From the IMG/VR virus record IMGVR_UViG_3300022666_000296, positions 634 through 64,633 of that record: a stretch of DNA of 64,000 nt; one strand, 5' to 3'. The DNA is from a virus (taxonomy: Duplodnaviria; Caudoviricetes). This document shows, piece after piece, positions 1 to 64,000 of this stretch (its first letter is position 1; the number at the start of each line of letters is the position of its first letter). Position numbers and translations under genes: made by a program. The notes beneath the pieces were generated by a model. The model worked only from the letters and a program-made list of their open reading frames with translations, did not search any database and had not been told where the DNA came from.

Positions 1-27
1 GAGGATCAAGATTAATGCCTCTACCAT
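1..27 (-). CDS. 5' end of first leftward early gene (Cro position), MVEALILIL...; probably continues at window end
   Basis: ATG at 27 with AGGAGG RBS (CCTCCT 34-39), divergent from the repressor; runs off the left edge. Confidence 0.6.
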
Positions 28-54
28 CGCGTGCCTCCTGCTGTAGTTTTTCGT

Positions 55-165
55 GTTGGCTCGTGCCAACAAATATCAGTATAATCGATTTTGTTGGCTG
101 GAGCCAACGTCATATGTCATTACTTTTACGACAAATGTCACATGTTGGCCCGCGCCAACGTTGGC
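55..165. promoter_or_regulatory. Immunity switch: three operators GTTGGC-N4-GCCAAC (55-70, 93-108, 144-159) with overlapping divergent promoters
   Basis: Three exact inverted repeats between divergent genes; minus-strand TTGGCT(107-102)-18-TATACT(83-78); plus-strand TTGGCT(56-61)-18-TATAAT(80-85). Confidence 0.8.
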
Positions 166-182
166 TGTAGTACAGTATCACT

Positions 183-521
183 ATGGAATTCGTAGACTGG
201 TTACGAGCAGAGATGGAGACTAGAGGTATAGGCGTGCGTGAATTAGCACGCCTTGGACACGTTTCTCCGGCGGGCATATCAAAGGTGCTGAGCCAAACGC
301 GGCAACCTGGTATCGAGCTGTGTCAGGGAATCGCCAAGGCTTTCAAAATGCCGCAGGCAGAAGTTTTTGAGAAAGCCGGTCTACTCAATGACCCATTCAG
401 TAGACGTTTCGCCAACTTAACTCTCGAACAACGCGAGATCATTCTCGCCGCAATGGAGGCTATGCTTGAGGAGAATCAAAGAAGCGCTGCTCGAAAAGCG
501 CTACAACCAACAACAACGTAG
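183..521 (+). CDS. XRE-family HTH phage repressor (CI-like)
   Basis: HTH_3-like N-terminus (VRELARLGHVSPAGISKVLSQTRQPGIELCQGIAKAF); next to operators; no clear SD. Confidence 0.85.
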   Translation: MEFVDWLRAEMETRGIGVRELARLGHVSPAGISKVLSQTRQPGIELCQGIAKAFKMPQAEVFEKAGLLNDPFSRRFANLTLEQREIILAAMEAMLEENQRSAARKALQPTTT

Positions 522-876
522 ATTCTACAACATCTATCCACATCTCAGTCACGCGCAAATCTCTGAACTGGATGCACATGCAACCACACTAGAAAATCAA
601 CGCCCTCGCCGTTGGTGGGTTTTAGCGTATCCCACTCCTGAGCCACCCTCGAAAATGCGAGCCGTATTGCTTGGCATTGTAATTGTTGGGATTTTTGGTG
701 TATTGAACACGGTAGTAAGTGATACGCTCATTGATATGGCCTTTAAAAACAGGTTGCCCTATCAATGGACATTCCTGACGTATTTGCTGCTGGCCGCCCC
801 CATGGCGGCAATCGCCATCGCGAATCTGGCAGCCCAACTTCACCTTCTACCGCGTCGCGCGTTGGAACGCGCGTAA
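466..876 (+). CDS. Hypothetical membrane protein (2 TM helices)
   Basis: Two hydrophobic segments; start uncertain because it overlaps the repressor by 56 nt. Confidence 0.5.
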   Translation: MRRIKEALLEKRYNQQQRRFYNIYPHLSHAQISELDAHATTLENQRPRRWWVLAYPTPEPPSKMRAVLLGIVIVGIFGVLNTVVSDTLIDMAFKNRLPYQWTFLTYLLLAAPMAAIAIANLAAQLHLLPRRALERA

Positions 877-951
877 GCCATTGCCATAAGTCGAGTTTTG
901 CAGCTACATTTATCGTGCGCCTGCCGGCATCATCACCGCTGAGGGAAATCC

Positions 952-2658
952 ATGGGGCAGTACAGCAAACCGAGACCGTTCTATACCAGAAGCGGACTGC
1001 TTCGCTACGAGACCCAAATTCAGCATCGCGAACTTGGTAAATACCAGACCCTCCGCGGCGATAACCCCCACGTTCTTGAACAAATGGCGCTGGCGCGTGT
1101 CAGACAGTGGGATGAACAGTGGCAGCGCCAGCAGGAAACCCAACGCAAACAAAACGAACGTCATACCCGCGCTCGCGACCAGGAAGCCAAGAAAGCCGAG
1201 GCTGCTCAACGCACCCAAGAGGCGCAAACCACACTCGCAACTCTAAACGCACTGCTCAGCCACACCCTGAGCGTTGACGACGTCGTGGATTGGGATTCTC
1301 TGAAAAACCTGAAGGATTTCACACAACCTAGACCGCAACCGCCCACCGAGCCGCCACCGCTACCCAACGCTCCACAACGCGACGCGCCTCAGTACCACAC
1401 CTATATCAACCTGCTAGACCTGATCTTCACGAAGCGTCGCAGCGCCAAAAACAATGCCAGCGCCGAACAATTTCAGCAAGACACAGTTCAATGGCAACAA
1501 GCCAAAGCCCAGCGCGAGCAGACCATCGCGGAACAAGCACTTGCTTACCAGCAAGCGTCAAACCAATGGGAACGCCAGCGCGAAGCCTATCTGCGGCAGC
1601 GCGAGCAAGAAAACGCTGTCATAGATGAAAAACGCCGTCAATACCTCTCTGGTGATCCAGAGGCTATCAAAGACTACTGCGAGCTCGTCCTTGCCAATTC
1701 TGAGTACCCGGACTTCTTTCCACAGGTATACGATCTCGATTACTTGCCAGAAAGCAGCATCTTGTTGATTGACTATCAACTACCTGCGCTCACCGACATA
1801 CCCACACTCTATGATGTGCGGTATATCCAGTCACGTGACGAGTTCACTGAAAAACATCTCCCTGAACCCAAAGCCCGCGCGCTCTATGACCACGTCCTTT
1901 ACCAGATTGCCCTCCGCACGCTCCACGAACTCTTCGAGGCCGATCGCGCAGATGGCATCCAGGCCATAGTTTTCAACGGCTACGTCAAGGCCATTGACCC
2001 CACCTCTGGTCACGAAACCACACCGTGTGTATTGTCGTTGCAAGTCACCCAGGAGACCTTCTCCCAACTCAACCTGGAGAACGTTGATCCCAAAGCTTGT
2101 TTTCGCAGTCTGAAAGGCGTCGCCGCAGCGCATCTCCACACCCTCACTCCAATTGCTCCCGTCCTTAAACTGAACCGTGAGGATGCGCGTTTCATTGACC
2201 CTCAAGAAGTCCTTGAAGGTGTACAAGAAGGCGCAAACCTCGCCACCATGAGCTGGGAAGACTTCGAGCACTTCATCCGCGAACTGTTTGAACGCGAATT
2301 CAGCGTTGCTGGGGGTGAAGTCAAAGTTTCTCGGGCAAGCCGCGACGGAGGCGTGGATGCAGTAGTCTTCGACCCAGATCCCATCCGCGGTGGAAAAATC
2401 GTCATCCAGGCAAAGCGCTACACCAACACCGTTGGTGTATCTGCTGTGCGCGATCTGTTTGGTACAGTTATGAACGAGGGGGCCAATAAAGGCATCCTGG
2501 TCACCACAGCCACCTATGGCGCAGATGCTTACGAATTTGCTCAGGGGAAGCCTATCGTGCTACTCAATGGCAGTGAGCTGCTGCACCTCTTGGAGAAACA
2601 TGGTCACAAAGCGCGTATTGACCTACAAGAAGCCAGACGCATGGCAGGGGAGTATTAA
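952..2658 (+). CDS. Mrr-family restriction endonuclease with long N-terminal coiled-coil
   Basis: C-terminal Mrr_cat motifs SRDGGVD...VIQAKRY...VGVSAVRDL...KGILVTT; Q/E-rich helical N-terminus. Confidence 0.85.
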
Positions 2659-2660
2659 CC

Positions 2661-3230
2661 ATGCCTGGAAAGTATACTTTCAAGAGCGGTAAACTGTTCA
2701 TTCGCCTGGGTCAACATGAAACCTTGGTGATCCCCCTAATCTTGATACCTGTTATGGGGACGTTGTTCGCCTGCTTACTCTGTGGTGGTTGGGTTATTGG
2801 CGACACCACACTGCGTACCGTTGGAATTCTACCGACCTACACCCTCACCCCATCCATCACCCCAACCGCATCCTCCACACCCACTGCCACCCAGACACCA
2901 TCGGCAACCCCAACGCCCACGGTTACGCCCACGCCAACATCTACCAGAACTCCCACCATAACCCCTGGACCGTCGCCAACACCAACCTCAACCTACACAC
3001 CACGTCCAACTAACACCCCGCGTCCGACGAATACCCCACGTCCGACCAGCACGCCAGCCGCCCCACCCACGTCCAGGCCCACACTCCGGCCAACTGCAAT
3101 ACCGACTGCGCCGGCTGCTCCTGCAGTTTGCTGCAAACACTGTGGGCCAACTAGCAAACCTTGCGGGGATTCGTGCATCTCACTTGATAAAAACTGCAAC
3201 CAGCCACCTGGATGCGCCTGCAAACCATAG
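2661..3230 (+). CDS. Membrane-anchored Pro/Thr-rich protein with Cys-rich C-terminal domain
   Basis: TM helix, TPT/TPRP linker, [31 protein letters not shown]. Confidence 0.7.
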
Positions 3231-3289
3231 CAACTACGTGAATTTCGCTGCGTTCTAGCTCCCAATAATCGTTCTAAAAGCAATGCCCA

Positions 3290-3318
3290 CCTTCTGCTAA
3301 TAAAGGATTATCAGCACT
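3290..3318. repeat. dif-like palindromic site S1 CCTTCTGCTAA-TAAAGGA-TTATCAGCACT
   Basis: Member of the genome-wide site family; left flank of attP. Confidence 0.8.
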
Positions 3319-3417
3319 ATAATAATTGCAGATTGCATGGTTGCCTGAAAACTACTTCAACACCAGTGCTCAAGGATATGCCAGAAAAGCGACCATATGC
3401 ACCGCCGGAAAAACACA

Positions 3418-3461
3418 GTTCGGGTCCGTGAGGTCCAGGGTTCAAATCCCTGCGCCCCGAC
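3418..3461 (+). mobile_element. attP core: 3' half of tRNA-Pro(CGG)
   Basis: GTTCGGGTCCGTGAGGTCCAGGGTTCAAATCCCTGCGCCCCGAC contains the anticodon loop TTCGGGT, T-arm GGTTCAAATCC and acceptor 3' strand CGCCCCG; no 5' half or D-arm upstream; beside the integrase. Confidence 0.85.
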
Positions 3462-3710
3462 TGAGTGCTCACGGAAGGCACGTTTTGTCACTCCATGAGC
3501 ACCCCAGTTGGCTCTCCCGTCAACTGTAGATAGCATGGTACAGTAGGTCTCATGGATAACCTAACTGCCATTCCATGAGTACCGCGGTAGGGATCCACCC
3601 CTACTGAGACTGGCGTCGCTATCGTTTTCCGGCTTCAAAAAAAACGTCGCAATTAGTTATCAGCACTATCCGCAACATTAGCGGAACAAGACGTTAGAAC
3701 CGGAGATGAC

Positions 3711-4706
3711 ATGGCACGCAAGAAGAATTCTACCCAGTTACGTTTGTCCCAGGCCATAGATGGCTTCTTTCTCGAGCTTCACGCGCGGCGACTCAGCCCT
3801 CACACCATCAGCGACTACCAAAACACCTGCAACAAACTGACCGCATGGCTGCGCGATGATCCCTACATGCACGAAATCGAAGCCGCTACCATTCAGAAGT
3901 TCCTGGCATACCTTGGCAACACCCCACAACAACCCAACACCCCCATCCAACGCCAGGCCAAACCGCTATCCAAGAAATCCGTGCTCAACATCCACACGGG
4001 CCTCTCCGCGCTGTGGACATGGGCATTGCGCGAGGGCATCATCCACGACCACATCATACGCGGCATTCCCCGCCCCAGGCCCGAGAAGCGCGTTATCATC
4101 CCCTTTACCCGCGATGAAGTCGCCGGCATGCTCGACGCTTGCTCTGCGACCAAAGGCTATTTCCAGAAACGCACCTGGTGCGCCAACTCGCGCCCGACCG
4201 AGCTCCGGGACCAGGCCATCATTCGCACCCTCACCGACACTGGCCTACGCGCCTCCGAGCTGTGCGACCTCAAAATCGGGGATTTCGACATGCCCAACCA
4301 CCGGCTCAAAGTCTTCGGCAAAGGCTCTAAAGAGCGCGTGCTGGCGCTGGGGGATCGTACTACCAAAGCGATCTGGCTCTACCTGACCAAAAGCCGGCCC
4401 GCCAACATCAACGCAGACGAGCCGCTTTTCGCCACAGATGATGGCGTCGAGCACCTGACTCGTCGCGCTCTCGGCCTGCTCCTGGAGCGCATCGGCGAAC
4501 GCGCTGGAGTGCCCAACGTTCACCCCCATCGCTTCCGACATACATTCGCGATCACCTACCTCAGAAACGATGGCGACGTCTACAGCCTGCAGATGATGCT
4601 CGGTCACAGCACTCTGGACATGGTCAGACGCTACCTCGCCATCGCCCAGACCGATGTCGAAAAAGCCCATCGTAGAGCCTCGCCCATAGACAACTGGAAA
4701 CTCTGA
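3711..4706 (+). CDS. int: Tyrosine integrase (attP-associated)
   Basis: TGLRASE, K (VFGKGSK), HRFRH, LGHS...MVRRY catalytic motifs; follows the tRNA-derived att core. Confidence 0.95.
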   Translation: MARKKNSTQLRLSQAIDGFFLELHARRLSPHTISDYQNTCNKLTAWLRDDPYMHEIEAATIQKFLAYLGNTPQQPNTPIQRQAKPLSKKSVLNIHTGLSALWTWALREGIIHDHIIRGIPRPRPEKRVIIPFTRDEVAGMLDACSATKGYFQKRTWCANSRPTELRDQAIIRTLTDTGLRASELCDLKIGDFDMPNHRLKVFGKGSKERVLALGDRTTKAIWLYLTKSRPANINADEPLFATDDGVEHLTRRALGLLLERIGERAGVPNVHPHRFRHTFAITYLRNDGDVYSLQMMLGHSTLDMVRRYLAIAQTDVEKAHRRASPIDNWKL

Positions 4707-4724
4707 ATGGTTAAGCAAAAGAAA

Positions 4725-4766
4725 CTCCCTATCGAAGAAACCGTCGACGGTTTCTTCGATAGGGAG
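4725..4766. terminator. Perfect 42-bp palindrome between convergent genes (terminator or cruciform site)
   Basis: CTCCCTATCGAAGAAACCGTC|GACGGTTTCTTCGATAGGGAG; A-rich run on the left gives a U-tract on the minus strand. Confidence 0.6.
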
Positions 4767-4963
4767 CGTAATTGCATTACTTTGGATACAATCACTCCAG
4801 AGTAGCACAGTCTCAGTCTTTTGCTGCCCGTTCCGGGTTCAGCGCCAATAATCGCTCCAGAGTTTGCTTTTCTGTTCTTGAAGTTCAGAATTTCATCTTC
4901 GCGCTGCTAGATCTAGAAGCAGAGTCCCTCTGAGTGAAATGGTGGAGCTCATTGCATTGGAAT

Positions 4964-5389
4964 CTAGCCTTCAGGGTCCAGAATTTGTACCACCCTATCA
5001 CCCTTTTTGACATAACTCTCTTCTTCGGGGAGCGGTGGTGGGAGAGTAGAATCAGTTGTTCGTAAGGTCTCTGGCACACTCTGCACGGGCGCCATGAGAG
5101 CTGCAATAGAAGGCAAAACACCTACAGTACGTAGTCTATAGGTTTTACATATAGAATATCTTGGCTCTAGCTTCGATACTGTTACTCTCACTTTTTCGCG
5201 GTCCAAAAGACCAAGAAGATCCCCGGTCTCTGGGTCATGTATCTCCATTGGCGAATAGGATAATATCTTGAACTTCATATTCTGCTTTACGCCCGCTTCT
5301 GCACCGATATTTATTATCAGTTCTCTCTCATTCAGAACCATAACAACTTTACCTTGAAGTGGTTCCTGAGTCTCTATGTCTTCACTCAT
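4964..5389 (-). CDS. Hypothetical protein, FlgT C-terminal-like beta domain
   Basis: LIINIGAEAGVKQNMKFKI...IHDPETGDLLG pattern; low-GC cargo. Confidence 0.55.
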   Translation of the reverse strand: MSEDIETQEPLQGKVVMVLNERELIINIGAEAGVKQNMKFKILSYSPMEIHDPETGDLLGLLDREKVRVTVSKLEPRYSICKTYRLRTVGVLPSIAALMAPVQSVPETLRTTDSTLPPPLPEEESYVKKGDRVVQILDPEG

Positions 5390-6057
5390 TTAACGTCTCC
5401 TTGTGTTACAAGTATGGCACGCATCTTGGGGAAACTCATCATCCTCACAGTCTGTTTGACGTATCCAGCCCACAATGAATCGAGCTGCCCAACAGCCTTA
5501 GCATATATGGTTTGTGATTGAATATCCACCACTTCAAAAATCCCCATCAAGTATTGATCACTCATATCAATTACAACGAATCTATCGCCAGGCGTTACTG
5601 CTGGATTTCTCTTTTTCTTAAGAGATATGTACATTTCAATCGAGTGACTATATGTCGCCTCAGATATCTCGAATATTTTCCTCTCATCAATTCCCATGGC
5701 CAATTGGACGTATTGTATGCGGCAATCTTCAGCATTTTTGATAGCTTGCTGTGCGATTAAGTGAGTCTTAGGATAATGTTTGACTCGCTGAACACCCACT
5801 TTGGCCAAATTGTAAGTATATTCGACGATTGGACAATAAAGAGGTGCGAAGAATAGTAGAATTGCGAGTATTTTTGGGCATTGCGGCAGAAACATCCCCA
5901 AAGCTCCCAACAAAAAGGGAATCAAAGCTAACCAGAACTCGGATTTCCACCTAATTTTTGGTAGCGCGATCAATAATGGCAAACCGTCCTCAGATACCTG
6001 CAAATCCATCCTTTCTATCCCTACTTGATGGGGTATGTTGTCTTTTTGTCGCACCAT
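5386..6057 (-). CDS. Hypothetical membrane protein (low-GC cargo)
   Basis: Two N-terminal hydrophobic helices; overlaps and is coupled to 4964-5389. Confidence 0.65.
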   Translation of the reverse strand: MVRQKDNIPHQVGIERMDLQVSEDGLPLLIALPKIRWKSEFWLALIPFLLGALGMFLPQCPKILAILLFFAPLYCPIVEYTYNLAKVGVQRVKHYPKTHLIAQQAIKNAEDCRIQYVQLAMGIDERKIFEISEATYSHSIEMYISLKKKRNPAVTPGDRFVVIDMSDQYLMGIFEVVDIQSQTIYAKAVGQLDSLWAGYVKQTVRMMSFPKMRAILVTQGDVK

Positions 6058-6065
6058 GAGGTTTT

Positions 6066-8879
6066 CTATCCCCCTGCCCGTTTCAAATTCAGCGCCAGCA
6101 ACCGCTCCAGAATCTCCTCATCGCTGAGGCCATCCCCCCACCCATAGGCCTCGAAGACGGCGCGGTCCAACCGGGCGTGCGCCTGCGTGAGCCACGTGGG
6201 GCGCTGATTGTAGAGAGTCGTGAGCGTGCGCTTCTTGAGCTCCGCCTCGCTCGCCCCGGGCGGGTTGAGCCAGGCATCGCGCTTCGCCACCAGGTCGCGC
6301 GCAGCTTGAGCGATAGCTGCCACGCGCGCATCGGCGTCCTCGGCGGGTTCCGTGCCCGGCGCCCAGGGGAACGGGAAGGTCTCGAAGGTGGTGGTAGGCG
6401 TGTAGCGAAAGCCGCTTTCAGCCTCACGAAGCTGGGTGCCGGTGGCTCGCGCCCATAATTCGTGAGGCTTGGAATGCAGGATGCCAAAGAAGTAGTCGTC
6501 AGAACGGGCAAAAGCGATAACTGCATGATCAGGGATTGTTGCGCTATTGAGCCATGTGAAGATGCGGTGCTTAGAAACCCCAGGCGTTACCAGGAAACGG
6601 TTCAGCCCAGCCAATGCTCGGCGCATCCCAGCACATGGCTCAGCGAGCAGCCACCACCGCTTCGAATATGCGGCCTTCCGATTTTGCGAACGCACGGGGT
6701 AGACGTGGGTACGAAGATACTCAAACGGCGCCTCGTAGAGAGCAGCATCCTGCTCGGACATATCCGTGCCGAAATCGATGATCCACATCCCTCGATTGCG
6801 GCGAGTCACATCTAGACCGTTTACCCATGGTTTTACCACGTCGCTATTAGGGCGACCATTGGGGTTGCCAATTGAGCTAAGCAGACGCTGAGCCGTGGGT
6901 GGATCAATGTCGAACCCACCGCCCTTTACCGTTGCGATGAATGCGATCCGCGCGTTCTCAACAAGACGTTGTGCCTGTGTAACGTCGGCTCGTCCGCTCA
7001 GGTTAGCATTGATTGTGCTGACGTGCTGTCCATCAAGCATTCGCTCTGTTTCTGACCCATCATCGAAGCCGACTATGGACACATGCACCGCCGCCCCGTC
7101 GAGCACCCAATTACGATCACCCCAAGCCCAGAAAATATCGCCAGTCTGCTTGATCCGTTCCAAAACTGTACGGTTCAAACCACCCCGAATGCCCTGGGTA
7201 GCAATCAAGCCTGCACGCTTAACCTGCCTAGATTCGATAAGTGCACGAGCTTTCTCAAACCAGTAGCAGACCAGATCAGAGAAGGGTGGTATTCGGTCGC
7301 CGTACATTGCAAACAGCAGCTCAACGTAGGAGTCACCAAGCTCACGCCTGAGCTTCTTTGTACCCAAAAACGGCGGATTCCCGATAATCACATCCGCGGC
7401 GGGCCATTCGGGCTCCACCGGTCTGCCCTCCGCGTCATAAGCCAGGATGGCATCCATGCGCCGGATGGTGTCCAGCGGCTTGAGAATCGGCTCGGAGGGG
7501 AAGCCGTAGCCGTTGTCGCGCATCCACTGGATGTAGCCTATCCAGATGGTCACCTGCGCCAGCTCGTGTGCGTAGGGGTTGAGCTCGATGCCGTGCAGCT
7601 GCTCCGGCGAGGGCGCCGTGTGCTCCAGCGGCAGTTGCGGCAAGCCCTGCGCAAAGGCGAGCGCGTTCGTCTCCTTCCACAGGTCGAGCAATTCCCGCAA
7701 TGCCATGTAGAGGAAGTTGCCGCTTCCACACGCCGGATCGAGCACCTGTACCTGCGCCAGTTCCACTTGAAAGTCCTGAATCTGTTCCTGCAGCTGGCGC
7801 TGGAAGCGCGCGCCGGAAGCTTTGTTGGCGGCGTCGCGCTTACTCACCAACCCGGCGACCGCCGCCTGCACCTCCGCCCAGCGGCGGCGCAGCGGCGCCA
7901 TCAGCACCGGTTCCACGATGAGCAGGATATCCTCCTTGCTCGTGTAGTGCGCGCCCAGCTGCGAGCGCTTGGTCGGATCGAGGCTGCGCTCGAAGAGCGT
8001 GCCGAAGATGGCAGGCTCCACGCTCGACCAATCCAGGTGGCTGATGCGCGCCAGCGTCCGCATGGCGTTGCCGTCCAGCTCCAGCGCCAGCGCATCGTCG
8101 AAGAGCCGCCCATCGAAGTGCAGAATGGGGTCATAGCCAAACCAACCGCCCGCGCTCATCGCCGCAAAGAGCTGCTGCAGGAGCATTTGGAAATCCTTGG
8201 ATTTGCCCTTCGTCCGCTCGATGAGCGTGCTGAAGATGCCCGTGGGTAAGAGCCCTACATCCTCTGCAAAGAGGCAGAAGAGCAACCGGATCAGGAAGTG
8301 CGCGATGGCTTCGTTCGAGGGCGCGTCGCCGTACTTGCGGAGGTCCTCCGCCAGGCGCGCGAACTCCGCAGCCGCGGCTTGCGTCACCTGCTCGGGCGTC
8401 TGGCGCGCTCTGAGGCTTTCCGGATCGTGAAAGACATGGTGCAGGATTTGGAGTTTTTTCGGATCGAGCAGGTCCTCCAGTGAGAGTGTGAAGACCTGTT
8501 TGACCGTGTTGGTAAATTTGGTATGGATACGTATCGTCTGCATGTCAGAGACGATGAGTATCGGTGGGTTATCCAGCGCGTCGTGATAGCGCAGCAGTTG
8601 ATCATAAGCCTTGTCCAGGTCGGCGTGCTGCCCCTTGTACTCCCACGCGAAGAAGCCACGTTTCCAGACATCCGCCCAGCCCTGGCCGCCAGTATGCTTG
8701 GTGGCGCCCGCCTCGAAGGTGAACCACGCACCTTCGGGGTCAGCTTCGACCGGCGTGGGGTGCGCCAGCAAATTGCACAGGTCGAGGAAGTGCTCCTGGT
8801 AACCAGAGCGCTCTTTGATGGTGGCTTGCTGCCATTTGGCGACGAAGGCCTGAGGGGTGGATATCGCTGGGGTAGTCAT
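6066..8879 (-). CDS. MmeI-like type IIL restriction-modification protein (nuclease + N6-adenine MTase + TRD)
   Basis: ADVWKRGFFAWEYKG nuclease motif, LGAHYT, VLDPACGSGNFL (motif I), IIGNPPF (motif IV), C-terminal TRD/helical region. Confidence 0.9.
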   Translation of the reverse strand: MTTPAISTPQAFVAKWQQATIKERSGYQEHFLDLCNLLAHPTPVEADPEGAWFTFEAGATKHTGGQGWADVWKRGFFAWEYKGQHADLDKAYDQLLRYHDALDNPPILIVSDMQTIRIHTKFTNTVKQVFTLSLEDLLDPKKLQILHHVFHDPESLRARQTPEQVTQAAAAEFARLAEDLRKYGDAPSNEAIAHFLIRLLFCLFAEDVGLLPTGIFSTLIERTKGKSKDFQMLLQQLFAAMSAGGWFGYDPILHFDGRLFDDALALELDGNAMRTLARISHLDWSSVEPAIFGTLFERSLDPTKRSQLGAHYTSKEDILLIVEPVLMAPLRRRWAEVQAAVAGLVSKRDAANKASGARFQRQLQEQIQDFQVELAQVQVLDPACGSGNFLYMALRELLDLWKETNALAFAQGLPQLPLEHTAPSPEQLHGIELNPYAHELAQVTIWIGYIQWMRDNGYGFPSEPILKPLDTIRRMDAILAYDAEGRPVEPEWPAADVIIGNPPFLGTKKLRRELGDSYVELLFAMYGDRIPPFSDLVCYWFEKARALIESRQVKRAGLIATQGIRGGLNRTVLERIKQTGDIFWAWGDRNWVLDGAAVHVSIVGFDDGSETERMLDGQHVSTINANLSGRADVTQAQRLVENARIAFIATVKGGGFDIDPPTAQRLLSSIGNPNGRPNSDVVKPWVNGLDVTRRNRGMWIIDFGTDMSEQDAALYEAPFEYLRTHVYPVRSQNRKAAYSKRWWLLAEPCAGMRRALAGLNRFLVTPGVSKHRIFTWLNSATIPDHAVIAFARSDDYFFGILHSKPHELWARATGTQLREAESGFRYTPTTTFETFPFPWAPGTEPAEDADARVAAIAQAARDLVAKRDAWLNPPGASEAELKKRTLTTLYNQRPTWLTQAHARLDRAVFEAYGWGDGLSDEEILERLLALNLKRAGG

Positions 8880-9331
8880 AGTTTCGGAAACAGTCGTCTG
8901 GCTTCTTGTTTGACCTTCTTGAGTTCTGCAATCCTTATATCAGCCCAGCTCTCGACTTCTCGATAGGACATGCAATCTGGACTAATCAAAATCGGTCCAT
9001 CTTCTTCTTTCCTTGACCACGATCCCAACGCAATATAGGCTACGGACATTATGTCATTGCCTGACACTTCCAGATATATCCCGGTTGGTATTTCGCCAAG
9101 TTTAATCCTTCTGATATTGCGATTATATTCATCAACGTTGATGCTTTCTGGTGGTGAAACGGCAACACCATCACGTTGATCCAGGCGCAGCTCCTGTAAT
9201 CGCTTGATGCGCTTACCCTTGGGACCTGTTAAGAGTTCAGCAATGAATTCATCAGCCGAATCAGCGTAATCTGCCCATGTACCTATTCCGCCTTTGATAA
9301 ATTCAAATGAGACCCAGTAGTTGTTACTCAT
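8876..9331 (-). CDS. Hypothetical protein
   Basis: 151-aa ORF with GGAG RBS; 4-nt overlap with the R-M gene. Confidence 0.65.
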   Translation of the reverse strand: MSNNYWVSFEFIKGGIGTWADYADSADEFIAELLTGPKGKRIKRLQELRLDQRDGVAVSPPESINVDEYNRNIRRIKLGEIPTGIYLEVSGNDIMSVAYIALGSWSRKEEDGPILISPDCMSYREVESWADIRIAELKKVKQEARRLFPKL

Positions 9332-9356
9332 CCATTCTCCTTTCCTGATGGCTACG

Positions 9357-9385
9357 AAAAAACCCGCCAGTATTCTACCGGCGGG
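9357..9385 (-). terminator. Rho-independent terminator-like hairpin
   Basis: CCCGCC/GGCGGG stem followed by a U-run on the minus strand. Confidence 0.55.
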
Positions 9386-9390
9386 CGAAA

Positions 9391-9490
9391 TTGCAGTAAT
9401 ATAGCGTTGATGCTATACTGCACTCACCATGGCGCCGGAATCGCCGTGGTCAACGCTTCGGGCTGCTCAGGCCGCGAGGCGTTTTTGTTG
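9391..9490 (+). ncRNA. Candidate small antisense RNA with its own sigma70 promoter
   Basis: TTGCAG(9391)-17-TGcTATACT(9414); hairpin CCATGGCG/CGCCGTGG; terminator hairpin CGCTTCG...CGAGGCG followed by TTTTT. Confidence 0.5.
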
Positions 9491-9500
9491 TCTGCATGAA

Positions 9501-9779
9501 TCAATCGTTGCGCATCAACACATGTGCCAGCGCTGTAGAAGCGAACAACAAGACCATTGTCAGTAGCGATAACATGCATCCTAGGGGCATCGAGCATCCA
9601 CGACGCGAATTATACGTTCCCAACGGCGTGCGTGTGCTATAGCTCACCCCACGACTACTGATATTGACACCGCCGCTACGCCCACCGATCCGATAACTTG
9701 GCTTAGTCATCTTGATACCATCGGGCGTAAACCGCAACCTGGGTTTCCGAACTGAGATCAATTTCCTGTGTCTTGCCAT
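9501..9779 (-). CDS. DUF4236-like protein with C-terminal TM helix
   Basis: Basic Gly/Ser-rich GGVNISSRGVSYSTRTPLG pattern; own promoter TTGCAG(9843)-17-TATATT(9820) on the minus strand. Confidence 0.6.
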   Translation of the reverse strand: MARHRKLISVRKPRLRFTPDGIKMTKPSYRIGGRSGGVNISSRGVSYSTRTPLGTYNSRRGCSMPLGCMLSLLTMVLLFASTALAHVLMRND

Positions 9780-9867
9780 GTCTGTCTCCCACCACATGAA
9801 ATCGAACCTCTATCAATATACAACCATTCTGCAAGATCTGCAACATTGTCCAGGCGTCTTCCACCCT

Positions 9868-9902
9868 AAAAACAGCCCTCCGGCTAATACCGGAGGGCTG
9901 TT
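9868..9902 (-). terminator. Terminator ending the late (tail) operon
   Basis: 13-bp stem AACAGCCCTCCGG/CCGGAGGGCTGTT with U-run on the minus strand. Confidence 0.8.
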
Positions 9903-9904
9903 CT

Positions 9905-9933
9905 AGTTCCGCTAATCTATTCTTAGCAGTACC
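9905..9933. repeat. dif-like site S2 AGTTCCGCTAA-TCTATTC-TTAGCAGTACC
   Basis: Between the stop of 9937-11547 and the terminator. Confidence 0.85.
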
Positions 9934-9936
9934 GAT

Positions 9937-11547
9937 TTACGGGGAATACGTCTGCATAATCATCGGTAACCAGAGCCTATATGGTAACACGGCTCCCGGC
10001 GTAGGCGCACACCCAAACCCTGCACACAACGTCGGTGTAGGATACGGCGTCTCCACCCACGGTTGTGGTGTGTAAAACGGTGTCGGTGTCGGCGTACTGG
10101 TCGGCGTAGCCGTTGGAGTGTTCGTCGGTGTCGCTGTCGGCGTTGGCGTCTCCGCGGCGATATGCACCGTCGCACTCACCGTATCGGTGATGCCACTACA
10201 ACCAGCGATCTCCACTGCCGGATAGAACGTCCCCGTCGCGGTGTACACGTGCGTCGTGGTTGAAATTCCGGTAGTATCGCTGTTACCGTCCCCAAAGTCC
10301 CAGGTGTACGTCAGTGGCTCAGATCCAAGCGCCCATGCCGTGAACGTGTCCGTTTGATTGAGATAGTCATAATCACTTTCGAGCGCCAGTGCCACCGGCA
10401 GCAAACATGCCCCGAAATGACCCAGATACACCGTCTTGACAGCGTTCGTGGTGCTCACCGTCAACGTCTCCGTGATCGCATCCCACGTCCACGCGCCTGG
10501 AACCACCGTCCACGTGCGCGTGATCAGCCCGGCTTCTGCCATATCCGTGCCCACCGTCCAAGTCATGGCGCGTGTGCCGGTCACCACGCTCCCCACCGTG
10601 TGCGTGAACGTATCCAGCGCCAACGAATCCGACCATCGCTCCGCCAATGTGTATGTGATGACCTCGGGCCCGAAACCGGAGTAATAGGGATTCACCACGA
10701 CCGCATCCACCACGGTCACCGTATCGGTATCGGTCACAATCGCGCTGTAGGCGAAGTCCAGCGCCGGGACCGTATCCGTCGCCACGCTGTTGACGTAGAG
10801 CGTCTTGTCCCACGTGTAAATCTCTGTGGGCAACGGTAGTGGCGAGAGCGGCGAGAACTGCGTCAGCGGTCCAGGAGCGAGCCAGCCCAACACCAGCCCC
10901 AACAACAAGAGCACTAAGCCCATCACTCCACTCACCGCCGTGATAATCTTGTTCCACAACGCCGGCTTTTTCGGTGGCGTCTCTGACACTGGCTGCCCGG
11001 GCAACAGCTGATATTCCAGCGCATCCTCAACCTGCTGCGCGCCGGCGCGACCGGCCCAGGCCGTATAGCGCTTGGCAGCAGCAAACGCCGCCCTCGCGGG
11101 CAAGCCCGCCTGCAGCGCCAGGCGCAACGCCAGCGCCAGCACATCCGCGCCCGCAAATCCGCCGCCATAGTTGACGCCCGGCGCGGCGATGATCGCCGCC
11201 ACTCCCGCCTCGCGGAAAGCATCCAGGAGCGTCGTGTTCTCGATACCCTTACACGCTCCGAGAAATACGACGGCGCCCCGTAGATCGCTGCGCGTGCTGA
11301 TCATCTCCGGTCGCACCACGACCCGCCCAGCGCCATCTGTGAATGCCCGCCCATCGGCACTTGGGTGTAGGAACACATACACCAGGTCATAATAGGTGCT
11401 GATGCAGCCAGGCGCCGGCGTCGTACTGGTCGGCATCGGCATGGGTATCTTGCCACTTGACGGGAAGCTCACCACGTGCGCATCGCGCCCGGCGATTCTC
11501 TGCGCCGTCGCTTCAAACTCCTGCAACGTCCAGGCCAATATCTTCAT
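9937..11547 (-). CDS. Transmembrane protein: N-terminal CHAT/caspase-like domain, TM helix, extracellular PKD domain, PT linker, C-terminal LWLPMI motif
   Basis: DLVYVFLH...VFLGACKG His/Cys pattern; LTYTWDFGDG...THVYTATGTF PKD signature. Confidence 0.65.
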   Translation of the reverse strand: MKILAWTLQEFEATAQRIAGRDAHVVSFPSSGKIPMPMPTSTTPAPGCISTYYDLVYVFLHPSADGRAFTDGAGRVVVRPEMISTRSDLRGAVVFLGACKGIENTTLLDAFREAGVAAIIAAPGVNYGGGFAGADVLALALRLALQAGLPARAAFAAAKRYTAWAGRAGAQQVEDALEYQLLPGQPVSETPPKKPALWNKIITAVSGVMGLVLLLLGLVLGWLAPGPLTQFSPLSPLPLPTEIYTWDKTLYVNSVATDTVPALDFAYSAIVTDTDTVTVVDAVVVNPYYSGFGPEVITYTLAERWSDSLALDTFTHTVGSVVTGTRAMTWTVGTDMAEAGLITRTWTVVPGAWTWDAITETLTVSTTNAVKTVYLGHFGACLLPVALALESDYDYLNQTDTFTAWALGSEPLTYTWDFGDGNSDTTGISTTTHVYTATGTFYPAVEIAGCSGITDTVSATVHIAAETPTPTATPTNTPTATPTSTPTPTPFYTPQPWVETPYPTPTLCAGFGCAPTPGAVLPYRLWLPMIMQTYSP

Positions 11548-11557
11548 ATGTCACCCC

Positions 11558-11995
11558 TTACATCACCCAGACCAAAGGTCCGTAACCGAAAACCGCCTGC
11601 GGCGGTGTCTCTGTTACATGTCCATCCCACACAAATTCTACATAGCCCAATAACTCCGCTATCGAGGGTATGTCCGGAGTTTGTGCCGCTGGAGCATTAC
11701 CAGTGTATTCCACATAGCCCAGAACCTCAGCCACGTTTCTGCGCAGAAGTCCGGGCTCAGAGATGTACTCAACGTAACCTAGAGCATCGGCCACATTGCG
11801 TCTCTGATCGCCCGGCTCGCTGATGTATTCCACATACGCCATTAGCTCAGATAGCGAAGGTATATCTGGTGTTGCGGCACTAGGAGCGTTACCGACATAC
11901 TCAACGTAGCCAAGTATCTCGGCTACGGCCTTATTGGCCGAGTCAAGTACATACTCGATATACCCTAGAATCTCGGCTATGTTGTGCCAACTCAT
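11558..11995 (-). CDS. Tail-associated protein made of six xAExLGYVEY repeats
   Basis: Six copies of the repeat visible in the translation; coupled to the upstream tail gene. Confidence 0.7.
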   Translation of the reverse strand: MSWHNIAEILGYIEYVLDSANKAVAEILGYVEYVGNAPSAATPDIPSLSELMAYVEYISEPGDQRRNVADALGYVEYISEPGLLRRNVAEVLGYVEYTGNAPAAQTPDIPSIAELLGYVEFVWDGHVTETPPQAVFGYGPLVWVM

Positions 11996-13062
11996 GAGGA
12001 TACGCCTATCTCCAAGGTGGCTAAATCAGCTTCTTCCCAAGCTGCATTATCGGCAGGATTCACAGCCCAGGCATATTCAAAGTTCTTCCAGTTAGTCGTC
12101 AGCGTTTGATCGGAGCTAATACTATTTGTACCATTGCTGCGTACCATTGGTGCAATTACACCGGCACCGGATTCAACCCGTGCCCTGGCTGTAACCACAA
12201 TATTCGTAATCACAGCTCCTACCGGAAGATCAGGAACTTCAGCTGCGGCTGTTACCAGCTGATCAGCGCTGGCAGTCTGTAGCTGATGCACACCAAAACC
12301 ACCACCAGTCATTTGTGCAGCATCATCGCCTAAATCTAGCCCGGCACGACTCCATTGTGCATACTCTCCTTCTGAGCGCCCACGAATGGGCAGCAGACGC
12401 ACCATCCCGGGCCAGCTGTTGTTGCTGGCACCAGAAGCGTCGTTGCACACAATATCATCAAATAACGTTGGCCTTACAGCAATCGAGGTAACTGTAACTC
12501 CAGAGAAATCAAACGCATTGATGAATTCCTCTTCTTGAGTAGTGTCTCCGCTATATGTCGCCACCTCAACACCATCGACCTTAACCGTAGTAATACCACC
12601 AGAGTTGCGTGGCTTGTGATAGAACTCAATGTAATGCCAGGTATTAGCAGCTATTACACCAGCAGCAGACTGGGCTAAAAGAGTACTGTTGTACCTGACA
12701 ATGCTAATTCGACCATCTGCGGTTAATGAAAGGCTTACAAAGTTAGTATAAACTCCGGGATCATCATTTCTGGAATAGAAAAATGGACTCGCGGACAAGC
12801 TTGGAACATTGATTGCAAATCCCCAATACAGTTCAGTATACGTGGTAACGCTACCAAAATCTTTACGAAGAATCTGGTTTTCGTCCAAGGCATACATACC
12901 TCTTCCAGTGCGTGGAGTGTGCGTGCCATGCAAGCCATCGCTAACCGCCCCCTGTAATAATACAGAAGCTTGTCCCTGTGATGCCGTTAGCGTGTTATCA
13001 ATGTAATCCCAAGCGGCACGCGGTTCAGCACCCTCTGCGCCATCAGTTAAAATTCTGACCAT
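11992..13062 (-). CDS. Tail/receptor-binding protein with ConA-like (LamG) beta-sandwich
   Basis: NTWHYIEFY...TTVKVDGVEV...LFDDIV pattern; AGGAG RBS before ATG 13062. Confidence 0.6.
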   Translation of the reverse strand: MVRILTDGAEGAEPRAAWDYIDNTLTASQGQASVLLQGAVSDGLHGTHTPRTGRGMYALDENQILRKDFGSVTTYTELYWGFAINVPSLSASPFFYSRNDDPGVYTNFVSLSLTADGRISIVRYNSTLLAQSAAGVIAANTWHYIEFYHKPRNSGGITTVKVDGVEVATYSGDTTQEEEFINAFDFSGVTVTSIAVRPTLFDDIVCNDASGASNNSWPGMVRLLPIRGRSEGEYAQWSRAGLDLGDDAAQMTGGGFGVHQLQTASADQLVTAAAEVPDLPVGAVITNIVVTARARVESGAGVIAPMVRSNGTNSISSDQTLTTNWKNFEYAWAVNPADNAAWEEADLATLEIGVSS

Positions 13063-13072
13063 TGTATCGCTC

Positions 13073-16000
13073 CTAACTATGAATGATATGGACCACCAGA
13101 TCTGACCCGGCGACAGTCGAGCCGATCTGGTCAATGTGGACCGTCAGGTATGAACCTGCCGTCCAGGTAGCCACGTCGATGCTCGTGGTCTCGCCCGTGG
13201 CATTCCCCGCCGTGACCGCAGGACGGTTGCCCTGGTCGGTGAAGATCGTGGTGCCATCCTGATGCACATCCACGATCACACTCGCGCCAGTCGGCGCGGT
13301 TCCCACCGCCAGGAACACTTTGCTGATAGTCTGTGCCACCCCAAACTGATTGTAGATGCGGAGCGGATTGTCGGTGACCGTCAGGACGCCGGCAAACGTC
13401 AGCACCGTTTGCCGCACCACGGCTGGCAGATCATAGAACCCCACATTTCCGGAGCCATCTGTACCGTAGTATTTCGAGTTTCCGGCTGCAGCTGCGCCCT
13501 CTACCGCTGCTGCCTCATCCACGACCCCGTCATCATCCACGTCATAGGTCGCCTTAGTCATATCGCCTACGGGCAACGTCAGAGCATCAAGTGTCTCCAA
13601 TGCCGCCTGTACGGTGCTGTCGGCTGCGCTCAATAGCCCATCGAAATTGGTCGTATCCGCTGCGATCGCGCTGGCCGGATGGGAGCTTGCAGCGTCGCGG
13701 TTGGTCAGATTCGTGTGGCTTGCCGGCGTGTAGGAACTGCCTGGACCTGTGGACACCTCGCGGAAGTCCATGGCCTCCACGTAGGTGGCGCTGCCGCCGC
13801 TGCGCTGGTAGATCACGCGATAGAGCAGTTTCCACTCTTTCGTCACCTGTCCCGGCGTTGCTGGCAAGGAATCGTTGCGGGCTGCCGCAACCGTGGTGTA
13901 CTGCGCCTGCCCGACCACGATGTAAATCGGATAGTCCACATCGTTCGTGCAGTACACATACGCACAGAAGTACCGGTTGGCATCCACATCCGTGAGCGTG
14001 CCCGCGTTATCGTACTGCGGCGCTGGCGTTCCTCCGAGTTTCCACGGGCAGGTGATACCGCTCTCGAAGCGCATCGCCGTCGCCCCACTGTTGCGATACC
14101 ACAACCGGCACGCGGTCAGCGTGCCCCCAGTATCTTCCAGCAAGTCCTCATCGTAGATCGAGCCTTGGGCAATACTGAACGTCGTGTTGCCAAATGTCCC
14201 CGCCAGCCCTGACCCGTAGCGAGCCCCAATCGTCACATGCGCCCAGGCGTGCCAGGCGCGATTCCGGCGGTAACCATGTCGTTCGTCCAGAATCGCATAC
14301 GTCGCGCCATCCTTGTACACAATCGCCGTCAGCACATTGGCCGAGTAGATGTCCCACAGTGTCGTTGCCGCCTGCAACACCCCATCGCTATCGAAGTACA
14401 CGTAGTGCTGCGTCAGGTCGTTAGTGATCTCGATGCTTTCTGCGGCATCCTTGACCATGCGTTTCCCGTCACTGTAGATAACATACTCGTCTACCGCCGG
14501 CGCGATCTCGAAGTAGTTGCCATCCATGCCGATGACACTATCCTCGCGATTCACATAACCATTGCTCGAATTTGCAGCGCGCCAGGCCACATCCGTGCCA
14601 TCGCTGCCTGCGAACTCTCCTGCGGCACCCAGCTCCAACCGGGTCCAGGCAGGCGTCTCCCCCTGTGCAGTTAGCATATCCCCACGCGCGACCGGAGCCG
14701 GCATTTCCTCCGGCACATCGTGAAAGCCCGGGGTTCCACTGCCATCCGTCCCGTAATACTTGCTGTTCCCCGCTGCGGTGATGCCTTCGACAGCTGCTGC
14801 TTCATCTACGACCCCATCATCATCGGTATCGTAGCTTGCTTTCAACATATCCCCGGCTCCGGCTGCCGTTGGGACCCACTTGCCGGCATCAGCATCCCAC
14901 GCCAACACTTCACCAGCGCCAGGAGTATCTGCATCTACATCGGTCAGCTCATCCAACGCCAGCGCCAGGTCACTGGCTCCCAACGCCCTGAACGTCGGCG
15001 TTGCTGCCACACCGCTTGCAGGTCCCGCATAGACCGTGTTGGCTGCTTGCGCATCCACCCCGAGCTGCTGCCCGCTGAGACTGAGCAGCGTGTCTGCCGC
15101 CGTGCTCAACGTCACCGCGGCGTGATGGGGGCTACCATCCCCAAGCGCCGTGTGTTCACCCGGCGTCAACACCTCCGCCAGCGTGAGCACCTGCCCGGAG
15201 AGTGTCAACTCCGCCGCGCTGCCAGCCCCCAGGGTCACTGGGTCGTGGTCCTCTCCGGTCGTCCCACCTCCAGTTCCACCACTGGCGCTCCTTGCAGTAC
15301 TCTCTACCGCCTCCTGTTCCTGCTTGCGCCGCTTCTCCATCGCCGCCAGCAGTACTTCCAAACGGCTATCCGCGCCACGCGGGCGCAATACCACCTTCCT
15401 CGCATCTACCTGCACTTCCTGCACTTGGATAGTAATCTGTCGGTCCGGCACCAGGTCATGCAAGACCACCACATCCCCGGCGCGCACCAGCGCTGCAGGC
15501 CAACGACTGCCATCAGGCTTGGCAATCACTGAGGTAGAGCTCAGGCGGATACCCGGCTGCGGCTCCGCATTTTCTGCTAGATAGATTTGCGTCAACGTCA
15601 GCGCCTCGGCTTGTGAGGTCTGTGGCAGACGGATGGTTTTTTCCCGTCGCCCATATAACGCAATGCTATCGTCATCCGTCAACCAGGCTGTGCGCCAACC
15701 GTCAGGCATCTCCCCGCGCACCGCATTCCACACATCCTGTCGTCGCCAGCTCAGCGCCCAACTATCCAGGTGCTGCCGTTCCAGACACCAGTCGGCGTCA
15801 TCCGACCACGGGCGAAATTCTGCCACCCCGTCATAGATTGTGAACAACCAGGTGGCGCTACCGTCACCCAACCCGGTCAGTTCCTCAAGCGCCTCCAGAT
15901 ACGTCGCCTGTTGGTAGACAGCGCGATCTACCAGCACGCCGCCAGAAACGACCTCCTGCTGCGTGATCCCGGCAGCCGTGAGCAATGCAGCAGCGATCGT

Positions 16001-16714
16001 GTCCGTGCTAGCGGGGTTCAGCGTCCGCACGGCCACCGCCGTCAGCCGGAACTCAGCCTCGCCGCTAGCGGTGCCATCTTTTCGCAACAACACCGTCAGG
16101 ACTGTGGTATCCACAGTCAGGTCCACGTCTACCGTCGTATCAGTAGTGGCAGTCCACAACACCGTACCATCGGCTGCCTGAATCTCAGCCACCCAGCTTC
16201 CGCTGGTAATCGTCAGCACAATATGCGCTTCCAACTGCACGATGTTACTCGGACCCAACTCGATGACTGATTCCGGGTAAGTAACACTAACCTCATCCCC
16301 ATCGGTGAAGTCGCCATTGCCTGCCACGTAGACCCGGTTGTTATTGTCTGCACTCATCCCCTCTGGGGGATCACTCTCCGGATTCCAGTTAGCGTAATCC
16401 ACATCGCTGAAGATTTGCCACAGCTCCAAATCAACCAGGGCCCGTGGCAACCCCAACGCCGTCAGCGTCAATATGGTGTCACCAAGCTGCGGCTCTTCTA
16501 GTTCTCCACGCCAAACGCGTTCGCCGGCAGTGAAGAATTCCAGCGTTCCTCCCGGCCAGCCATCCACCAGCCGCCATAATTCGCGCCGGGGAGCGTCCAG
16601 CGTCACCGCGGCGCTCCACCATCCTCCGGGCGTCCGGCTATCGAAGCGCCAGGTGCTGGCCTGCTCAGTAACCTCCAACCGCCCCGTTAATTCAGTCTCG
16701 ACGAAGATTTGCAT
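13073..16714 (-). CDS. Central tail fibre/minor tail (Tal-like) protein, 1213 aa
   Basis: Follows the Dit-like gene; tail hub-like N-terminus; two GDMxKAxYDxDDDGVVD repeats; fibre-like C-terminus. Confidence 0.8.
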   Translation of the reverse strand: MQIFVETELTGRLEVTEQASTWRFDSRTPGGWWSAAVTLDAPRRELWRLVDGWPGGTLEFFTAGERVWRGELEEPQLGDTILTLTALGLPRALVDLELWQIFSDVDYANWNPESDPPEGMSADNNNRVYVAGNGDFTDGDEVSVTYPESVIELGPSNIVQLEAHIVLTITSGSWVAEIQAADGTVLWTATTDTTVDVDLTVDTTVLTVLLRKDGTASGEAEFRLTAVAVRTLNPASTDTIAAALLTAAGITQQEVVSGGVLVDRAVYQQATYLEALEELTGLGDGSATWLFTIYDGVAEFRPWSDDADWCLERQHLDSWALSWRRQDVWNAVRGEMPDGWRTAWLTDDDSIALYGRREKTIRLPQTSQAEALTLTQIYLAENAEPQPGIRLSSTSVIAKPDGSRWPAALVRAGDVVVLHDLVPDRQITIQVQEVQVDARKVVLRPRGADSRLEVLLAAMEKRRKQEQEAVESTARSASGGTGGGTTGEDHDPVTLGAGSAAELTLSGQVLTLAEVLTPGEHTALGDGSPHHAAVTLSTAADTLLSLSGQQLGVDAQAANTVYAGPASGVAATPTFRALGASDLALALDELTDVDADTPGAGEVLAWDADAGKWVPTAAGAGDMLKASYDTDDDGVVDEAAAVEGITAAGNSKYYGTDGSGTPGFHDVPEEMPAPVARGDMLTAQGETPAWTRLELGAAGEFAGSDGTDVAWRAANSSNGYVNREDSVIGMDGNYFEIAPAVDEYVIYSDGKRMVKDAAESIEITNDLTQHYVYFDSDGVLQAATTLWDIYSANVLTAIVYKDGATYAILDERHGYRRNRAWHAWAHVTIGARYGSGLAGTFGNTTFSIAQGSIYDEDLLEDTGGTLTACRLWYRNSGATAMRFESGITCPWKLGGTPAPQYDNAGTLTDVDANRYFCAYVYCTNDVDYPIYIVVGQAQYTTVAAARNDSLPATPGQVTKEWKLLYRVIYQRSGGSATYVEAMDFREVSTGPGSSYTPASHTNLTNRDAASSHPASAIAADTTNFDGLLSAADSTVQAALETLDALTLPVGDMTKATYDVDDDGVVDEAAAVEGAAAAGNSKYYGTDGSGNVGFYDLPAVVRQTVLTFAGVLTVTDNPLRIYNQFGVAQTISKVFLAVGTAPTGASVIVDVHQDGTTIFTDQGNRPAVTAGNATGETTSIDVATWTAGSYLTVHIDQIGSTVAGSDLVVHIIHS

Positions 16715-16743
16715 AGTGCTGCTAACAACCCCTTAACGGCAGT
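16715..16743. repeat. dif-like site S3 AGTGCTGCTAA-CAACCCC-TTAACGGCAGT
   Basis: Fills almost the whole 32-nt gap between two tail genes. Confidence 0.85.
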
Positions 16744-16746
16744 GAT

Positions 16747-18060
16747 TCACGCATCCGGTAGCACATTCCAACGAGGGACCGCCAGAATCTGCACCTGCGC
16801 GGTCCGCTCCGCCTCGGCCACACCTGTGTCCGATTCCAGACCAAACGTGATGATCTGTTGCTTGCTAGAGGGCAACATCTCCTCCGGTAACAGCTGAATA
16901 CGCCCACCATAGCCGTCCAGAATCGGCAACCGTTGGGCATCATAGTCGTACACCAGCTCATCACGAATCCCATCATCCTCGATGCACGTCCCCGGCAGCG
17001 CGTTGTACCCCTGAAAGCGCAAACGGCGATACTGCTCCATTGGGATGAAATGTACGAAATCGAGCCAACCATTGCTGCCATCCTCACTCTCTACCCACAC
17101 CTTGAACGGATAGCGCAGCGGGTGTGTATACCCACCTGGTGGCAATACCACCATTCCCAGGTCAGTCCAACCGTTTACACCTTCCGCCCAGCGGCCAATC
17201 TGCATTCGAGTCAACTCGTATCCCACCGCCACACGCCAGCGATCGCCGGCGAGTTGTCCGTTTGCCAGTACCCGGAACGGTCCCACAAAATCCCGGTTAC
17301 TGGCATACTCCACTTCCCATCTGAAGGTGCTGCCCTCAGCCTGATAGGTATTGCTGAACTGCGTGCCGTATTGCTGCGTCACGCCTATCTCACTGTTCTC
17401 CGCTTCTAGCACCAGGTTGATCGGGCGATCGTACCACCCCATGCGCACCTCTGCCAATCTGCCAGTGGCGTAATTGTTCGAGATGCGGATCCGCGTCAAC
17501 GCTGGCACATTCCCCACTGGGGCTTCAACCAGCACGAAGTTGTTGTAACCTGGTCGGCCATCATCGCAGTTATAGATCGTCGCGAAGTCGCCCCAGGCTT
17601 CGTCGAAAAACGTCCGCACCTGCAGCAACCCCTCCGGTCCCCGCCAGTACGGCTCGCGCGTCCACTGCACCATCGCCGTGCGCGCATTCCCATTGGGCTG
17701 CGCCGTGCCGCCATAGAGAGTCGCCTCATACCAGTGCGCATTTCGGTCCTGATTCCGCATCTGCAGCACCATCCGCATATCGCGGCGTCCCGAAAGCGCC
17801 CACCGGCGCGCCGTCTCCAGCGCCGCATTGAATTGCCGGAGCCCATCCATCGGTCGCGCATACCACAGCGTAGCGGTTTCGTCAACGTTATCCACCTCTG
17901 CCGCGATCGGCAAAGCGCCTTCCCCTGCTCCGCGTGTGGTCGTCACCCTCACCGGAGCAGCTTGTGGAGCAAACTCCACCCAGTTTGCCGTGACCTCAGC
18001 AACCGTCGTCACATCGCTGCTGCCGTAAGCTTCTACCTGCGCCAGTCGCAACTCATACAT
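16747..18060 (-). CDS. Distal tail (Dit)-like protein with inserted carbohydrate-binding-like domain
   Basis: Immediately after the tape measure gene; beta-rich; position-based call. Confidence 0.6.
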   Translation of the reverse strand: MYELRLAQVEAYGSSDVTTVAEVTANWVEFAPQAAPVRVTTTRGAGEGALPIAAEVDNVDETATLWYARPMDGLRQFNAALETARRWALSGRRDMRMVLQMRNQDRNAHWYEATLYGGTAQPNGNARTAMVQWTREPYWRGPEGLLQVRTFFDEAWGDFATIYNCDDGRPGYNNFVLVEAPVGNVPALTRIRISNNYATGRLAEVRMGWYDRPINLVLEAENSEIGVTQQYGTQFSNTYQAEGSTFRWEVEYASNRDFVGPFRVLANGQLAGDRWRVAVGYELTRMQIGRWAEGVNGWTDLGMVVLPPGGYTHPLRYPFKVWVESEDGSNGWLDFVHFIPMEQYRRLRFQGYNALPGTCIEDDGIRDELVYDYDAQRLPILDGYGGRIQLLPEEMLPSSKQQIITFGLESDTGVAEAERTAQVQILAVPRWNVLPDA

Positions 18061-19886
18061 TACACTGCACCTCGCAATGGCCTTAATCGACCCTCCAGTG
18101 CTGCACCCAAGCGGGCGCTGATCTGCTCCACCAGGTCATCCACATCCCGATCATCGTGAATATGGACCTCGCCAATCTGCACGCTAAACCCGCCCATAGT
18201 GAACCCGCTGCCGGCAGCGCTTGCTCCCTGCAGCGCCTGCGTCGCCATGGACGTACCGGCAACCGCTACACCCGCGCTACTTTCACGCAGCCCGATCTCA
18301 TAGCCCTCTCCGGAGAACTGCCCCATCTCCTCGAAGACCTTGCTGGGAGAATCCATCAGCAGTAGATTCTTCGCTGCGTCAATACCACCCTGGATGACAT
18401 TCCCGACAGCATCAGCCACCGCGCTGGCAGCGCTCTTGATGCCGTCAATGAAGCCAGCAATCAAGTTGCTGCCTACCTCGACCAGTGAGAAATTCTGGAC
18501 AAAGTTCTTCACACCGTCGAGAACCCCACTGACGATTTCCTTAAGCTTCTCCCAGTTACCTCGCCATGTGGCGACAAACTCATCGGTGTTGGTGCCGATG
18601 GCATTGAGGATACCTTCCAGGAACTCACTCAGGACGGTCTTGATACCTTCCCAAATCCCACCGACCGAGTCCTTGAACGTAGTCCAGGCTGCATCCCAAT
18701 CGCCATTGATTAACTCCATACCCAGTTTGATAATGCCCAACACGGCGTTGATGGCTATCTCTACCACCGTCTTGATGATCGTCCAGGCATTATCGAGTGT
18801 TGGGGCGACGTGGTTACTGAAGAAATCGGCGAGGGTCTGACCAGTTTGCTGGATTAACGGTAGATTTTCCTGGAACCACGTAACGACCGTTCCCACGAGA
18901 CTTTGAATCCAGGGCCACACCTCCTCGAAAACGCCGCGCAACGTGGCCAGAGCTGCCGGTCCTTCGTTAACAAAGACCCGGTTGAAAATCTCCTGTAAGG
19001 TGGCTATGGCTCCCGGCAGATTCTCCCCCAGCCAGGCTCCGACCGTTTGCCCAAACTCCGCAATCTGGGGCCCATACTCCCGAGCCAGCGCCCCCAACGG
19101 CTCCAGGATCGCCTGCAGTGCTGGCAGCAGACCCACCGCCAGGTCCATCTTGAGATTTTCGAACGTGGTCTTCAACTGCGCCATTGTTGCTGCAGTGCCG
19201 CCCGTGTTGTCGCCCAAACGCTCGACGAATTCCCCACCAGCATCAACCACAGCGTTCAGCAACGCTTCCTGCTGCTGGGCTTTGGTCATTTCATCTACGG
19301 TAATGCCTAGACTCTTGGCATACTCCGCATTGGCCTCAGCCAAATTGATCGTCAAGCCCAAGTTGTCCAAAATCATCGGGCTCCCACGACCGATGCCTTT
19401 GACTAGTGAATCCAGCAGGAATCCGACGTCTTGCCCTGTCGCAGCGGCGCTTGCCTGCGCGATTTGCAGCAGCGCCGGGAACTTATCCGCCATGCTCTCG
19501 CCCACCAGGAGCATGGCGCTGTTGTACGACTCCATGAGCGAGGCGTCCGTCACCATCCCGTTCGACGCCGCGCGCATAGATTCCAGCACCTCATCGGCGC
19601 TTTGCCCGGCGGAGGCCGCTAGGTTCTCGAACGAGGTACGCAGCTGCTCGATGCGGGGTGCTTCAGTCAGCATCGTGGTGCCGATATCGCGCGCCACGTT
19701 TACCACCGCATCGAAACCCTTCATCAGCACATTGCCGGTCAGGAAGCCCAGTGCATTCTCGGCAATCCCGCCGATGCGCCCCCATAGGGTTTTGGATTCG
19801 CCTTCAGCCTCCTGCATCCCTTTGCGCAGGCCCAGCAAATCCATCGCCGTTCCGAGTACTGCTTCCCCTAGTGGAAAATTGCCCAT
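18060..19886 (-). CDS. Tail tape measure protein (608 aa)
   Basis: Helical Ala/Gly-rich; GIGRGSPMILDNLG core; Trp/Phe-periodic repeats; follows the chaperone genes. Confidence 0.9.
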   Translation of the reverse strand: MGNFPLGEAVLGTAMDLLGLRKGMQEAEGESKTLWGRIGGIAENALGFLTGNVLMKGFDAVVNVARDIGTTMLTEAPRIEQLRTSFENLAASAGQSADEVLESMRAASNGMVTDASLMESYNSAMLLVGESMADKFPALLQIAQASAAATGQDVGFLLDSLVKGIGRGSPMILDNLGLTINLAEANAEYAKSLGITVDEMTKAQQQEALLNAVVDAGGEFVERLGDNTGGTAATMAQLKTTFENLKMDLAVGLLPALQAILEPLGALAREYGPQIAEFGQTVGAWLGENLPGAIATLQEIFNRVFVNEGPAALATLRGVFEEVWPWIQSLVGTVVTWFQENLPLIQQTGQTLADFFSNHVAPTLDNAWTIIKTVVEIAINAVLGIIKLGMELINGDWDAAWTTFKDSVGGIWEGIKTVLSEFLEGILNAIGTNTDEFVATWRGNWEKLKEIVSGVLDGVKNFVQNFSLVEVGSNLIAGFIDGIKSAASAVADAVGNVIQGGIDAAKNLLLMDSPSKVFEEMGQFSGEGYEIGLRESSAGVAVAGTSMATQALQGASAAGSGFTMGGFSVQIGEVHIHDDRDVDDLVEQISARLGAALEGRLRPLRGAV

Positions 19887-19898
19887 GCTGCCTCAACA

Positions 19899-19942
19899 AA
19901 AAACGCCCGAATCGGGCGCACTAAGCGCTCAATCGGGCGTTC
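19899..19942 (-). terminator. Terminator-like hairpin upstream of the tape measure gene
   Basis: AACGCCCGA/TCGGGCGTT arms with TTTTTT on the minus strand. Confidence 0.45.
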
Positions 19943-19976
19943 TATGACGCACACCAACAACCGCTAACCGTGTTTG

Positions 19977-20168
19977 TTACTTGGCCTTCTGCTCCAACTC
20001 TGGCGGCCAGACAGGCTGCTCTTCCTCGGGCTCCTCTTCCTGCAACGCCGTCACGGGTATCACATTCACATGTCGTTCACCGTGATGGCGGCTCTCTACA
20101 ATCAACACGCCATTCTCAATCCGTGCCCAGGGAAGCCCGCAGACTGTACAACGCAGGATTCTTCTCAT
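19977..20168 (-). CDS. Small Cys/His (Com-like) zinc-ribbon protein
   Basis: CTVC...SRHHGERH; ATGA overlap with the chaperone T gene; GGAGG RBS. Confidence 0.55.
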   Translation of the reverse strand: MRRILRCTVCGLPWARIENGVLIVESRHHGERHVNVIPVTALQEEEPEEEQPVWPPELEQKAK

Positions 20169-20512
20169 GGCTTTCTTCCTCCCTCGATGCGTGCGCCCAG
20201 CTGCGCAAACCATTGACGAGCCTGCTCCGGGTCCTCAGTCGTCACCTCAACCTTCTTGATCGTCTCGTCACGTCTGGCCCTCTGGATGGCTTTATCCCAG
20301 GCGCGCGTGATACGCCGGCGCTCGTAGGGCTGCAACCAGGGCAATGACCCGGCTAAGGCCGCGGCCTGCACCTCTTCAGCCTGCAGCGCGTCAATCCAGT
20401 GCAACAGGCTTTCCAGGATCCAAAGCGGGAGCGTCAATACCCGCTCTGGATCCAGGTGATAGAAGCGGGTCAGGCGCGCTATGAGCTCGCCGGACCCGCC
20501 TTCCGTTCCCCC
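20165..20512 (-). CDS. Tail assembly chaperone T segment (read as GT via -1 frameshift)
   Basis: The -1 frame from slippery GGGGGAA (20512-20506) is open through ARLTRFYHLDPERVLTLPLW to the stop at 20165. Confidence 0.75.
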   Translation of the reverse strand, partial: GGTEGGSGELIARLTRFYHLDPERVLTLPLWILESLLHWIDALQAEEVQAAALAGSLPWLQPYERRRITRAWDKAIQRARRDETIKKVEVTTEDPEQARQWFAQLGARIEGGRKP

Positions 20513-20856
20513 AACGCCGCATTCCGTCGCTCCTGCTGTGCCTTGGACCAGAAATCCAACAGCGCTTGCTTCTGACCCAGGGTCATCGCTGCGACACGCT
20601 CCTCTGGCAACGCAGACGCGATGAAACTAACCAACTCATTCACCGCCTTCTCGATACGTTGCGCAAGGTTCGCATCATCGGGCTTCTGTTCCAGTTGCTT
20701 CACCAACGTCGGGAGCAACCGCTGCAACTTCTGGGCTCGTGCCATATCCACGATCCCCATATCCGCCTGATTACGGAGTTCGTAGACCGTTCCATCCACA
20801 TCCGTAATCGTGTCATGTTCCTGGATCAAACTTCCGAGATCAAAAGACTTGGGCAT
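20479..20856 (-). CDS. Tail assembly chaperone G
   Basis: Between tail tube and tape measure genes; AGGAGG RBS before ATG 20856. Confidence 0.8.
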   Translation of the reverse strand: MPKSFDLGSLIQEHDTITDVDGTVYELRNQADMGIVDMARAQKLQRLLPTLVKQLEQKPDDANLAQRIEKAVNELVSFIASALPEERVAAMTLGQKQALLDFWSKAQQERRNAALGERKAGPASS

Positions 20857-20880
20857 ACCACACCTCCTCAGGTTGGATAC

Positions 20881-20909
20881 ACTTCTGCTAATAAACACTT
20901 AACGGTACT
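20881..20909. repeat. dif-like site S4 ACTTCTGCTAA-TAAACAC-TTAACGGTACT
   Basis: Intergenic, between tail tube and chaperone genes. Confidence 0.85.
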
Positions 20910-20951
20910 AAACCAAAGCGCCAGCATTGCCGCTGGTCACTGCTCCACCAA

Positions 20952-21536
20952 CTACGTCGCTGCGGCCGCTTGCACCACCAGCCATCCCAACTGCTCAGCC
21001 TCTTCCTGTGTGGCATCCACCAGCGCATGGAACTCACACTCCAGCATCGCACGCCCGTCCTTGGCAAACGTTGGTTGCGGTTCGGCGTCGAAGATGCCGC
21101 GCGGGATCACATACATTCCCGGCCACGCCCCATACGGCGAGAGCGCCTCCCCGCGGAACAGCAGTGCATACTCCGTAGGCACGAATCCACGCTGCAGCGG
21201 CATCGTCTTCGTGTCAGGATTCGGGACGGTATCGGTCTCCACATTGGCCACGTCATGCAGTACCCGCGCATACTTCTCTAGCGTGAGCGAGACCAACGAG
21301 AAGACGGTGATCACCTCTTCTTCCGGGCGCACGGCCTTGCGCGGTCCCTGGTGCTCGTTGTCGCGGAAATAGGTCAGCGCACCTGCATGCTGCAAACTCT
21401 GCTCGCCATCCGTCTCCCCCATGTAGACCCACGGCGAAGCAGGCGTCTCCGTCACACCTGGAACCGTACTGCCCACTGGGGCAATGTACACGTCCAGCGT
21501 GCCGGTCAATTGATCGAATGGTGTCGAATGTGCCAT
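20952..21536 (-). CDS. Major tail (tube) protein
   Basis: GTLDVYIAP...WVYMGETDG...LECEF pattern typical of siphovirus tube proteins; canonical position. Confidence 0.8.
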   Translation of the reverse strand: MAHSTPFDQLTGTLDVYIAPVGSTVPGVTETPASPWVYMGETDGEQSLQHAGALTYFRDNEHQGPRKAVRPEEEVITVFSLVSLTLEKYARVLHDVANVETDTVPNPDTKTMPLQRGFVPTEYALLFRGEALSPYGAWPGMYVIPRGIFDAEPQPTFAKDGRAMLECEFHALVDATQEEAEQLGWLVVQAAAAT

Positions 21537-21548
21537 CTGAAAACCTCC

Positions 21549-24245
21549 TTACTCAAAAATAGGCGCACAACAATCTATCACGGCTACGTACAACTGGAGC
21601 AAATTGACAATCACATATCGATCGTCAACGACCAACACATGACAGAAACCGTAACTGCTTCTATCCGGAAAATCATTCAACTGCAATTCCTCGATGATGC
21701 TGTACGTTCCGCGCTTGATCAACAACAAGCGCTGAGAGCCGGCATCTGCCGTCAGCACCAGGAGGTAGTCGCCGACCACCCACACATCATAGATGGTATC
21801 AAGGACTGTTCCGGGCAGAAGATAGCTATACAGCAGCACTGGATCGGTGCGGTCACTCACATTGAAGAGCTGCACCCGAGCCTCACCATCAACCTCACCC
21901 AGGGCTAATACATCCTCACTCAAGTGGCCCCCGCATTGGTAGTTAGTGCCGCCGAAAATCTGGTCTGAGAAATAAGCCAACACAGGGCTTGCCGGTAAAC
22001 TCATATCGAAGACGGCGAAACTCCACGAATCGTCCACGACGTACAAATAGCGCTCACCGTCATAGACCAGGTACTCGCAGTCGTGCAGGGCGTCGTAGTA
22101 GAGGTAGGTGGGATTTTCTGGATCACTGATGTCGAAAACCGCCATTCCAAAACCGCTGCCGCCACCATAGACATGCTGCCCGTCCGCGCTGAGAATAATC
22201 TGCTGCAGGAATGGCGCCCCATTCCAGGGTTCGGCTATGTACTCACACGCGCCCAGTTGTATCAACGTGCTCTTGTCCAGGATGAACAAGCCGCGCTCTG
22301 TACCAACGTAGACATAATCGTCATCTACAGCACATGCAAACGGCTCATTGCTCATCCCTACATAGCTACTCTCGATAGAAACCCAACTCGCACCCGTCAA
22401 ACTGCCGGTGAAAACGCCCTCACTGTTGCGATACGGAATCTTGAATACTTTCGCCGTGCCGGTCGAAACGTCATAATATGTCTGAAAGATGTGCGTGTCA
22501 TCCGCAGCAATACCATACAGCAACCGCTGTGTGCCTTCCGGCAAGGTATCCTCTGCCAAAGTATCATACGTCGCTATGACCTCCAGCGCGGGTGTTCCGT
22601 CAGGATCAAATAGGCACGAACTGTAATCACTATCCCCTGCGTGCACAACCAGTAACCCGTCATCAACCGTCCCGTACTCGCATTCCAATGCCACCCGCTT
22701 ATCTCGCGCCCATACCAACTGCGGCTCTCCCGCTAACACGCCATGCTCGAACCAATAATAACCTGGCAACATTCCGTAGGGTGAGAGTGCTTCGCCGCGT
22801 AACAGCAACGCACAGCCCGCCGGCGCAAAGCCACGCTCCAAAGGTAACCGCTTCGTCGGCGCGATTTCTGCCCCCGGCGCCACATTTGCCACCTCGTGCA
22901 GCACCCGTGCGTAGGTTTCCAGCGTCAGGCCCACCAAAGAGAAATTGACCGTCAACTGCTCTTCCGGGCGCACGGCCTTACGCGGTCCCTGGTGCTCGTT
23001 GTCCCACCAGTATTGCAGCGCTCCGCCGTGTGTGATGATTTGCTCACCATCCGTAGCGCCCAAATAAACCCATGGCGCGACTGGCGTCTCGGTGACCGCA
23101 GGCAAAGCAGTGCCAACCGGCGCCACGTAGATATCCAGCGTGCCCACAAGTAAATCAAAACCTTGACCACTCACGCTGGGCGTCGGTGGCTCTGGAGACT
23201 CAAACACCTCATAGTAGGCGAAGAGTCCATAGTAACCATTGTCAGGCGAGTACAACATGAACCATCCGCGCGCGGAAGCAGTGAAAGCGAAGTCGTAGAC
23301 CTCATAGGCGCCGGTATCTATGGCGTCTCCACCGCTCCACTCTCCGCCGTCGCGCTCGCTGTAACGCACGAACGACATGCTCGTGACGGGGTTGGGACCA
23401 TAGTCAGCACCGATCACGTGCAGTTGCCCGGCTCCAGAACAGGCCGCGCGAATGTAACTTTGGAAATTGTTGTATGCCATGGTAGTGGTGACGGCAGCCC
23501 ACGCGCCAGACTCATCATGCAGATGGTGTAAGCGATCCTCAGAATAATCCACATAGAGCACGTGCAGCTTGCCTGCGGCGTCGATAAGCAGCTCCACCCC
23601 GGCAGTATCGCCGGCGCAGTTTTCAACTAACGCTGTGCCAGCCCAGACCCCACCAACACGTGCATATAGCACCAGGTCATTTGCATCTGTCGTTAAGACA
23701 TAGGGTGTGTCGGTAGCATCCATACGCAACCTGAACATGGGCAATTGCGCGGTAAAACTCACACTATCTGCCAGAATCGTCTCCGTAGTCCACGCGCCAG
23801 TGCTGCCATACGTATATTTAATTGTCCTGGTATAGGGCACTCCCGTGCGCGTTGCCCACACAATGTGCAACAGGCCTGTGCTATCGAGCGCCAGATATGG
23901 AAATTCGACCATGATAGCCGTACCACTGACCAGTGTTTCCTCAACCCAACTGCCGCTGCTATTCGTGACATACAGCAGGTAATACGTGTAGTTGGGGTAG
24001 ATGCCCGTGCGGTAAATTGTCACGATGTGCACCAATCCCGCATGTATGCCAATCGCAGACCCGAAAAGCGATCCGGTCGTCTTGTGCAGCGCCACTTCAT
24101 GCTGCCAACTTGCGCCATCCCAACTCACGTAAACTAAGTCGCGCGTTTCACACACCACAAAGTGTGGATAGCCATCAGCATCCACACAGCCGTTACCGCG
24201 ATCATAGTATTCGCCATCGGCGATTAGCACTTCAGTCGTGATCAT
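21549..24245 (-). CDS. Tail-tube paralogue fused to N-terminal beta-propeller and C-terminal LVIVD-like propeller
   Basis: Central ~165 aa align with the adjacent tube protein (shared DNEHQGPRKAVRPEE, RGEALSPYG); LAVFDISDPENP-type repeats at the C-terminus. Confidence 0.75.
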   Translation of the reverse strand: MITTEVLIADGEYYDRGNGCVDADGYPHFVVCETRDLVYVSWDGASWQHEVALHKTTGSLFGSAIGIHAGLVHIVTIYRTGIYPNYTYYLLYVTNSSGSWVEETLVSGTAIMVEFPYLALDSTGLLHIVWATRTGVPYTRTIKYTYGSTGAWTTETILADSVSFTAQLPMFRLRMDATDTPYVLTTDANDLVLYARVGGVWAGTALVENCAGDTAGVELLIDAAGKLHVLYVDYSEDRLHHLHDESGAWAAVTTTMAYNNFQSYIRAACSGAGQLHVIGADYGPNPVTSMSFVRYSERDGGEWSGGDAIDTGAYEVYDFAFTASARGWFMLYSPDNGYYGLFAYYEVFESPEPPTPSVSGQGFDLLVGTLDIYVAPVGTALPAVTETPVAPWVYLGATDGEQIITHGGALQYWWDNEHQGPRKAVRPEEQLTVNFSLVGLTLETYARVLHEVANVAPGAEIAPTKRLPLERGFAPAGCALLLRGEALSPYGMLPGYYWFEHGVLAGEPQLVWARDKRVALECEYGTVDDGLLVVHAGDSDYSSCLFDPDGTPALEVIATYDTLAEDTLPEGTQRLLYGIAADDTHIFQTYYDVSTGTAKVFKIPYRNSEGVFTGSLTGASWVSIESSYVGMSNEPFACAVDDDYVYVGTERGLFILDKSTLIQLGACEYIAEPWNGAPFLQQIILSADGQHVYGGGSGFGMAVFDISDPENPTYLYYDALHDCEYLVYDGERYLYVVDDSWSFAVFDMSLPASPVLAYFSDQIFGGTNYQCGGHLSEDVLALGEVDGEARVQLFNVSDRTDPVLLYSYLLPGTVLDTIYDVWVVGDYLLVLTADAGSQRLLLIKRGTYSIIEELQLNDFPDRSSYGFCHVLVVDDRYVIVNLLQLYVAVIDCCAPIFE

Positions 24246-24676
24246 GCGCTGTCACCTGCGACCGCCGTCTCTGCTACTGCCAGCTCACCATATACCAACA
24301 CCATCACCACCTCTGGCACATCCGGTTCCTGCAAAAAACTCGGTCCGGAGGTCAGATTGACCCAGTACACCAACCCGTTGCCAGCTGACGTCTCCACCAC
24401 CTTCCGCTGCGCCTGTCGGCAAACACCTACCAACGCCCGGTACACAGCACCGGCTTCGGCAAACGTATTGCCATAGCAACGAAACTCTATCCGCGGGCGC
24501 TGCCATTCCAGGTACAATTCCGCATCACCGCCGTCATACTGCACCTGCAGTGCCTGACAAGGAATCGCCCAGCCGTCACCAAACTTGTGTCGTGGCGCTA
24601 CTCGCCCGGCAATGACCTTGTTCAGATCTGCATCGCGATAGAGCAGTTCGATCAACGCTTCGAGGGCATCAATCAT
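24242..24676 (-). CDS. Tail terminator/completion protein (DUF3168-like)
   Basis: RPRIEFRCYGNTFAEAGAVYRAL; position just before the tube genes. Confidence 0.7.
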   Translation of the reverse strand: MIDALEALIELLYRDADLNKVIAGRVAPRHKFGDGWAIPCQALQVQYDGGDAELYLEWQRPRIEFRCYGNTFAEAGAVYRALVGVCRQAQRKVVETSAGNGLVYWVNLTSGPSFLQEPDVPEVVMVLVYGELAVAETAVAGDSA

Positions 24677-25092
24677 CCTCGTCTCCGATCAATATGCGCC
24701 TGGACGACCTTCAGTACCTGTGGCCGCACTTTGTTCAACGCTATCGTGAGATACTTGTACAGGAAATGTATGTGCATGGCATATTCCATCCCCGTACCCA
24801 CAGCGATCTTCAAACGCTGTCCGTCGAGCTTCGGCACCACCTCGCCGGCATTGTTGCCGCGCTCCGGGCTGTTGGATGCCGGTTCTACATTCTCGCGTGC
24901 GAAATTGTAATCCGGGCTGGCGGCATGGATGCTACGTTGCAGCGTGCCCGTCAGCTTCCCGTGACCAGGCCACAACTGCTTCTTGGCCTCGCCCTCAATC
25001 CGCAGGCCGATCTCCACCAACGCCTCGCCCAGAATCTTCTCAATCTCTCTCTGGGTAGGTTTGCCGCGCCAGTCCAAACGTGATTTACTCAC
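24673..25092 (-). CDS. HK97 gp10-like neck protein
   Basis: IEGEAKKQ...TGTLQRSI...VGTGMEYA motif. Confidence 0.75.
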   Translation of the reverse strand: MSKSRLDWRGKPTQREIEKILGEALVEIGLRIEGEAKKQLWPGHGKLTGTLQRSIHAASPDYNFARENVEPASNSPERGNNAGEVVPKLDGQRLKIAVGTGMEYAMHIHFLYKYLTIALNKVRPQVLKVVQAHIDRRRG

Positions 25093-25442
25093 GAAACCCG
25101 CTCCAGAGTCAGCGAGATATGCCGCGCCGCCCGTCCTCTGCGCGTCAGACAGCTACGCACAGCAAACGGACCCACCTCTGATGTGCCATCCTCATACACT
25201 ACATCACAGATGCGGTCGCCCTCGCCTACTTCCACATCCGCGCGCACCAGCAACAAATACCCCGATACTACTACCCACTGTTGGGTCACCGTATCGAATT
25301 GCCGCTGATTCTTCGCCACCAACCGGCATGGAACATCAGTGAGATAGTCCTCATACACGCGCACGTCACTGCGATACTCGTCCTGCCGTAACGTAGCCCG
25401 CTGGATGGTGCACCTGTGGATCAAATGCCCGTCGAAACTCAC
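25089..25442 (-). CDS. Head-closure (stopper) protein
   Basis: HRCTIQR...VPCRL...DVEVGEGDRI; position. Confidence 0.65.
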   Translation of the reverse strand: MSFDGHLIHRCTIQRATLRQDEYRSDVRVYEDYLTDVPCRLVAKNQRQFDTVTQQWVVVSGYLLLVRADVEVGEGDRICDVVYEDGTSEVGPFAVRSCLTRRGRAARHISLTLERVS

Positions 25443-25771
25443 AGTTTGAACACTCCCACATACACATTGACAGCACTATCCGAATAGGTGATCTGTACCC
25501 GCCCGTTGGCGTCATTGTAGAGGCCTGTGGGGAATGGTCCGATGAGCCGCGTTTCTCCGGCTGCTACGGCGACCGTTCGGTCAGGAGGATCTTGACCATC
25601 AACGTCCTGCTGCACGTTGATACTCACCGTGCGGCTCGCCGTGCCATGGCTGTTGTACACCGCCAGCAACGTGCGCCCATCGTTGGCAAACTGATCTCCA
25701 GCTGCCGCAGCTGCCACAACAGCATACAGCACTCCATCTCGCGTGATCGTATTTACCGTTAATGTCGCCAT
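25439..25771 (-). CDS. Small virion beta-protein, paralogue 3
   Basis: NDGRTLL...IGPFPTGLYND shared with its two neighbours. Confidence 0.7.
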   Translation of the reverse strand: MATLTVNTITRDGVLYAVVAAAAAGDQFANDGRTLLAVYNSHGTASRTVSINVQQDVDGQDPPDRTVAVAAGETRLIGPFPTGLYNDANGRVQITYSDSAVNVYVGVFKL

Positions 25772-25772
25772 A

Positions 25773-26108
25773 TCACACCTGGATGACCGTTACGTCCACA
25801 TCCTGATTGAAGGTGACCTTGACCTCGCCTTCCTCATTGTTATAGGTCGCTGGCGGGAAAGGCCCGAAGACCGCTGCTTTGCCAGTCACCAACGTGGCGG
25901 TTTTGTCCGTGATTGCCAGACCATCAACGGTGCCAGGAGTCTCGAAAGTAATCGTCACCGTGCTTCCGGTAGCATTGTTGACGTGTAACAACGCTCGTCC
26001 GTTATTGCGGAAGTAGTAGGTGTTGGCATTGGCAATCGTCGTCTTCAGATCCGTCGCCACCCGCCCTGAGCGCAAGGCTCGGTATACCGTCAAATCCACA
26101 TCTGACAT
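25773..26108 (-). CDS. Small virion beta-protein, paralogue 2
   Basis: FRNNGRALLHV...FGPFPPATYNN. Confidence 0.7.
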   Translation of the reverse strand: MSDVDLTVYRALRSGRVATDLKTTIANANTYYFRNNGRALLHVNNATGSTVTITFETPGTVDGLAITDKTATLVTGKAAVFGPFPPATYNNEEGEVKVTFNQDVDVTVIQV

Positions 26109-26118
26109 CGTGCCCCTC

Positions 26119-26445
26119 CTATACCTGAATCACCGTCACATCCACAATCTGGTCGAACGTCACCTGCACCTCGCCATCGCCGTTGTTGTAAATGGACGGT
26201 GGGAATGGACCGAAGAAACCGGCCTTCGCCGTCGCCAGCGTCGCCGTCGTCGCATACCCGGATACAGGATTGGGCTGCGCCAACGTCGCGGTAACCGTAC
26301 TGCCAGAGGCATTGGCTACATGCAACAGCATTCGCCCGTTGTTGCGAAAATGATAGGTGTTCGCCGTACTCACCGTTGTTTTCAAATCCGTCAGGATGCG
26401 TCCGGAGCGCAATCCCGGATAAGCCGTCACATCTACATCGGACAT
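26119..26445 (-). CDS. Small virion beta-protein, paralogue 1
   Basis: FRNNGRMLLHV...FGPFPPSIYNN. Confidence 0.7.
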   Translation of the reverse strand: MSDVDVTAYPGLRSGRILTDLKTTVSTANTYHFRNNGRMLLHVANASGSTVTATLAQPNPVSGYATTATLATAKAGFFGPFPPSIYNNGDGEVQVTFDQIVDVTVIQV

Positions 26446-26454
26446 CGTTCCCTC

Positions 26455-26964
26455 CTAAATCACCTGGAACATCAACTGACGCAGCAACTGTGCCCGCGCC
26501 AATTCCCAATCTGGCGCCGTGAAACTGTACTCCCCGGCGATAGATTCACTGTGCATCGCGGTACGCTCCAGCGATAGGCGTACCAACTCCACCAACACGG
26601 CCTTGCGATGCTCGCGATCATCAATCGGCACCCACAGGACCGTAACCATTGCGCCCCACACACTGCCTGCCGGCAGACGCTCCAGACGCCCTTCATCATT
26701 CCAGACGCGGAAATCCTCATTTGCCTGACTCAGCACCGTAGTGTTCTCAGTCACCCGGTATACGCTTGTCAGACGCCGTGGCAGGTATAGGTTCATGCCG
26801 CCGCCAGGCAGCACCGTCGTGATCCGCGTGTTAGCGTCAGCATAATGCGCTCCACAGCTTTGCACCATGATCGCCTCTTCGCGGTCAATGATCGCCTGCA
26901 GCCGCACATCGTTCAACCCCGTGGGCACCAGGTCGCGCAACTCTGCTACCGTGATCAGACTCAT
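26455..26964 (-). CDS. Head-tail connector (gp6/gp15-like adaptor)
   Basis: MSLITVAELR...SESIAGEYSF; position after the capsid module. Confidence 0.7.
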   Translation of the reverse strand: MSLITVAELRDLVPTGLNDVRLQAIIDREEAIMVQSCGAHYADANTRITTVLPGGGMNLYLPRRLTSVYRVTENTTVLSQANEDFRVWNDEGRLERLPAGSVWGAMVTVLWVPIDDREHRKAVLVELVRLSLERTAMHSESIAGEYSFTAPDWELARAQLLRQLMFQVI

Positions 26965-26993
26965 CGAGACCTCCGCAATCCAGAAGTTTGCAC

Positions 26994-27022
26994 AGTACCG
27001 CTAAGGTTTTCTTAGCAGCACC
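26994..27022. repeat. dif-like site S5 AGTACCGCTAA-GGTTTTC-TTAGCAGCACC
   Basis: Intergenic, at the head/neck boundary. Confidence 0.85.
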
Positions 27023-27030
27023 ATGGCGCT

Positions 27031-27068
27031 GGCGGAAGGGTGAATCAGCGCCCACCCTTCCGCCTTTT
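27031..27068. terminator. 12-bp stem hairpin after the capsid/decoration genes
   Basis: GGCGGAAGGGTG/CACCCTTCCGCC; T-run only on the plus strand. Confidence 0.5.
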
Positions 27069-27080
27069 GCCTTTTCTCGC

Positions 27081-27512
27081 TTAAGCCGTCCCCTCGTCTG
27101 GCGCCTGGTGGAACTCACCCACATTCACTTGTGGGCTGGTCCGAGCGCCATAGCGGATGCTGATGATCATCGCGGGGCGAGCCGTTCCAACGTTCGCCAC
27201 CGTCAGCAACGGACGCACATAGCGTTCCTGCGGCTGGTAGATGTCCAGCACCGCGATTCCGTCCGCGGCCACCGCTGAAGAGAACGCCTTGGCAGTACCG
27301 GCAAGATCTGCAGCCGTGCCGAAAGCGCTATCGGTATCCTGCTGCGCCTTCAGGCTATGCGCTGCGACCTCACCCTTGCCTACGACGGCGATGAAAGCCA
27401 CGCCCTCGAAGCCGCTCATATCAACGCCCGCGCCGGTCACCACCTCATTGTCCGCGTCAACTTTGGTCACTTCAACAGCCACTGCCGTATCGTGATAGAT
27501 GCTCTTAATCAT
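27081..27512 (-). CDS. Probable capsid decoration protein
   Basis: Beta-rich 143 aa directly after the major capsid gene (GVDMSGFEGVAFI...RYVR). Confidence 0.6.
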   Translation of the reverse strand: MIKSIYHDTAVAVEVTKVDADNEVVTGAGVDMSGFEGVAFIAVVGKGEVAAHSLKAQQDTDSAFGTAADLAGTAKAFSSAVAADGIAVLDIYQPQERYVRPLLTVANVGTARPAMIISIRYGARTSPQVNVGEFHQAPDEGTA

Positions 27513-27537
27513 GGCTTACCTCCTCCGTCTTTCCTTC

Positions 27538-28836
27538 CTAAGCCTTGACCTTCAGGACGTAGAACGCTTCAGGCAGCACACACATGCCGTCAACTTCCTT
27601 GCGCCCAATGAAACCAGTCTGGTTGCTCTCTGCGTAGAGCTCCACCAGCCGTTGGATGCTCATCTGCAGTGCATCCACGATCCAGTAGTAGGAGAAATCT
27701 CCCACCGCAGCCACAACCGCGTTGGACTCCCAGGCGTCGTTCGCATCCAGACCATCATCGAAGCGATCCGAGGTCTCATACGGGATGTCAAGGATGGTGC
27801 CAGGAGAACCGATCTGCAGGCCCGGCTGCCAGATATAGGCGCCGTCGCCGGTCTTCATCAAGCGCACCTTGCGGATGAACGCACGATTAGCCAGAATGCG
27901 GGTGCTGGGTGCACCAGCATAGGCAGCCGGCAGGCGATAGACGAAGTTGATCACATCGTCCGCGGTGACGGTATTGGCGGCAGCAGTCGTATACACCGGC
28001 AGACCCGAGGTCTGCAACAAGCCCTGTGGGCTGTTGGCCCCCGTGCCATTGATGAACGCATGCTCCTCGGGCACCGCAAACTTGTACGCCATGCGATCGC
28101 GCACATAGCCCTCGACATCGAAGGTCGGCAGCCGGAGGAACGTGTTGCTCACCTTCACGCGCTTAGCCAGCGGCTTGGGCATCAACCGGCGCTGTCCGAA
28201 AGGTTCCTGCGAATCCGTATTGCCCGTGCCCACTTCTGTGGTCCAGGTCGCGTCACTGAACAGGCTCTCCTCGGTCGGCACAATCACCGCGCCACTTGGC
28301 ACCGGAGGCATCACCCCGCAGATGCGGCGCATCGCCGAGATTTCCTTCGCCTTGGCCACCAGACCCGCATAGTAGTTATCCTGTACCAGATACCCACCTG
28401 CAGGCGCCGTTCCGGCCAGCAACGTCTTGCGCATCAAGTCGGGAAGCTCGCGCTCACCCTTGCGCATATAGCCGCGCATCGCATGACCGTAGTCCTTGCC
28501 CGCCTGCGCCCAGTACGACGGGAATGGCAGAAACTGGCGCATCTCCTCGAGTTCATCGCGCTCCAACACCCGGTCGCCAACCTTGATCTGCACGCCCTCG
28601 AAACTGCCATGCTCGAACATCTTGGGGGCATCCATGGGTGCCTGCAGCGCCTTCTCCGTCTCCTCGGCGCGCTCCAGGCGCTTGGCTTGCGAGGTCAACT
28701 CCTCCACCCGATCCAATAGTTGGTCCACCTGCGCCGACTTTTCGGCGCTCAGTTCGCCATCGCCCAGCAGGGCCGTGGCCTGCGCATGCAATTGCGCCGC
28801 CTCATCATACAACTTACGAATCTTGCTCATGTCCAC
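27538..28836 (-). CDS. HK97-fold major capsid protein with N-terminal delta domain
   Basis: Coiled-coil N-terminus, GGYLV, EEHAFINGTG..PQGLL, VGDFSYY, IGRKEVDG. Confidence 0.95.
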   Translation of the reverse strand: MDMSKIRKLYDEAAQLHAQATALLGDGELSAEKSAQVDQLLDRVEELTSQAKRLERAEETEKALQAPMDAPKMFEHGSFEGVQIKVGDRVLERDELEEMRQFLPFPSYWAQAGKDYGHAMRGYMRKGERELPDLMRKTLLAGTAPAGGYLVQDNYYAGLVAKAKEISAMRRICGVMPPVPSGAVIVPTEESLFSDATWTTEVGTGNTDSQEPFGQRRLMPKPLAKRVKVSNTFLRLPTFDVEGYVRDRMAYKFAVPEEHAFINGTGANSPQGLLQTSGLPVYTTAAANTVTADDVINFVYRLPAAYAGAPSTRILANRAFIRKVRLMKTGDGAYIWQPGLQIGSPGTILDIPYETSDRFDDGLDANDAWESNAVVAAVGDFSYYWIVDALQMSIQRLVELYAESNQTGFIGRKEVDGMCVLPEAFYVLKVKA

Positions 28837-28840
28837 AAAC

Positions 28841-28869
28841 CTCCTTGCTATTTCAGCTTTATCAGATTT
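28841..28869. repeat. Degenerate site S6 CTCCTTGCTAT-TTCAGCT-TTATCAGATTT
   Basis: Overlaps the capsid RBS; adjoins a 20-bp tandem duplication. Confidence 0.45.
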
Positions 28870-28901
28870 AACTTACGGCAATCAGATTGAACTTACGGCA
28901 A
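28862..28901 (+). repeat. 20-bp tandem duplication TCAGATT(T/G)AACTTACGGCAA x2
   Basis: Read directly from the sequence; includes the stop codon of the upstream gene. Confidence 0.8.
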
Positions 28902-29582
28902 CCCTATCAAGTACCAATGCACGCTCACCCCGCTGTCGCCAGCACTGCCGTCCTCTTTGTACACATAGATGGACACAGTCGCGCCGTTGATCTTTACCGA
29001 ACACAACTGCTCCTCGTTGTCTACCAGCTCCCCTGCCAGCGTGCATATGCCCACAACGGGCGTTGTCAGACCGTGCACCACATTCGCCGTAGCTGTGATG
29101 ACGTCAGATCCCCACTTAGCTTGGAAGCCAGAATCGGTATAGCCGATCGGGTAGAGATTGTTGGGCCCATAGTTGATCGCGGCCCCAGACACATCCAGCG
29201 TTCCGGTGACCACCACATTATCATGAATCGTAGTGCCGCTCGAACCGAGAATATCGCCTGTCAAATCACCAGTGACATCACCCGTGACATCACCTGTCAG
29301 ATCCCCTGTTACGTCACCCACGAACTCAATCGCTGTGATCGTGCCGAAGCTCGCCGTTCCAGCTACGCTCAGCGTACCGCCCGCATCAATGCGCATTTCG
29401 CCGCCGGAGCCACAGACCCACGTATCACCGCCATCTGCGCGGTAACATGCGCTGCTGTAATCTCCACCTTGCGCAATCTCCGGGCCATTCAATGCCAGCG
29501 CTAGCAATCCGAACAATACTGCTCCAATGATCAGTACTGCCGCTATTCGCTGGACCCATTCCCAACTCCGTTCACTCTTCAT
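28893..29582 (-). CDS. Fibre-like protein with N-terminal TM/signal and VTGD repeats
   Basis: Hydrophobic N-terminus; GDVTGDLTGDVTGDVTGDLTGD; small beta C-terminal domain. Confidence 0.65.
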   Translation of the reverse strand: MKSERSWEWVQRIAAVLIIGAVLFGLLALALNGPEIAQGGDYSSACYRADGGDTWVCGSGGEMRIDAGGTLSVAGTASFGTITAIEFVGDVTGDLTGDVTGDVTGDLTGDILGSSGTTIHDNVVVTGTLDVSGAAINYGPNNLYPIGYTDSGFQAKWGSDVITATANVVHGLTTPVVGICTLAGELVDNEEQLCSVKINGATVSIYVYKEDGSAGDSGVSVHWYLIGLP

Positions 29583-29655
29583 GTTCACCTGCCTCCTTCC
29601 GCATAGCCTAACTCTGACTGTGATTTCTGACTCGTAGCCATTCTTTGCGTACAAC

Positions 29656-30135
29656 TCACATAAGCACCTCCCACCCCTCCGGCGCTGCCGCCTCCGGAGA
29701 TGCCCCATGCAGCAACGCTCGCACCATCACGCTGCCCAAACGCCCGGCTGGACCGAGTGATCGCAGTTTGTCCCAAGTGCGTTTCCCACTGGAGATTACC
29801 GCAGTCGCTCCGCGTTCGATGAAGGCTCTGGGGAACGGCGTCTTTGCCCCGTAGCACCCCTCGAGAATCACGACCGTGCCATCACGTAGCCGTGGACCCG
29901 CAAGGATACCCTCCACATCCAATGCCGGGATTTCGGCGTCGCCCAATAGCACTCGCGCCTTCGGTGTCCCGTGCAGCGCGATATAGACCAGATCCACCTC
30001 AGCCAGCCGCGCATACGGGAACGTCTCTGCCGTCAATGGCGGGCACGTCAGCGGGCGCGTCATAATCCCAGCCAGCGCCAACCCCAACCAGTTGTTGAGC
30101 ACACTCGATTTGTAACAGTACACCAATGCCTTCAT
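29656..30135 (-). CDS. Stand-alone CHAT/caspase-like (clan CD-like) domain protein
   Basis: DLVYIALHG...VILEGCYG; paralogous to the N-terminus of 9937-11547. Confidence 0.55.
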   Translation of the reverse strand: MKALVYCYKSSVLNNWLGLALAGIMTRPLTCPPLTAETFPYARLAEVDLVYIALHGTPKARVLLGDAEIPALDVEGILAGPRLRDGTVVILEGCYGAKTPFPRAFIERGATAVISSGKRTWDKLRSLGPAGRLGSVMVRALLHGASPEAAAPEGWEVLM

Positions 30136-30141
30136 CGTTTT

Positions 30142-30170
30142 ACTTCCGCTAATAACGGCTTAGCAGAACT
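30142..30170. repeat. dif-like site S7 ACTTCCGCTAA-TAACGGC-TTAGCAGAACT
   Basis: Fills the gap between the peptidase and CHAT genes. Confidence 0.85.
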
Positions 30171-31290
30171 AACGTTCGCGCCGTATGAGCCATTCCCGGT
30201 AGATCAGCAATGCCACACAAACCACGAAGATACCAATCAGGATGTTCCGCACCCAGATGCGCCAGCTAGACCCGAGAAAACTCTGCGCGTAGATCGTGCT
30301 CCACGATTCTGCCGTCTCACCGGTCACACGGCGCCACACTTCCAGGAACTGTGTACCATCGGCCATGCCAGCCTGCAGCGCCCGCAGCTGCTCCAACCCC
30401 AGCGCCTCGACCATGTCAAATGCCTGCGCGTACCACAGCGCAGTCTCTGCATCCGTGCGCGGATACTCGCCCATCCAGCACGCCGAAATCAGCGTCTCAT
30501 CCTGCGCCGCCTGCCGGATCAACTGTCGTGATTCTATACGCGCCTGCTTACCCTCGGCCAGCACGGCTAAACCTTCGGTAAACCACGCGGGCACGTCCTG
30601 GCGCTCTGCCGTTGGATCGTACAAGTGCATGATCTCGTGCGGCACGGTGCGCGTCACAAACTCCTCCACCTCTGCATGCCCCAACCATTGCAGTGTGACG
30701 CCCCAGCTGGGCTTTGCCACACCATAGCCGCCTTCAGTCGCCAGCATGGCGTAATCCCACTCTGTAACGACAACCACGATGCGTGGGCGCGCCTCCACCT
30801 GGCGTGCTGTGTCTCCGAGAATCCGTTGCGCGTTGAGTACCGCGGCATCGCCAGCCGTCGCGATCTGCGCCAGTGTCGCCGTGCTCAGTTGCGCGCCATA
30901 CACGTCGCAGAGCTCCCCGGCCACATGCTGCCACTCTCGGAAGTCGCTCGCCGGGTCAGGGCGGTCGTAACTCACCCACGCTGTAGACCAGGGCTCACCC
31001 TGACGCGGGATACCATTCCAGGCGTAACGCAGCTCCGCCATGACCGGAACCTCAGACACATCGAAACGCGCCATCCAGGTAGCGCCATCACGTTGGGCGC
31101 GAATCTCCGTCTGGGTCTGTCTGCCCCACGGTGTCTCGATGAGCAGCGTTGCCGCTCCATCAGGGCCCGCCAGGCGAAAGACCAATTCATCCCGTTCAGG
31201 CGCATACGCCACCTCTGGGAACGTCAATCCCTCGGCTTGCACTGGTAGAGCCAACGCTAACAACACGCACAACAACAGTAATCGTCTCAT
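30169..31290 (-). CDS. Exported gluzincin (peptidase MA-like) with C-terminal TM anchor
   Basis: Signal peptide MRRLLLLCVLLALALPVQA; HEIMH...WFTEGLA; C-terminal TM helix. Confidence 0.8.
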   Translation of the reverse strand: MRRLLLLCVLLALALPVQAEGLTFPEVAYAPERDELVFRLAGPDGAATLLIETPWGRQTQTEIRAQRDGATWMARFDVSEVPVMAELRYAWNGIPRQGEPWSTAWVSYDRPDPASDFREWQHVAGELCDVYGAQLSTATLAQIATAGDAAVLNAQRILGDTARQVEARPRIVVVVTEWDYAMLATEGGYGVAKPSWGVTLQWLGHAEVEEFVTRTVPHEIMHLYDPTAERQDVPAWFTEGLAVLAEGKQARIESRQLIRQAAQDETLISACWMGEYPRTDAETALWYAQAFDMVEALGLEQLRALQAGMADGTQFLEVWRRVTGETAESWSTIYAQSFLGSSWRIWVRNILIGIFVVCVALLIYREWLIRRER

Positions 31291-31748
31291 GCCTGCCACT
31301 CCCGCGCCAATGCCTGTATGGCCCGCCTATAACGGCTCTTGGTGGCATCCAGGCTAATTCCTAAAATCTCCGCACATTCTGAAAATTGAAAGCCCGCCCA
31401 AAACCGTAGCCAGATAATCCGCGTGTACTCCGGCTTCAGCGACCAAAGCAATACCCGTAACAGCCGAGCCTCATCGCTATCGACGCAACCGTCGACGGTT
31501 TCTTCGATCTCGTCGACATCCACCACGGCGTGCCTGCGCCGGTAGAAATCCGCGATCTTAAAGCGCATGATGCGCGCCATCCACACCTGTGGCGCTGCGT
31601 CACCGCGATAACCCGGTAAGCTCTCCAACGCCGCCAGCAGCGTCTCTTGGACGATGTCATCTACTGCGTCCCACGGCACACGCCGTGCTGCTTGGCGCCG
31701 TAACGCGGTCATCAGGTCATGGAACCTGATAGTATAGGAGTCGTACAT
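31287..31748 (-). CDS. ECF-type sigma-70 factor
   Basis: Region 2 (DDIVQETLLAAL...WMARIMR) and region 4 (SECAEILGISLDATKSRYRRA). Confidence 0.85.
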   Translation of the reverse strand: MYDSYTIRFHDLMTALRRQAARRVPWDAVDDIVQETLLAALESLPGYRGDAAPQVWMARIMRFKIADFYRRRHAVVDVDEIEETVDGCVDSDEARLLRVLLWSLKPEYTRIIWLRFWAGFQFSECAEILGISLDATKSRYRRAIQALAREWQA

Positions 31749-33243
31749 TCGTCAGCACTCCAGTGATCGTGATCGGAGCCGTGTACGTGAACGTCATGCC
31801 GTCCACAATGACCGGTCCATCGAGCGTCATCCCGGCGCCGGAGGTGTCCATCCTGACGCCGCCCTGCGCCCGGATGTTGAATGTGTCAGGAGCCTGGCTC
31901 TCATAATCCGCCTCCTGCGAGTCTGCCCAGACGAACGCCCCCTTATGCAGCGCCTTGGCGCGCGTGCCGGCAGCGAAACTGCTCTCTCCAGACGCGGTAT
32001 TCGATTGGCCTCCAGGAATAACACTGTACAGGCCCGTGACGGTATTGGTGATTCCACCGCCAATGAAGCCATAAGTTGACGTGATGGTATTGCTATGACC
32101 GCCAGCGATTGCCGAGGCCTGTGCTGTAATGCCCTCGATGGTATTCTCTGTACCGCCGCCGATGAACGCAAAACCATCAGTCTGGCAATACAGATTAACA
32201 CCCTCCTCAACCCCCAGGTTGGAAACATAGGCGTTCGAGATGTAGTTCCACTTACCGCCAACCACGGTGTTGTATGTGCTCGGGCAGGCGATAGTCAGAG
32301 TCGTGGTAATACAGCCTTCCGTGTCATACAGCTCCCATGGCGCAGTTACCGTGCGCTGATGGTAGCCTGCCACCCAGTTCTCGTAACCCGAGCCGATAAA
32401 ACTGTAGGCATCGCCAATCGCGTTGTAGCCACCTCCGGCGATGGTCGAGAAGTCTCCAGATGCGGAGCCATTCATATCATCCAGAAACGAGTACGGCCAC
32501 CGGTGCTCTGGGAGAGAGCCTTGAACACCTCCGCTATAGAAACCGTGACCGTCGCGTCCGGTGCCGATAGTGTTCAACTCACCGCCGAGGATAGCCTGCC
32601 CAGAACCTGGCGCCGTGTAGTTGTAAGCGCCGCCGGCGATAACCGCATCAGTGCTGCTATCAATCCAGTTGGCAAAACCGCCGCCAATGACACTCTCGAT
32701 GCCCCCAATGGCATTGCCATTTCCGCCACCAATGGTGGATAGTTGTCCACTCACGCTGTTTGTTGCTCCGCCGCCGATCACGCCGTAGTAGGCATACTGG
32801 AATATGCGGTTCCCGGCGCCTCCGCCAACGGCGCCCCAGTTGCCCACCACATTGTTCGCTGTGCCACCGCTGATAGCCGCATAGTTACCGGTGATCGTAT
32901 TGATGCCGAGAGCCCAGTTGTTTGGATCCGCTACACGTCCGCCACCCGCAATCACCGAGCCGTAGTTGCTGCCGCCAATCGCATTGCCCGTGTAACCGCC
33001 AGTGATGTTGGGGCTGTTCACTGCCCCGGCCACCGTCAAACCGCCACTCGTCACTTGGGCACGCACCGTATCACTCAGCGAATCGCGGATCACGCCCGTG
33101 CCGTAGATGTCCACGTCACCGCCGACCGTGATCTTGTCGAAGTAGTTGCCGCCGCTCTGCGCCGTCACCATGCCGCCGCTTGCGACGATCACGATTACGG
33201 CAACCATAATCAGGGAGAAAATCGTTCGTCCCCACTGCTTCAT
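31717..33243 (-). CDS. Exported Gly-rich beta-repeat (YadA head-like) adhesin/fibre protein
   Basis: Signal-like N-terminus; many GGxxNxxxGxxSxIxGG repeats; GAFVWAD. Confidence 0.7.
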   Translation of the reverse strand: MKQWGRTIFSLIMVAVIVIVASGGMVTAQSGGNYFDKITVGGDVDIYGTGVIRDSLSDTVRAQVTSGGLTVAGAVNSPNITGGYTGNAIGGSNYGSVIAGGGRVADPNNWALGINTITGNYAAISGGTANNVVGNWGAVGGGAGNRIFQYAYYGVIGGGATNSVSGQLSTIGGGNGNAIGGIESVIGGGFANWIDSSTDAVIAGGAYNYTAPGSGQAILGGELNTIGTGRDGHGFYSGGVQGSLPEHRWPYSFLDDMNGSASGDFSTIAGGGYNAIGDAYSFIGSGYENWVAGYHQRTVTAPWELYDTEGCITTTLTIACPSTYNTVVGGKWNYISNAYVSNLGVEEGVNLYCQTDGFAFIGGGTENTIEGITAQASAIAGGHSNTITSTYGFIGGGITNTVTGLYSVIPGGQSNTASGESSFAAGTRAKALHKGAFVWADSQEADYESQAPDTFNIRAQGGVRMDTSGAGMTLDGPVIVDGMTFTYTAPITITGVLTNVRLLYYQVP

Positions 33244-33659
33244 TGCTCACCTCCAACCAGGTCCTGGAATTGCGCGATGATGCCCGGTCCCCACACAATC
33301 TGCATCGCTTCAATCAGAATGTCATATTCGGCTTGCGTAATCTCCGTAGCGCGCCCCTCGTGAAACAGATTCACCATAGTGAAACACTCCATCCGTACTT
33401 GCTCGGACACTTGTGGATTGTTCACCTGATACCAAAGCGCGTCCTGAATGACCTGGCGCACTGTCAGATTCTGCGGACCAATCCCGTTCAACTGATCGTG
33501 ATACCGCAACATCACCTGCGTCATATCTATATAGATTGTCTCAGGATCACCCTGAGCAATCTCTACATCGACTGCTTGGAGTGCCGCGATAGCCACACCG
33601 CCAGCGACGCATGCAATCAACAACGCGATGACTACAATAGCCTTCCATCCCGCGGTCAT
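33240..33659 (-). CDS. Hypothetical exported/membrane protein
   Basis: N-terminal hydrophobic helix; overlaps both neighbours by 4 nt. Confidence 0.6.
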   Translation of the reverse strand: MTAGWKAIVVIALLIACVAGGVAIAALQAVDVEIAQGDPETIYIDMTQVMLRYHDQLNGIGPQNLTVRQVIQDALWYQVNNPQVSEQVRMECFTMVNLFHEGRATEITQAEYDILIEAMQIVWGPGIIAQFQDLVGGEQ

Positions 33660-34072
33660 TGCTCTGGTTCCTCCAGCATGGTGTACTCAATGAGTACATA
33701 GCCTTCGCCCTGAGTTGCGCCGCCATGATCCCAGGTAAAGAGAATGGGCATCTCTGTCGGCACATAGATGGGTCCACCAGCTATTTCGGTCGCACCAGCA
33801 AAAGCCAGAGAGAGATTATGCTGATAGTTCTTAATCAATAGATCCAGGCTATCAGAGCGTCCAGCAGCGAACAACGAGATGATGTTCCAAGGTGTTTCCC
33901 GCACAACAATGCGCTTTGTGATCACGCTGTTGGCTGGGATGGTCGCAACGACACCGCTAGTTGACTGATACGAAATCGGGACTTTCAATTCCAGGTGCTG
34001 CGATGTAGAATACCCGATCACGCTGGCCTGAATCTGCAACTGCGAATGATGATGGGCTCCTGATATAGGCAT
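33656..34072 (-). CDS. Hypothetical beta-rich protein
   Basis: 138 aa ORF with RBS, within the operon. Confidence 0.55.
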   Translation of the reverse strand: MPISGAHHHSQLQIQASVIGYSTSQHLELKVPISYQSTSGVVATIPANSVITKRIVVRETPWNIISLFAAGRSDSLDLLIKNYQHNLSLAFAGATEIAGGPIYVPTEMPILFTWDHGGATQGEGYVLIEYTMLEEPEQ

Positions 34073-34081
34073 GACTTCCTC

Positions 34082-34408
34082 CTACCACTCAAGCGTCACA
34101 AGCACTATAGCTTCAACAGCCGCTCCTGCATCCAGGATGAACTGCATTGCCTTGAGGTTCACATTTCCAAGTACTTCCAGCGGCGGCGCAGCATCCATCG
34201 GTAGTAGGTGCCCAACTTCTGTTGTCGGGGCCACGCCATCATAGCGGTAGCGCACTGCCGCCTTGGTTGCCGTGATCAGTGCACGCTCTGCATTAACCAA
34301 CTGTGTCGCTGTGAAGCCGAAGTCATTTGCCAGAGACACTACCGCTCCAGAGGTAACAGTGACACCGCTGCTGCCAGCGTTGCCAATGGTCGTCATTACA
34401 TTTGCCAT
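34082..34408 (-). CDS. Hypothetical small beta-protein
   Basis: 108 aa; VRYRYDGVAPT..VGHLL; GGAGG RBS. Confidence 0.6.
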   Translation of the reverse strand: MANVMTTIGNAGSSGVTVTSGAVVSLANDFGFTATQLVNAERALITATKAAVRYRYDGVAPTTEVGHLLPMDAAPPLEVLGNVNLKAMQFILDAGAAVEAIVLVTLEW

Positions 34409-34419
34409 CCCTCCACCTC

Positions 34420-35127
34420 CTACAGCCGCAGCGCCAGCTCTGCCGCGCGTAACCTGCGCCGCAGCGCGTCGGCCTTCACCACGGGTGCAGTCAACACCTC
34501 AGCTACACCCTCGACGCTGTTGGCTACCTCGTTGCGTTGCTCAGGTGTCGCCGTCACCAACAAACGCCCGGCCTTCAATTCCTCGACCAACGCCACCAGC
34601 GCCTTCACACTCTCACTGAGCGCAATAGCACGTGCCTCTGGCTCGAAGCCCAGCACCGTTTTCACCGCCCGCAACTCGGTAAGCGGGTTCATTCCCAACG
34701 GAACCGGACTGATCTCGTATAGGTCCACGCGCTTCAGATGCCGGATCCCGTTCTCGGCGTAGTCATAGTCTTTCGCCCGGTAACCGATACTGCCCTCTGT
34801 GAGCGCGCTATCCCTCATCAACTCCCATACCTCGCGCCCCCAGAAGGTGCCCAGTGAGAGTCGACCCTTCGCATACAAGCCCGTCTCATCTTCAACCAGC
34901 ATATCCGGTGTCGGTCCGATCAATTTATCCCAATCGTGCGCGTAGAAGACCTTGATTCGACCCGCCCGCTTGACCAGTGTCTCCGCAAACGCACCGGGGT
35001 GAATCACATCCATCCCATCGTCAACGTTGTCGAAGACGCTGAAATGCCCTTCGTAAATCCCCTGGTCGCCATCAGCCTTGAACTGCGAGGCTGCTGCCTT
35101 GTATTCCATAACCTCTGTTTCTTCCAC
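34420..35127 (-). CDS. HK97-family prohead maturation protease
   Basis: FEGHFSVFDNVD-like N-terminus, HDW, EGSIGY, LYEISPVPLGMN. Confidence 0.9.
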   Translation of the reverse strand: MEETEVMEYKAAASQFKADGDQGIYEGHFSVFDNVDDGMDVIHPGAFAETLVKRAGRIKVFYAHDWDKLIGPTPDMLVEDETGLYAKGRLSLGTFWGREVWELMRDSALTEGSIGYRAKDYDYAENGIRHLKRVDLYEISPVPLGMNPLTELRAVKTVLGFEPEARAIALSESVKALVALVEELKAGRLLVTATPEQRNEVANSVEGVAEVLTAPVVKADALRRRLRAAELALRL

Positions 35128-35132
35128 TTCAC

Positions 35133-35160
35133 ACCTCCGTTAAGTGTCCTTAACCGCTAT
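35133..35160. repeat. Degenerate site S8 ACCTCCGTTAA-GTGTCC-TTAACCGCTAT (6-bp spacer)
   Basis: Intergenic portal/protease; overlaps the RBS. Confidence 0.5.
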
Positions 35161-35212
35161 TTCTGTCTGCCTATGGAGTCTCTTCTGGGCTCCTCAAAAC
35201 CAATACTGACTT

Positions 35213-37423
35213 CTAGCCAAACGGGCACTTTCCCGCAGCCTCCGCTGCCGCAATCGCGCCTTCGTCCACCGGCGCATCGAACTCTGGTGCAAATGCCCTG
35301 ACACAGTTGGGGTGGCAGAGCGCATGCCCCTTCGCCCAACTTATCGGCACTACCTTGCCATTAATCGCCCGACAAAACTCGTGCGAGTTCTCGAAACCAT
35401 CATCCAGCACCAACACCCGCTCCACACCCGCATTGACATAGCGTGTGTACGTCGTGCGATTCTGCGCCGTTCCCAACTCTGTGCGGGCGATCATTCGCGC
35501 CCGCTGCTCCGCAGTAATGTGTATCAGGCGTCCCTGCGGGTTCCGATATGTCAGCCCGCTAACGGTATCCCGCAGGCCTGGAATCCCGGCCTCCGGATCG
35601 CCGCTCACAATATGATCAATGCTCCAGCCGCGCTGATAACCTTCGGATAGCAACTCCCGTACCCCATTGCGCGTGGTATCACTGATCAATGTGATCCGCT
35701 CACCCAACGTCTGTACCAACGCCACCACCGCCGGATCGTTGCGGTTGAAACTCAATGTCGTATCGAGAGCATAATTCCAGGTGTCCCACGATTCCGCCAA
35801 TATCTCATACGACCAGAACGTGAACACATGCAGCAAATCGCCAAAATCGGCGTCGTCGAACAGCCCCGGTAGCGTCAACTGTTGCGCCTTGGAAGACAGT
35901 GCCTCCAACCCACACACAGTAGTTGGGTCAAATTGCCCTGGTTCCCATCCGGCGAGCTTCCATTCCAACACGGAGGCACGCACACCCGCTTCCGTCAATG
36001 CTCTGGCCCGCTCCATCACCCGCGACGCCAGGTCATGGAAGAAACGCTCAACCTCTGCTGCCATCTGCAACTCGGCGCCTTTGCGAATGCTCTGCAAGAT
36101 CCGTCCAACCTGTAGCGCGCGCTGGCGCCGCGCCTCTTGTGTTGTCTCTGCCTTGATCGCCTTAGCCTCTTCTCGTGAATCTAGCGAGGCTTTACCAGAC
36201 CCCGCCATCAATGCCGGTTCCGTAATCGTGCTAAACCCCACGAGGAACACATCCCCGTCAGCAGTTTCCGCTAACCCCAATTCCGCGCGCGCCTCGTTGC
36301 GGGTCATGTACCCACCACGCACCGCGCGATCCACAAAATCGCCCAGCTCTAGCCGTCGTCCCTGCAGCGCCACCACAGCGCGCGTATCAAACTGCACTTC
36401 GACGTTATCCTCAAGGCCAAAATCATCGCGCAGACCGTGCGTGATCGTATCGTCAAAACGATCCCACATGGGAATCAATGTTTGCTCCGTGAAATAACGT
36501 AGCATCCCCTGCACGTTGTCATAGGTCATGTGCTGCAAGCCCACATACAGCAGCGCCACGGTCGGGGGAACCTTGAACGCCGCACAAATCCGGCTCTCCG
36601 GGATATTGCGCATCGCTTCTGCAGCCAGTTTGTTGATGTCGAAACTCAGCTGCTTGATATCCACCCCGCCTTCCAGAATGGCAGGTTTCCCGCGATTATC
36701 TCCGCCGTATTGCTCGACCCATTCTTGCTTCATGCGCCGCATCTGATAATCTTGCAGGATTACATTCGCCGGCGCGATCAGCGCCAGCGGCGGTACGGCA
36801 TTGTTCTTCAGCAGCGCAAACGTGTAATCCGTCATCTCGCTGTCGAGATCAGTCTCGCGCGCCACTGACACCAACGGTGCCAATCCGCGCCAGGGCTGCA
36901 GCGGGTCCACCGCCCACTTGAAGTGAATCACCCGCTCCCGCGGGATTTCGTCCATCTTCACGCCCTCGCCGTCGTACAGCTCGTAATAGCCGATCAAACG
37001 ACTGCCGCCGGCAACTGGCGTCATCTGCCCGTCGTGCAGAGGCCACAGTTCCACCACCTCATTACGGCGATTGACGACCTTCAACCAATAGCAATTCCCC
37101 CCGATGGCGAGATACGTCATCGTGTATTGCAGCAGCGACTTCAAACCCATATCCGGATTGGGACGATGTAGCAACTTCGCTAACGGGTGCAGCTCATCCG
37201 GCGAGCCATCGTTGTACACCCGCAACCGCGGTTCAGAGAACCCAAACGCCAGCGCCTGCACACAGGCGAACACCGCCGAATTCTTCTTATAACCATCGGT
37301 GACCAACGTCTGGAAGGCAATATCCATGAACGAGTGCCGCATCCAATTCGGAAACACCGCCACCCGCGTCGCCTTCATCAACGTCATTGCGGCCCACAGC
37401 CGCAGATTGTCCATCACCCGCAT
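35213..37423 (-). CDS. Portal protein fused to MuF (SPP1 gp7-like) domain
   Basis: HK97-type portal N-terminus (SAVFACV, PNPDM, ILEGGVDIKQL); C-terminal RARMIARTE...HPNCVR. Confidence 0.85.
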   Translation of the reverse strand: MRVMDNLRLWAAMTLMKATRVAVFPNWMRHSFMDIAFQTLVTDGYKKNSAVFACVQALAFGFSEPRLRVYNDGSPDELHPLAKLLHRPNPDMGLKSLLQYTMTYLAIGGNCYWLKVVNRRNEVVELWPLHDGQMTPVAGGSRLIGYYELYDGEGVKMDEIPRERVIHFKWAVDPLQPWRGLAPLVSVARETDLDSEMTDYTFALLKNNAVPPLALIAPANVILQDYQMRRMKQEWVEQYGGDNRGKPAILEGGVDIKQLSFDINKLAAEAMRNIPESRICAAFKVPPTVALLYVGLQHMTYDNVQGMLRYFTEQTLIPMWDRFDDTITHGLRDDFGLEDNVEVQFDTRAVVALQGRRLELGDFVDRAVRGGYMTRNEARAELGLAETADGDVFLVGFSTITEPALMAGSGKASLDSREEAKAIKAETTQEARRQRALQVGRILQSIRKGAELQMAAEVERFFHDLASRVMERARALTEAGVRASVLEWKLAGWEPGQFDPTTVCGLEALSSKAQQLTLPGLFDDADFGDLLHVFTFWSYEILAESWDTWNYALDTTLSFNRNDPAVVALVQTLGERITLISDTTRNGVRELLSEGYQRGWSIDHIVSGDPEAGIPGLRDTVSGLTYRNPQGRLIHITAEQRARMIARTELGTAQNRTTYTRYVNAGVERVLVLDDGFENSHEFCRAINGKVVPISWAKGHALCHPNCVRAFAPEFDAPVDEGAIAAAEAAGKCPFG

Positions 37424-37442
37424 AATGACTCCTGACCGTAAC

Positions 37443-37471
37443 AGTTCTGCTAACGCTTTCTTAGCAGCGCT
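37443..37471. repeat. dif-like site S9 AGTTCTGCTAA-CGCTTTC-TTAGCAGCGCT
   Basis: Between TerL and portal; inner 7-bp arms are perfectly symmetric. Confidence 0.9.
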
Positions 37472-39110
37472 ACAATTTCCGTATCCCGACCGTACTCTCC
37501 GGTGCGAACGTCAGACATAGCGCATCTGCCAGGTCTGGTGACCGCCTGAGCGATTCCTTCAGCACATCCTTACTCGTCACCTTGATCTTCCCGTTCTGCA
37601 CCTGGTACATCGGAGCGCACAACTCATCTACTAGAGCCTCATCCGGCGGCAACATCGCCGCAGCATCCGTGCGCAGCCATTCTCTGCAGCGCCACCACAA
37701 CTGATCCCGCAACGTGCCAAACGCCCCCTCCTCTACCGTCTGCGTTGGTGCGCCTCCCACATGTATCGCCAGCGCCATGCCTTCATACGCCTGAGGATTG
37801 GACATCCAGCGCCGAATCATGCCCGGAGCTACACCGGCGCCGATGCCGGTCGCATCCACCATCGAACGCAGCGCATTGCGCTCGCGGGCCAGGTCTGCCG
37901 CCCGGTCACTCGTGACCAGCACATCCACCCCGTTCCACACCTCAAAGGGCGCTACCCAGCCGCCATAGCGGAAACATGCCACATTGCGATCAACACCGAA
38001 CTCCGCCACATCCTGCCCGTGAATCGGCCGGATGCCCTGAGGCGATTTGTCGCCATGGTTCTGCTGCCATACACGCCACCGTTGTTGTGCCGCTTCTACC
38101 CAGGCCCGGTTGATCAACTGGTTCTCCGCCTGACCGGGGAATCGCGCTAGCACCATATAGCTCAACGCCGGATTCGTAACTTTGCGCCATTGCCCGCCAA
38201 CCAACGGCGGGGTCAGTGTGCCATCTTTGCGCGTTGCTGTGGCATTCTCCAGGAACTCGGGTACCTGCAACCACTCCACATCGCCAGGCCGCGGTGTTTC
38301 ACCCGCTACAGCGGGGCGACTCCACTCGCTCAACCGCAACACCGTCGCTTCCCGTGTCACCGCGCCTGGAATCACATCGCTGCCGGTAACTACATTCGGG
38401 TGGCTGAACGCATCGAGCGTCACCACATGCGCTTGCCCGCTCTGAATCATGCGATACACGGGACCTTGTGCCGCACGCGGGTTGAACATCACCAACAGGC
38501 GCCCGTGGCCCCCAGACAAACACGACTCAATGCCCCGGTACACCTCATCCGGCACCGCATCGCCTTCATCCACAATGAAGAGCAGATAGGGCGCATGCAA
38601 CCCGCTGAACTTCGCTTCCCGTTGAGCCGGCGTCCCGCTACTCGGAATCGCGCGTCCCACCAGCCACCACTCCGGTCCCAACTCCACACGCAAATAACCT
38701 GCCGCGGCATCCTTGAAACTTGCGGTCTGATTGAGACGCCCTTCGATCTCACCCCAGAGCAACCGCTCCAGGTTCTCGAGGGGTGGAGCCGCTGCAGCGA
38801 TCACTTTGCTCAACGGAAACGCCCGCAGAAACCACAACGCCACACCGGCTGCCGCGTGCGTTTTGCCCACAGCATTCGCCGATTGCACTACCGTCACCGG
38901 ATAGTCGCGTACTGCTTCACAAACTAACTTCTGAGGCTCTGTTAAGGTACAACCCAGGTGCTCCTCGATAAACTCTGCGGGAGCATCCTGATAACGCACA
39001 AACTGCTTAGCCGGGGTCTCCTCCAGCGCTCGCAAGCGCATCAGCAAACGCTGTTTCGCTTCCGGAGGCCAGCTGCGCCAATCGGCGCTCAATCTCGCGG
39101 TCGAGTTCAT
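37470..39110 (-). CDS. terL: Terminase large subunit
   Basis: Walker A SANAVGKT, Walker B FIVDEG, nuclease GQDVA.FGVD, SPDLADAL. Confidence 0.95.
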   Translation of the reverse strand: MNSTARLSADWRSWPPEAKQRLLMRLRALEETPAKQFVRYQDAPAEFIEEHLGCTLTEPQKLVCEAVRDYPVTVVQSANAVGKTHAAAGVALWFLRAFPLSKVIAAAAPPLENLERLLWGEIEGRLNQTASFKDAAAGYLRVELGPEWWLVGRAIPSSGTPAQREAKFSGLHAPYLLFIVDEGDAVPDEVYRGIESCLSGGHGRLLVMFNPRAAQGPVYRMIQSGQAHVVTLDAFSHPNVVTGSDVIPGAVTREATVLRLSEWSRPAVAGETPRPGDVEWLQVPEFLENATATRKDGTLTPPLVGGQWRKVTNPALSYMVLARFPGQAENQLINRAWVEAAQQRWRVWQQNHGDKSPQGIRPIHGQDVAEFGVDRNVACFRYGGWVAPFEVWNGVDVLVTSDRAADLARERNALRSMVDATGIGAGVAPGMIRRWMSNPQAYEGMALAIHVGGAPTQTVEEGAFGTLRDQLWWRCREWLRTDAAAMLPPDEALVDELCAPMYQVQNGKIKVTSKDVLKESLRRSPDLADALCLTFAPESTVGIRKL

Positions 39111-39756
39111 CCTGATCTATCTCTCGTGCTTGTTTCGCCGCCGTCTTCACATCAGCGCGATCCAACACCGCTGCTGCAGCCAGACGACGATCGGCATCCG
39201 TGTATCCAGCAATGCGACCCAGCACCGTAATCAGTGCCGTGCGCACAGCCTCATCCTTTTCAGCTTCCAGCGCTTGAATCACCGCTGGCGTCACTGCTGG
39301 CAGGCCCACACTGAGCAAACCACTTGCTGCATTCAGCCGGTCTTCAACCCGCTCAGATTGCAGTAACCGGCATAGTGCGCTAACCGCATCCGCGTCGCCC
39401 TCGACCTGGTGCTTCAATGCTCTGGCGGCACTGGGTGCTGTGCTGGCCAGCACCTGCAACGCCTCGCTCGTGCCATGCTCCAACATCCATGCGCGATAAT
39501 CTCGTCGCGCCAGAGTCAACGCCTGCCGGAACTCCGGCTTTGCATTCCAACCAGGTCGGTCGCGACCGTTTTTCGATCTGTGACCGTAGTAGGTCGTCGA
39601 AGTACAGATCTGACCACTGCAATCAAGCAACGAGCTGAGCGACCGCCCTGCCAACTCCGCCTCGATGATTCGTTGCACACCAGCGGCCTGTTGAGCTGAC
39701 AACTTAGCCAGCACCGCTTCCAGCTCCTCACTCGCCCATGAAATCAATACCCCCAC
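39007..39756 (-). CDS. Probable terminase small subunit
   Basis: Directly upstream of TerL; helical; C-terminal DQDELDREIERRLAQL. Confidence 0.55.
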   Translation of the reverse strand: MGVLISWASEELEAVLAKLSAQQAAGVQRIIEAELAGRSLSSLLDCSGQICTSTTYYGHRSKNGRDRPGWNAKPEFRQALTLARRDYRAWMLEHGTSEALQVLASTAPSAARALKHQVEGDADAVSALCRLLQSERVEDRLNAASGLLSVGLPAVTPAVIQALEAEKDEAVRTALITVLGRIAGYTDADRRLAAAAVLDRADVKTAAKQAREIDQDELDREIERRLAQLASGSETAFADALASAGGDPG

Positions 39757-39781
39757 ATTACCCTCGCCAATTTACGCTCTT

Positions 39782-40066
39782 CTAGGCATCTTCATCATGC
39801 GGTCGCGCGTCATCGCTACGCGAAGAAACGCCATCTATTAGTCGATACCCATTGACGACTTTTTGACTGCGGGGATCGTAAACCCCCTTGCGTACTGTCA
39901 TCTGGTTCTTCTTCACCATTTCCAGCAACCTCTGTGCAGCCAACTGATGGCTGCACCCAAACCGAGCCGCATAATCTGCCGCTGTGATCTCATCCTGAGC
40001 CAACATTGGTCGCTCGCTGAACTGCTCCAACTCCGCCAAGATCTGCCGTCGTATGTCATCCATCAC
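39782..40066 (-). CDS. Small winged-HTH-like protein
   Basis: ITAADYAARFGCSHQLAAQRLLEMV. Confidence 0.6.
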   Translation of the reverse strand: MMDDIRRQILAELEQFSERPMLAQDEITAADYAARFGCSHQLAAQRLLEMVKKNQMTVRKGVYDPRSQKVVNGYRLIDGVSSRSDDARPHDEDA

Positions 40067-40923
40067 AACCGTTCCTTGGTCCGCAAATCAACCTGCTCCA
40101 CGAGTGGAATGTAATCCACCAACTTGCCATCTTCGACCACTAACACGATCAAACCGTTCGACAGCCGCAGTTTTGAACCGGTCGCCTTGCGACCATGCTC
40201 ACCCATGCCACACCAGCTAGGCAACAACACAATGTCAGCCTCATACTCTACTTTCCCCTTCACCCGCACCGTCTCACGCACATACTCATGAAAGTGTGCA
40301 CGGAATACAAAACGCGGTGGGACTTTGCCATGCACGATCTCTTCTAGCATCAGACTTTTCAAATAGTACCGCAGCTGGTTGCCCTCTGTCCACATACGAA
40401 TACCGCTGGATGGACCATGGTGCGCATAATCAACTAGGAAACCGTCAATATCCACAAGCCCATGTTGCATTACCTTGAAGTCAATGGCTGGAAACTCCGC
40501 CTCCAACTGCGCCTTGACCAACACCGGTGCAGAACCTTCTTTGAATACATGCACCCCCGTGCCGCTGGCGAAACGCATGACCTGCACCCCTGGTAGGCTG
40601 ACCAACGGGCGCAAATTGGCCGCGGCGATGAGCAACTGCCCGGCGAGTTGGGTTGTCACCAGCTGCTCGTGGAACGCATTCCCTTGAGTGACATCACCAT
40701 CGAAATAAATCTGAATCGGCGCTCCCGCAGCAATCCGCGCAATCTCTTCGAGATACAACTGGTAAAGTACCCACAGATATTCCTGTGTTGCAGTTAATTT
40801 AGGCGAATAGGACACAATCTCGCCCGTGCTCTGATCCTCATCCTGGAGAACCGTTGTCGGATTCAGTAGCCCCAGTACATGGCCGCTGTGCATATCCGAC
40901 AAAAATACCAGAACCTTCCGCAT
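40063..40923 (-). CDS. Calcineurin-like metallophosphoesterase
   Basis: LSDMHSG, GDVTQG, GTGVH, HHG, AHFH motifs. Confidence 0.8.
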   Translation of the reverse strand: MRKVLVFLSDMHSGHVLGLLNPTTVLQDEDQSTGEIVSYSPKLTATQEYLWVLYQLYLEEIARIAAGAPIQIYFDGDVTQGNAFHEQLVTTQLAGQLLIAAANLRPLVSLPGVQVMRFASGTGVHVFKEGSAPVLVKAQLEAEFPAIDFKVMQHGLVDIDGFLVDYAHHGPSSGIRMWTEGNQLRYYLKSLMLEEIVHGKVPPRFVFRAHFHEYVRETVRVKGKVEYEADIVLLPSWCGMGEHGRKATGSKLRLSNGLIVLVVEDGKLVDYIPLVEQVDLRTKERL

Positions 40924-40938
40924 AATCCTTAGCAACTC

Positions 40939-40966
40939 CGTGCTGCTAAGAAACGGTAGCAGCACC
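40939..40966. repeat. Site S10 CGTGCTGCTAA-GAAACG-GTAGCAGCACC (6-bp spacer)
   Basis: Intergenic; invariant CTGCTAA arm present. Confidence 0.6.
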
Positions 40967-41003
40967 TGCCTTCCGCTTCTTTTCGCGTTTAATTTGCCGT
41001 CGG

Positions 41004-41321
41004 CTAAATCGGCGCGCTCTCCAGCGCTCTCTCCTGCTCCGTGCAGGATGACCCGCTTTGGCTTGCGGACCTCGCATCGTCTGGATCACCTCCCCTCATC
41101 GCAGTTGCACCGCCGCGAGCAACCGCCCCATCGAAGGCATCCGTATTCACTACCAGTGCGCCACGTCCCAACACTTCTGCAACTCGGCTACGCCTTGCCA
41201 CTCCACCGCTGCTTCGGCGACGCCCGCGTGCCTTAGTCTTCTGCGGATGACATACCGGACACCGTCCTCCGGTATATTGCCGTCCACACCGTTTGCATGT
41301 AAATGGCTTTGCGCGTGGCAT
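41004..41321 (-). CDS. Small Zn-ribbon protein
   Basis: CKRC...CPVC. Confidence 0.55.
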   Translation of the reverse strand: MPRAKPFTCKRCGRQYTGGRCPVCHPQKTKARGRRRSSGGVARRSRVAEVLGRGALVVNTDAFDGAVARGGATAMRGGDPDDARSASQSGSSCTEQERALESAPI

Positions 41322-41324
41322 CGC

Positions 41325-41477
41325 CTACCGTCCCCAGCGGCGCCAGAGCTTGAAACTCAGCGCAGCACGCCCTTGCCGCCACTGACGCCGGCAGTAATAG
41401 TCATACGCCGTGTGCAGTACCCACAACCAGATGTGGCAAACCATTGCAAGAAACTGGAGCCACATGGAACGCAACAT
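41325..41477 (-). CDS. 50-aa hydrophobic/basic protein (MLRSMWLQFLAMV...), not in the ORF track
   Basis: Open frame filling the gap between the endolysin gene and the Zn-ribbon gene. Confidence 0.4.
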   Translation of the reverse strand: MLRSMWLQFLAMVCHIWLWVLHTAYDYYCRRQWRQGRAALSFKLWRRWGR

Positions 41478-41480
41478 CTC

Positions 41481-43991
41481 TCACCACACCAAGTCACGCA
41501 ACTGATTTTCATCCAGGTGGAAGTCTTGCCACTGCCACGTGCAGGTCGTGAATAGCGTCGCGCCTAGAACTTGTGCTGAGCCAGTGCGTAATCTCTGTTC
41601 GTACCAACGCAGCATTTCCAGATACGCTGGCCAATCGCCATTGAAACAAGCGGGACCACGCCAACCAGCCAGCGAATCATAAGCAAAGTGCTGGTTTCCA
41701 GGCTCACCTTGCATCACGCCGCCACAAGCACCGACCTCAGTCAAAATCCAATCCAGCTGGATACCAGCAGCACGAAACACCTTGTTCATTTCTTCATGTC
41801 TGCATTCATGCCATTTGGCATGATCATCGAAGCGCTGCCCGTGCTGTACCGGCTTGTAGCCGTGATATCCCCCAGCGCCACTCGCAGCCGCAGTCGCACG
41901 TGCTAGTGGAATCAAAGCCGGATAATCGATTTCCACCGGATTACCTACACTGATCGTCATGGTCAGGGGGCGCGCCCCAGGGACACGCGCTTTCAAGCGC
42001 TCGATGAAGCGTAATTCTGCCGCAGTCCACTGTGCAGTCGTCCGTCGCTGGTTGGCTTCATTGGTCGGCACCTCGACGAAATTCACCACGCCAGCACGCA
42101 CCATGCCGGGCAATTCTGGCGGGAACTGGTCTATGAACCAATCCACGCCCCATACTGGATTGTCCACTACGGCATCAATCATGTGGTCTTCGATATGATG
42201 CCGATACACAATCAACGCCGGACAAACCTCTCGAATCTGTGCCGCCGCTCCCAAATCAAAGACTTTAGCCACAGCTGGCTGTGCTTGACGAAAGAACTCT
42301 CTCTCGGCATTACCAAAACTCTGACAGTGCAAACTAAGCAACTGCGCTCCAGTGTGCGACGGGGGCGGAACGACAATCGGAGGAGCATCTTCAATAGCGT
42401 ACTCAGCCAAAGCAAAAATGCTCTGGGACAAACTCCCGCGCCAGTAACGTGTCTTAAGAGTTGTGGTATCACCATACCATGGGTCAATGATCTCCACGTC
42501 ATCATCGAGCATGCGGAGTCCAACTACGAAGTGCGTATCCAAATCTCCGCCGGGGATGTGATCAATTTGTATCACACACGGTCCACGTTCCAGAGCTGCC
42601 CGAATCAACGTCATATCCGCATCCGGTTTTGGTGTAGTCCTCCAGGTGTGGTAGGCCACAAAGCGCAAACCTGGAACAGCCTCCTCGACTTTGCGCCAAT
42701 ATAGCAGCCCGCCCGCCGTATATCCACCATTTGCCGATAGTCGCCGGTTTAACTCCAACGGTGTCAGAGTACAATCAACTTGTGTCGCAATCGAACACGT
42801 TGATACCATCGCACATCCCGATCCGCCGATTGTGCGTGCGCTTGGCAACATGAGCTCTGTTGCCCAACGCGGATTGCGTTGCGAGAATGCCCGTAATGAC
42901 GTTGGAACTGGGCCATAAATCAACCCGCGTAGTACTGGCAGCAGATCTGCCGGAGTCGCAGCATAGACAGGACGATAGGCCACACCTGGGTAATGCGCCT
43001 CGAAGAACGCCTGCAGATCATCGTCCCACATCGCCGGATTCACAGCGATGACTTCACGTACATCCAGATCGCCAATGCCAGCATCGTCGGCGCTTTGTCC
43101 CAATGTCCACCACACACCTAACGCTTCCATCGCGTCAATCGCCGCATGCCGCATCGCGAGAGTTTCATCGCGGTGCATGAGCAAATACGTTCTGGCGTAC
43201 TGCTCACGTGGCGCGCCACGACCAGACGACGGAGGCTCAACTCCTGGTTCGAGCTCCACTAATTCGCAGTCATCCCAGGCCACATCGTTGTGCACTACGG
43301 GCCAAAGCGTTGAGGAGCGCAGAAAGACGGTGACGGTATCCGCGGCAGCAACCGCCTCGATTTCGAGAGGCTCAGCACGGTAGGCGTTGAAGATGTGCCA
43401 CCCGGGGGACCACAGTACGGTGGGCGCGTAGGGATCGGTTCCGCCGGTGGGGTCTATGCCGATGCTCTGAGTGACGCTGCGCTGGTCGTCGTTCAATCCG
43501 GGTGTGCTGGCAGGCCAGGCCAGCGCGCCGTAACCGGGGAGCGACCAGGTTGGCGGGTGATCATCATCGCCAATCCAGGCATGCGTATACGCGCTGAAGC
43601 GCAAGCGCACTCCGGGCGTAACCGCCACCTGCTGTAGCAGTCCGCCTTCGTGAATGCGCCGCCAAGTGAAGGTGTAGGCAGCGGTCGCGCCGGAGCGATG
43701 CCGCTGGTGGACGGTCTCGGTGAGGCGGATTTCCGGCTCACTCCAGCCGATCCTGTTGGCAGGGTCCCACGGAACCGGCGTCTCATCGTTGCGCTGGTGC
43801 GCGTACCAGGCCCACCACCCCACCGGATTATGAATTTCACCGCGTTCGACGGTGTAGCGTTTGGTGATTGGACCTCCAGTGCGGTCCACCTCGCAGACGT
43901 AGGCGGTATGATGCGGTTTAGTCTGGGTGCTTTCATCCCAGAGAGGGCGATAGCCGCCCTCGAAACCACCATTGATTAGTAAATTGACCAT
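41481..43991 (-). CDS. Multi-domain putative endolysin: CBM-like + C39-like peptidase + glycoside-hydrolase-like barrel
   Basis: NLLINGGFEG...DDCEL jelly-roll; GSGCAMVS...THFVV...IIDPW triad; ILTEVG; adjacent to the holin. Confidence 0.7.
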   Translation of the reverse strand: MVNLLINGGFEGGYRPLWDESTQTKPHHTAYVCEVDRTGGPITKRYTVERGEIHNPVGWWAWYAHQRNDETPVPWDPANRIGWSEPEIRLTETVHQRHRSGATAAYTFTWRRIHEGGLLQQVAVTPGVRLRFSAYTHAWIGDDDHPPTWSLPGYGALAWPASTPGLNDDQRSVTQSIGIDPTGGTDPYAPTVLWSPGWHIFNAYRAEPLEIEAVAAADTVTVFLRSSTLWPVVHNDVAWDDCELVELEPGVEPPSSGRGAPREQYARTYLLMHRDETLAMRHAAIDAMEALGVWWTLGQSADDAGIGDLDVREVIAVNPAMWDDDLQAFFEAHYPGVAYRPVYAATPADLLPVLRGLIYGPVPTSLRAFSQRNPRWATELMLPSARTIGGSGCAMVSTCSIATQVDCTLTPLELNRRLSANGGYTAGGLLYWRKVEEAVPGLRFVAYHTWRTTPKPDADMTLIRAALERGPCVIQIDHIPGGDLDTHFVVGLRMLDDDVEIIDPWYGDTTTLKTRYWRGSLSQSIFALAEYAIEDAPPIVVPPPSHTGAQLLSLHCQSFGNAEREFFRQAQPAVAKVFDLGAAAQIREVCPALIVYRHHIEDHMIDAVVDNPVWGVDWFIDQFPPELPGMVRAGVVNFVEVPTNEANQRRTTAQWTAAELRFIERLKARVPGARPLTMTISVGNPVEIDYPALIPLARATAAASGAGGYHGYKPVQHGQRFDDHAKWHECRHEEMNKVFRAAGIQLDWILTEVGACGGVMQGEPGNQHFAYDSLAGWRGPACFNGDWPAYLEMLRWYEQRLRTGSAQVLGATLFTTCTWQWQDFHLDENQLRDLVW

Positions 43992-43992
43992 C

Positions 43993-44529
43993 TTAACGCT
44001 TCCTCATAGGCTGAGCCTGATAAACTGGTCTCTGTCCCAGCGCTTCTACCTGGCGTGTTAGCAACCCCACACCTTCGAGCAGCCGTGCATTATCCGTCTT
44101 CAGCTCGGAAATCTCCTCACCCTGCAGGTTCAATGACGACGTCAATACATCGTTCTGGCGTTGTAAATTCCCGATTTCATTCGATAGCCGGGTGTTCTCA
44201 TCACGTCCGGCAGCAACATCGCGCTGCAACTGGGTGTTTTCGCATTGCAGTGCTGCGATCTTCTCGCCCTGCTTATCAACGACATCTTGTAAACGCGCTT
44301 TTTCTGCCTCCAACACTACAACCCGCTGTTCCAGCGGCTCTATCAACGACAACGCAGTGCGTGTAATCTGGTCAGAGGCGCAAGTCTCAATCTGCTCACG
44401 TTCACTTTCAATCTTATGCCGTTCGGCGCGAAGCTTGAGCAGCTCATCGCGTACCTTGAAAAGCGTGACCAACGCTGCCATCAGTGTTGCGGCAGCGCCA
44501 GCGATAGTAGCTACAAAGCCGAGTTCCAT
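43993..44529 (-). CDS. Lysis-module protein: N-terminal TM + coiled coil
   Basis: TM helix then a long heptad repeat; between holin and endolysin. Confidence 0.6.
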   Translation of the reverse strand: MELGFVATIAGAAATLMAALVTLFKVRDELLKLRAERHKIESEREQIETCASDQITRTALSLIEPLEQRVVVLEAEKARLQDVVDKQGEKIAALQCENTQLQRDVAAGRDENTRLSNEIGNLQRQNDVLTSSLNLQGEEISELKTDNARLLEGVGLLTRQVEALGQRPVYQAQPMRKR

Positions 44530-44533
44530 CCGC

Positions 44534-44881
44534 CTACATCTCCGGCAGATCTTCCTCGTCGTACACATGCCAGTTCCGCTCCTGGCTGCCGGCGATGGTA
44601 TAGGTACTCTGGTTGCTGACGAGGGCTACTAAAAACATCCACACCAGTTGCGCAAAACCATCCCGAGAACAGTTCATACCCTGAATCACGGCGGCGCAGC
44701 CCAGACCGTACAGCACTAACGCTGTCACCAACAGCAGCCCCGCCATGATCAATCTCTTCCATTCGCCGGAGAGCGCTTTGTACCAGGTCTTCAAACCTGG
44801 CACGTACGAAAACGCCAGGCTCAGAATCACCCCCGCCATCGCGGCTAACAACTCAGGACCCAACACAACTTCTGGCATCAT
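44534..44881 (-). CDS. Holin-like protein (3 TM)
   Basis: Three hydrophobic helices, Met-Met start, AGGAGG RBS, first gene of the late operon. Confidence 0.7.
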   Translation of the reverse strand: MMPEVVLGPELLAAMAGVILSLAFSYVPGLKTWYKALSGEWKRLIMAGLLLVTALVLYGLGCAAVIQGMNCSRDGFAQLVWMFLVALVSNQSTYTIAGSQERNWHVYDEEDLPEM

Positions 44882-44890
44882 CCACCTCCT

Positions 44891-44919
44891 AGTTCCGCTA
44901 ATTCATTCTTAGCAGTCGT
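44891..44919. repeat. dif-like site S11 AGTTCCGCTAA-TTCATTC-TTAGCAGTCGT
   Basis: Between a terminator and the holin RBS. Confidence 0.85.
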
Positions 44920-44931
44920 AACTTCACAAAC

Positions 44932-44963
44932 AAAACGCCCAGATAGCAAGAGCTATCTGGGCG
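44932..44963 (-). terminator. Terminator upstream of the lysis/late operon
   Basis: 12-bp stem CGCCCAGATAGC/GCTATCTGGGCG followed by TTTTG on the minus strand. Confidence 0.75.
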
Positions 44964-45155
44964 CTGATTACGCTAACCCTCAGGGGTCACTATCGAGTAA
45001 CCCTGGGGTGGCCTTCCACCACCACGACCGTGTAGGGAGATTACGGCTTGTGATCCCGATGTAACCTTATCCCAGGTCTTTCACATCTGCCGCTATCGGA
45101 ACCACTGTCACCACTCTGCTCGAATTTTCTTCGCAGAAAGAAAATCAATATGGGA

Positions 45156-45329
45156 TCAATCGTCGCAAATCGTTACCGATTTACGCACTCTGTCGCCAGC
45201 GAAGTTGAGTTCGATGCGGCCTTTCGTAGCAGCCTCAATAATCCGTTGCGCCTCTAGCAAGCGTCGGATCATCGCGGCTAACCGCGCCGAAATCTCCAAT
45301 CGGTTCCCCCCATCCTCAATAATAACCAT
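45156..45329 (-). CDS. 57-aa protein (MVIIEDGGNRL...), DUF2292-like, not in the ORF track
   Basis: GAGGTG RBS; GRIELNFAGDRV C-terminal hairpin. Confidence 0.55.
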   Translation of the reverse strand: MVIIEDGGNRLEISARLAAMIRRLLEAQRIIEAATKGRIELNFAGDRVRKSVTICDD

Positions 45330-45380
45330 CGGTACACCTCATCAGTGTCACGATTATCATACACTATCAACATCGCAATT

Positions 45381-45758
45381 TCAAGCCACCAGGTTAAACA
45401 ACGGCAACTGCGCCGCGTCAGTTTGCACTACCGTGATTCCCAGTTCATGCGCTGCGGCCAGCGCCAGCGCTGTCACCAATGTCCCAGACCACCCATCATC
45501 TGGATTGCGTTCCATGCGCAAAACTACGTGCGGAGCTTCCTCTTGCATGTCAGCGAGACACGCGAACATAAAGTCCCACACCTGCGCAGCCGACTCCTCC
45601 GCAGTTTTGCCAAGCGTACAACGATGGGCTGCCCCATATCCTTCACTATCATCTGCATACGTGTAGATCGGGCGTAACACTACCTCACCGCTCTGGTAAC
45701 GATCAGCGAGAATCTCTACGTTAATCACAGACTGCCTGCGGCGCTTTATTTGTGCCAT
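45381..45758 (-). CDS. Hypothetical protein
   Basis: AGGAGG RBS before ATG 45758. Confidence 0.6.
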   Translation of the reverse strand: MAQIKRRRQSVINVEILADRYQSGEVVLRPIYTYADDSEGYGAAHRCTLGKTAEESAAQVWDFMFACLADMQEEAPHVVLRMERNPDDGWSGTLVTALALAAAHELGITVVQTDAAQLPLFNLVA

Positions 45759-45803
45759 CCTACCTCCTGATGATCCTATATTCATTCACGATCCAGGGGT
45801 GAA

Positions 45804-46994
45804 CTATGAGTGGATCACGAGCCACTTCCAGATTCCCGCATCCATGGCTTCCAAACTCGCCAGCCTGATCTCACCTTGTGGTAACCGGCTCCAGCGCACC
45901 GCCTGACGCAAAATCTCAGCCTGTTTCTCACACATCTGCATGTTGACTGTGATCAAACACATCCGTGGCACCAGGCTGAGGCTTTTCGCCCACTTCTCAT
46001 CGTTACGGCGATCGATCTCCAGTTGCACTTCAACCGGCCAGAAGACGCCGTTTTCCATAGCCACCAGGTCCGGCTCTGTGCGTTGCCCCCAACGCTCATC
46101 ATCGCGCACTAGAAGCGGGTCAGGCGCATCGTTGACAACATACCCGACAGCCCGAAGATGGTCGCGTGCTTCGAGGATCGCTACCGCGTGCGCGACACTT
46201 TTGTGTTTCTGTACCGGCACATCCAGCTCACACGGCACTGCCGTCACCTTAAATGCCATCTCCGCCCATGTTCGCCCGCGCTCTGTAAGGCGCAACAGTT
46301 GCCGCCCCCCACCTGCTCGTGGTGTCCATTGCTGCGGTTTCCCATTCCAGACAAAATCTGCCAACAGCTCTGTGTCCTTGAGCCGTTTCAGCGCATTGCG
46401 CACACCGTTGTCATGTTCTGTTAATCCCATCGCCGTGATCCTGGAAATCACATGCCAGCTGCGCGCCAGACCCGTGACAGCGATCAGGCGCAAAATCTCC
46501 TTGTCGAGCTTCGATCGTACTGTCACCGTCTGCGCAGGGATAGTCACACTCGCGGGCGCTGCTGCCAGAGCGCGCTCCCGCCAGGCTGCGACTTCAGCCT
46601 GCGTCGTGGCGAGCTGCTGTTCCATCGTCCCAACCTGTGCCCGAAGCGCCTGCACCTCACCTGCCAATCGCTCATTCTCTGTGCGCAACCGTCGCCCACC
46701 CTCCTTACGTTCCAGTGCCCGCGCAGTATCTTCAAGCACTTCCAGACACAGCCCCCACTCAAAAAACATGCGCTCGATAACTTTGAGCAGCGTCGGTATT
46801 GCGTACGGGCGCACAGATGGCTTGACCAAACGATGCAAACTTGCGATCGCCTGATCCCGCCAGGCCTGTGCTTCCCTGGTCTCTGGAGGATCGTACTCCA
46901 GCGTATATCCCCGCCATCGAAAATGCAGCGCATTCACCCGGCGCACTAGCGATTCAATGTCCCGTGTCTTGAGTTGTAGTTGTGTTGCGTCCAT
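45804..46994 (-). CDS. Coiled-coil + winged-HTH + PD-(D/E)xK-like protein (Replic_Relax-like)
   Basis: LKRLKDTELL...LRLTERG wing; EPDLVA...VEVQ nuclease-like motif. Confidence 0.55.
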   Translation of the reverse strand: MDATQLQLKTRDIESLVRRVNALHFRWRGYTLEYDPPETREAQAWRDQAIASLHRLVKPSVRPYAIPTLLKVIERMFFEWGLCLEVLEDTARALERKEGGRRLRTENERLAGEVQALRAQVGTMEQQLATTQAEVAAWRERALAAAPASVTIPAQTVTVRSKLDKEILRLIAVTGLARSWHVISRITAMGLTEHDNGVRNALKRLKDTELLADFVWNGKPQQWTPRAGGGRQLLRLTERGRTWAEMAFKVTAVPCELDVPVQKHKSVAHAVAILEARDHLRAVGYVVNDAPDPLLVRDDERWGQRTEPDLVAMENGVFWPVEVQLEIDRRNDEKWAKSLSLVPRMCLITVNMQMCEKQAEILRQAVRWSRLPQGEIRLASLEAMDAGIWKWLVIHS

Positions 46995-47064
46995 GCTATA
47001 ATTCTCCATATCCGAGGGAGGTAATCCTGACTTCACTGCAGCCATTACCGCAGACAAACCATGT

Positions 47065-47298
47065 TCAGAGCAGTAGGTGGCGTTTCAGCCCCAGTTGGCC
47101 CTGTCCCGCTGGTGTGACCTCGGCAGAAGTCCCCGACACTACGTCGGGGGCTTCTTCTTTCTCATCAGAGGTCAGGCGGCACCCGCACGGTGGCTCCAGG
47201 CAATTAAGCCCCCAATCCATCAGCTTGAATCCATGCTCGCACTTCGGTAGTCTTTCCAGAAGGCACACACACATTCTCGCCTGTTTTACGTTCATCAC
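47065..47298 (-). CDS. Hypothetical Cys-containing protein
   Basis: 77 aa with AGGAGG RBS. Confidence 0.5.
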   Translation of the reverse strand: MMNVKQARMCVCLLERLPKCEHGFKLMDWGLNCLEPPCGCRLTSDEKEEAPDVVSGTSAEVTPAGQGQLGLKRHLLL

Positions 47299-47356
47299 TC
47301 CTCCTAAGCGTTCCGTTCATCATTCATCGTTGGTGCCATGAGTGAATGTGGGATTA

Positions 47357-47596
47357 TCAGAGCGAAATGCATTGTTCCACCTGCTTATCATCAGTCGCAC
47401 CAGGTTCGTGCAATGTTGGACGGAGATTTGACACACGCGTCAAAATGCAGTTCTCCGCGCCTACAGCACCGGTACAAACTTCCACCATCGTGCGATTCGC
47501 ATCGAAACGCCAAAAACGCTTTATGACGCCGGAGAACTCCGGTACGTTTGTTAGTTCGTTTGCCGCTTTGGTTACACGATCTCCAACCCTTAGCAT
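47357..47596 (-). CDS. Hypothetical protein
   Basis: 79 aa with AGGAG RBS; SH3-like beta pattern. Confidence 0.5.
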   Translation of the reverse strand: MLRVGDRVTKAANELTNVPEFSGVIKRFWRFDANRTMVEVCTGAVGAENCILTRVSNLRPTLHEPGATDDKQVEQCISL

Positions 47597-48474
47597 GTCT
47601 CCTCCTGTAAGTTTCCGCCTACCGTTGGAAATTCATCCCAAGTTCTTCCGTTGAGCATGCGACCAGCGGCGCGTTTACCAACATGAAACATAGTTGTTTC
47701 ACCAGCATTTACACTGGCACAATTCTTGACGTCCATTAAAGAAACGTCATCCGGAATGTTCCAAGCATCGGCATAGTCTCCCCATGATTTGAAGAAAAAT
47801 GGGACGCTCGCATACGAGCATTGATCGCGCAGATGATATACCCACACCGGGTCCATCGGACGCGCCCCCGGTCCTGTTTCTCCACCACAGATAACCCATT
47901 GCACACCCCGTAACGCTTCTTCACTCGCTGGAGTGAGCACCCTGCTAAAATCAACCGGACCCAGCATCGGCTCCACACTCACAAAGCGTACCGCTGCTGG
48001 AATTTGCAGCAACACCGGGATGCGCTTTTCTGCTTGTTCCTGATTCTCGACAGTGACACCAATCCACAGATTTTTGAACGCAGTGTTTTTATTCATATGC
48101 AGATTGATGGCCGTCAGAGCAAATGCCATGCGCTCCGGCCGTTTGGTCAAAATCTGATAAGTGTGTTGCGGCGTTGCTTTGATTACCTCAAAAATCGGCT
48201 CTATGTGTCCAAGTGCAAGCGATTCGTGGAAAAGATCGCTCATACTGCACACAAACACCATGCGCGGCCTCTTCCACCGCAGCGGTTCTTCCAATCGGTC
48301 CTGGTGCAGCGTCACCTCGAACTCGTGTGGCGCCTCTGGATAGCCAAACCGTCCTGCCAGCCGCTTCGCCATCCGCGCCGCATAGCAATGCGCACATCCA
48401 GGAGAGACCGGAGAGCATCCTGTCACCGGATTCCACGTTGCCTGAGTCCACTCAATCCGTGTCTTGCCCATCAT
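47590..48474 (-). CDS. Phage Gp37/Gp68 (DUF5131) radical-SAM-like protein
   Basis: TRIEWTQATWNPVTGCSPVSPGCAHCYA; SMSDLFH; WVICGGETG. Confidence 0.9.
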   Translation of the reverse strand: MMGKTRIEWTQATWNPVTGCSPVSPGCAHCYAARMAKRLAGRFGYPEAPHEFEVTLHQDRLEEPLRWKRPRMVFVCSMSDLFHESLALGHIEPIFEVIKATPQHTYQILTKRPERMAFALTAINLHMNKNTAFKNLWIGVTVENQEQAEKRIPVLLQIPAAVRFVSVEPMLGPVDFSRVLTPASEEALRGVQWVICGGETGPGARPMDPVWVYHLRDQCSYASVPFFFKSWGDYADAWNIPDDVSLMDVKNCASVNAGETTMFHVGKRAAGRMLNGRTWDEFPTVGGNLQEETC

Positions 48475-48499
48475 TCACCTCCATGGTATCCGTAACTAC

Positions 48500-49654
48500 T
48501 TATCGCACCAACACCGCTTGAGTCGCCAAGCGGCCATCGTCTGTCACACGTAGTGCCAACTCCAATGGCGCGTCCGCGTCCGCATCCATGGCTGACCATT
48601 TGCGCGGCCACATATCCCGCGCCCACATTTCCTTGATAACAGCTTCCTCACTATCATCTACCAGCGACATTACCCCTACCCGCTGCTGAATATCGAGAAC
48701 CTTCTCAAGCCCATAGGCGCGCGCTTCCATGGTCAGCGGCCCCATGCGCTGTACGTTGCGCGACCACTGACCATCCTGGCGCTTCTCAGGCGCAACTTTG
48801 CGCTTGCGCCACTTTGGTTGCTTCAACTCGCGCCACAACGGTTTCAATTCCAGAAGCGGCATCAGCTGTGCCCATTCAGGATCGCGCACCACGCGCTCCA
48901 AGGCCACATCCCGCGAGGCCAACGGGCAACCCACACACCCCGTTCTGACCTCATCCTCCCCATACACTGTGGCAATGCCTGGCACATCGTACCCATGCCC
49001 CATCGGATCATAGTACAACCAGTCGTACACATGACACACGCGCCAGTGCAACAACGGCGCCAGCGTATCCGCAACGCTATCAGGTGTACTGACCTGAAAC
49101 CAGCCCTGCCCACACTCGCCGCCATTCACGCTGCAACTAACGGCGATACGCTGATCGCGCGCGGCACTCTCGCCTACGCGCACACCGGTCAACATTAGAA
49201 TCTTCCCGTTTTGATCGCGTAAATCGTCCAAAACGGTCATCATCGGCTGTATCTTAATTTTGTCCGTACACCAGCGAAACGTATTGCTAGATGGAGGTAC
49301 GCCGTAGCCGAGCATATAGACCAGGAAGCGATCTCTGATCTGCGGCAGCACCCACTTGGCTGTGAAGCCCTGCTTGCGTAACCGCGCCATTAAATTCAAT
49401 GCTGACCGTTGTAACGGCGGAAGCTCTAACCGCGTGTCTACATACAACACTGTCAAGGAATCCGGCGCAGGAACTAATCCCTTCCGGATAGCCCATGCCA
49501 CAAACGTCACAGTAGCCGTTGAGTCTTTCCCACCACTGTAAGCCACAGCCCAGTGGCGATACCGCGCACCGTACTCCCGCAAACTCGTGAGACTTCGCTC
49601 GACCGCTTGCTCCAACGTCAACCGCATCCCTTCAAACAATGATAGCTGTCTCAT
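48500..49654 (-). CDS. PAPS reductase-family (DndC-like) protein
   Basis: PP-loop AYSGGKDS, RWCTDKIKI, GVRVGESAAR, RTGCVGC. Confidence 0.85.
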   Translation of the reverse strand: MRQLSLFEGMRLTLEQAVERSLTSLREYGARYRHWAVAYSGGKDSTATVTFVAWAIRKGLVPAPDSLTVLYVDTRLELPPLQRSALNLMARLRKQGFTAKWVLPQIRDRFLVYMLGYGVPPSSNTFRWCTDKIKIQPMMTVLDDLRDQNGKILMLTGVRVGESAARDQRIAVSCSVNGGECGQGWFQVSTPDSVADTLAPLLHWRVCHVYDWLYYDPMGHGYDVPGIATVYGEDEVRTGCVGCPLASRDVALERVVRDPEWAQLMPLLELKPLWRELKQPKWRKRKVAPEKRQDGQWSRNVQRMGPLTMEARAYGLEKVLDIQQRVGVMSLVDDSEEAVIKEMWARDMWPRKWSAMDADADAPLELALRVTDDGRLATQAVLVR

Positions 49655-50022
49655 TACAATTCCCTCTCCACCTTCGCAAACGCCTGGTACGCCTGCATCA
49701 TCCACCGCGCGCGGGATCCGGCCAACACCTCAATCTCTAACTGCCTCGTCCGTCTCCCCATTTCCGCCTCTCTCTCCCATGCGTGCCATTCACGGTCGCA
49801 TATAGACTTGTCCAACGGTGTCCCAGTCGCCTCTGCCCATTCAACCGCAAAAGTCGGCACATCGTGGCCTCTCACACCAGGAAAGCCAGCTGCAGCGCAC
49901 ATCTCGCAGATCAACGCATTACCGCCACTGATCATCTTTCCGGCAAGCACCACTGTTCGCCGGCATTGGCTGCAGCGCTCTGCTCGTAACCCCACCCGTT
50001 GTTTTATCGCTACCATGCTCAT
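49654..50022 (-). CDS. Hypothetical Zn-finger protein
   Basis: CSQC...CEMC; TAATG overlap with the downstream gene. Confidence 0.5.
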   Translation of the reverse strand: MSMVAIKQRVGLRAERCSQCRRTVVLAGKMISGGNALICEMCAAAGFPGVRGHDVPTFAVEWAEATGTPLDKSICDREWHAWEREAEMGRRTRQLEIEVLAGSRARWMMQAYQAFAKVEREL

Positions 50023-50054
50023 CTCCCAACCTTTCTTATCCTGTTAATCTGACA

Positions 50055-51428
50055 CTAGGTTAGCAACGCCCTGCACAACGCCGTCGCCGTATGGATTGGC
50101 ACAGAATTTCCAATCTGTCTCACCACATCACCGCGATTGCCATGGAAGGTATAGGTTTTGCGGTACGAGTGCGCAGCTGCCATCTCGTGCGGCAACAACA
50201 TCCTGAACAGAATGTCCAACATGAACACACCCTCTCCAGACTTGAATAGCAATGGCTGCGCCAATCCCAACCGATCTCGGGTCGTAAACGTGGGGAACGG
50301 TGCATCCACTGACTGAGCATCTGCCGTACCGTTATACTGAACCAGAAACGGTTGCGCTAACGCCCAGGCGTCAACTCCTGTAATTGTCCGTAATGGCTCG
50401 TCTATCGAATAACTCCTGGTATCCGTTCCATGATTCACCGTAGTGATGAACGGCTGGCACAGCCCGATATGCTGACCGCGCGCCGTAATCGTGGGCAGCG
50501 GCGCATCTATAGACACAGCATCACACGTCTTGTAGAACTTCACCAAAAACGGTTGTATCAACGAAATCGCGCCGGCAGTCGCTACAGTCGGCAGCGGATC
50601 ATCTACCGAGCGTGGCGCTGCCGAACTCTGCTGCCCGATCACAAACGGCAGGCCGGAGAACTTCACCAGACCTGCATGAATGCGGCGCAACGTATTCTCG
50701 GCCAGCGGCTTCTTTCGGGAATAGATGGACTCGCCCGGAATTGACCAGTCGATCACCTCCCGCGCTGTTTTCCACGGGCGAACGTGCTGTGGCAACAAAT
50801 GTACCTGCCCGACATCATCGTTGAACCGGCTATGCGTGGGCGTGGGCCAGCATACCCGCTTGCCTTTACGCCCGAGAATGAACAGCCGTTCGCGAGTAGT
50901 AGCATCCCCGAAATCAGCACAGTTGATAACCCGGTGCTCAACTTCGTAGCCGAGGCTTTCCAGCGCCTGCAGATATGCCAGAAATGTCTTGCCCTCGAAT
51001 TTCCGGATCGGTCTTCCGGTATCTGCATCAACTGGGCCCCATTTCATCAAGTCGGGCACATTCTCAATCAGCACCGATCTGACATCCAACTTCTCCAGCC
51101 AATCCAGCACCAACCACGGCGAAATACGTTGTTGGTCCCCCATCGGTCGTCCACCGCGAGCGCGCGAGAAGAACGTGCACTGCGGACCTGCGACCAAAAT
51201 ATCCAGCTTCCCAGAGGGCACTACCGAGCGTGGATCAACATCCTGGACACCAGCGCAGTAATGCGTAGCCTCAGGATGATTCTCCTTGTGGGTGGCGATG
51301 GCTATCTCCCAGTGATTCACAGCCACCAGGTCCACCGTCAACCCCAATTCAGCCGCTGCAGATTTCAACCCCTCAGTTATGCCTCCGGCGCCACAGAACA
51401 AATCCGCCGCTTGTATCATCCTCATCAT
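50055..51428 (-). CDS. C5-cytosine DNA methyltransferase
   Basis: DLFCGAGG, GPQC (catalytic PC), IENV, RERLF, QIGNSVP; four internal xDxPLPTIT repeats. Confidence 0.9.
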   Translation of the reverse strand: MMRMIQAADLFCGAGGITEGLKSAAAELGLTVDLVAVNHWEIAIATHKENHPEATHYCAGVQDVDPRSVVPSGKLDILVAGPQCTFFSRARGGRPMGDQQRISPWLVLDWLEKLDVRSVLIENVPDLMKWGPVDADTGRPIRKFEGKTFLAYLQALESLGYEVEHRVINCADFGDATTRERLFILGRKGKRVCWPTPTHSRFNDDVGQVHLLPQHVRPWKTAREVIDWSIPGESIYSRKKPLAENTLRRIHAGLVKFSGLPFVIGQQSSAAPRSVDDPLPTVATAGAISLIQPFLVKFYKTCDAVSIDAPLPTITARGQHIGLCQPFITTVNHGTDTRSYSIDEPLRTITGVDAWALAQPFLVQYNGTADAQSVDAPFPTFTTRDRLGLAQPLLFKSGEGVFMLDILFRMLLPHEMAAAHSYRKTYTFHGNRGDVVRQIGNSVPIHTATALCRALLT

Positions 51429-51441
51429 CCCCACCCCCTAC

Positions 51442-51470
51442 AGTTCCGTTAAGTCTTTCTTAGCAGTACT
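51442..51470. repeat. dif-like site S12 AGTTCCGTTAA-GTCTTTC-TTAGCAGTACT
   Basis: Overlaps the TAA stop of 51460-52143. Confidence 0.85.
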
Positions 51471-52143
51471 TGAAATCCAGAGTTTCGATGTGTGTCGCTA
51501 CTCTGAAAAACTCGATCTTCCACACCCACGGATTGCTCTTCCATGGATAGCGCTCATTAATGCGGTCCCATATTTTGGCAAACCCATCCACCGCCTCACC
51601 CACATAACGAGTAGTGCCGTGCAAGTGCACACCCTCATCCAATGCATCAGCATCGGTAAGCTCCTGCAACCGCTCGGCACAGATACTGATGATGCCTAGA
51701 GCAATTCGCGAAGCCCAACGGGGCATGTGCATCGGCGAACGCCACTTGTCGCCATGCTTGCCATTCTGGTGCGCCTCACACCAGGAGTTGGAAGCCTCAA
51801 AGGTATTCTCGATCGGGCGGAATCGTTCATCGGCCTGATAGCGTATACCATCCAGACCATCCTCCAGTTCCTCCGTGCGCCAGCCCTCTCGTATCCATAG
51901 ACAGTCCCCCGGTTTACCGTAAGGACACAAGAAACGCCGATTGACCTTCATGGTTCTAGAACCTGCAACCGCCAACTCCTCTCCCGCATCAACAATGAGC
52001 TCAAAGAGGTTGTTGAAAAACACACCCTGCACACTACCGCGAGACTGCACCGGCGGTTGCGGTTCTATCACTCGCCGTGTCTGCGTCTTCCGCCCAGTAA
52101 CAATCGCCCTGATATCATCATCGCTAAAAATCAACGGTCGCAT
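51460..52143 (-). CDS. ASCH/PUA-like phage protein
   Basis: IRAIVTGRKTQTRR...CPYGKPGD.LWIRE...SPMHMPRWASR. Confidence 0.75.
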   Translation of the reverse strand: MRPLIFSDDDIRAIVTGRKTQTRRVIEPQPPVQSRGSVQGVFFNNLFELIVDAGEELAVAGSRTMKVNRRFLCPYGKPGDCLWIREGWRTEELEDGLDGIRYQADERFRPIENTFEASNSWCEAHQNGKHGDKWRSPMHMPRWASRIALGIISICAERLQELTDADALDEGVHLHGTTRYVGEAVDGFAKIWDRINERYPWKSNPWVWKIEFFRVATHIETLDFKYC

Positions 52144-52604
52144 TGCCCTGTCTCCCTCTTCCAGATCTCCACAATCACTGCCTCACATTCCCGATCACGT
52201 CGACGCACTGAGATGATCTCTACCAGGTAACCCAACGCACCACTGTAACCCGTTGCCCCGAAAGCATACGGCGACACGCGCTGCAACACCTCCTCTGATG
52301 GCGCGGTATTCCCTGCCGTAGCCTGCGCCTCAATCCAGGCTGCAGCTGCTTCAACATCATCGTTGTTACCTGGAACCGGCACGATCTCATCGGCGTGCTG
52401 TCTCACAGCCGCGCGTTGTAATGGTAAAAACCACTGGTCCAATGCAGCGCATAATACTCGGTCGACATCTGTAGGCTCATAGTCCCCCAACAGGTTTAGT
52501 CCATTTTCCCCCATCTTTTTTTCTCCTGCGCCTCTATATCTTCCACGGTACTTATGAAACTTATGAATCGTATTCATAGCTTTCATAAGTTTCACACGTT
52601 TCAC
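52131..52604 (-). CDS. Hypothetical protein
   Basis: 157 aa ORF; N-terminus overlaps an AT-rich repeat region, so the start is uncertain. Confidence 0.45.
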   Translation of the reverse strand: MKRVKLMKAMNTIHKFHKYRGRYRGAGEKKMGENGLNLLGDYEPTDVDRVLCAALDQWFLPLQRAAVRQHADEIVPVPGNNDDVEAAAAWIEAQATAGNTAPSEEVLQRVSPYAFGATGYSGALGYLVEIISVRRRDRECEAVIVEIWKRETGQCDR

Positions 52605-55600
52605 ACGTTTCCAGGAAGACCCCCTTCATTATTAAAGATAGTATTGGTTATTCTCAGCACCCATGGACGAGTACTGAGCCCCATTTGATAGAGAAATGTG
52701 TTCCCGGTTGGGCGTTCTGCTGGGTGCAATAAACCTTCCTCACGTAATTTCACTTTGATACCCCGTTCGGTATCATTGAAGACTACTCCGCTGTTGCGGT
52801 AGAACTGCACGATAGTCTTAAATGTCGGTCCAGAGAGCAGATAAAGGTATTGCTCATCGTACCAACCCAGAAACTCCGCGCCAACCTCGCGGTCAGCGCC
52901 TTTGGGCAGCATCTTATCCGGCATTTCAGGATACTCGCGATGCCGCAGATACACACTGCCCTGTGCAACCAACTGGCTCAACGCATCGAGGTACATCATT
53001 ACTGGTTTCTCGTCCTGCGCCGTAACCTGTTGCGCATCACCCAGTTCAACGAGCATTTGCCAACCCAGATCGCGCAAGCCATCATAGTCGCAGTCCAGCA
53101 CACCCAACTGCTGTGCATAGGACACAAACATATCCCACCCGACAAACAGCGAGGCCACATTGGCGGGCATCCTCAAATGCGCGCCGCGCGCCCGCGCCGC
53201 CTCCGTGTAATCGAGTAAACGCTCCGGCAGCTTCTGCTCCAACTCGTCATACTGCTGTGCCAACCACTGCACATATCCACCCAGTGCATGCGGATATCGT
53301 TGCGCGTGCTCTGTCTGCGCCAACGTCAACGGTGAATTGGCTCCGCGTGTCACCATCTCCGGGTGTACCTCCACTTGAAACAGTCTGGCTTGGATGGATT
53401 GGCCAGGTGGCAATTGCTCCGCTGTCGAGATGATCAATCCGCGGGGAGCAAATGTCTGCCGCAGCTTGAGATTCGCCTGCATACGGCTCCGGCCAGCCCG
53501 GTTACCCCAATCGCGGAGGAGCTGATCCACCTTTGCCTTGAGTTCGTTCATCCCACTGAAGGTGCTTTGCGTGGTGTAATCGTCAATCCAAAGGGGAGCG
53601 TCTTTAACCAAGAACGCCTTCCGCTCCAAGGCGTTGGACGTTCCAGTCCAGCTCGCCGGCGGTGTGTTGTAGGAGAATTTTCCATAATGGCTGCACGCTA
53701 ACGCCGTAATCGTAGACTTCATGCTGCCGGTGGTCCCGTAAACCCACAGCGTGAACGACGGCGGGATAATGCTGCTCAGCGGTGCCAGATACATCGCTGC
53801 CAACAATGGCACCGTCACGGAGTAGTCGCCAGTGTCCAAAAATGCATACGAGGCTCGCAGCGCCTCTTCTACATGTTCGGGGGTTGTGGGCAGTTTATAG
53901 CGGATCAAATCCGGAGGTAGACGCACTTCCACATTATCGCGTCCCACTGCACCAGCACCGGAGAGATATACCTGCTGCTCACTGATCCTCCGCCAGCCGA
54001 TGTGCCCATACACATACTGCGTCTGTACCTCGCGGCTCGTGGCCTGCATCGCTGCCCGCAAATGGTCGCGGGTTGCCGACCCGGCCTCCACCACGGCGCG
54101 CGCCCCCCAGAGGTTGAGTACCCACCCCATCCCCGGAAAATCCCCCGCAGGTACGTCTACTGTAGGCAGCATGCCGCCATCGGCCAGCTTCCCATGAATG
54201 CGGAAAACGCGTTCCTGGGTATCGCCGTCGTCTTCCACAATTTCGGATGCAATCTGCGCCGTGAAATTGCTGAGTGGACAATAAACCTCGCTTCCGTGAC
54301 CGTCATAGTAGCGGTGACAAAGCCTGCCCCCCATGATGACATACTTTGGCTTGCCATCATCCGCCAATCCTGCTTCCTGTCGTGCAGCTTTTAACAGTGC
54401 ATCGAAGGTTCCTTTCTTGATCTGCAACGACTTGCAGATCTTCTCCCGCATCCGCGCCACATCGTACACATCTAACGCTGCGAGCGCACCAAATAGCGTT
54501 CTGGTCGCTTCTTCATCCCCCTCTTCATCACCGTTTTGTGGCAACGCTGCGTGGAGCAGCACCTCAATCCACGTTGGCGATCCGGTGAGTAGCGCACGGG
54601 CTTCAGTTGACTTTGCCCCGGCTTGCAGCCAGCCATTGGCGTCCCCGGCTGGCCAGGTTACCCGGTGCAACGCTGTGCCTTTCAGTTCCAGTACCGTCAT
54701 CAGTCGTTCGGCCAGTTTGGGTGTAGCTTCTTGTCCAGCATGATCGGCGTCCAACCCCATCACGATCTGCCCGCCTGTGATCGCCAGTTGCCGCTTGACC
54801 TGCTGCAGTAACAGATGCTCTTCATCTGCCTTCTCGCCCACATCGCAGCCTGCCAGAGCCACTGCCGGCACACCCCACTGCTGCAGCGTCAGTGCGCAAG
54901 CTTGCCCCTCAACCAACACGGTCAGCGGATAAGAATCCTCGACCTCGGTCTCAGGTTTCGAGCGACCCCACAGCGTATTGAAGAATGGCTTGCGTCCGCC
55001 TGCCAGACTGCTTGGCGGGTTCCAAGACTTTGGACCATTCGTGGTCTCGATATGCCGTCCAGAGAGATACGTTACCCGCCCCCCAAGCACGTGCGGGTAA
55101 ATCAGCATGTCTGGAGGCATCGCCGGGACTTTTCCAGTCTCCACCCATTTCGGCGCTGGAGCGACATCCCATTTCTCAGCCCAAGCCGCCACATCACCAC
55201 GATACCCTATCAATGCCACCGCTGCAGGGCATTCCAGCTCCACATCCTGGGCATTCAACGCCGTCCGCAGCGCATCCCAATCCTTACCGAAGTAGCCCAC
55301 CCCGCCGGCGCGCAACGTCTGATCATCGAAGCCACGCTGTCTAGCGTAAACCAGCCCCGGAGAGTGGCTTTCAGCGCGCTCTCCACTGTTAAGCCCAAGC
55401 CGCGCGTGGAAGAAATCGGCTGCGGCTGCAAACACAGTCTCTGCTTCGCGCGTTTTCTGCAGGGTGCGCTTCTCCTCGGCCGATAACGGAGTCAGTTCTA
55501 CCCCCGCCTCCCGCGCTAACTCGCGTAGCGCCGTACTCATATCCCAACCCTCGCGGCGCATCACAAAATCAAAAACGTCTCCACCGGCGCCGCAGCCGAA

Positions 55601-55765
55601 ACATTTGAAGCGTTCCGTATCAGTGAAGACAAAAAACGATGGCGTGTTTTCCGTGTGGAATGGACACACTCCGCGCATGTTCTTTCCAGCGCGGCTGAGT
55701 TGCACGTACCTCCCCACCACTTCATCAATATGTAACCGATCTTTTATCTTTTCTACCAAGGTCAT
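52601..55765 (-). CDS. Primase-helicase: CHC2 Zn finger + TOPRIM + C-terminal P-loop (DUF927-like)
   Basis: CPFH.E.TPSF...KCFGCG; LVEG...GLDAD; VYGTTGSMKST Walker A. Confidence 0.9.
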   Translation of the reverse strand: MTLVEKIKDRLHIDEVVGRYVQLSRAGKNMRGVCPFHTENTPSFFVFTDTERFKCFGCGAGGDVFDFVMRREGWDMSTALRELAREAGVELTPLSAEEKRTLQKTREAETVFAAAADFFHARLGLNSGERAESHSPGLVYARQRGFDDQTLRAGGVGYFGKDWDALRTALNAQDVELECPAAVALIGYRGDVAAWAEKWDVAPAPKWVETGKVPAMPPDMLIYPHVLGGRVTYLSGRHIETTNGPKSWNPPSSLAGGRKPFFNTLWGRSKPETEVEDSYPLTVLVEGQACALTLQQWGVPAVALAGCDVGEKADEEHLLLQQVKRQLAITGGQIVMGLDADHAGQEATPKLAERLMTVLELKGTALHRVTWPAGDANGWLQAGAKSTEARALLTGSPTWIEVLLHAALPQNGDEEGDEEATRTLFGALAALDVYDVARMREKICKSLQIKKGTFDALLKAARQEAGLADDGKPKYVIMGGRLCHRYYDGHGSEVYCPLSNFTAQIASEIVEDDGDTQERVFRIHGKLADGGMLPTVDVPAGDFPGMGWVLNLWGARAVVEAGSATRDHLRAAMQATSREVQTQYVYGHIGWRRISEQQVYLSGAGAVGRDNVEVRLPPDLIRYKLPTTPEHVEEALRASYAFLDTGDYSVTVPLLAAMYLAPLSSIIPPSFTLWVYGTTGSMKSTITALACSHYGKFSYNTPPASWTGTSNALERKAFLVKDAPLWIDDYTTQSTFSGMNELKAKVDQLLRDWGNRAGRSRMQANLKLRQTFAPRGLIISTAEQLPPGQSIQARLFQVEVHPEMVTRGANSPLTLAQTEHAQRYPHALGGYVQWLAQQYDELEQKLPERLLDYTEAARARGAHLRMPANVASLFVGWDMFVSYAQQLGVLDCDYDGLRDLGWQMLVELGDAQQVTAQDEKPVMMYLDALSQLVAQGSVYLRHREYPEMPDKMLPKGADREVGAEFLGWYDEQYLYLLSGPTFKTIVQFYRNSGVVFNDTERGIKVKLREEGLLHPAERPTGNTFLYQMGLSTRPWVLRITNTIFNNEGGLPGNV

Positions 55766-55782
55766 GAGCACACCCCCAATTT

Positions 55783-55810
55783 ACTCCGGCTAATCCTGAT
55801 TAGCAGCTTG
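55783..55810. repeat. Site S13 ACTCCGGCTAA-TCCTGA-TTAGCAGCTTG (6-bp spacer)
   Basis: Junction immediately upstream of the primase. Confidence 0.6.
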
Positions 55811-56023
55811 TTCTACCACCGCTGTCGCCGGGACCACATACGCAGCGATTGTTCCGGCTTTCTTGAATCGACACATCACCCCATCTGCGCTATCAAACAA
55901 CTGCGTCAACTCCCCGAGTTGCATGACTCCCTGGCGCACCGTAGTTGTCCAAAAGTGATACCAGTTCCCGATCACTAGATTACCTTCTGTAATGCCTTGT
56001 GGCGTGAGTTTCTGCGTAGCCAT
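55790..56023 (-). CDS. Hypothetical protein
   Basis: 77 aa ORF. Confidence 0.5.
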   Translation of the reverse strand: MATQKLTPQGITEGNLVIGNWYHFWTTTVRQGVMQLGELTQLFDSADGVMCRFKKAGTIAAYVVPATAVVEQAANQD

Positions 56024-56075
56024 ATCAATATACCTTTACGCCATGCGATCGCACCACAGCGCCCCACATTTGACC

Positions 56076-56177
56076 AATGCCCGCATAAATGCCAGCATAA
56101 CGCCAGCCTAAACGCCAGCATAACAAACCAATGCCCGCATAAATGCCAGCATTAACGCCAGCATTAACGCCCGGCAT
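56076..56177 (+). repeat. Eight direct repeats AAYGCCMGCAT (candidate parS/centromere)
   Basis: Copies at 56076, 56088, 56099, 56111, 56130, 56142, 56154, 56166; directly downstream of parA-RHH. Confidence 0.75.
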
Positions 56178-56517
56178 CGCCGACACCCTCGATCACCACA
56201 TCATAGGAATGCTGCAGGCTGCGTGCCATACGCTTCTTGGGCGTCAACCCCTCACGCAGCACCCGCTCCAACCCCAGCCATAGCAGCCACATCACCATGC
56301 TGCTGAGTCCCGTGTGCTCCCGATCGGCCAGTTCATACACCCGTTCCTGGAGCTGCTCATATCCGGTGAAGTCTATAGTCACCTTCGACCGCTTTGCATC
56401 GCGCCGTACCTGGTTACGCTTCCACTTGGGCATATCCGCAACTTCCTGCTTGCGGTCCTCATGACCCAAAACTGCCGCCACATCTGCGCTGATTCCGGCC
56501 AACGGATTCACATTCAT
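56164..56517 (-). CDS. Ribbon-helix-helix protein (type Ib ParB/ParG-like)
   Basis: Flexible N-terminus, then KVTIDF...LQERVYELADREHTGLSSMVMWLL; follows parA. Confidence 0.6.
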   Translation of the reverse strand: MNVNPLAGISADVAAVLGHEDRKQEVADMPKWKRNQVRRDAKRSKVTIDFTGYEQLQERVYELADREHTGLSSMVMWLLWLGLERVLREGLTPKKRMARSLQHSYDVVIEGVGDAGR

Positions 56518-56530
56518 TGCCCACCCCCCT

Positions 56531-57328
56531 TTACAAACCACACTCGCCTGCGAGCCAGCGCGCCGCCACTTCATATCCACCGGTGCGCTTACCGTTGCCG
56601 TTTAGCTCCACCCCGACCAACGCCGGGCAACGCGCATCGAACTCCACCAGCGTTTTCCCGGAGGCTTGGGCCTTCCCTACCGTGGCATCGGTAGGGACTG
56701 GCGGCGCAACCTGCCGGCCAAACGTCTCAGCCAGCATGCGTAACCGCTCAAGATTACCCTTGATCCGCCGGTCGAGCATGGTTGGCAGTACGCCGGCGAA
56801 TCCGCCCCGGAAGGCATCAACCCGCTTCAGGCTTGCCACACTCTCCAAGGCTTCTCGAACGCCCACGAGTGCCAGATGCTCCAGACTAACGGGAATCACA
56901 AACGAGGTGCAGGCCACCAGCGCCGCCAGTTGTAGAATATCTGCACCGGGCGCCACATCCAGCACCACCGCATCGAAGCCTCCCGCAAGACCCTCCAACA
57001 CCTCACGGAGTTTATACACGCCAAACGGATCACCGCTCAGAATCTGGCGAGTGCGCGCAGTCGTCTTGTCACCCAGTACCACGCTCAACCCATCGCGCCC
57101 GCTCTCGCGGATGGCAGCCCGGCCGACTTCGCCGATTAACAGGCGATTGAGATCGCCCGTCTTTTCCAGACCTAGACAGTCGGCGACATTCCCCTGAGCA
57201 TCTAGGTCTATGATCAAAACCCTGCGCCCCTCCATCGCCCATAAGTGAGCGACGGTGACCGATGAGGTTGTTTTGCCCACGCCTCCCTTTTGGTTGACAA
57301 ACGCGCATACCGCAACTTGCTTTTTCAT
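56531..57328 (-). CDS. parA: ParA family ATPase
   Basis: NQKGGVGKTT, IIDLDAQGN, VLDVAPG. Confidence 0.9.
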   Translation of the reverse strand: MKKQVAVCAFVNQKGGVGKTTSSVTVAHLWAMEGRRVLIIDLDAQGNVADCLGLEKTGDLNRLLIGEVGRAAIRESGRDGLSVVLGDKTTARTRQILSGDPFGVYKLREVLEGLAGGFDAVVLDVAPGADILQLAALVACTSFVIPVSLEHLALVGVREALESVASLKRVDAFRGGFAGVLPTMLDRRIKGNLERLRMLAETFGRQVAPPVPTDATVGKAQASGKTLVEFDARCPALVGVELNGNGKRTGGYEVAARWLAGECGL

Positions 57329-57369
57329 TCCCCACCTCCAAAACTCATAGCTAAACTTGTAATCTCTGC

Positions 57370-57400
57370 TACGCAAATACCGCTTGACAGTATTTGCGTA
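57370..57400. promoter_or_regulatory. Inverted repeat upstream of parA (operator or hairpin)
   Basis: TACGCAAATAC-N9-GTATTTGCGTA, perfect 11-bp arms. Confidence 0.55.
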
Positions 57401-57407
57401 ACACAAA

Positions 57408-57599
57408 CTACAAGTGAGCCGTCACCGGTCCCAGCGCCACAATCCCCGGCTGCGGTATCGCCATCACTGTAGGCTCATACCCAAACCGCTCCCGGAAGCG
57501 ACGGCGCGCCTCAGCTTCACTGCCGGCCCACCACCACAGCAACTGCCCAGACTCCTGGCGGGATGGCCCATTCTCCGTTACCTCGACTGGCTCGCTCAT
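57408..57599 (-). CDS. Hypothetical protein
   Basis: 63 aa; ATGA overlap. Confidence 0.5.
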   Translation of the reverse strand: MSEPVEVTENGPSRQESGQLLWWWAGSEAEARRRFRERFGYEPTVMAIPQPGIVALGPVTAHL

Positions 57600-57985
57600 A
57601 AATCCACCATTACCTTACTAATAATGTGCGCCACCCTGACGGCTGCGTTCTGTTTTACCATACGCAGACCCTCGGCTTGTTCGACAGCGCGATTGAAATC
57701 GTCGAACACATAGAGCGCCTGCCATTTACCTCGAATCATAGCCTCGACAATAAATTGCTCCTGACCTAACATCACGAGCTGATGTAGAGAGATCCGATCG
57801 TAGATGGCTCGTGCAGCCTGGCGATTGTCACGCATTGCTTGTATCTCGCTGGCGGACCATCCCCCGATGCGGTCCGTCTCTGTCGGTACAGGCGGCAATG
57901 TTAAACCATGCGCTTGGGCATACAAGCAGTCTTTCTCATAATCCACCAGGTCAATCAAGTGCGGTTCAAACCGTTCCCGTCTCAT
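57596..57985 (-). CDS. Hypothetical protein
   Basis: AGGAG RBS before ATG 57985 (MRRERFEPH). Confidence 0.55.
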   Translation of the reverse strand: MRRERFEPHLIDLVDYEKDCLYAQAHGLTLPPVPTETDRIGGWSASEIQAMRDNRQAARAIYDRISLHQLVMLGQEQFIVEAMIRGKWQALYVFDDFNRAVEQAEGLRMVKQNAAVRVAHIISKVMVDL

Positions 57986-58001
57986 TGCACTACTCCTTGA
58001 T

Positions 58002-58226
58002 CTAGTCCGGCCAGTCTGCCCCGCATTTAGGGCAGACGGTGAAAAACATCCCATCACGCTCGAACCCTCCCCACAGCGGGTCATCGGCGTTCTCACGATA
58101 CCAACCACAACACGGACACGCCCGGCCCAAATCCACCTTCTCGCGCACCACTTCCAGATATGCCGCAATTTGCATGAGCGGATCTACTTCCTCTGGTACA
58201 CCACCTACAGACATCCCGCGCGTCAT
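58002..58226 (-). CDS. Small Zn-ribbon protein
   Basis: CPCC...CPKC; GGAGG RBS. Confidence 0.6.
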   Translation of the reverse strand: MTRGMSVGGVPEEVDPLMQIAAYLEVVREKVDLGRACPCCGWYRENADDPLWGGFERDGMFFTVCPKCGADWPD

Positions 58227-58246
58227 AGTCCACCTCCCTTGCTTTT

Positions 58247-58275
58247 AGTTCTGCTAAGAAATAGTTATCAGCACT
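58247..58275. repeat. dif-like site S14 AGTTCTGCTAA-GAAATAG-TTATCAGCACT
   Basis: Intergenic; right arm shares 16 bp with 3654-3669 near int. Confidence 0.85.
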
Positions 58276-58672
58276 ATTGTGCCAATCTCACTGCCGACCA
58301 TAATCGCTCTGCGGCACGGACGTACTCCCATTCCTGCCCACCTTTGTTGATGAACAACCGCTCTCCGGTGAGCATCTCCACCACCTGCCCGTCGCGAATC
58401 TCCAGATACCGCCGCTCATTGCTGCGTGCTAACGTCAGTACAAAGCGTGAGCCCTCACTCCAATTGCCCAGAAGCGCCGTGAAACAGAAATCCCACCAAC
58501 TGAAGTACACGCCCAGCCACGTTCGGTACAAACCGGATGAATCGAAAACCATTTGCACGGTCATACTCTCGAAGTGCATTTGTGGACGCGCTACATTCGG
58601 CTTTGCTTTTGTGCCGGGGTTATCATCCCACACCGGGAATTCGTATGCTCTCGTACCCGTTAAACGCAACAT
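58274..58672 (-). CDS. Hypothetical protein
   Basis: GGAG RBS before ATG 58672. Confidence 0.55.
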   Translation of the reverse strand: MLRLTGTRAYEFPVWDDNPGTKAKPNVARPQMHFESMTVQMVFDSSGLYRTWLGVYFSWWDFCFTALLGNWSEGSRFVLTLARSNERRYLEIRDGQVVEMLTGERLFINKGGQEWEYVRAAERLWSAVRLAQ

Positions 58673-58688
58673 TGCTCTTGCTCCGCTG

Positions 58689-58817
58689 CTACATACCATA
58701 GAGCACTGTCGCTACGGTTACGACTACGATTGCGGTCAGAAACGCCAGACACTGCACGAGACAACCAACACGGTCGCGGAGCGGCAAATCATGCAAATTC
58801 TCGAGTAACCCTATCAT
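58689..58817 (-). CDS. 42-aa single-TM peptide (MIGLLENLHDL...), not in the ORF track
   Basis: GAGG RBS; hydrophobic C-terminal half. Confidence 0.45.
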   Translation of the reverse strand: MIGLLENLHDLPLRDRVGCLVQCLAFLTAIVVVTVATVLYGM

Positions 58818-58818
58818 C

Positions 58819-59181
58819 TCAGTCCTCGCCGATCACTGTGAATGTGCGCCGCGCCGCCTCGCCGCGCCACTCTGCCGGCAGGGCTGCCGGCAATGAAGGC
58901 TGATACGGCAACGCCTGTCCCCCGGCAACGATAATGACCGGTGGCTGCTGTACTTGAGTGTGGCGCGAGGCGCCTGCCTCGCGCCACTTCAACGCAAACC
59001 AGCCAACCGCTAGGATCAACGCCACTGGGACCATACCCACTGCGCAACCAAACAGCATGCCGCCAGCGAGGCTCAACGTCTCATTCGAGAGCTCCGCAAC
59101 CCGCTGTCCGATCAGTGCCCCGGCAACAATCGCGAACAGTCCGCCTACCAGACCCAGAAACGTGAGAAATCGTTCTTTCAT
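58819..59181 (-). CDS. Membrane protein (2 TM)
   Basis: Two hydrophobic helices, Pro-rich tail; directly downstream of the FtsK-like gene. Confidence 0.65.
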   Translation of the reverse strand: MKERFLTFLGLVGGLFAIVAGALIGQRVAELSNETLSLAGGMLFGCAVGMVPVALILAVGWFALKWREAGASRHTQVQQPPVIIVAGGQALPYQPSLPAALPAEWRGEAARRTFTVIGED

Positions 59182-59204
59182 GGTTCCTCCAATTACTACT
59201 ACTA

Positions 59205-60536
59205 CTACGCTGCCGCCCCAGACTTGTTGAAAAATGTCGGCAGGGAGAACCGCTTTTTTGTAGTAGTAGTAGCACTCTCATCGTGTGCTGTCATCCAGTC
59301 CAACGCCTGCTCGACTCGCGTTGTGGCCGCTCCCCCGGCGTAACCGCACAACGCAATCTCGCGTTGTCGGTTCGATCGGAATGGCGCCCCATTCTGCTGT
59401 TCTAGCGCCAGTAGTTTCGCCGCATCGATAGCAGCCTGTGCAGCTGCTTCCACTTCCACCGGCGCTTCTGGCAACGTCAGCTCCGGCGCAATCTTTGCCT
59501 CTGCCGCAACTTTGTCTAGCTCTATCCGTGCGTCCTGCTCGCTAATGAACGCTACTTGGAACCGCAATGCCGCCGTACCTCCGCCAACAGCCATGAAGTC
59601 TCCACGCCCGTTCAAACTCTCTGCACCAGACTGACCACGTCCCGTCGCGATGCGCGCATCCTCCGCCGAGACCACCTTTCCCACCAAGCGCAACGGGAAG
59701 TTCGCCCGCATCAAACCGCTCAGTACGGCGGCGCTGGGACGCTGTGTCGCCGCCACTAGGTGAATCCCAGCCTCTCGCCCTCGCTGCACCAACCGTGTCA
59801 GTAGCGCCTCGATGCCATCACCCGTCATGACCAAATCAGCTAACTCGTCCACCAGCACTACAATGCGTGGCAAATGCTCACCTTGGCGATCGCGCACTTC
59901 CATCAACCGTGTGAGGGAACGCAACGATTCGCGGACCTCTACAGGCTCCACAATCATCTGCCGGAGCAAATGCGGTGTATCCGTGAGCGCGCGGAATGCG
60001 CGCCCCTTCGGATCGAAACACATCAGCCGCACCTCGGTGGGCGCCTGGCCCAATGCCAGCGAGACTGCTATGGTGCGCAGCAGCACCGTCTTGCCGCTGC
60101 CGGTCGTCCCACTGATGAGCACATGCGCTACATCGGGTGATGCGAGACGCGCCAGCAGGGGCGCGCCATCATCAGTCGAACCCAACAATGCCGTTGCTGC
60201 TGGCAATGGCTGCAGATCCGCCCACATCCCCATAAACGTTACTGGACGGGGTTCTGGATTGGGAATCTCGATAATCAATCCCTGCGCCGTTTTCTCAAAG
60301 CGCACCGACGTGACCTTGAGTGCCAACGCCAGATCGTCGGCCAGCGCCGTGATGGCAGCCATCCGCACTTGTGGCGCCAGATCCAGGGTAAAGCGGATCA
60401 GGCGTGGACCAATCGTGCCACCGGTGACCCGCGCTGGTGCGCGGTGATTCAACAGCACCCTTTCCAACTCATCTGCCTGATGCTCCAAATACTGCCGCAA
60501 CATCCTTGTCATTTCCCCACCTCCCTGCTTTGTCAT
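59205..60536 (-). CDS. FtsK/SpoIIIE-family DNA translocase-like ATPase
   Basis: HVLISGTTGSGKT, FDPKG, VLVDELADL, GREAGIHLVAATQRP; alpha-domain-like N-terminus; no TM. Confidence 0.9.
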   Translation of the reverse strand: MTKQGGGEMTRMLRQYLEHQADELERVLLNHRAPARVTGGTIGPRLIRFTLDLAPQVRMAAITALADDLALALKVTSVRFEKTAQGLIIEIPNPEPRPVTFMGMWADLQPLPAATALLGSTDDGAPLLARLASPDVAHVLISGTTGSGKTVLLRTIAVSLALGQAPTEVRLMCFDPKGRAFRALTDTPHLLRQMIVEPVEVRESLRSLTRLMEVRDRQGEHLPRIVVLVDELADLVMTGDGIEALLTRLVQRGREAGIHLVAATQRPSAAVLSGLMRANFPLRLVGKVVSAEDARIATGRGQSGAESLNGRGDFMAVGGGTAALRFQVAFISEQDARIELDKVAAEAKIAPELTLPEAPVEVEAAAQAAIDAAKLLALEQQNGAPFRSNRQREIALCGYAGGAATTRVEQALDWMTAHDESATTTTKKRFSLPTFFNKSGAAA

Positions 60537-61216
60537 GCCCACCCGGGCGTTTTCTTTACAGTCACACTCTCAATTTCCTCTGCACACCAATACCAGTGCG
60601 ACGGTATCTCCTCCGAGGTCCCCACGTGCACCTTCTCGATGCGCACCACGTGCGGAATCCAAATCGAGTCGCCTTCCACCGTGAGAAAATGCTCATCACC
60701 GCTGCCGGCATATCGCACTTCGTAGAACATCTTCTCATCTTCGCCAAACCAAACCTTGTAAAACGTGAATGGCTTGAATGCGGCTGCCTGCAGCGCGTCC
60801 CTTCTCTTCCGCCACTGCTCATTCACCTGTGCCCGCGCTAGCCAGCGCGCCACATGCTCGCGTCCCTCCTCAGGGTATTGCGGGCATTTCCACAAATAGC
60901 CTTCACTAGGCCGCAAATGCACCCGCGTGACCTCGCCACCCTCAAAACTGAATCCACTGAGCGCCACGCAAAACGTTTCACCGAACGCATGCAGATACAC
61001 ACAGAAGCCATTCTCGCCAACGTCATCCACGAATTCAGCCTCCAGCGCCGTCAACTCTGCCGCACTCAAAGCTAAGAACTGCGCCACGGCCTTTAGCGCT
61101 CGGGGCTGTGCCGCAGCGCGCAGTTGCTCCAGCTGCGCAGCTTCAGTCGCGCGCGCATAGGACTCATCCGCCAAAATCCGTTTTCCCACCTCTAGCAATT
61201 CCCTCAACGCCACCAT
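60533..61216 (-). CDS. Hypothetical protein
   Basis: GAGGAGG RBS before ATG 61216. Confidence 0.6.
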   Translation of the reverse strand: MVALRELLEVGKRILADESYARATEAAQLEQLRAAAQPRALKAVAQFLALSAAELTALEAEFVDDVGENGFCVYLHAFGETFCVALSGFSFEGGEVTRVHLRPSEGYLWKCPQYPEEGREHVARWLARAQVNEQWRKRRDALQAAAFKPFTFYKVWFGEDEKMFYEVRYAGSGDEHFLTVEGDSIWIPHVVRIEKVHVGTSEEIPSHWYWCAEEIESVTVKKTPGWA

Positions 61217-61331
61217 CGCTGACCTCCTCACTTGAAATTCACTTTTAACCATGCTATCATTACAGATAGGACACCCTCAACATCATTGTCCTGGCCCCCG
61301 GCCCGGCGAACCCCACCCGCCGGGCCCTTGT

Positions 61332-61553
61332 TTACCAACTCAACAGCCGCTTCACCCATGCCTCATCCGTCAACGGAAGGCGCGGTTTGCTTGATTCTGA
61401 TTGCTGCTTTTTCCGCGGCTTCACCACAATCCGCAACTCAGTCGGAGCTTCCCCTTTGCACTTTGAGCAGATCGCCGGTGCACTAGCGTTCTCCACGTTG
61501 ACCACCCCTACCACCTGTCGACACACTGGGCAAACCCACGCCGTGACTGCCAT
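61332..61553 (-). CDS. Small Zn-ribbon protein
   Basis: WVCPVC...CSKC. Confidence 0.6.
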   Translation of the reverse strand: MAVTAWVCPVCRQVVGVVNVENASAPAICSKCKGEAPTELRIVVKPRKKQQSESSKPRLPLTDEAWVKRLLSW

Positions 61554-61563
61554 GTTTCCCTCA

Positions 61564-61749
61564 TCACCCGTGCAGCACTGCGCGTGCGTGTTCCAGCCGC
61601 GCTGGATCATTCGGTTTCTCCACCAACATCGCTAGCGCATGCATCAGGTCGTCCTGACGCCCCAACCCCAATGCACACCCCAGAATCACACCGCCTAACA
61701 GCGCTGCCGCGCTTACCAGTGCCATCACCACAATGCTAACCATTGCCAT
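61564..61749 (-). CDS. Small single-TM protein
   Basis: AGGAGG RBS; hydrophobic N-terminus. Confidence 0.55.
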   Translation of the reverse strand: MAMVSIVVMALVSAAALLGGVILGCALGLGRQDDLMHALAMLVEKPNDPARLEHARAVLHG

Positions 61750-62032
61750 TCCTCCTGTTGTACTGTCGAACATACTCAGGATGTTGCATCCGTCGCAGTG
61801 CCCGTGTGATGATCGCATGGGCGCGTCCATCACTGACCTTCCATAGCGCCGCGCACTCGTGCAAGGTGCGTCGTACCTGCCCGCCGGGCGTGTACCGCGC
61901 CCGCAGCACCTCCGCGATCTGCCGTTCGGCCCGCCCCCGGCCAGCGGCAGACGCACATGCCCAGAACACATTTAGATCGCATGGGCTCGACAAACCAAGA
62001 TCAATATCCAGTGGTGATAAAGACATGCTCAT
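61736..62032 (-). CDS. Stand-alone sigma70 region-4-like HTH protein
   Basis: LRARY...RTLHECAALWKVSDGRAHAIITRALRRMQHP resembles the RpoD C-terminal RTLEEV...KALRKLRHP. Confidence 0.65.
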   Translation of the reverse strand: MSMSLSPLDIDLGLSSPCDLNVFWACASAAGRGRAERQIAEVLRARYTPGGQVRRTLHECAALWKVSDGRAHAIITRALRRMQHPEYVRQYNRRNGNG

Positions 62033-62035
62033 GCT

Positions 62036-62064
62036 TCCTCCGCTAACAAACGCTTAGCAGCACT
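62036..62064. repeat. dif-like site S15 TCCTCCGCTAA-CAAACGC-TTAGCAGCACT
   Basis: Overlaps the stop codon of the second tyrosine recombinase. Confidence 0.85.
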
Positions 62065-63322
62065 ATTCCGCCATCAACTTCATCTGCCGGCTGGCGATTT
62101 CGGCGAACACATCCGCAGCCCGCGCATCCTCGGGCTCATCCAACACCGCACGCGAATAAATCTCCGTGATGGCAATCGAACTGTGGCCCAGGATTTCTTT
62201 TAGCTCATACACATCCGCGCCCTTCTGGCGACGCAGCCGCGCACCTGCATGCCGTAGCCCGTGCGAGTGTAACTTCTCCTCCGCCACATCCGCCTTCCTT
62301 CCATAGCGCTTCAACAGTTCATTCACCTGCCGCGGCGAAAGCGGCTGCGCCTCGCGGTCGTAGTCCACCATGTGCGGCAACCGTGTCGCGGTGTCGCGCA
62401 ACGCTACGAAGATGAAATCCCGTTCCCCCAACGGATAGCGCCCAACTGCCTTGAGATAGCGCACCATCAAGCGCCATAGTTCTCCAGGCAGTTTCTGCCG
62501 GTGGGTTTTTCCGCCCTTCTGCGTGATCTCGAACCACCGTCCCGTCTCTCCCTCGTGGATGTCGCCCCAGCGCAGATTCACCCACTCACTCACCCTGCGT
62601 GTGGTAATGAACATTCCCAGCAACAGCGCCATATCGCGCAACCCCTGTGGGCGATCCATGGGGATCGCGGCGAAGATGCGCCGCACCTCATCACTCGTCG
62701 GGAACTCGCGCCGTCCAAACGCCTTTACCCGGCGCTTGATGACGGCATTCACAGGATTCTGCCCCGTGAATAACGGCACCTCACGCCCGTCGCGTTCAAT
62801 GGGATAGTTGCGATTGCAGAAACTGTAGAAGCTTGAGATGGCTGCCAGCATTTGATTGATACTGGCCTCACTCAGTGGGCCGGTTCCGAAGAGCATCCGG
62901 GTACACGCCGCGCAGGCGCGGAAACCCAACTTCTCTGCCACATCTGGCGCGGTTTCCGTGGGCATACCTGTGTGCGCCATGCGACAGGAAGGATGGTGAT
63001 ACACGTGTCCGCCCAGCAGCACCTTGCCCGTGTATGGATCTCCAGCAAGACGCAACGACTGTGCCCAACGCTCCACATCCGATGTGCGGATCAACCATGG
63101 CGCCTTTCCGGTGAATTTCAGGAGCGCCTCCCAGGCTGCCCGATACGCCCGCCGGGTATTCTCAGACTTACGTGATGCCAGCCATAACGCCGCCGCTCCA
63201 GCCCATTGCTCTGCCGTGGTCTGTTCTGGATCCGCTACCGCTGCCGGTGCCTCTGCCGCTGACGCCAGCATCAGCCTGGTCTCATCCACTACCACACCCC
63301 GCTCACCCCAGTTCGCGTGCAT
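62063..63322 (-). CDS. Second tyrosine recombinase with inserted Ada-like Zn-binding domain
   Basis: R (TTRRVSE), K (QKGGK), HGLRH, LGHSS...TEIY all intact; insert HVYHHPSC...LGFRACAAC. Confidence 0.9.
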   Translation of the reverse strand: MHANWGERGVVVDETRLMLASAAEAPAAVADPEQTTAEQWAGAAALWLASRKSENTRRAYRAAWEALLKFTGKAPWLIRTSDVERWAQSLRLAGDPYTGKVLLGGHVYHHPSCRMAHTGMPTETAPDVAEKLGFRACAACTRMLFGTGPLSEASINQMLAAISSFYSFCNRNYPIERDGREVPLFTGQNPVNAVIKRRVKAFGRREFPTSDEVRRIFAAIPMDRPQGLRDMALLLGMFITTRRVSEWVNLRWGDIHEGETGRWFEITQKGGKTHRQKLPGELWRLMVRYLKAVGRYPLGERDFIFVALRDTATRLPHMVDYDREAQPLSPRQVNELLKRYGRKADVAEEKLHSHGLRHAGARLRRQKGADVYELKEILGHSSIAITEIYSRAVLDEPEDARAADVFAEIASRQMKLMAE

Positions 63323-63552
63323 TACCGTCCTCCTACATCCTCAGGGCGCACTGGAGCGCCAACCGATGCCAGCAACCAGGCGATGCGTTGCAACTCGTGC
63401 AGCGCCTGCGCCTGGCGGCGCACCGTCTCAGTTCGGTCTAGCGTTACGCCCTGCACCAGCGGCGTCAGCGCCCGCAACCCACGCACTGCCGCTTCAGCTG
63501 CCTGGTCACGGACCTCCATCGCCGCATTAGGCCACGGGCGTCTTTCTGTCAT
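63322..63552 (-). CDS. Hypothetical protein
   Basis: GGGAGG RBS; translationally coupled on both sides. Confidence 0.55.
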   Translation of the reverse strand: MTERRPWPNAAMEVRDQAAEAAVRGLRALTPLVQGVTLDRTETVRRQAQALHELQRIAWLLASVGAPVRPEDVGGR

Positions 63553-63860
63553 CACCGTCCCTCCCGTGCGAGTTCCTGCGCCCGGCGACGCGCCTGCACA
63601 TGCCGCCACCACGAACCCAACACCATCCAGAAGCCCGACGCAGAAAAAGCGCCCAGCGCTAACAGCGCTGCGCGCCATTCGATCACCGCTACACCCAGCA
63701 GCGTCACCAGCGTTCCCACTACCACCAGAATCGCCACGTAACCTTCATCGTAGCCGCGGCTCTCTGCCCACGCTACCACCAGGTTGTACACAAACCCGAA
63801 TGCGAACAGAACTCCCCAAACCAACCCGATGCGCGCCCAATCCAGTCCCGATGTCATCAT
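63552..63860 (-). CDS. Membrane protein (3 TM)
   Basis: Three hydrophobic helices; ATGA overlap with the upstream gene. Confidence 0.65.
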   Translation of the reverse strand: MMTSGLDWARIGLVWGVLFAFGFVYNLVVAWAESRGYDEGYVAILVVVGTLVTLLGVAVIEWRAALLALGAFSASGFWMVLGSWWRHVQARRRAQELAREGR

Positions 63861-64000
63861 GCGTCCTGTTCCTCTACACTGGAATTGGAATTGGCGAACC
63901 TTAAAATCTCCGCATCCACGCGCCGCTCATACTCGATGGCGCGTAGCGCCGCGGCCCATGTTCTATCATGCTTTGAATCCTTTTGCGCCTCGCGCATCGC
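63857..64000 (-). CDS. 3' part of a gene entering from the right edge (AMREAQKDSKHDRTW...EEQDA)
   Basis: 48 open codons from nt 64000; its stop overlaps the next ATG; in frame with the ORF at 1-27 if circular. Confidence 0.55.
   Translation of the reverse strand, partial: AMREAQKDSKHDRTWAAALRAIEYERRVDAEILRFANSNSSVEEQDA

Follow-up and report, generated by a model that had tools for sequence, protein, structure and literature searches.

The window, by which we mean the whole 64,000-nt stretch of DNA analysed here, comes from a temperate phage with a Chloroflexota host. An earlier note had proposed that dif/lox-like palindromes at its gene junctions form a module-shuffling system. The sites (listed without a strand) and the genes and attachment features that bear on them are as follows, with bits taken from a half-site weight matrix scored on the window:

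3290-3318: site S1, CTGCTAA-TAAAGGA-TTATCAG, 29.3 bits, with the attP core about 95 bp to its right
3414-3462, plus strand: attP core, coinciding with the 3' portion of a tRNA gene; homology to the lysogen junction stops at 3414
3657-3688, plus strand: two direct half-sites, TTATCAGCACT and TTAGCGGAACA, spaced 21 bp from each other in the stretch from the attP core to int
3711-4706, plus strand: integrase (331 aa), a second candidate binder of the sites
9905-9933: dif-like site, 33.7 bits, after which comes a minus-strand intrinsic terminator (9886-9873)
16715-16743: dif-like site, 31.7 bits, immediately ahead of a 1213-aa gene
20881-20909: dif-like site, 33.1 bits, past the major tail gene, with a step in strain divergence beginning 6-11 nt away
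26994-27022: dif-like site, 33.8 bits; in each of the two strain sets a divergence step coincides exactly with its edge
30142-30170: dif-like site, 35.8 bits, overlapping the TAG stop of a peptidase gene
35133-35160: weak site, 13.8 bits, conserved in relatives
37443-37471: dif-like site, 33.6 bits, at the terminase/portal junction; both arms exact
40939-40966: dif-like site with a 6-bp centre, 23.3 bits
44891-44919: dif-like site, 31.0 bits, flanked by a strong terminator (44965-44934) and the first late gene
51442-51470: dif-like site, 35.8 bits, ahead of a C5 methylase gene; the arm TAA is the upstream gene's stop
55783-55810: weak 6-bp-centre copy, CGGCTAA-TCCTGA-TTAGCAG, 11.3 bits, ahead of the primase gene; conserved in relatives
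58247-58275: dif-like site with a CTGATAA arm variant, 35.0 bits
59205-60542, minus strand: FtsK/SpoIIIE-like ATPase, a putative activator or motor (Pfam FtsK_SpoIIIE 5.2e-35, plus FtsK_alpha)
62036-62064: dif-like site, 26.8 bits, sharing bases with the TAG that ends the Xer-like recombinase gene
62063-63322, minus strand: second tyrosine recombinase, Xer-like, 419 aa, gene 4 of the early leftward operon (Pfam Phage_integrase 1.3e-24)

Dispersed dif-like sites are confirmed as genuine in this phage. The pattern CTGCTAA-N7-TTANCNG, counted with at most one mismatch, occurred at 11 places (19 strand matches), compared with 0.16 expected from shuffles, and in the half-site matrix the 11 strong 29-bp sites scored 26.8-35.8 bits and site 40939 scored 23.3, with everything else at 15.8 or below, placing the eleven clear sites of the earlier note far above chance. 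Of the four degenerate copies it had listed, 40939 held up, and 35133 and 55783 are weak yet kept in relatives; 28841 falls below the matrix list, is not credible as a site and is not counted. At this position the centre is a regular 7 bp long in the close relative L026/L028, and site 40939 of the window has therefore lost one base.

The window sites have an 11-7-11 anatomy with TAA/TTA adjoining the centre. As had been described, one arm is invariant (CTGCTAA exact in 11/11 strong sites) and the other variable (in 10), arm mismatches are uncompensated, all centres differ, and the XerC arm of E. coli dif matches GGTGCTGCTAA at 8/11 positions by inspection. Of the two ends of each 7-bp centre, one and only one is NAA (12/12; 9% expected per site), and it is found on either strand. 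The 12 sites are evenly spaced on the 64,506-bp circle, with gaps of 3.1-7.3 kb (CV 0.27; P ~1e-5 against random positions and also against random gene junctions). The reported placement at gene junctions was borne out: all strong sites are intergenic in a minus-strand operon and lie 0-29 nt ahead of the next SD or start, except 9905 (107 nt), with the site's first two bases overlapped by the TAG of the upstream gene in four cases and the arm TAA used as a stop in one.

The motif is phage-specific. It is not spread through the host MAG (4.8 Mb), where 9 of 11 matches lay on phage contigs and duplicated sites of the window, and the half-site occurred there 12 times (8 on phage contigs), compared with 34 for the control. 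The immunity operators, GTTGGC-N4-GCCAAC at positions 55, 93 and 144, lie apart from the 29-bp sites and co-vary with the repressor allele, whereas a heteroimmune strain has the 29-bp sites unchanged. We therefore rejected the 29-bp sites as operators of the immunity repressor, and the stoperator-like alternative raised earlier is disfavoured.

At least six relatives besides the window phage carry arrays, with 4 to 17 sites each (window 12-14, G005 17, G012 13, G013 14, G014 13, L083 7-9 and L076 at least 4), spread evenly around the genome in all five whole contigs tested. Evenly spaced arrays of the same site family, defined by the arm core C-Y-G-A/C-T-A-A and a 6- or 7-bp centre, were found in four more phages, and shorter runs at two further loci. 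These four further phages have the early gene backbone in common but not the head genes, and head and packaging modules are unrelated among array phages; the arrays travel with the early module rather than the packaging module. Sister phages have an 11-6-11 form, CCGATAA-N6-TTATCGG. In G014, the invariant arm CGGGACTGATAA lies on the plus strand at 13/13 sites, the variable arm has CGGCACGCATAA as the consensus of its reverse complement, and the arms are unlike at three fixed positions, as in dif, with all sites pointing one way. Within their own genomes, 69/69 centres are distinct.

The nearest solved relatives of the 62063-63322 recombinase are XerA, XerD and XerD-FtsK-gamma; its candidate catalytic R, K, H, R, H and Y positions are invariant across 16 homologues, and the enzyme looks catalytically intact. 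A recombinase was found wherever a contig includes the early region, and synteny links it to the FtsK-like gene, which follows it in the window, G005, G014, L076, L080 and L083. Homologues in other viral contigs (30-41% identity) are accompanied by a dif/lox-like dyad at the stop codon or close to it; the dyad overlaps or directly trails that codon in L081, L085, L079 and L076, and in L080, L087, L094 and L077/78 it lies within ~1 kb of the homologue. Together with the arrays in related phages, these dyads support the proposed link between sites and recombinase, a link that rests on association. The integrase is common to all five array phages (46-48% identity) and could itself be a binder or partner; no Int homologue lies close to the sites of L076, L079 and L081.

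From the sites and their statistics, phage specificity and dif-like anatomy, and from their cross-phage association with this recombinase family and the FtsK-like gene, we infer how they may be bound and cleaved, what the centres do and what purpose they serve. We give about an even chance to the reading that they are heterospecific dif-like core sites of a phage Xer/FtsK-type module, each recombining only with its own counterpart on another copy of the genome. They would be Xer/dif-type core sites acting as double-stranded DNA, with ~11-bp inverted arms and a 6-7-bp centre, most likely bound by the phage's own Xer-like recombinase, with which the FtsK-like ATPase encoded slightly downstream probably partners. 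The dyads beside recombinase homologues, the related arrays and the unlike G014 arms support the tyrosine-recombinase core-site format recognised in the earlier note. Because every centre differs, exchange would be limited to the same site, and strand exchange would be completed only with that site on a second copy, be it a sister replicon, dimer partner, co-infecting relative or resident prophage; neighbouring sites would be incompatible, and the genome would therefore neither delete nor invert itself. The array would then act as a grid of allelic crossover points, one per 3-7 kb, whose immediate uses may be to resolve or unlink multimers and to rejoin or reassort genome copies, with mosaic exchange between strains as a consequence. 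The data suggest such a built-in grid, which has not been described for phages before. However, multimer resolution does not predict even spacing, strain-level conservation of the centres exceeds what sister-copy function alone would need, and the 6-bp and 7-bp centres do not sort by branch of the recombinase tree, both lengths occurring within one genome. The sense strand also shows a slight bias, with G at the first position of the centre, purines at the degenerate position of the arm and the more stable folds in 10/12 sites, which points to a degree of strand-specific constraint that may be no more than the overlapping stop codons and SD.

The proposal of programmed shuffling, in which the array would serve swaps of whole modules between related phages through equivalent sites with matching centres, stands only in part and now seems unlikely. 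Strain divergence steps occur at 62-70% of sites, compared with 33-39% of other junctions and ~25% of random positions, and several lie exactly at sites (37443, 26994 and 20881 in the MAG strain; 26994, 20881 and 30142 in the IMG/VR strain), one of them inside 37443. Site 30142 is also one boundary of a segment replaced in L031, a genome that has a site at the 26994 junction too and keeps the 44891 arrangement of terminator, site and first late gene; even spacing would moreover suit a reassortment grid. Nevertheless, sites exceed other junctions by a modest margin (Mann-Whitney p 0.034 and 0.087), the largest steps fall at non-site junctions, and most indel or replacement boundaries lie off-site (21537/24267, 11548/15316, 38-598 and 4766/6071). 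The expected conservation of centres at each position holds among strains with ~10% flank difference (0 substitutions compared with ~7.8 expected, summed from identities) but is lost at 72-84% portal identity, where centres differ in sequence and even length; L031 and L009 lack sites 37443 and 30142. Because centres differ or change length and sites are missing, equivalent-site compatibility is lost beyond close strains, and the 3/69 centres in common between genomes are never at homologous junctions. Ordinary homologous crossovers, furthermore, would be drawn by conserved 29-bp islands regardless. We see very little chance that the array is a circularisation grid, in which headful packaging would leave every terminal redundancy with one site in duplicate, through which the recombinase would circularise incoming DNA. 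Cre-loxP can close incoming P1 DNA, and a grid of this kind predicts the even spacing and small maximum gap that are seen; the recombinase is encoded in the first early operon, and no Erf/RecT-type gene was recognised. Yet the equally regular array of G005 coexists with a terminase of the lambda gpA family, which is known from cos phages, and the travel of arrays with the early module also argues against packaging-related closure.

We hold it rather improbable that the sites bind a dimeric phage protein other than a recombinase, such as a global regulator, transcription roadblock, genome organiser or replication initiator. Dispersed dyads with uncompensated arm variation would fit such a protein, as would the half-sites ahead of int, a central asymmetry independent of transcription direction, as in Cluster O (PMC4351075), and even spacing, which would suit an organising or priming role. 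A replication protein in particular may be the binder, judging from sites in or beside primase genes: primase is common to all array phages, a near-perfect site lies within the primase gene of G005, G012 and G014, and L080, L085 and L077/78 have a single site directly upstream of a primase-like gene as well. However, the arrays of L076 and L083 have no primase homologue within 10 kb, the repressor has its own operators, and the sites show no promoter-like signal and too little space before the SD for one. Helix-turn-helix dimers do not usually have 11-bp arms centred 18 bp apart, a geometry typical of recombinase core sites, and the dif kinship (ATAA-N6-TTAT, CGCATAA) and the linkage to Xer-like genes point the same way. 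RNA or single-stranded DNA hairpins, serving as processing or stabilising stem-loops in polycistronic transcripts or as lagging-strand priming signals, are very unlikely. All sites do lie in transcribed gaps of one long operon directly before an SD, 10/12 window sites and 11/13 G014 sites fold more stably on the sense strand, and U-G exceeds C-A by 6:2 at arm position 6 in the window. Against hairpins, there are no compensatory double changes, 5/12 of the window stems have a central mismatch and some fold at only -2 to -5 kcal/mol, and sites of L031, L009 and L057 have sense-strand C-A mismatches. The fixed arm differences of G014, the NAA end on either strand and the lack of a T-run after the stems argue likewise, and across phages with recombinases ~35% identical it is the site sequence that is kept rather than the structure.

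Among known systems, Xer/dif (XerCD-dif-FtsK and the single-recombinase XerS/difSL, XerH/difH and XerA/dif) resembles the preferred core-site reading in its 28-29-bp core, 11-bp arms, 6-8-bp centre, inner arm ends of the ATAA/TTAT type, one conserved and one variable arm (as in G014 and the window), sequence proximity of XerA/XerD to the phage recombinase and an FtsK-family ATPase, here encoded alongside. The XerS recombinase gene is linked to its own site, as in the phage here (PMC2731167). Unlike Xer/dif, the phages carry 12-17 evenly spaced sites per 50-65-kb replicon rather than one, each with its own centre; the enzymes are phage-encoded, most window arms are CTAA/TTAG rather than ATAA/TTAT, and an FtsK gamma domain was not detected. 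The Acinetobacter plasmids pDETAB5 and pDETAB2 have 14 and 16 pdif sites (PMC9455709). These too are many Xer-type sites per replicon between gene blocks, GR13 plasmids also have a tyrosine recombinase gene, and exchange or cointegration at pdif sites has been proposed or shown. In contrast, pdif sites are shown around modules in both C/D and D/C orientations and are ascribed to host XerC/XerD, whereas G014 sites run in one direction and phage spacing is regular across essential genes; identical modules in different contexts were not found for the phage sites.

Cluster A mycobacteriophage stoperators likewise recur at gene junctions in the long operons of a temperate phage, but each is an asymmetric 13-mer that follows the direction of transcription and is a target of the immunity repressor (summarised in PMC4351075); here the repressor has separate operators, the 29-bp sites surviving an immunity swap. 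Cluster O mycobacteriophages have genome-wide 17-bp dyad repeats, many intergenic, predicted to bind a dimeric protein and with a central TTT/AAA asymmetry unrelated to transcription direction (PMC4351075). Those repeats, in phages that have no integrase, are 7-3-7, exceed 30 copies, lie within genes in one third of cases and have no role in rearrangements, unlike the 11-7-11, dif-like, evenly spaced sites here with their link to an Xer-like gene. In T4-type phages, modular shuffling takes place at PeSL cassettes, which are short, conserved and intergenic (PMC2839356); they combine promoter and terminator and act via homologous recombination between copies, whereas the phage sites lack promoter and terminator features and their centres all differ.

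Also comparable are heterospecific lox/FRT sites and the Cre-loxP system of P1, with a phage-encoded simple tyrosine recombinase and a site adjoining its gene. Sites of the lox/FRT type with different centres recombine only with an identical partner. P1 has one loxP, with 13-bp arms and an 8-bp centre compared with 11 bp and 6-7 bp here; what is new relative to Cre-loxP is a natural array of 12-17 mutually incompatible sites.

The motif reported in the earlier note on this DNA proved to be real, with 19 strand matches in the window against 0.16 expected, and its eleven clear sites were confirmed at 27-36 bits in a scan with a half-site weight matrix. Together with the copy at 40939 (23 bits) they stood apart from the rest of the window, which scored 16 bits or less. 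The four degenerate copies that had also been listed fared unequally: 40939 was retained, those at 35133 and 55783 are weak matches yet conserved in relatives, and the copy at 28841 found no support.

Arms of the form AGTNCYGCTAA occur at 12 places in the window, and homologous arms are present in four other phage contigs (G005, G012, G013 and G014). As in the core sites of tyrosine recombinases, arms of about 11 bp in inverted orientation enclose a centre of 6-8 bp. Eleven window sites have a 7-bp centre, whereas 40939, 55783 and 35133 have one of 6 bp, the first of these being one base shorter than in a close relative; elsewhere the centre measures 6 bp in G005, G012 and G013, and 7 bp in G014 and a further locus, L083. 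In the 7-bp centres exactly one end reads NAA (12/12), on the plus strand in 7 cases and on the minus strand in 5, and this orientation alternates in 8 of the 11 neighbouring window pairs (our own count; p about 0.11). The sites take up the space from one stop codon to the following Shine-Dalgarno (SD) sequence, and several stops are formed by the site itself. They are also evenly spaced, with gaps of 3.1-7.3 kb and a coefficient of variation of 0.27 (P about 1e-5, whether compared with random positions or with random junctions), a feature that, to our knowledge, is shared by no described phage repeat family.

Of a virus record of 64,633 bp, the window omits only 633 bases. The ends overlap by 127 bp and thus define a circular molecule of 64,506 bp. 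The phage is temperate and tailed. All genes from 63.7 kb down to 4.9 kb form a single minus-strand block, and the principal features of both strands are as follows:

183-521, plus strand: Xre-type repressor
Short plus-strand block with the repressor and integrase: Mrr-like nuclease
3711-4706, plus strand: integrase
62063-63322, minus strand: second tyrosine recombinase
Minus strand, same block: FtsK-like ATPase, ParA, DnaG/DUF927 primase-helicase, C5 methylase
Minus strand, structural and packaging genes: terminase, portal, protease, capsid and tail genes
Minus strand, further genes: ECF sigma factor, MmeI-like enzyme

Pieces of the same phage occur in a Chloroflexota metagenome bin (MAG). 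On one of its contigs (C417; L074:5261) the match to the window stops at 3414, inside a tRNA-like segment (3400-3462), from which we infer that the phage integrates there and that the MAG is a plausible host. The attP core corresponds to the 3' part of the tRNA gene. About 9.5 kb further into C417 lies an FtsK-like gene with 66% DNA identity to that of the window, suggesting a second related element nearby. Another MAG contig (C151; L057) carries a second, distantly related phage with homologues of 39782-40965 at 44-59% identity and one CTGCTAA-N7-TTAGCGG site, which has a stop codon on one side and an SD on the other. Searches of phage records by DNA or by an 836-aa protein gave no match, and searches of viral contigs with the recombinase and a small HTH protein returned no close relatives.

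Three GTTGGC-N4-GCCAAC operators (at 55, 93 and 144) lie between divergent promoters ahead of the repressor gene; within this immunity switch (40-182) the operators overlap promoter-like hexamers at 56-85 on the plus strand and 107-78 on the minus strand, and the first leftward gene, which spans the record start, has a ribbon-helix-helix (Cro-like) look. In the strain of the phage found in the MAG, the immunity region is swapped (L075:1522-2160 versus window 38-598) between flanks that are 97-99% identical. Its repressor is about 45% identical by our own estimate and is preceded by different dyads, of the GTTAC-N6-GTAAC type; the two phages are a heteroimmune pair in one population. Elsewhere, a terminator with a 14-bp stem (44965-44934) lies immediately ahead of the late genes, about 400 nt beyond a minus-strand promoter-like match (45384-45356; 10/12). 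The late operon seems to start in this order, with promoter-like match, terminator and then site 44891, and a related locus, L031, is alike. By analogy, the resemblance of the layout at 44934-45384 to lambda pR'-tR' suggests that the late operon may be under antitermination control.

These regulatory landmarks bear on what the sites could be. The earlier note had offered repressor stoperators as an alternative, which we reject: the immunity operators lie elsewhere and differ in the heteroimmune MAG strain while its 29-bp sites are identical, and stoperators are asymmetric and transcription-oriented, the sites being dyads with the NAA end on either strand. Repeats of the host (REP-like, Chi-like or a host regulon) do not fit either, since the motif is not abundant in the 4.8-Mb, incomplete MAG: of 11 full-site matches there, 9 lie on phage contigs and duplicate sites of the window itself, and the remaining two comprise one on a related phage contig and a one-mismatch match inside coding sequence, so that the motif appears phage-specific. 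AGCGG, the B. subtilis Chi sequence, is contained in TTAGCGG; Chi-like protection was discarded because the half-site is not enriched in the incomplete MAG (12 occurrences, 8 of them on phage contigs, versus 34 for a reversed control). Resemblances to CtrA-like, LexA-like and KorA/KorB-like boxes were set aside, the motif being absent from the host MAG. A reading as ECF-sigma or sigma-70 promoters founders on a right-arm GGAAC that lacks a -10 partner, on the want of room before the SD and on a scan without enrichment, and attC/integron sites on a GTTRRRY resemblance that is weak and confined to a few arms. Intrinsic terminators were rejected in that no T-runs follow the stems and no site gave a convincing scan match; only two minimal terminator-like matches overlap sites (58247 and 40939), and true terminators adjoin sites 9905 and 44891. 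That the sites act as RNA or single-strand hairpins, for instance in RNA processing or stabilisation, is unlikely. The stems often carry central mismatches, predicted folds span -2.0 to -16.4 kcal/mol, C-A mismatches are found on the sense strand in relatives, the arms of G014 differ at fixed positions and no pair co-varies. A mild sense-strand bias remains, for which overlap with stop codons and SD sequences may account. Arm differences are never compensated, in keeping with the earlier argument from mismatches for a DNA site over an RNA stem.

Which protein serves the sites is suggested by their neighbourhood. The second recombinase of the window contains a Phage_integrase domain, and its nearest solved structures are XerA, XerD and an XerD-FtsK-gamma fusion. 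Candidate R, K, H, R, H and Y positions are invariant in its homologues; judged by sequence, it is Xer-like and keeps the catalytic-type residues of its family. We examined viral contigs encoding recombinase homologues at 26-41% identity, the closest homologues (P0002-P0006) being left out, and in many of them found a dif/lox-like dyad that lies at the end of the gene or close to it. In L081 the dyad GTTGTGATAA-TGCTTA-TTATCACAAC overlaps the recombinase stop, in L085, L079 and L076 it lies directly 3' of the stop, and in L080, L087, L094 and L077/78 it lies within about 1 kb of the gene. Four of these linked dyads are exact TGATAA-N6-TTATCA, against about 0.004 expected per locus by our own estimate, and the site in L094, ACTGATAA-N6-TTATCAGC, comes close to CTGATAA, the variant arm seen at 3290 and 58247 in the window. 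This pattern favours the tie between sites and the 62063-63322 recombinase that the earlier note had raised, and from gene-site linkage we propose the latter as the candidate cognate enzyme. A PHROGs search with 29 proteins gave as its sole DNA-binding candidate a weak 'transcriptional regulator' match (45804-47057; 417 aa). Contigs with several CCGATAA-N6-TTATCGG matches (L142, L157 and others) encode recombinases that are only weak matches or unrelated.

A strict search for recurrent exact dyads around the recombinase homologues found none, and arrays were detected only once a degenerate arm model was used. G005, the whole 59-kb contig behind L094, then showed 17 sites; G012, G013 and G014, found via the primase common to the window and G005, have arrays of 13-14 sites each, and L083 and L076 have arrays too. 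Spacing was regular in all five whole contigs (P from <2e-5 to 2e-4), and all 69 of 69 centres were distinct within their own genome. The array phages share Int and the primase and have unrelated capsid, portal and terminase genes. Wherever the early region is present, an Xer-like recombinase is followed by an FtsK-like gene; the G012 and G013 contigs end just before the expected recombinase position, and its absence there carries no information. Genome-wide regular spacing, dif-like two-arm anatomy and linked Xer-like and FtsK-like genes are particular to this clade. The sites of G014 have one invariant arm, found on the plus strand in 13 of 13, and one variable arm, which includes the CGCATAA that forms the inner part of the E. 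coli dif XerC arm. Centre length gave no signal of co-evolving with the recombinase, the 3 changes being no better than shuffled labels.

The centres GAATGAA and GAAAGAC are identical between window sites 44891 and 51442 and G014 sites 20662 and 31187, and two more window/G014 centres match at 6/7, with flanking genes that are not homologous; that these centres are shared by chance is unlikely (roughly 0.01, our own estimate). G005 (11735), G012 (971) and G014 (26500) each have a further dyad within the primase-helicase gene, 0.9-1.0 kb from the start of that gene. In these in-primase dyads (loci L099, L229 and L236) the centre is 7 bp long and the arms are exact or nearly so; each may be an origin or master site. 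In L077 and L078, a similar 12-7-12 site lies just upstream of a primase-like gene.

What a phage would gain from so many sites can be approached through known uses of such recombination. Multimer resolution needs one site, not twelve. Cre-loxP closes the terminally redundant DNA of P1, and circularisation of this kind at the array sites would predict their even spacing, but the lambda gpA-type terminase of G005 makes this reading less likely. With resolution satisfied by one site and circularisation weakened, we settle on a general mechanism, judged about as likely as not, in which heterospecific dif-like sites would let two genome copies recombine allelically, the reaction being carried out by an Xer/FtsK-type module of the phage. 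On this proposal, which in its full form we regard as speculative and rather improbable, a clade of temperate phages would possess a genome-wide, even grid of mutually incompatible dif-like sites, together with an Xer-like recombinase and an FtsK-like motor to serve it. Crossing over between any pair of genome copies (sisters, co-infecting kin or a resident prophage) could then take place at a dozen fixed, allele-specific points. Such a site-specific system would stand in for general recombination, and would repair, resolve and reassort phage genomes in 3-7-kb blocks without risk of self-deletion. The selected benefit may be resolution or unlinking, repair or reassortment, or module exchange.

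If true, the proposal would provide a natural counterpart of engineered heterospecific lox/FRT sets and a phage counterpart of plasmid dif modules, and would mean that a virus can carry and multiply Xer/FtsK-type machinery. It would also give a mechanistic basis for modular phage evolution, a long-standing question that goes back to the modular theory of Susskind and Botstein. Whichever protein binds, even spacing found independently in five genomes with unrelated head genes needs explaining. The arrays are easy to detect and could define exchangeable blocks in uncultivated phages, and the sites could serve as orthogonal recombination sites.

Module exchange, as claimed in the earlier note, was examined in close strains of the window phage (the MAG strain and three IMG/VR contigs), which are mosaics of stretches with 100% and about 90% identity. 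Flank divergence was asymmetric at 62-70% of sites; the figure was 33-39% for other junctions and about 25% for random positions, with sites above other junctions at p 0.034 and 0.087. A step-size test with 250-nt windows placed sites above random positions (p 0.049 and 0.019) and not above other junctions (p 0.15 and 0.11). The claim is only partly borne out: divergence steps are enriched at sites and several strain boundaries fall exactly at one, but the largest steps and most indels lie elsewhere. The expected conservation of centres by position is likewise limited to close strains, among which the sites, centres included, are conserved islands; in more distant relatives, the centre at the same junction differs in sequence or length, or the site is missing. 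One replaced segment has an edge at site 30142, other indels lack bounding sites, and complete relatives are few. These results agree with crossing over at sites between closely related strains, whether by a site-specific enzyme or by ordinary recombination at conserved islands.

Several larger differences between the strains can be placed on the map. Between the protease and capsid genes, 30169-34408 is swapped for 2.2 kb of unrelated DNA in L031; the window block, which encodes an ECF sigma factor (31287-31748), an MA-type peptidase, small proteins and one of 508 aa, also turns up, but lacking site 30142, in an otherwise unrelated contig, L009. An 898-aa tail-tube paralogue (21537-24267) is absent from L001 and L031, a deletion without a bounding site, and the MAG strain lacks 3.8 kb (11548-15316) covering part of a 1213-aa gene and two neighbours, again without a bounding site.

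A text search of the literature found no description of phage-wide dif-like arrays. The nearest published cases are pdif modules (PMC9455709), Cluster O dyad repeats (PMC4351075) and PeSLs (PMC2839356). Like pdif/dif modules, the arrays have gene blocks bounded by Xer-type sites, several to a replicon; unlike them, they do not show opposed C/D and D/C orientations, as the uniformly oriented invariant arm of G014 illustrates. Three short proviral contigs (L126, L143 and L167) each carry two GCCGATAA-N6-TTATCGGC sites 7-9 kb apart, identical to each other in L167, and look like Xer-exploiting elements bounded by dif-like sites, unrelated to the window phage.

What the first reader, a model, noticed from the sequence alone, without database searches (positions are those of the whole stretch)
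62036..63322. Second catalytically intact tyrosine recombinase with an Ada-like zinc finger spliced into its core-binding domain
Seen: the full R-K-H-R-H-Y set is present. About 54 aa (~62878-63040; GHVYHHPSCRMAH...AEKLGFRACAAC) interrupt the SAM-like helices between LRLAG and LSEASINQMLAAISSFY. The gene lies in the early operon far from attP, which has its own integrase, and its stop codon overlaps site S15. Knowledge: the insert resembles the Ada metal-binding motif (C..PSC...A..AGFRPCKRC), which in Ada senses methylphosphotriesters and elsewhere serves as an accessory DNA-binding module. A recombinase abutting its own site is typical of Cre/loxP, integrons and shufflons. Inference: this is the best candidate enzyme for the site array, possibly gated by Zn, redox state or DNA modification.
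Basis: partly seen in the sequence, partly recalled or inferred. Interest (0 to 1): 0.75.

Follow-up and report, generated by a model that had tools for sequence, protein, structure and literature searches.

The report
Phage Xer-like recombinase with Ada-type zinc insert
A Chloroflexota phage encodes an intact Xer/Cre-type DNA recombinase with a very rare zinc-binding module, related to the DNA-repair protein Ada, inserted into its DNA-clamping domain; the insert looks structural rather than a damage sensor, and it does not track the phage's palindromic site array.

Summary
Gene 62063-63322 (-) encodes a 419-aa tyrosine recombinase with R243, K269, H354, R357, H380 and Y389. About 55 residues (95-150) interrupt the core-binding domain where most homologues have a 2-residue turn.

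A profile of the insert finds only Ada N-terminal domains in the PDB, and true Ada proteins in Chloroflexota genomes. The four metal ligands align, but Ada's methyl-acceptor Cys38 is His in all insert carriers. This argues for a structural His-Cys3 site, not a methylation sensor.

Only three protein clusters among 5.8 billion carry the insert.

The gene is not far from int. The genome is a 64.5-kb circle, and the two recombinase genes lie 4.9 kb apart across the immunity region. This divergent pair recurs in many phages.

The link to the site array is only partly supported:
- For: the sites are dif-like, and in 9 of 45 other phage contigs one abuts the stop codon of the homologous recombinase gene (0.5 expected).
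- Against the insert: a complete phage with the zinc insert has no such sites, while arrays occur with insert-less homologues.
- Against this enzyme in particular: all spacers differ, and Int shows a similar site association.

Most likely this is a Xer/dif-like resolution module. Zinc binding, DNA binding and recombination are all untested.

The parts
62063..63322 (-). Tyrosine recombinase gene ('Rec'), 419 aa plus TAG stop
   Evidence: ORF. Pfam Phage_integrase 1.3e-24 and Phage_int_SAM_1 5e-6. PHROG integrase 9.9e-38. Foldseek best hits are XerH/difH, XerA and Cre.
63041..63217 (-). Core-binding (SAM-like) domain, first three helices (residues 36-94)
   Evidence: AF2 helices 32-49, 54-71 and 80-91 with block pLDDT of about 94-97 over residues 41-90. 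Pfam SAM_1 match 45-94.
62873..63040 (-). Ada-type zinc-module insert (residues 95-150) in the loop before the last core-binding helix
   Evidence: Absent from 48 of 51 homologues and from 28 of 29 viral homologues. Its profile finds only Ada in the PDB and Ada proteins in Chloroflexota genomes. 30-42% identical to ten Ada domains from Chloroflexota genomes.
62996..62998 (-). His109 codon, aligned with Ada Cys38 (first predicted metal ligand)
   Evidence: Invariant in alignment A4. Aligned with C38 of 1ADN. Codon checked.
62984..62986 (-). Cys113 codon, aligned with Ada Cys42
62912..62914 (-). Cys137 codon, aligned with Ada Cys69
62903..62905 (-). Cys140 codon, aligned with Ada Cys72
62807..62872 (-). 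Last core-binding helix (residues 151-172, SEASINQ...SSFY)
   Evidence: AF2 helix 152-171 with block pLDDT of about 94-98. Conserved T154, A160, S163, S164 and Y166.
62123..62710 (-). Catalytic domain with R243, K269, H354, R357, H380 and Y389
   Evidence: Invariant columns in A1. Pfam PF00589 match on residues 209-391. Codons checked.
62036..62064 (.). Site S15: dif-like 11-7-11 palindrome overlapping the Rec stop codon. Its right arm is the Shine-Dalgarno sequence of the next gene. Candidate cognate site.
   Evidence: Sequence. Member of the 11-site family (11 matches against 0.93 expected). Arms are conserved but 6 of 7 spacer bases are changed in a relative whose recombinase is 95% identical in protein (L242).
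3711..4706 (+). Second Xer-like tyrosine recombinase ('Int', 331 aa), divergent partner of Rec across the immunity region
   Evidence: Pfam 2.2e-31. Orthologues lie divergent, 2-5 kb from Rec homologues, in 13 of 29 Rec loci, plus int fragments in two more.
3290..3318 (.). Site S1 of the same family, about 415 nt upstream of int
   Evidence: A site 366-489 nt upstream of int recurs in L144, L159, L200, L206, L210 and G1.
59205..60542 (-). FtsK/SpoIIIE-like translocase, syntenic with Rec in several phages
   Evidence: Pfam FtsK_SpoIIIE 5.2e-35 and FtsK_alpha 1.3e-14. Found downstream of Rec homologues in L054, L055, L063, L069 and L071.
56531..57406 (-). ParA-type partition ATPase of the same early module
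   Evidence: Pfam AAA_31 1.9e-28 and CbiA 2e-18. Syntenic in L054, L056, L061 and L069.
52601..55771 (-). Primase (CHC2 zinc ribbon, Toprim) fused to a DUF927 helicase-type replication protein
   Evidence: Pfam Zn_ribbon_DnaG 8.9e-29 and DUF927 1.8e-8. Syntenic in L054, L061, L063 and G006.

Best explanation
The gene encodes a functional simple tyrosine recombinase of the Xer/Cre type (core-binding plus catalytic domain, no arm-binding domain). It belongs to a temperate, possibly plasmid-like phage of Chloroflexota (Anaerolineae).

It sits in a conserved early module with an FtsK-like translocase, a ParA partition ATPase and a primase-helicase. It lies divergent from a second Xer-like integrase, across the repressor/operator region.

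I infer that it acts as a dimer/tetramer on a dif-like 11-7-11 site abutting its own stop codon (S15). That would make it a self-contained Xer/dif-type module, like XerS/difSL or XerH/difH, that resolves replicon multimers or circularises incoming DNA.

The roughly 55-residue insert is homologous to the zinc-binding core of the Ada N-terminal domain: a beta-hairpin, an H/CxxxC knuckle, a helix and CxxC. It lies in the loop just before the last core-binding helix.

The methyl-acceptor cysteine is replaced by histidine. The module is therefore most likely a permanently folded His-Cys3 zinc domain that adds a DNA-backbone contact next to the core site. It is unlikely to be a methylphosphotriester or redox sensor.

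Shown: gene, catalytic residues, insert, homology to Ada, rarity, synteny and gene-site adjacency. Inferred: zinc binding, DNA contact by the insert, S15 as substrate, and the resolution role.
For: Recombinase identity:
-.
- Below every NCBIfam Xer equivalog cut-off, but the Xer families are the best matches.

Insert:
- Present in only three clusters of 5.8 billion proteins.
- H109, C113, C137 and C140 are invariant.
- Its profile hits only Ada in the PDB, with ligand-for-ligand alignment.
- Its profile also hits Ada/AdaA/MGMT-fusion proteins in 34 of 401 Chloroflexota genomes.
- 30-42% identical to ten Ada domains from Chloroflexota genomes.
- Ada Cys38 is the methyl acceptor and one of four zinc ligands (PMC10814553).

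Context:
- Circular genome.
- Host is Chloroflexota/Anaerolineae.
- Synteny of Rec with FtsK-like, ParA and primase-helicase genes.

Site:
- 11-7-11 anatomy.
- The inner arm CCGATAA of related sites equals the XerC arm of the proposed Frankia dif (PMC3025954).
- 9 of 45 other Rec loci carry a site at the Rec stop, against 0.47 expected.
- Single-recombinase Xer genes are genetically linked to their dif sites (PMC2731167).
- Between relatives whose recombinases are 95% identical in protein, the arms of S15 are kept while 6 of 7 spacer bases change.
Against: - No binding, zinc or recombination data exist.
- The insert is modelled with low confidence: pLDDT below 50 in the full-length model and 60 when modelled alone. 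The structure search with it returned nothing.
- Pfam Ada_Zn_binding and DUF6233 match only below their cut-offs.
- The gene-site adjacency comes mostly from the other main branch of the family. In this gene's own 32-member clade only this phage shows it.
- The complete phage G006, with the same insert, has no site near its recombinase.
- A hairpin at the end of an immediate-early transcript would also explain a site at the stop codon.
- Int has its own recurrent site, so either enzyme, or both, could be the binder.
- The insert accumulates amino-acid changes faster than the rest of the protein: 5 non-synonymous to 2 synonymous, against 14 to 58, Fisher p = 0.008. This fits a peripheral or weakly constrained module.
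Confidence: 0.45

Rival explanations
1. Rec and the 331-aa Int work together as a XerC/XerD-like pair on asymmetric sites. Rec binds one arm type and Int the other. The pair carries out integration and excision at attP (S1 or S15) rather than multimer resolution.
For: - A divergent Rec-Int pair recurs in 13 of 29 Rec loci, plus int fragments in two more, and in at least 17 Int loci.
- The only proteins shared by all three array-bearing phages G0, G1 and G7 are Rec and Int.
- In 8-9 of 11 sites the two arms differ in a consistent way and with one polarity: AGTTCY... against AGTRCT....
- Sites recur both at the Rec stop codon and about 400 nt upstream of int.
Against: - 13 of 29 Rec loci have no Int within the flanks held.
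- About half of the Int loci with enough flank have no Rec.
- G006 keeps Rec, but its Int is a 134-aa fragment.
- The two genes lie in opposite transcription units (lysogenic and early lytic).
- Sites in other phages, such as L210 and L065, are symmetric.
Confidence: 0.15
2. Rec, alone or with Int, binds all 11-15 array sites. The unique spacers prevent deletions within the genome, so each site can recombine only with its positional twin in a genome dimer or in a co-infecting relative (module exchange). Alternatively, the bound protein acts as a transcriptional roadblock.
For: - Arms are conserved while all 11 spacers differ.
- Sites lie at gene junctions and in one orientation, including S1 in the plus-strand block.
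- Arrays recur with variant outer arms in G1, G7, L210, L206 and L159.
- At junction 44897, core plus spacer is identical to relative L048 although the flanks have diverged.
- Identity to L242 falls from 93% to about 70% at S15.
Against: - Most Rec-bearing phages have one site or none per 20 kb.
- G006 has none.
- The main identity break between G0 and L048 (about 39,540) is not at a site.
- The drop at S15 coincides with a gene boundary, so it may only reflect a fast-evolving downstream gene.
Confidence: 0.15
3. The palindromes are not recombinase targets. They are intercistronic RNA hairpins (processing, stabilising or terminator-like signals), or binding sites of another regulator such as the sigma-region-4-like protein encoded just downstream. 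Under this reading Rec's true site lies elsewhere and its adjacency to S15 is incidental.
For: - Sites overlap stop codons and run straight into the next Shine-Dalgarno sequence.
- Rec is the last gene before a change of module, so a transcript-end signal there would recur.
- Outer arms co-vary between phages and keep complementarity.
- The gene after S15 has a Sigma70_r4 match at 8.5e-5.
Against: - The conserved part is sequence (GATAA/GCTAA ... TTATC/TTAGC), not just pairing.
- Two of 11 sites would have C.A mismatches as RNA, and a G.A or A.A mismatch recurs at one stem position.
- No T-run follows the sites.
- S1 keeps the same absolute orientation although local transcription is opposite.
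- No homologue of the r4-like protein was found in G1, G7 or the 29 Rec loci.
- The repressor's operators are a different palindrome, GTTGGC-N4-GCCAAC, present three times.
Confidence: 0.25
4. The insert is a nearly neutral passenger: a captured fragment of a host ada-type gene tolerated in a permissive loop, with no role in recombination.
For: - The same loop holds unrelated inserts of 7-43 aa in other homologues.
- The insert is extremely rare.
- It has an excess of non-synonymous change.
- The tree needs at least two gains or losses.
Against: - The four ligand positions, the flanking P, R and G residues and the hairpin are kept between lineages only 31% identical in the insert.
- The reading frame has been kept intact in three divergent lineages and in independent assemblies.
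Confidence: 0.2

Closest known systems
Single-recombinase Xer modules (XerS/difSL of streptococci and lactococci; XerH/difH of epsilon-proteobacteria)
   Same: One Xer-like simple tyrosine recombinase genetically linked to a roughly 28-31-bp dif-like inverted repeat next to its gene (PMC2731167, PMC2965235). XerH/difH is the best structural match to the model. An FtsK-family gene lies nearby.
   Different: Phage-borne rather than chromosomal. Scores far below the XerS, XerD and XerA equivalog cut-offs. 7-bp spacer. The same site family is repeated 11-15 times in this genome. Carries a zinc-module insert. Dependence on FtsK is unknown.
Cre/loxP of phage P1
   Same: A phage-encoded simple tyrosine recombinase with a palindromic site near its gene, in a phage that also carries partition functions. 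Roles in circularisation and dimer resolution. Cre-lox complexes are strong structural matches.
   Different: loxP is 13-8-13 and single-copy. About 16% sequence identity. No zinc module in Cre. This phage also has a separate integrase.
Ada N-terminal domain (N-Ada, PDB 1ADN/1EYF/1U8B/1ZGW/1WPK; Pfam PF02805)
   Same: Hairpin, xxPxC knuckle, helix and G[FY]RxCxxC. Four ligand positions align. The only PDB family found by the insert profile. 30-42% identity to Ada domains from Chloroflexota genomes.
   Different: The first ligand is His, not the methyl-acceptor Cys38. Only the roughly 50-residue zinc core is present. It is inserted into another domain rather than N-terminal to an AraC or MGMT module. 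Scores below the Pfam cut-off.
Pfam DUF6233 (PF19746)
   Same: Best, though sub-threshold, Pfam match to the insert, over residues 14-46 (16.8 bits, E 0.0074).
   Different: Below the 27.6-bit cut-off. The family has no known function, and no paper in the library mentions it.
XerC/XerD-dif with FtsK
   Same: Two paralogous Xer-like recombinases in one replicon. dif-like sites whose inner arm matches the XerC arm of actinobacterial dif. Most sites have two slightly different arms. An FtsK-like gene is present.
   Different: The two genes are not always together. Many sites rather than one. No evidence that the two proteins interact or that FtsK activates them.

Membership tests
Tyrosine recombinase / phage integrase (PF00589 with SAM-like core-binding domain) | Profile match above the curated cut-off for the catalytic and core-binding domains | tested here: met
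   PF00589 at 87.4 bits (cut-off 27.1). PF02899 at 27.1 bits (cut-off 22.3).
Tyrosine recombinase / phage integrase (PF00589 with SAM-like core-binding domain) | Catalytic R-K-H-R-H/W-Y set | tested here: met
   R243, K269, H354, R357, H380 and Y389 are invariant in 51 homologues. Codons checked.
Tyrosine recombinase / phage integrase (PF00589 with SAM-like core-binding domain) | Two-domain C-clamp fold | tested here: met
   AF2 mean pLDDT 82, above 90 outside the insert and termini. Foldseek hits to XerH, XerA, Cre and lambda Int at E 5e-10 to 1e-7.
Xer chromosome-dimer resolvases (XerC, XerD, XerS, XerA equivalogs) | Score above the NCBIfam equivalog cut-off | tested here: not met
   XerA 98.4 bits against 220, XerD 94.5 against 329.6, XerC 82.8 against 335, XerS 44.1 against 267.
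Xer chromosome-dimer resolvases (XerC, XerD, XerS, XerA equivalogs) | Cognate dif-like site: two roughly 11-bp inverted arms around a 6-8-bp centre | tested here: inconclusive
   S15 has this anatomy and abuts the gene. The adjacency recurs in 9 of 45 loci. Binding was not tested.
Xer chromosome-dimer resolvases (XerC, XerD, XerS, XerA equivalogs) | Activation by the FtsK C-terminal domain | not testable with these tools
   Only synteny with an FtsK-like gene is seen.
Ada_Zn_binding (PF02805) | Profile match above the Pfam gathering score | tested here: not met
   11.8 bits against 23, and only over the C-terminal 17 residues. No match in the genome-wide scan.
Ada_Zn_binding (PF02805) | Reciprocal profile relationship to bona fide Ada domains | tested here: met
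   The insert profile returns only Ada chains from the PDB. It also hits Ada/AdaA/MGMT-fusion proteins in 34 of 401 genomes. 30-42% identity to ten Ada domains from Chloroflexota genomes.
Ada_Zn_binding (PF02805) | Four cysteine zinc ligands (C38, C42, C69, C72), including the nucleophilic methyl acceptor C38 | tested here: not met
   C42, C69 and C72 equivalents are present. The C38 equivalent is His109 in all three lineages.
Ada_Zn_binding (PF02805) | Zinc binding and methylphosphotriester repair | not testable with these tools
   Needs metal analysis and methyl-transfer assays.
DUF6233 (PF19746) | Profile match above the gathering score | tested here: not met
   16.8 bits (insert alone) and 15.6 bits (genome scan), against a cut-off of 27.6.
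Shufflon (Rci) or integron (IntI) systems | Clustered inverted sites within one variable gene (shufflon), or attI/attC cassettes with an IntI-specific insertion (integron) | tested here: not met
   Sites are dispersed every 3-7 kb at gene junctions in one orientation. Integron integrase scores 36.4 bits against 265.

The most novel reading that the evidence does not exclude
This phage group uses two paralogous Xer-like recombinases on an array of 11-15 directly oriented, slightly asymmetric dif-like sites at module junctions. The unique spacers allow each site to recombine only with its positional twin. This would give safe multi-point dimer resolution and site-specific module exchange between co-infecting relatives. 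In this lineage the His-Cys3 Ada-derived zinc module extends or retunes DNA recognition. Because His lowers the negative charge of the metal centre, the module may behave like a 'locked-on' version of Ada's methylation switch.
Probability: 0.1. Interest if true: 0.85.

Novelty: new variant of a known kind. Interest (0 to 1): 0.55.

Why it matters
Tyrosine recombinases are normally diversified by added arm-binding domains at the N-terminus. A zinc module inserted inside the core-binding clamp, and derived from the Ada repair/sensor domain, was not found in the literature library searched. It occurs in only three protein clusters among billions.

If the module contacts DNA, it shows a new way to extend or retarget recombinase site recognition. 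That is of interest for engineering Cre/Xer-type tools.

It would also be a natural Cys-to-His variant of Ada's metal centre, which tests the electrostatic-switch idea.

The comparative result is the more general lead. Xer-like phage recombinase genes repeatedly carry a dif-like site at their stop codon. This defines a phage-borne Xer/dif module in uncultured Chloroflexota phages, and it gives the separately reported site array two concrete candidate binders.

Tried and rejected
- **Single-sequence searches with the insert.** A search of 1.84 billion representative proteins found only P0003; the other three hits are repetitive proteins scored over many repeats. The PDB search gave only chance matches. 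The ESM Atlas gave no usable hit.
- **Structure of the insert.** The full-length AF2 model gives pLDDT below 50 for residues 97-146. A second model of the insert alone, with ten Ada domains in the alignment, reached only pLDDT 60. Its Foldseek search gave nothing below E = 2. There is therefore no structural confirmation.
- **Complex prediction.** Rec catalytic domain (195-419) with the C-terminal 71 residues of the FtsK-like protein returned 'no answer', score 0.00. This is not evidence either way.
- **Close relatives among isolated phages.** None were found: blastn gave no match, and tblastn against 50,697 phage records gave nothing above 28% identity.
- **Host dif.** GATAA-N6-TTATC occurs 0-2 times in four large Chloroflexota genomes and 11 times in a fifth (control 4). 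The copies lack extended conserved arms. The host dif was not identified, so integration at dif could not be tested.
- **The array as repressor 'stoperators'.** The HTH_3 repressor gene sits beside three GTTGGC-N4-GCCAAC operators, a different motif.
- **The array as ECF-type promoters (GGAAC).** The spacing to the start codons leaves no room for a -10 element and a leader.
- **Mosaic breakpoints at sites (G0 against L048).** The main break does not fall at a site.
- **Literature.** No paper in the library links a tyrosine recombinase to a zinc or Ada-like module in its core-binding domain, and none mentions DUF6233.
Full report
**1. What is at the coordinates**

The window is bases 634-64633 of a 64,633-bp IMG/VR virus record. 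The record's 127-bp terminal repeat equals the assembler's k-mer overlap, and the same length is seen in an unrelated record. The genome is therefore a 64,506-bp circle.

The ORF runs 62063..63322 on the minus strand and encodes 419 aa. It starts at an ATG preceded by AGGAGGA and overlaps the upstream stop codon (TAATG). It ends in TAG, whose last two bases open the 29-bp palindrome S15. The right arm of S15 is the Shine-Dalgarno sequence of the next gene.

**2. The recombinase**

- Pfam finds Phage_integrase (87 bits) and the SAM-like core-binding domain, both above cut-off. PHROGs calls it an integrase.
- By sequence, the closest solved proteins are an archaeal XerA-type recombinase and XerD.
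- The AF2 model (mean pLDDT 82) is most like XerH/difH, XerA and Cre/loxP.
- R243, K269, H354, R357, H380 and Y389 are invariant among 51 homologues.
- It scores far below every NCBIfam Xer equivalog cut-off. It is Xer-like, not a Xer orthologue.
- No isolated phage has a relative above 28% identity.
- Identical or near-identical proteins occur in an Anaerolineae MAG and a Chloroflexota MAG. This identifies the likely host phylum.

**3. The insert is real and very rare**

- Between W86 and A160 the protein has 75 residues, where 20 of 29 viral homologues have 19-20. In the 51-sequence alignment only the close relative P0003 shares the insert; the 99%-identical P0002 (not aligned) also carries it.
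- An exhaustive HMMER pass over 1.84 billion representatives found one true relative of the insert.
- A profile search of 5.8 billion clusters found three: P0001/P0002, P0003 and P0067.
- P0067 is the recombinase of a second circular phage, G006 (L053:9947-11308). It is 34% identical overall and carries the module at the same point.
- Invariant across the three lineages are a TG...G hairpin, V, H109, P111, C113, R114, G133, R135, C137 and C140.
- H110 and H117 are not conserved, so the ligand set is His-Cys3.

**4. Relation to Ada**

- Pfam matches to the insert alone are sub-threshold: DUF6233 at 16.8 bits and Ada_Zn_binding at 11.8 bits.
- A profile of the three inserts, searched against all PDB sequences, returns only the four Ada N-terminal-domain sequences (E 0.04-0.12). 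H109, C113, C137 and C140 align with Ada C38, C42, C69 and C72.
- The same profile hits 34 of 401 Chloroflexota genomes. The seven hits inspected are Ada-AraC-MGMT, AdaA-AlkA or MGMT fused to a C-terminal Ada-like domain. All carry YC[RKLF]P[ST]C.
- Aligned to ten such domains, the insert is 30-42% identical over about 50 residues, including the preceding beta-hairpin.
- I therefore accept homology to the Ada zinc core.
- Cys38 is Ada's methyl acceptor as well as a zinc ligand (PMC10814553), and it is His in every recombinase insert. Methyl capture is therefore very unlikely.
- From my own knowledge of the Ada electrostatic-switch model, marked as inference: a His-Cys3 centre carries less negative charge than Cys4. 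It would then resemble the methylated, DNA-binding state.
- Structure prediction did not help.

**5. Evolution of the insert**

- On a tree built without the insert columns, the three carriers fall in one well-supported 32-member clade but in two sub-clades. At least two gains or losses are needed.
- Neighbours of P0067 have short loops containing a similar [TS]G[KRQ]xL motif. These may be remnants of the hairpin (inference).
- Other homologues carry unrelated inserts of 7-43 aa at the same point. The loop is an insertion hot spot.
- Against a metagenomic relative whose recombinase is 95% identical in protein (L242), the insert shows 5 non-synonymous and 2 synonymous codon changes. The rest of the gene shows 14 and 58 (Fisher p = 0.008). 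None of the changes touches a ligand.

**6. Genomic setting**

- Rec is about the sixth gene of the early minus-strand operon. That operon starts at a control region with three GTTGGC-N4-GCCAAC operators beside an HTH_3 repressor gene.
- Downstream of Rec, in order, lie:
  - a small sigma-region-4-like protein;
  - a zinc-ribbon protein;
  - an FtsK/SpoIIIE-like translocase;
  - ParA with an adjacent repeat array;
  - a primase-helicase.
- The plus-strand block holds the repressor, an Mrr-type nuclease and the 331-aa Int.
- On the circle Rec and Int are 4.9 kb apart and divergent.
- This arrangement recurs. Thirteen of 29 Rec loci have an Int orthologue 2-5 kb away on the other strand, two more have int fragments, and at least 17 Int loci have a Rec homologue upstream.
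- Rec also occurs without Int (13 of 29 loci). It is syntenic with FtsK-like, ParA and primase-helicase genes in several phages.
- In G006 the Int is a 134-aa fragment while Rec is intact.
- Rec therefore has a role of its own within a replication/partition-type module. This points to multimer resolution or circularisation rather than classical integration (inference).

**7. The site array**

- GCTAA-N7-TTAGC with at most one mismatch occurs 11 times against 0.93 expected.
- The sites sit at gene junctions and have 11-nt arms. All 11 spacers are different.
- The link to the zinc insert fails. G006 has 0 sites (control 2). G007, whose Rec has a different insert, has 12. G001 has 8. Two further Rec-bearing records are at control level.
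- A generalised motif, [CTA]G[AC]TAA-N6/7-TTA[TG]C[AGT], is strongly enriched in these phage loci: 25 against 2 control, and 45 against 2 control.
- Its inner arm CCGATAA equals the XerC arm of the proposed Frankia dif (PMC3025954).
- In 9 of 45 non-redundant Rec loci a site lies within -40..+160 nt of the Rec stop codon, seven of them within 10 nt, against 0.47 expected. In six of these loci it is the only site.
- This parallels the gene-site linkage of XerS/difSL and XerH/difH (PMC2731167).

Several points limit this evidence:
- These nine loci are mostly in the other main branch of the family.
- Int shows its own recurrent site 366-489 nt upstream.
- A more distant integrase group has paired sites at its 5' end.
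- The motif therefore looks like a general core-site type for this recombinase superfamily. The array in this genome cannot be assigned to Rec rather than Int.
- Between relatives whose recombinases are 95% identical in protein, S15 keeps its arms but changes 6 of 7 spacer bases. Nucleotide identity drops from 93% to about 70% exactly there. This is suggestive of exchange at the site, but it coincides with a gene boundary.
- Another pair of relatives shows its main break away from any site.

**8. Verdict**

The Ada likeness is real homology, but with the sensor cysteine replaced.

The enzyme is best read as a phage Xer/dif-type recombinase whose candidate site is S15. The zinc module is best read as a rare, lineage-specific accessory, probably structural or DNA-contacting.

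The claim that this subfamily goes with the array is refuted by G006 and G007. The broader idea that Xer-like phage recombinases act on this site family gains support.

My confidence by step:
- gene and catalytic set: 0.95
- Ada homology: 0.8
- zinc binding: 0.7
- S15 as substrate: 0.45
- resolution role: 0.35

Noticed in passing
window 55-70, 93-108, 144-159 (next to gene 183-521): Three GTTGGC-N4-GCCAAC palindromes lie in the divergent control region beside an HTH_3 repressor gene. These are probably the real immunity operators, and they are distinct from the array motif.
   Followed up: partly
L210 (sites at 111, 3582, 7695, 9575, 9931, 14124, 15411, 19502, 20057); also L206, L159, L172: Other phages with Int and Rec homologues carry their own arrays. 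The core GATAA-N7-TTATC is the same but the outer arms differ and still pair (for example CCGAC...GTCGG, nine sites in 21 kb).
   Followed up: partly
L094, L098, L104, L106, L109-L111, L121, L126, L128, L130: A more distant integrase group has GATAA-N6/7-TTATC palindromes at about the 5' end of the integrase gene, most as a pair 76 bp apart (L098 has one). They look like att or operator sites of that family.
   Followed up: no
L053:9173-9577 (-) in G006: A 134-aa ORF fuses an HTH-like N-terminus to only the last ~85 residues of an Int orthologue (63% identity), next to the intact zinc-insert recombinase. This looks like a decayed integrase.
   Followed up: partly
window 59205-60542 (-), C-terminal ~90 residues: The FtsK-like protein ends in a short conserved segment (xIxxxGYAGGAAxxxVxxAL, shared with L055). 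By eye it recalls the FtsK gamma winged helix. No Pfam match was found.
   Followed up: partly
G010:C252:2-301 and G010:C142:3-137 (L219, L220): In a Chloroflexota MAG the near-identical recombinase gene is split between two contigs. One contig ends at residue 100, just inside the start of the insert. This may reflect strain heterogeneity there.
   Followed up: no
L232, L233 (Chloroflexota genomes): Two proteins have an MGMT-type methyltransferase domain followed by a C-terminal Ada-like zinc domain, the reverse of the usual order. They are the Ada domains most similar to the insert (42% identity).
   Followed up: no
window 62036-62064 compared with L242:1425-1470: Between phages whose recombinases are 95% identical in protein, the S15 arms are kept and 6 of 7 spacer bases differ. 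Nucleotide identity falls from about 93% to about 70% from this point on.
   Followed up: partly
window 952-2658 (+), 50055-51434 (-), 48500-49705 (-): An Mrr-type restriction nuclease lies in the lysogeny block. A C5 cytosine methylase and a PAPS-reductase-like protein lie in the early/middle region.
   Followed up: no
window 40939-40965 compared with L048:7483-7499: The degenerate site at 40945 in this genome differs by a 1-nt deletion from an intact GCTAA-N7-TTAGC site in the close relative L048.
   Followed up: partly
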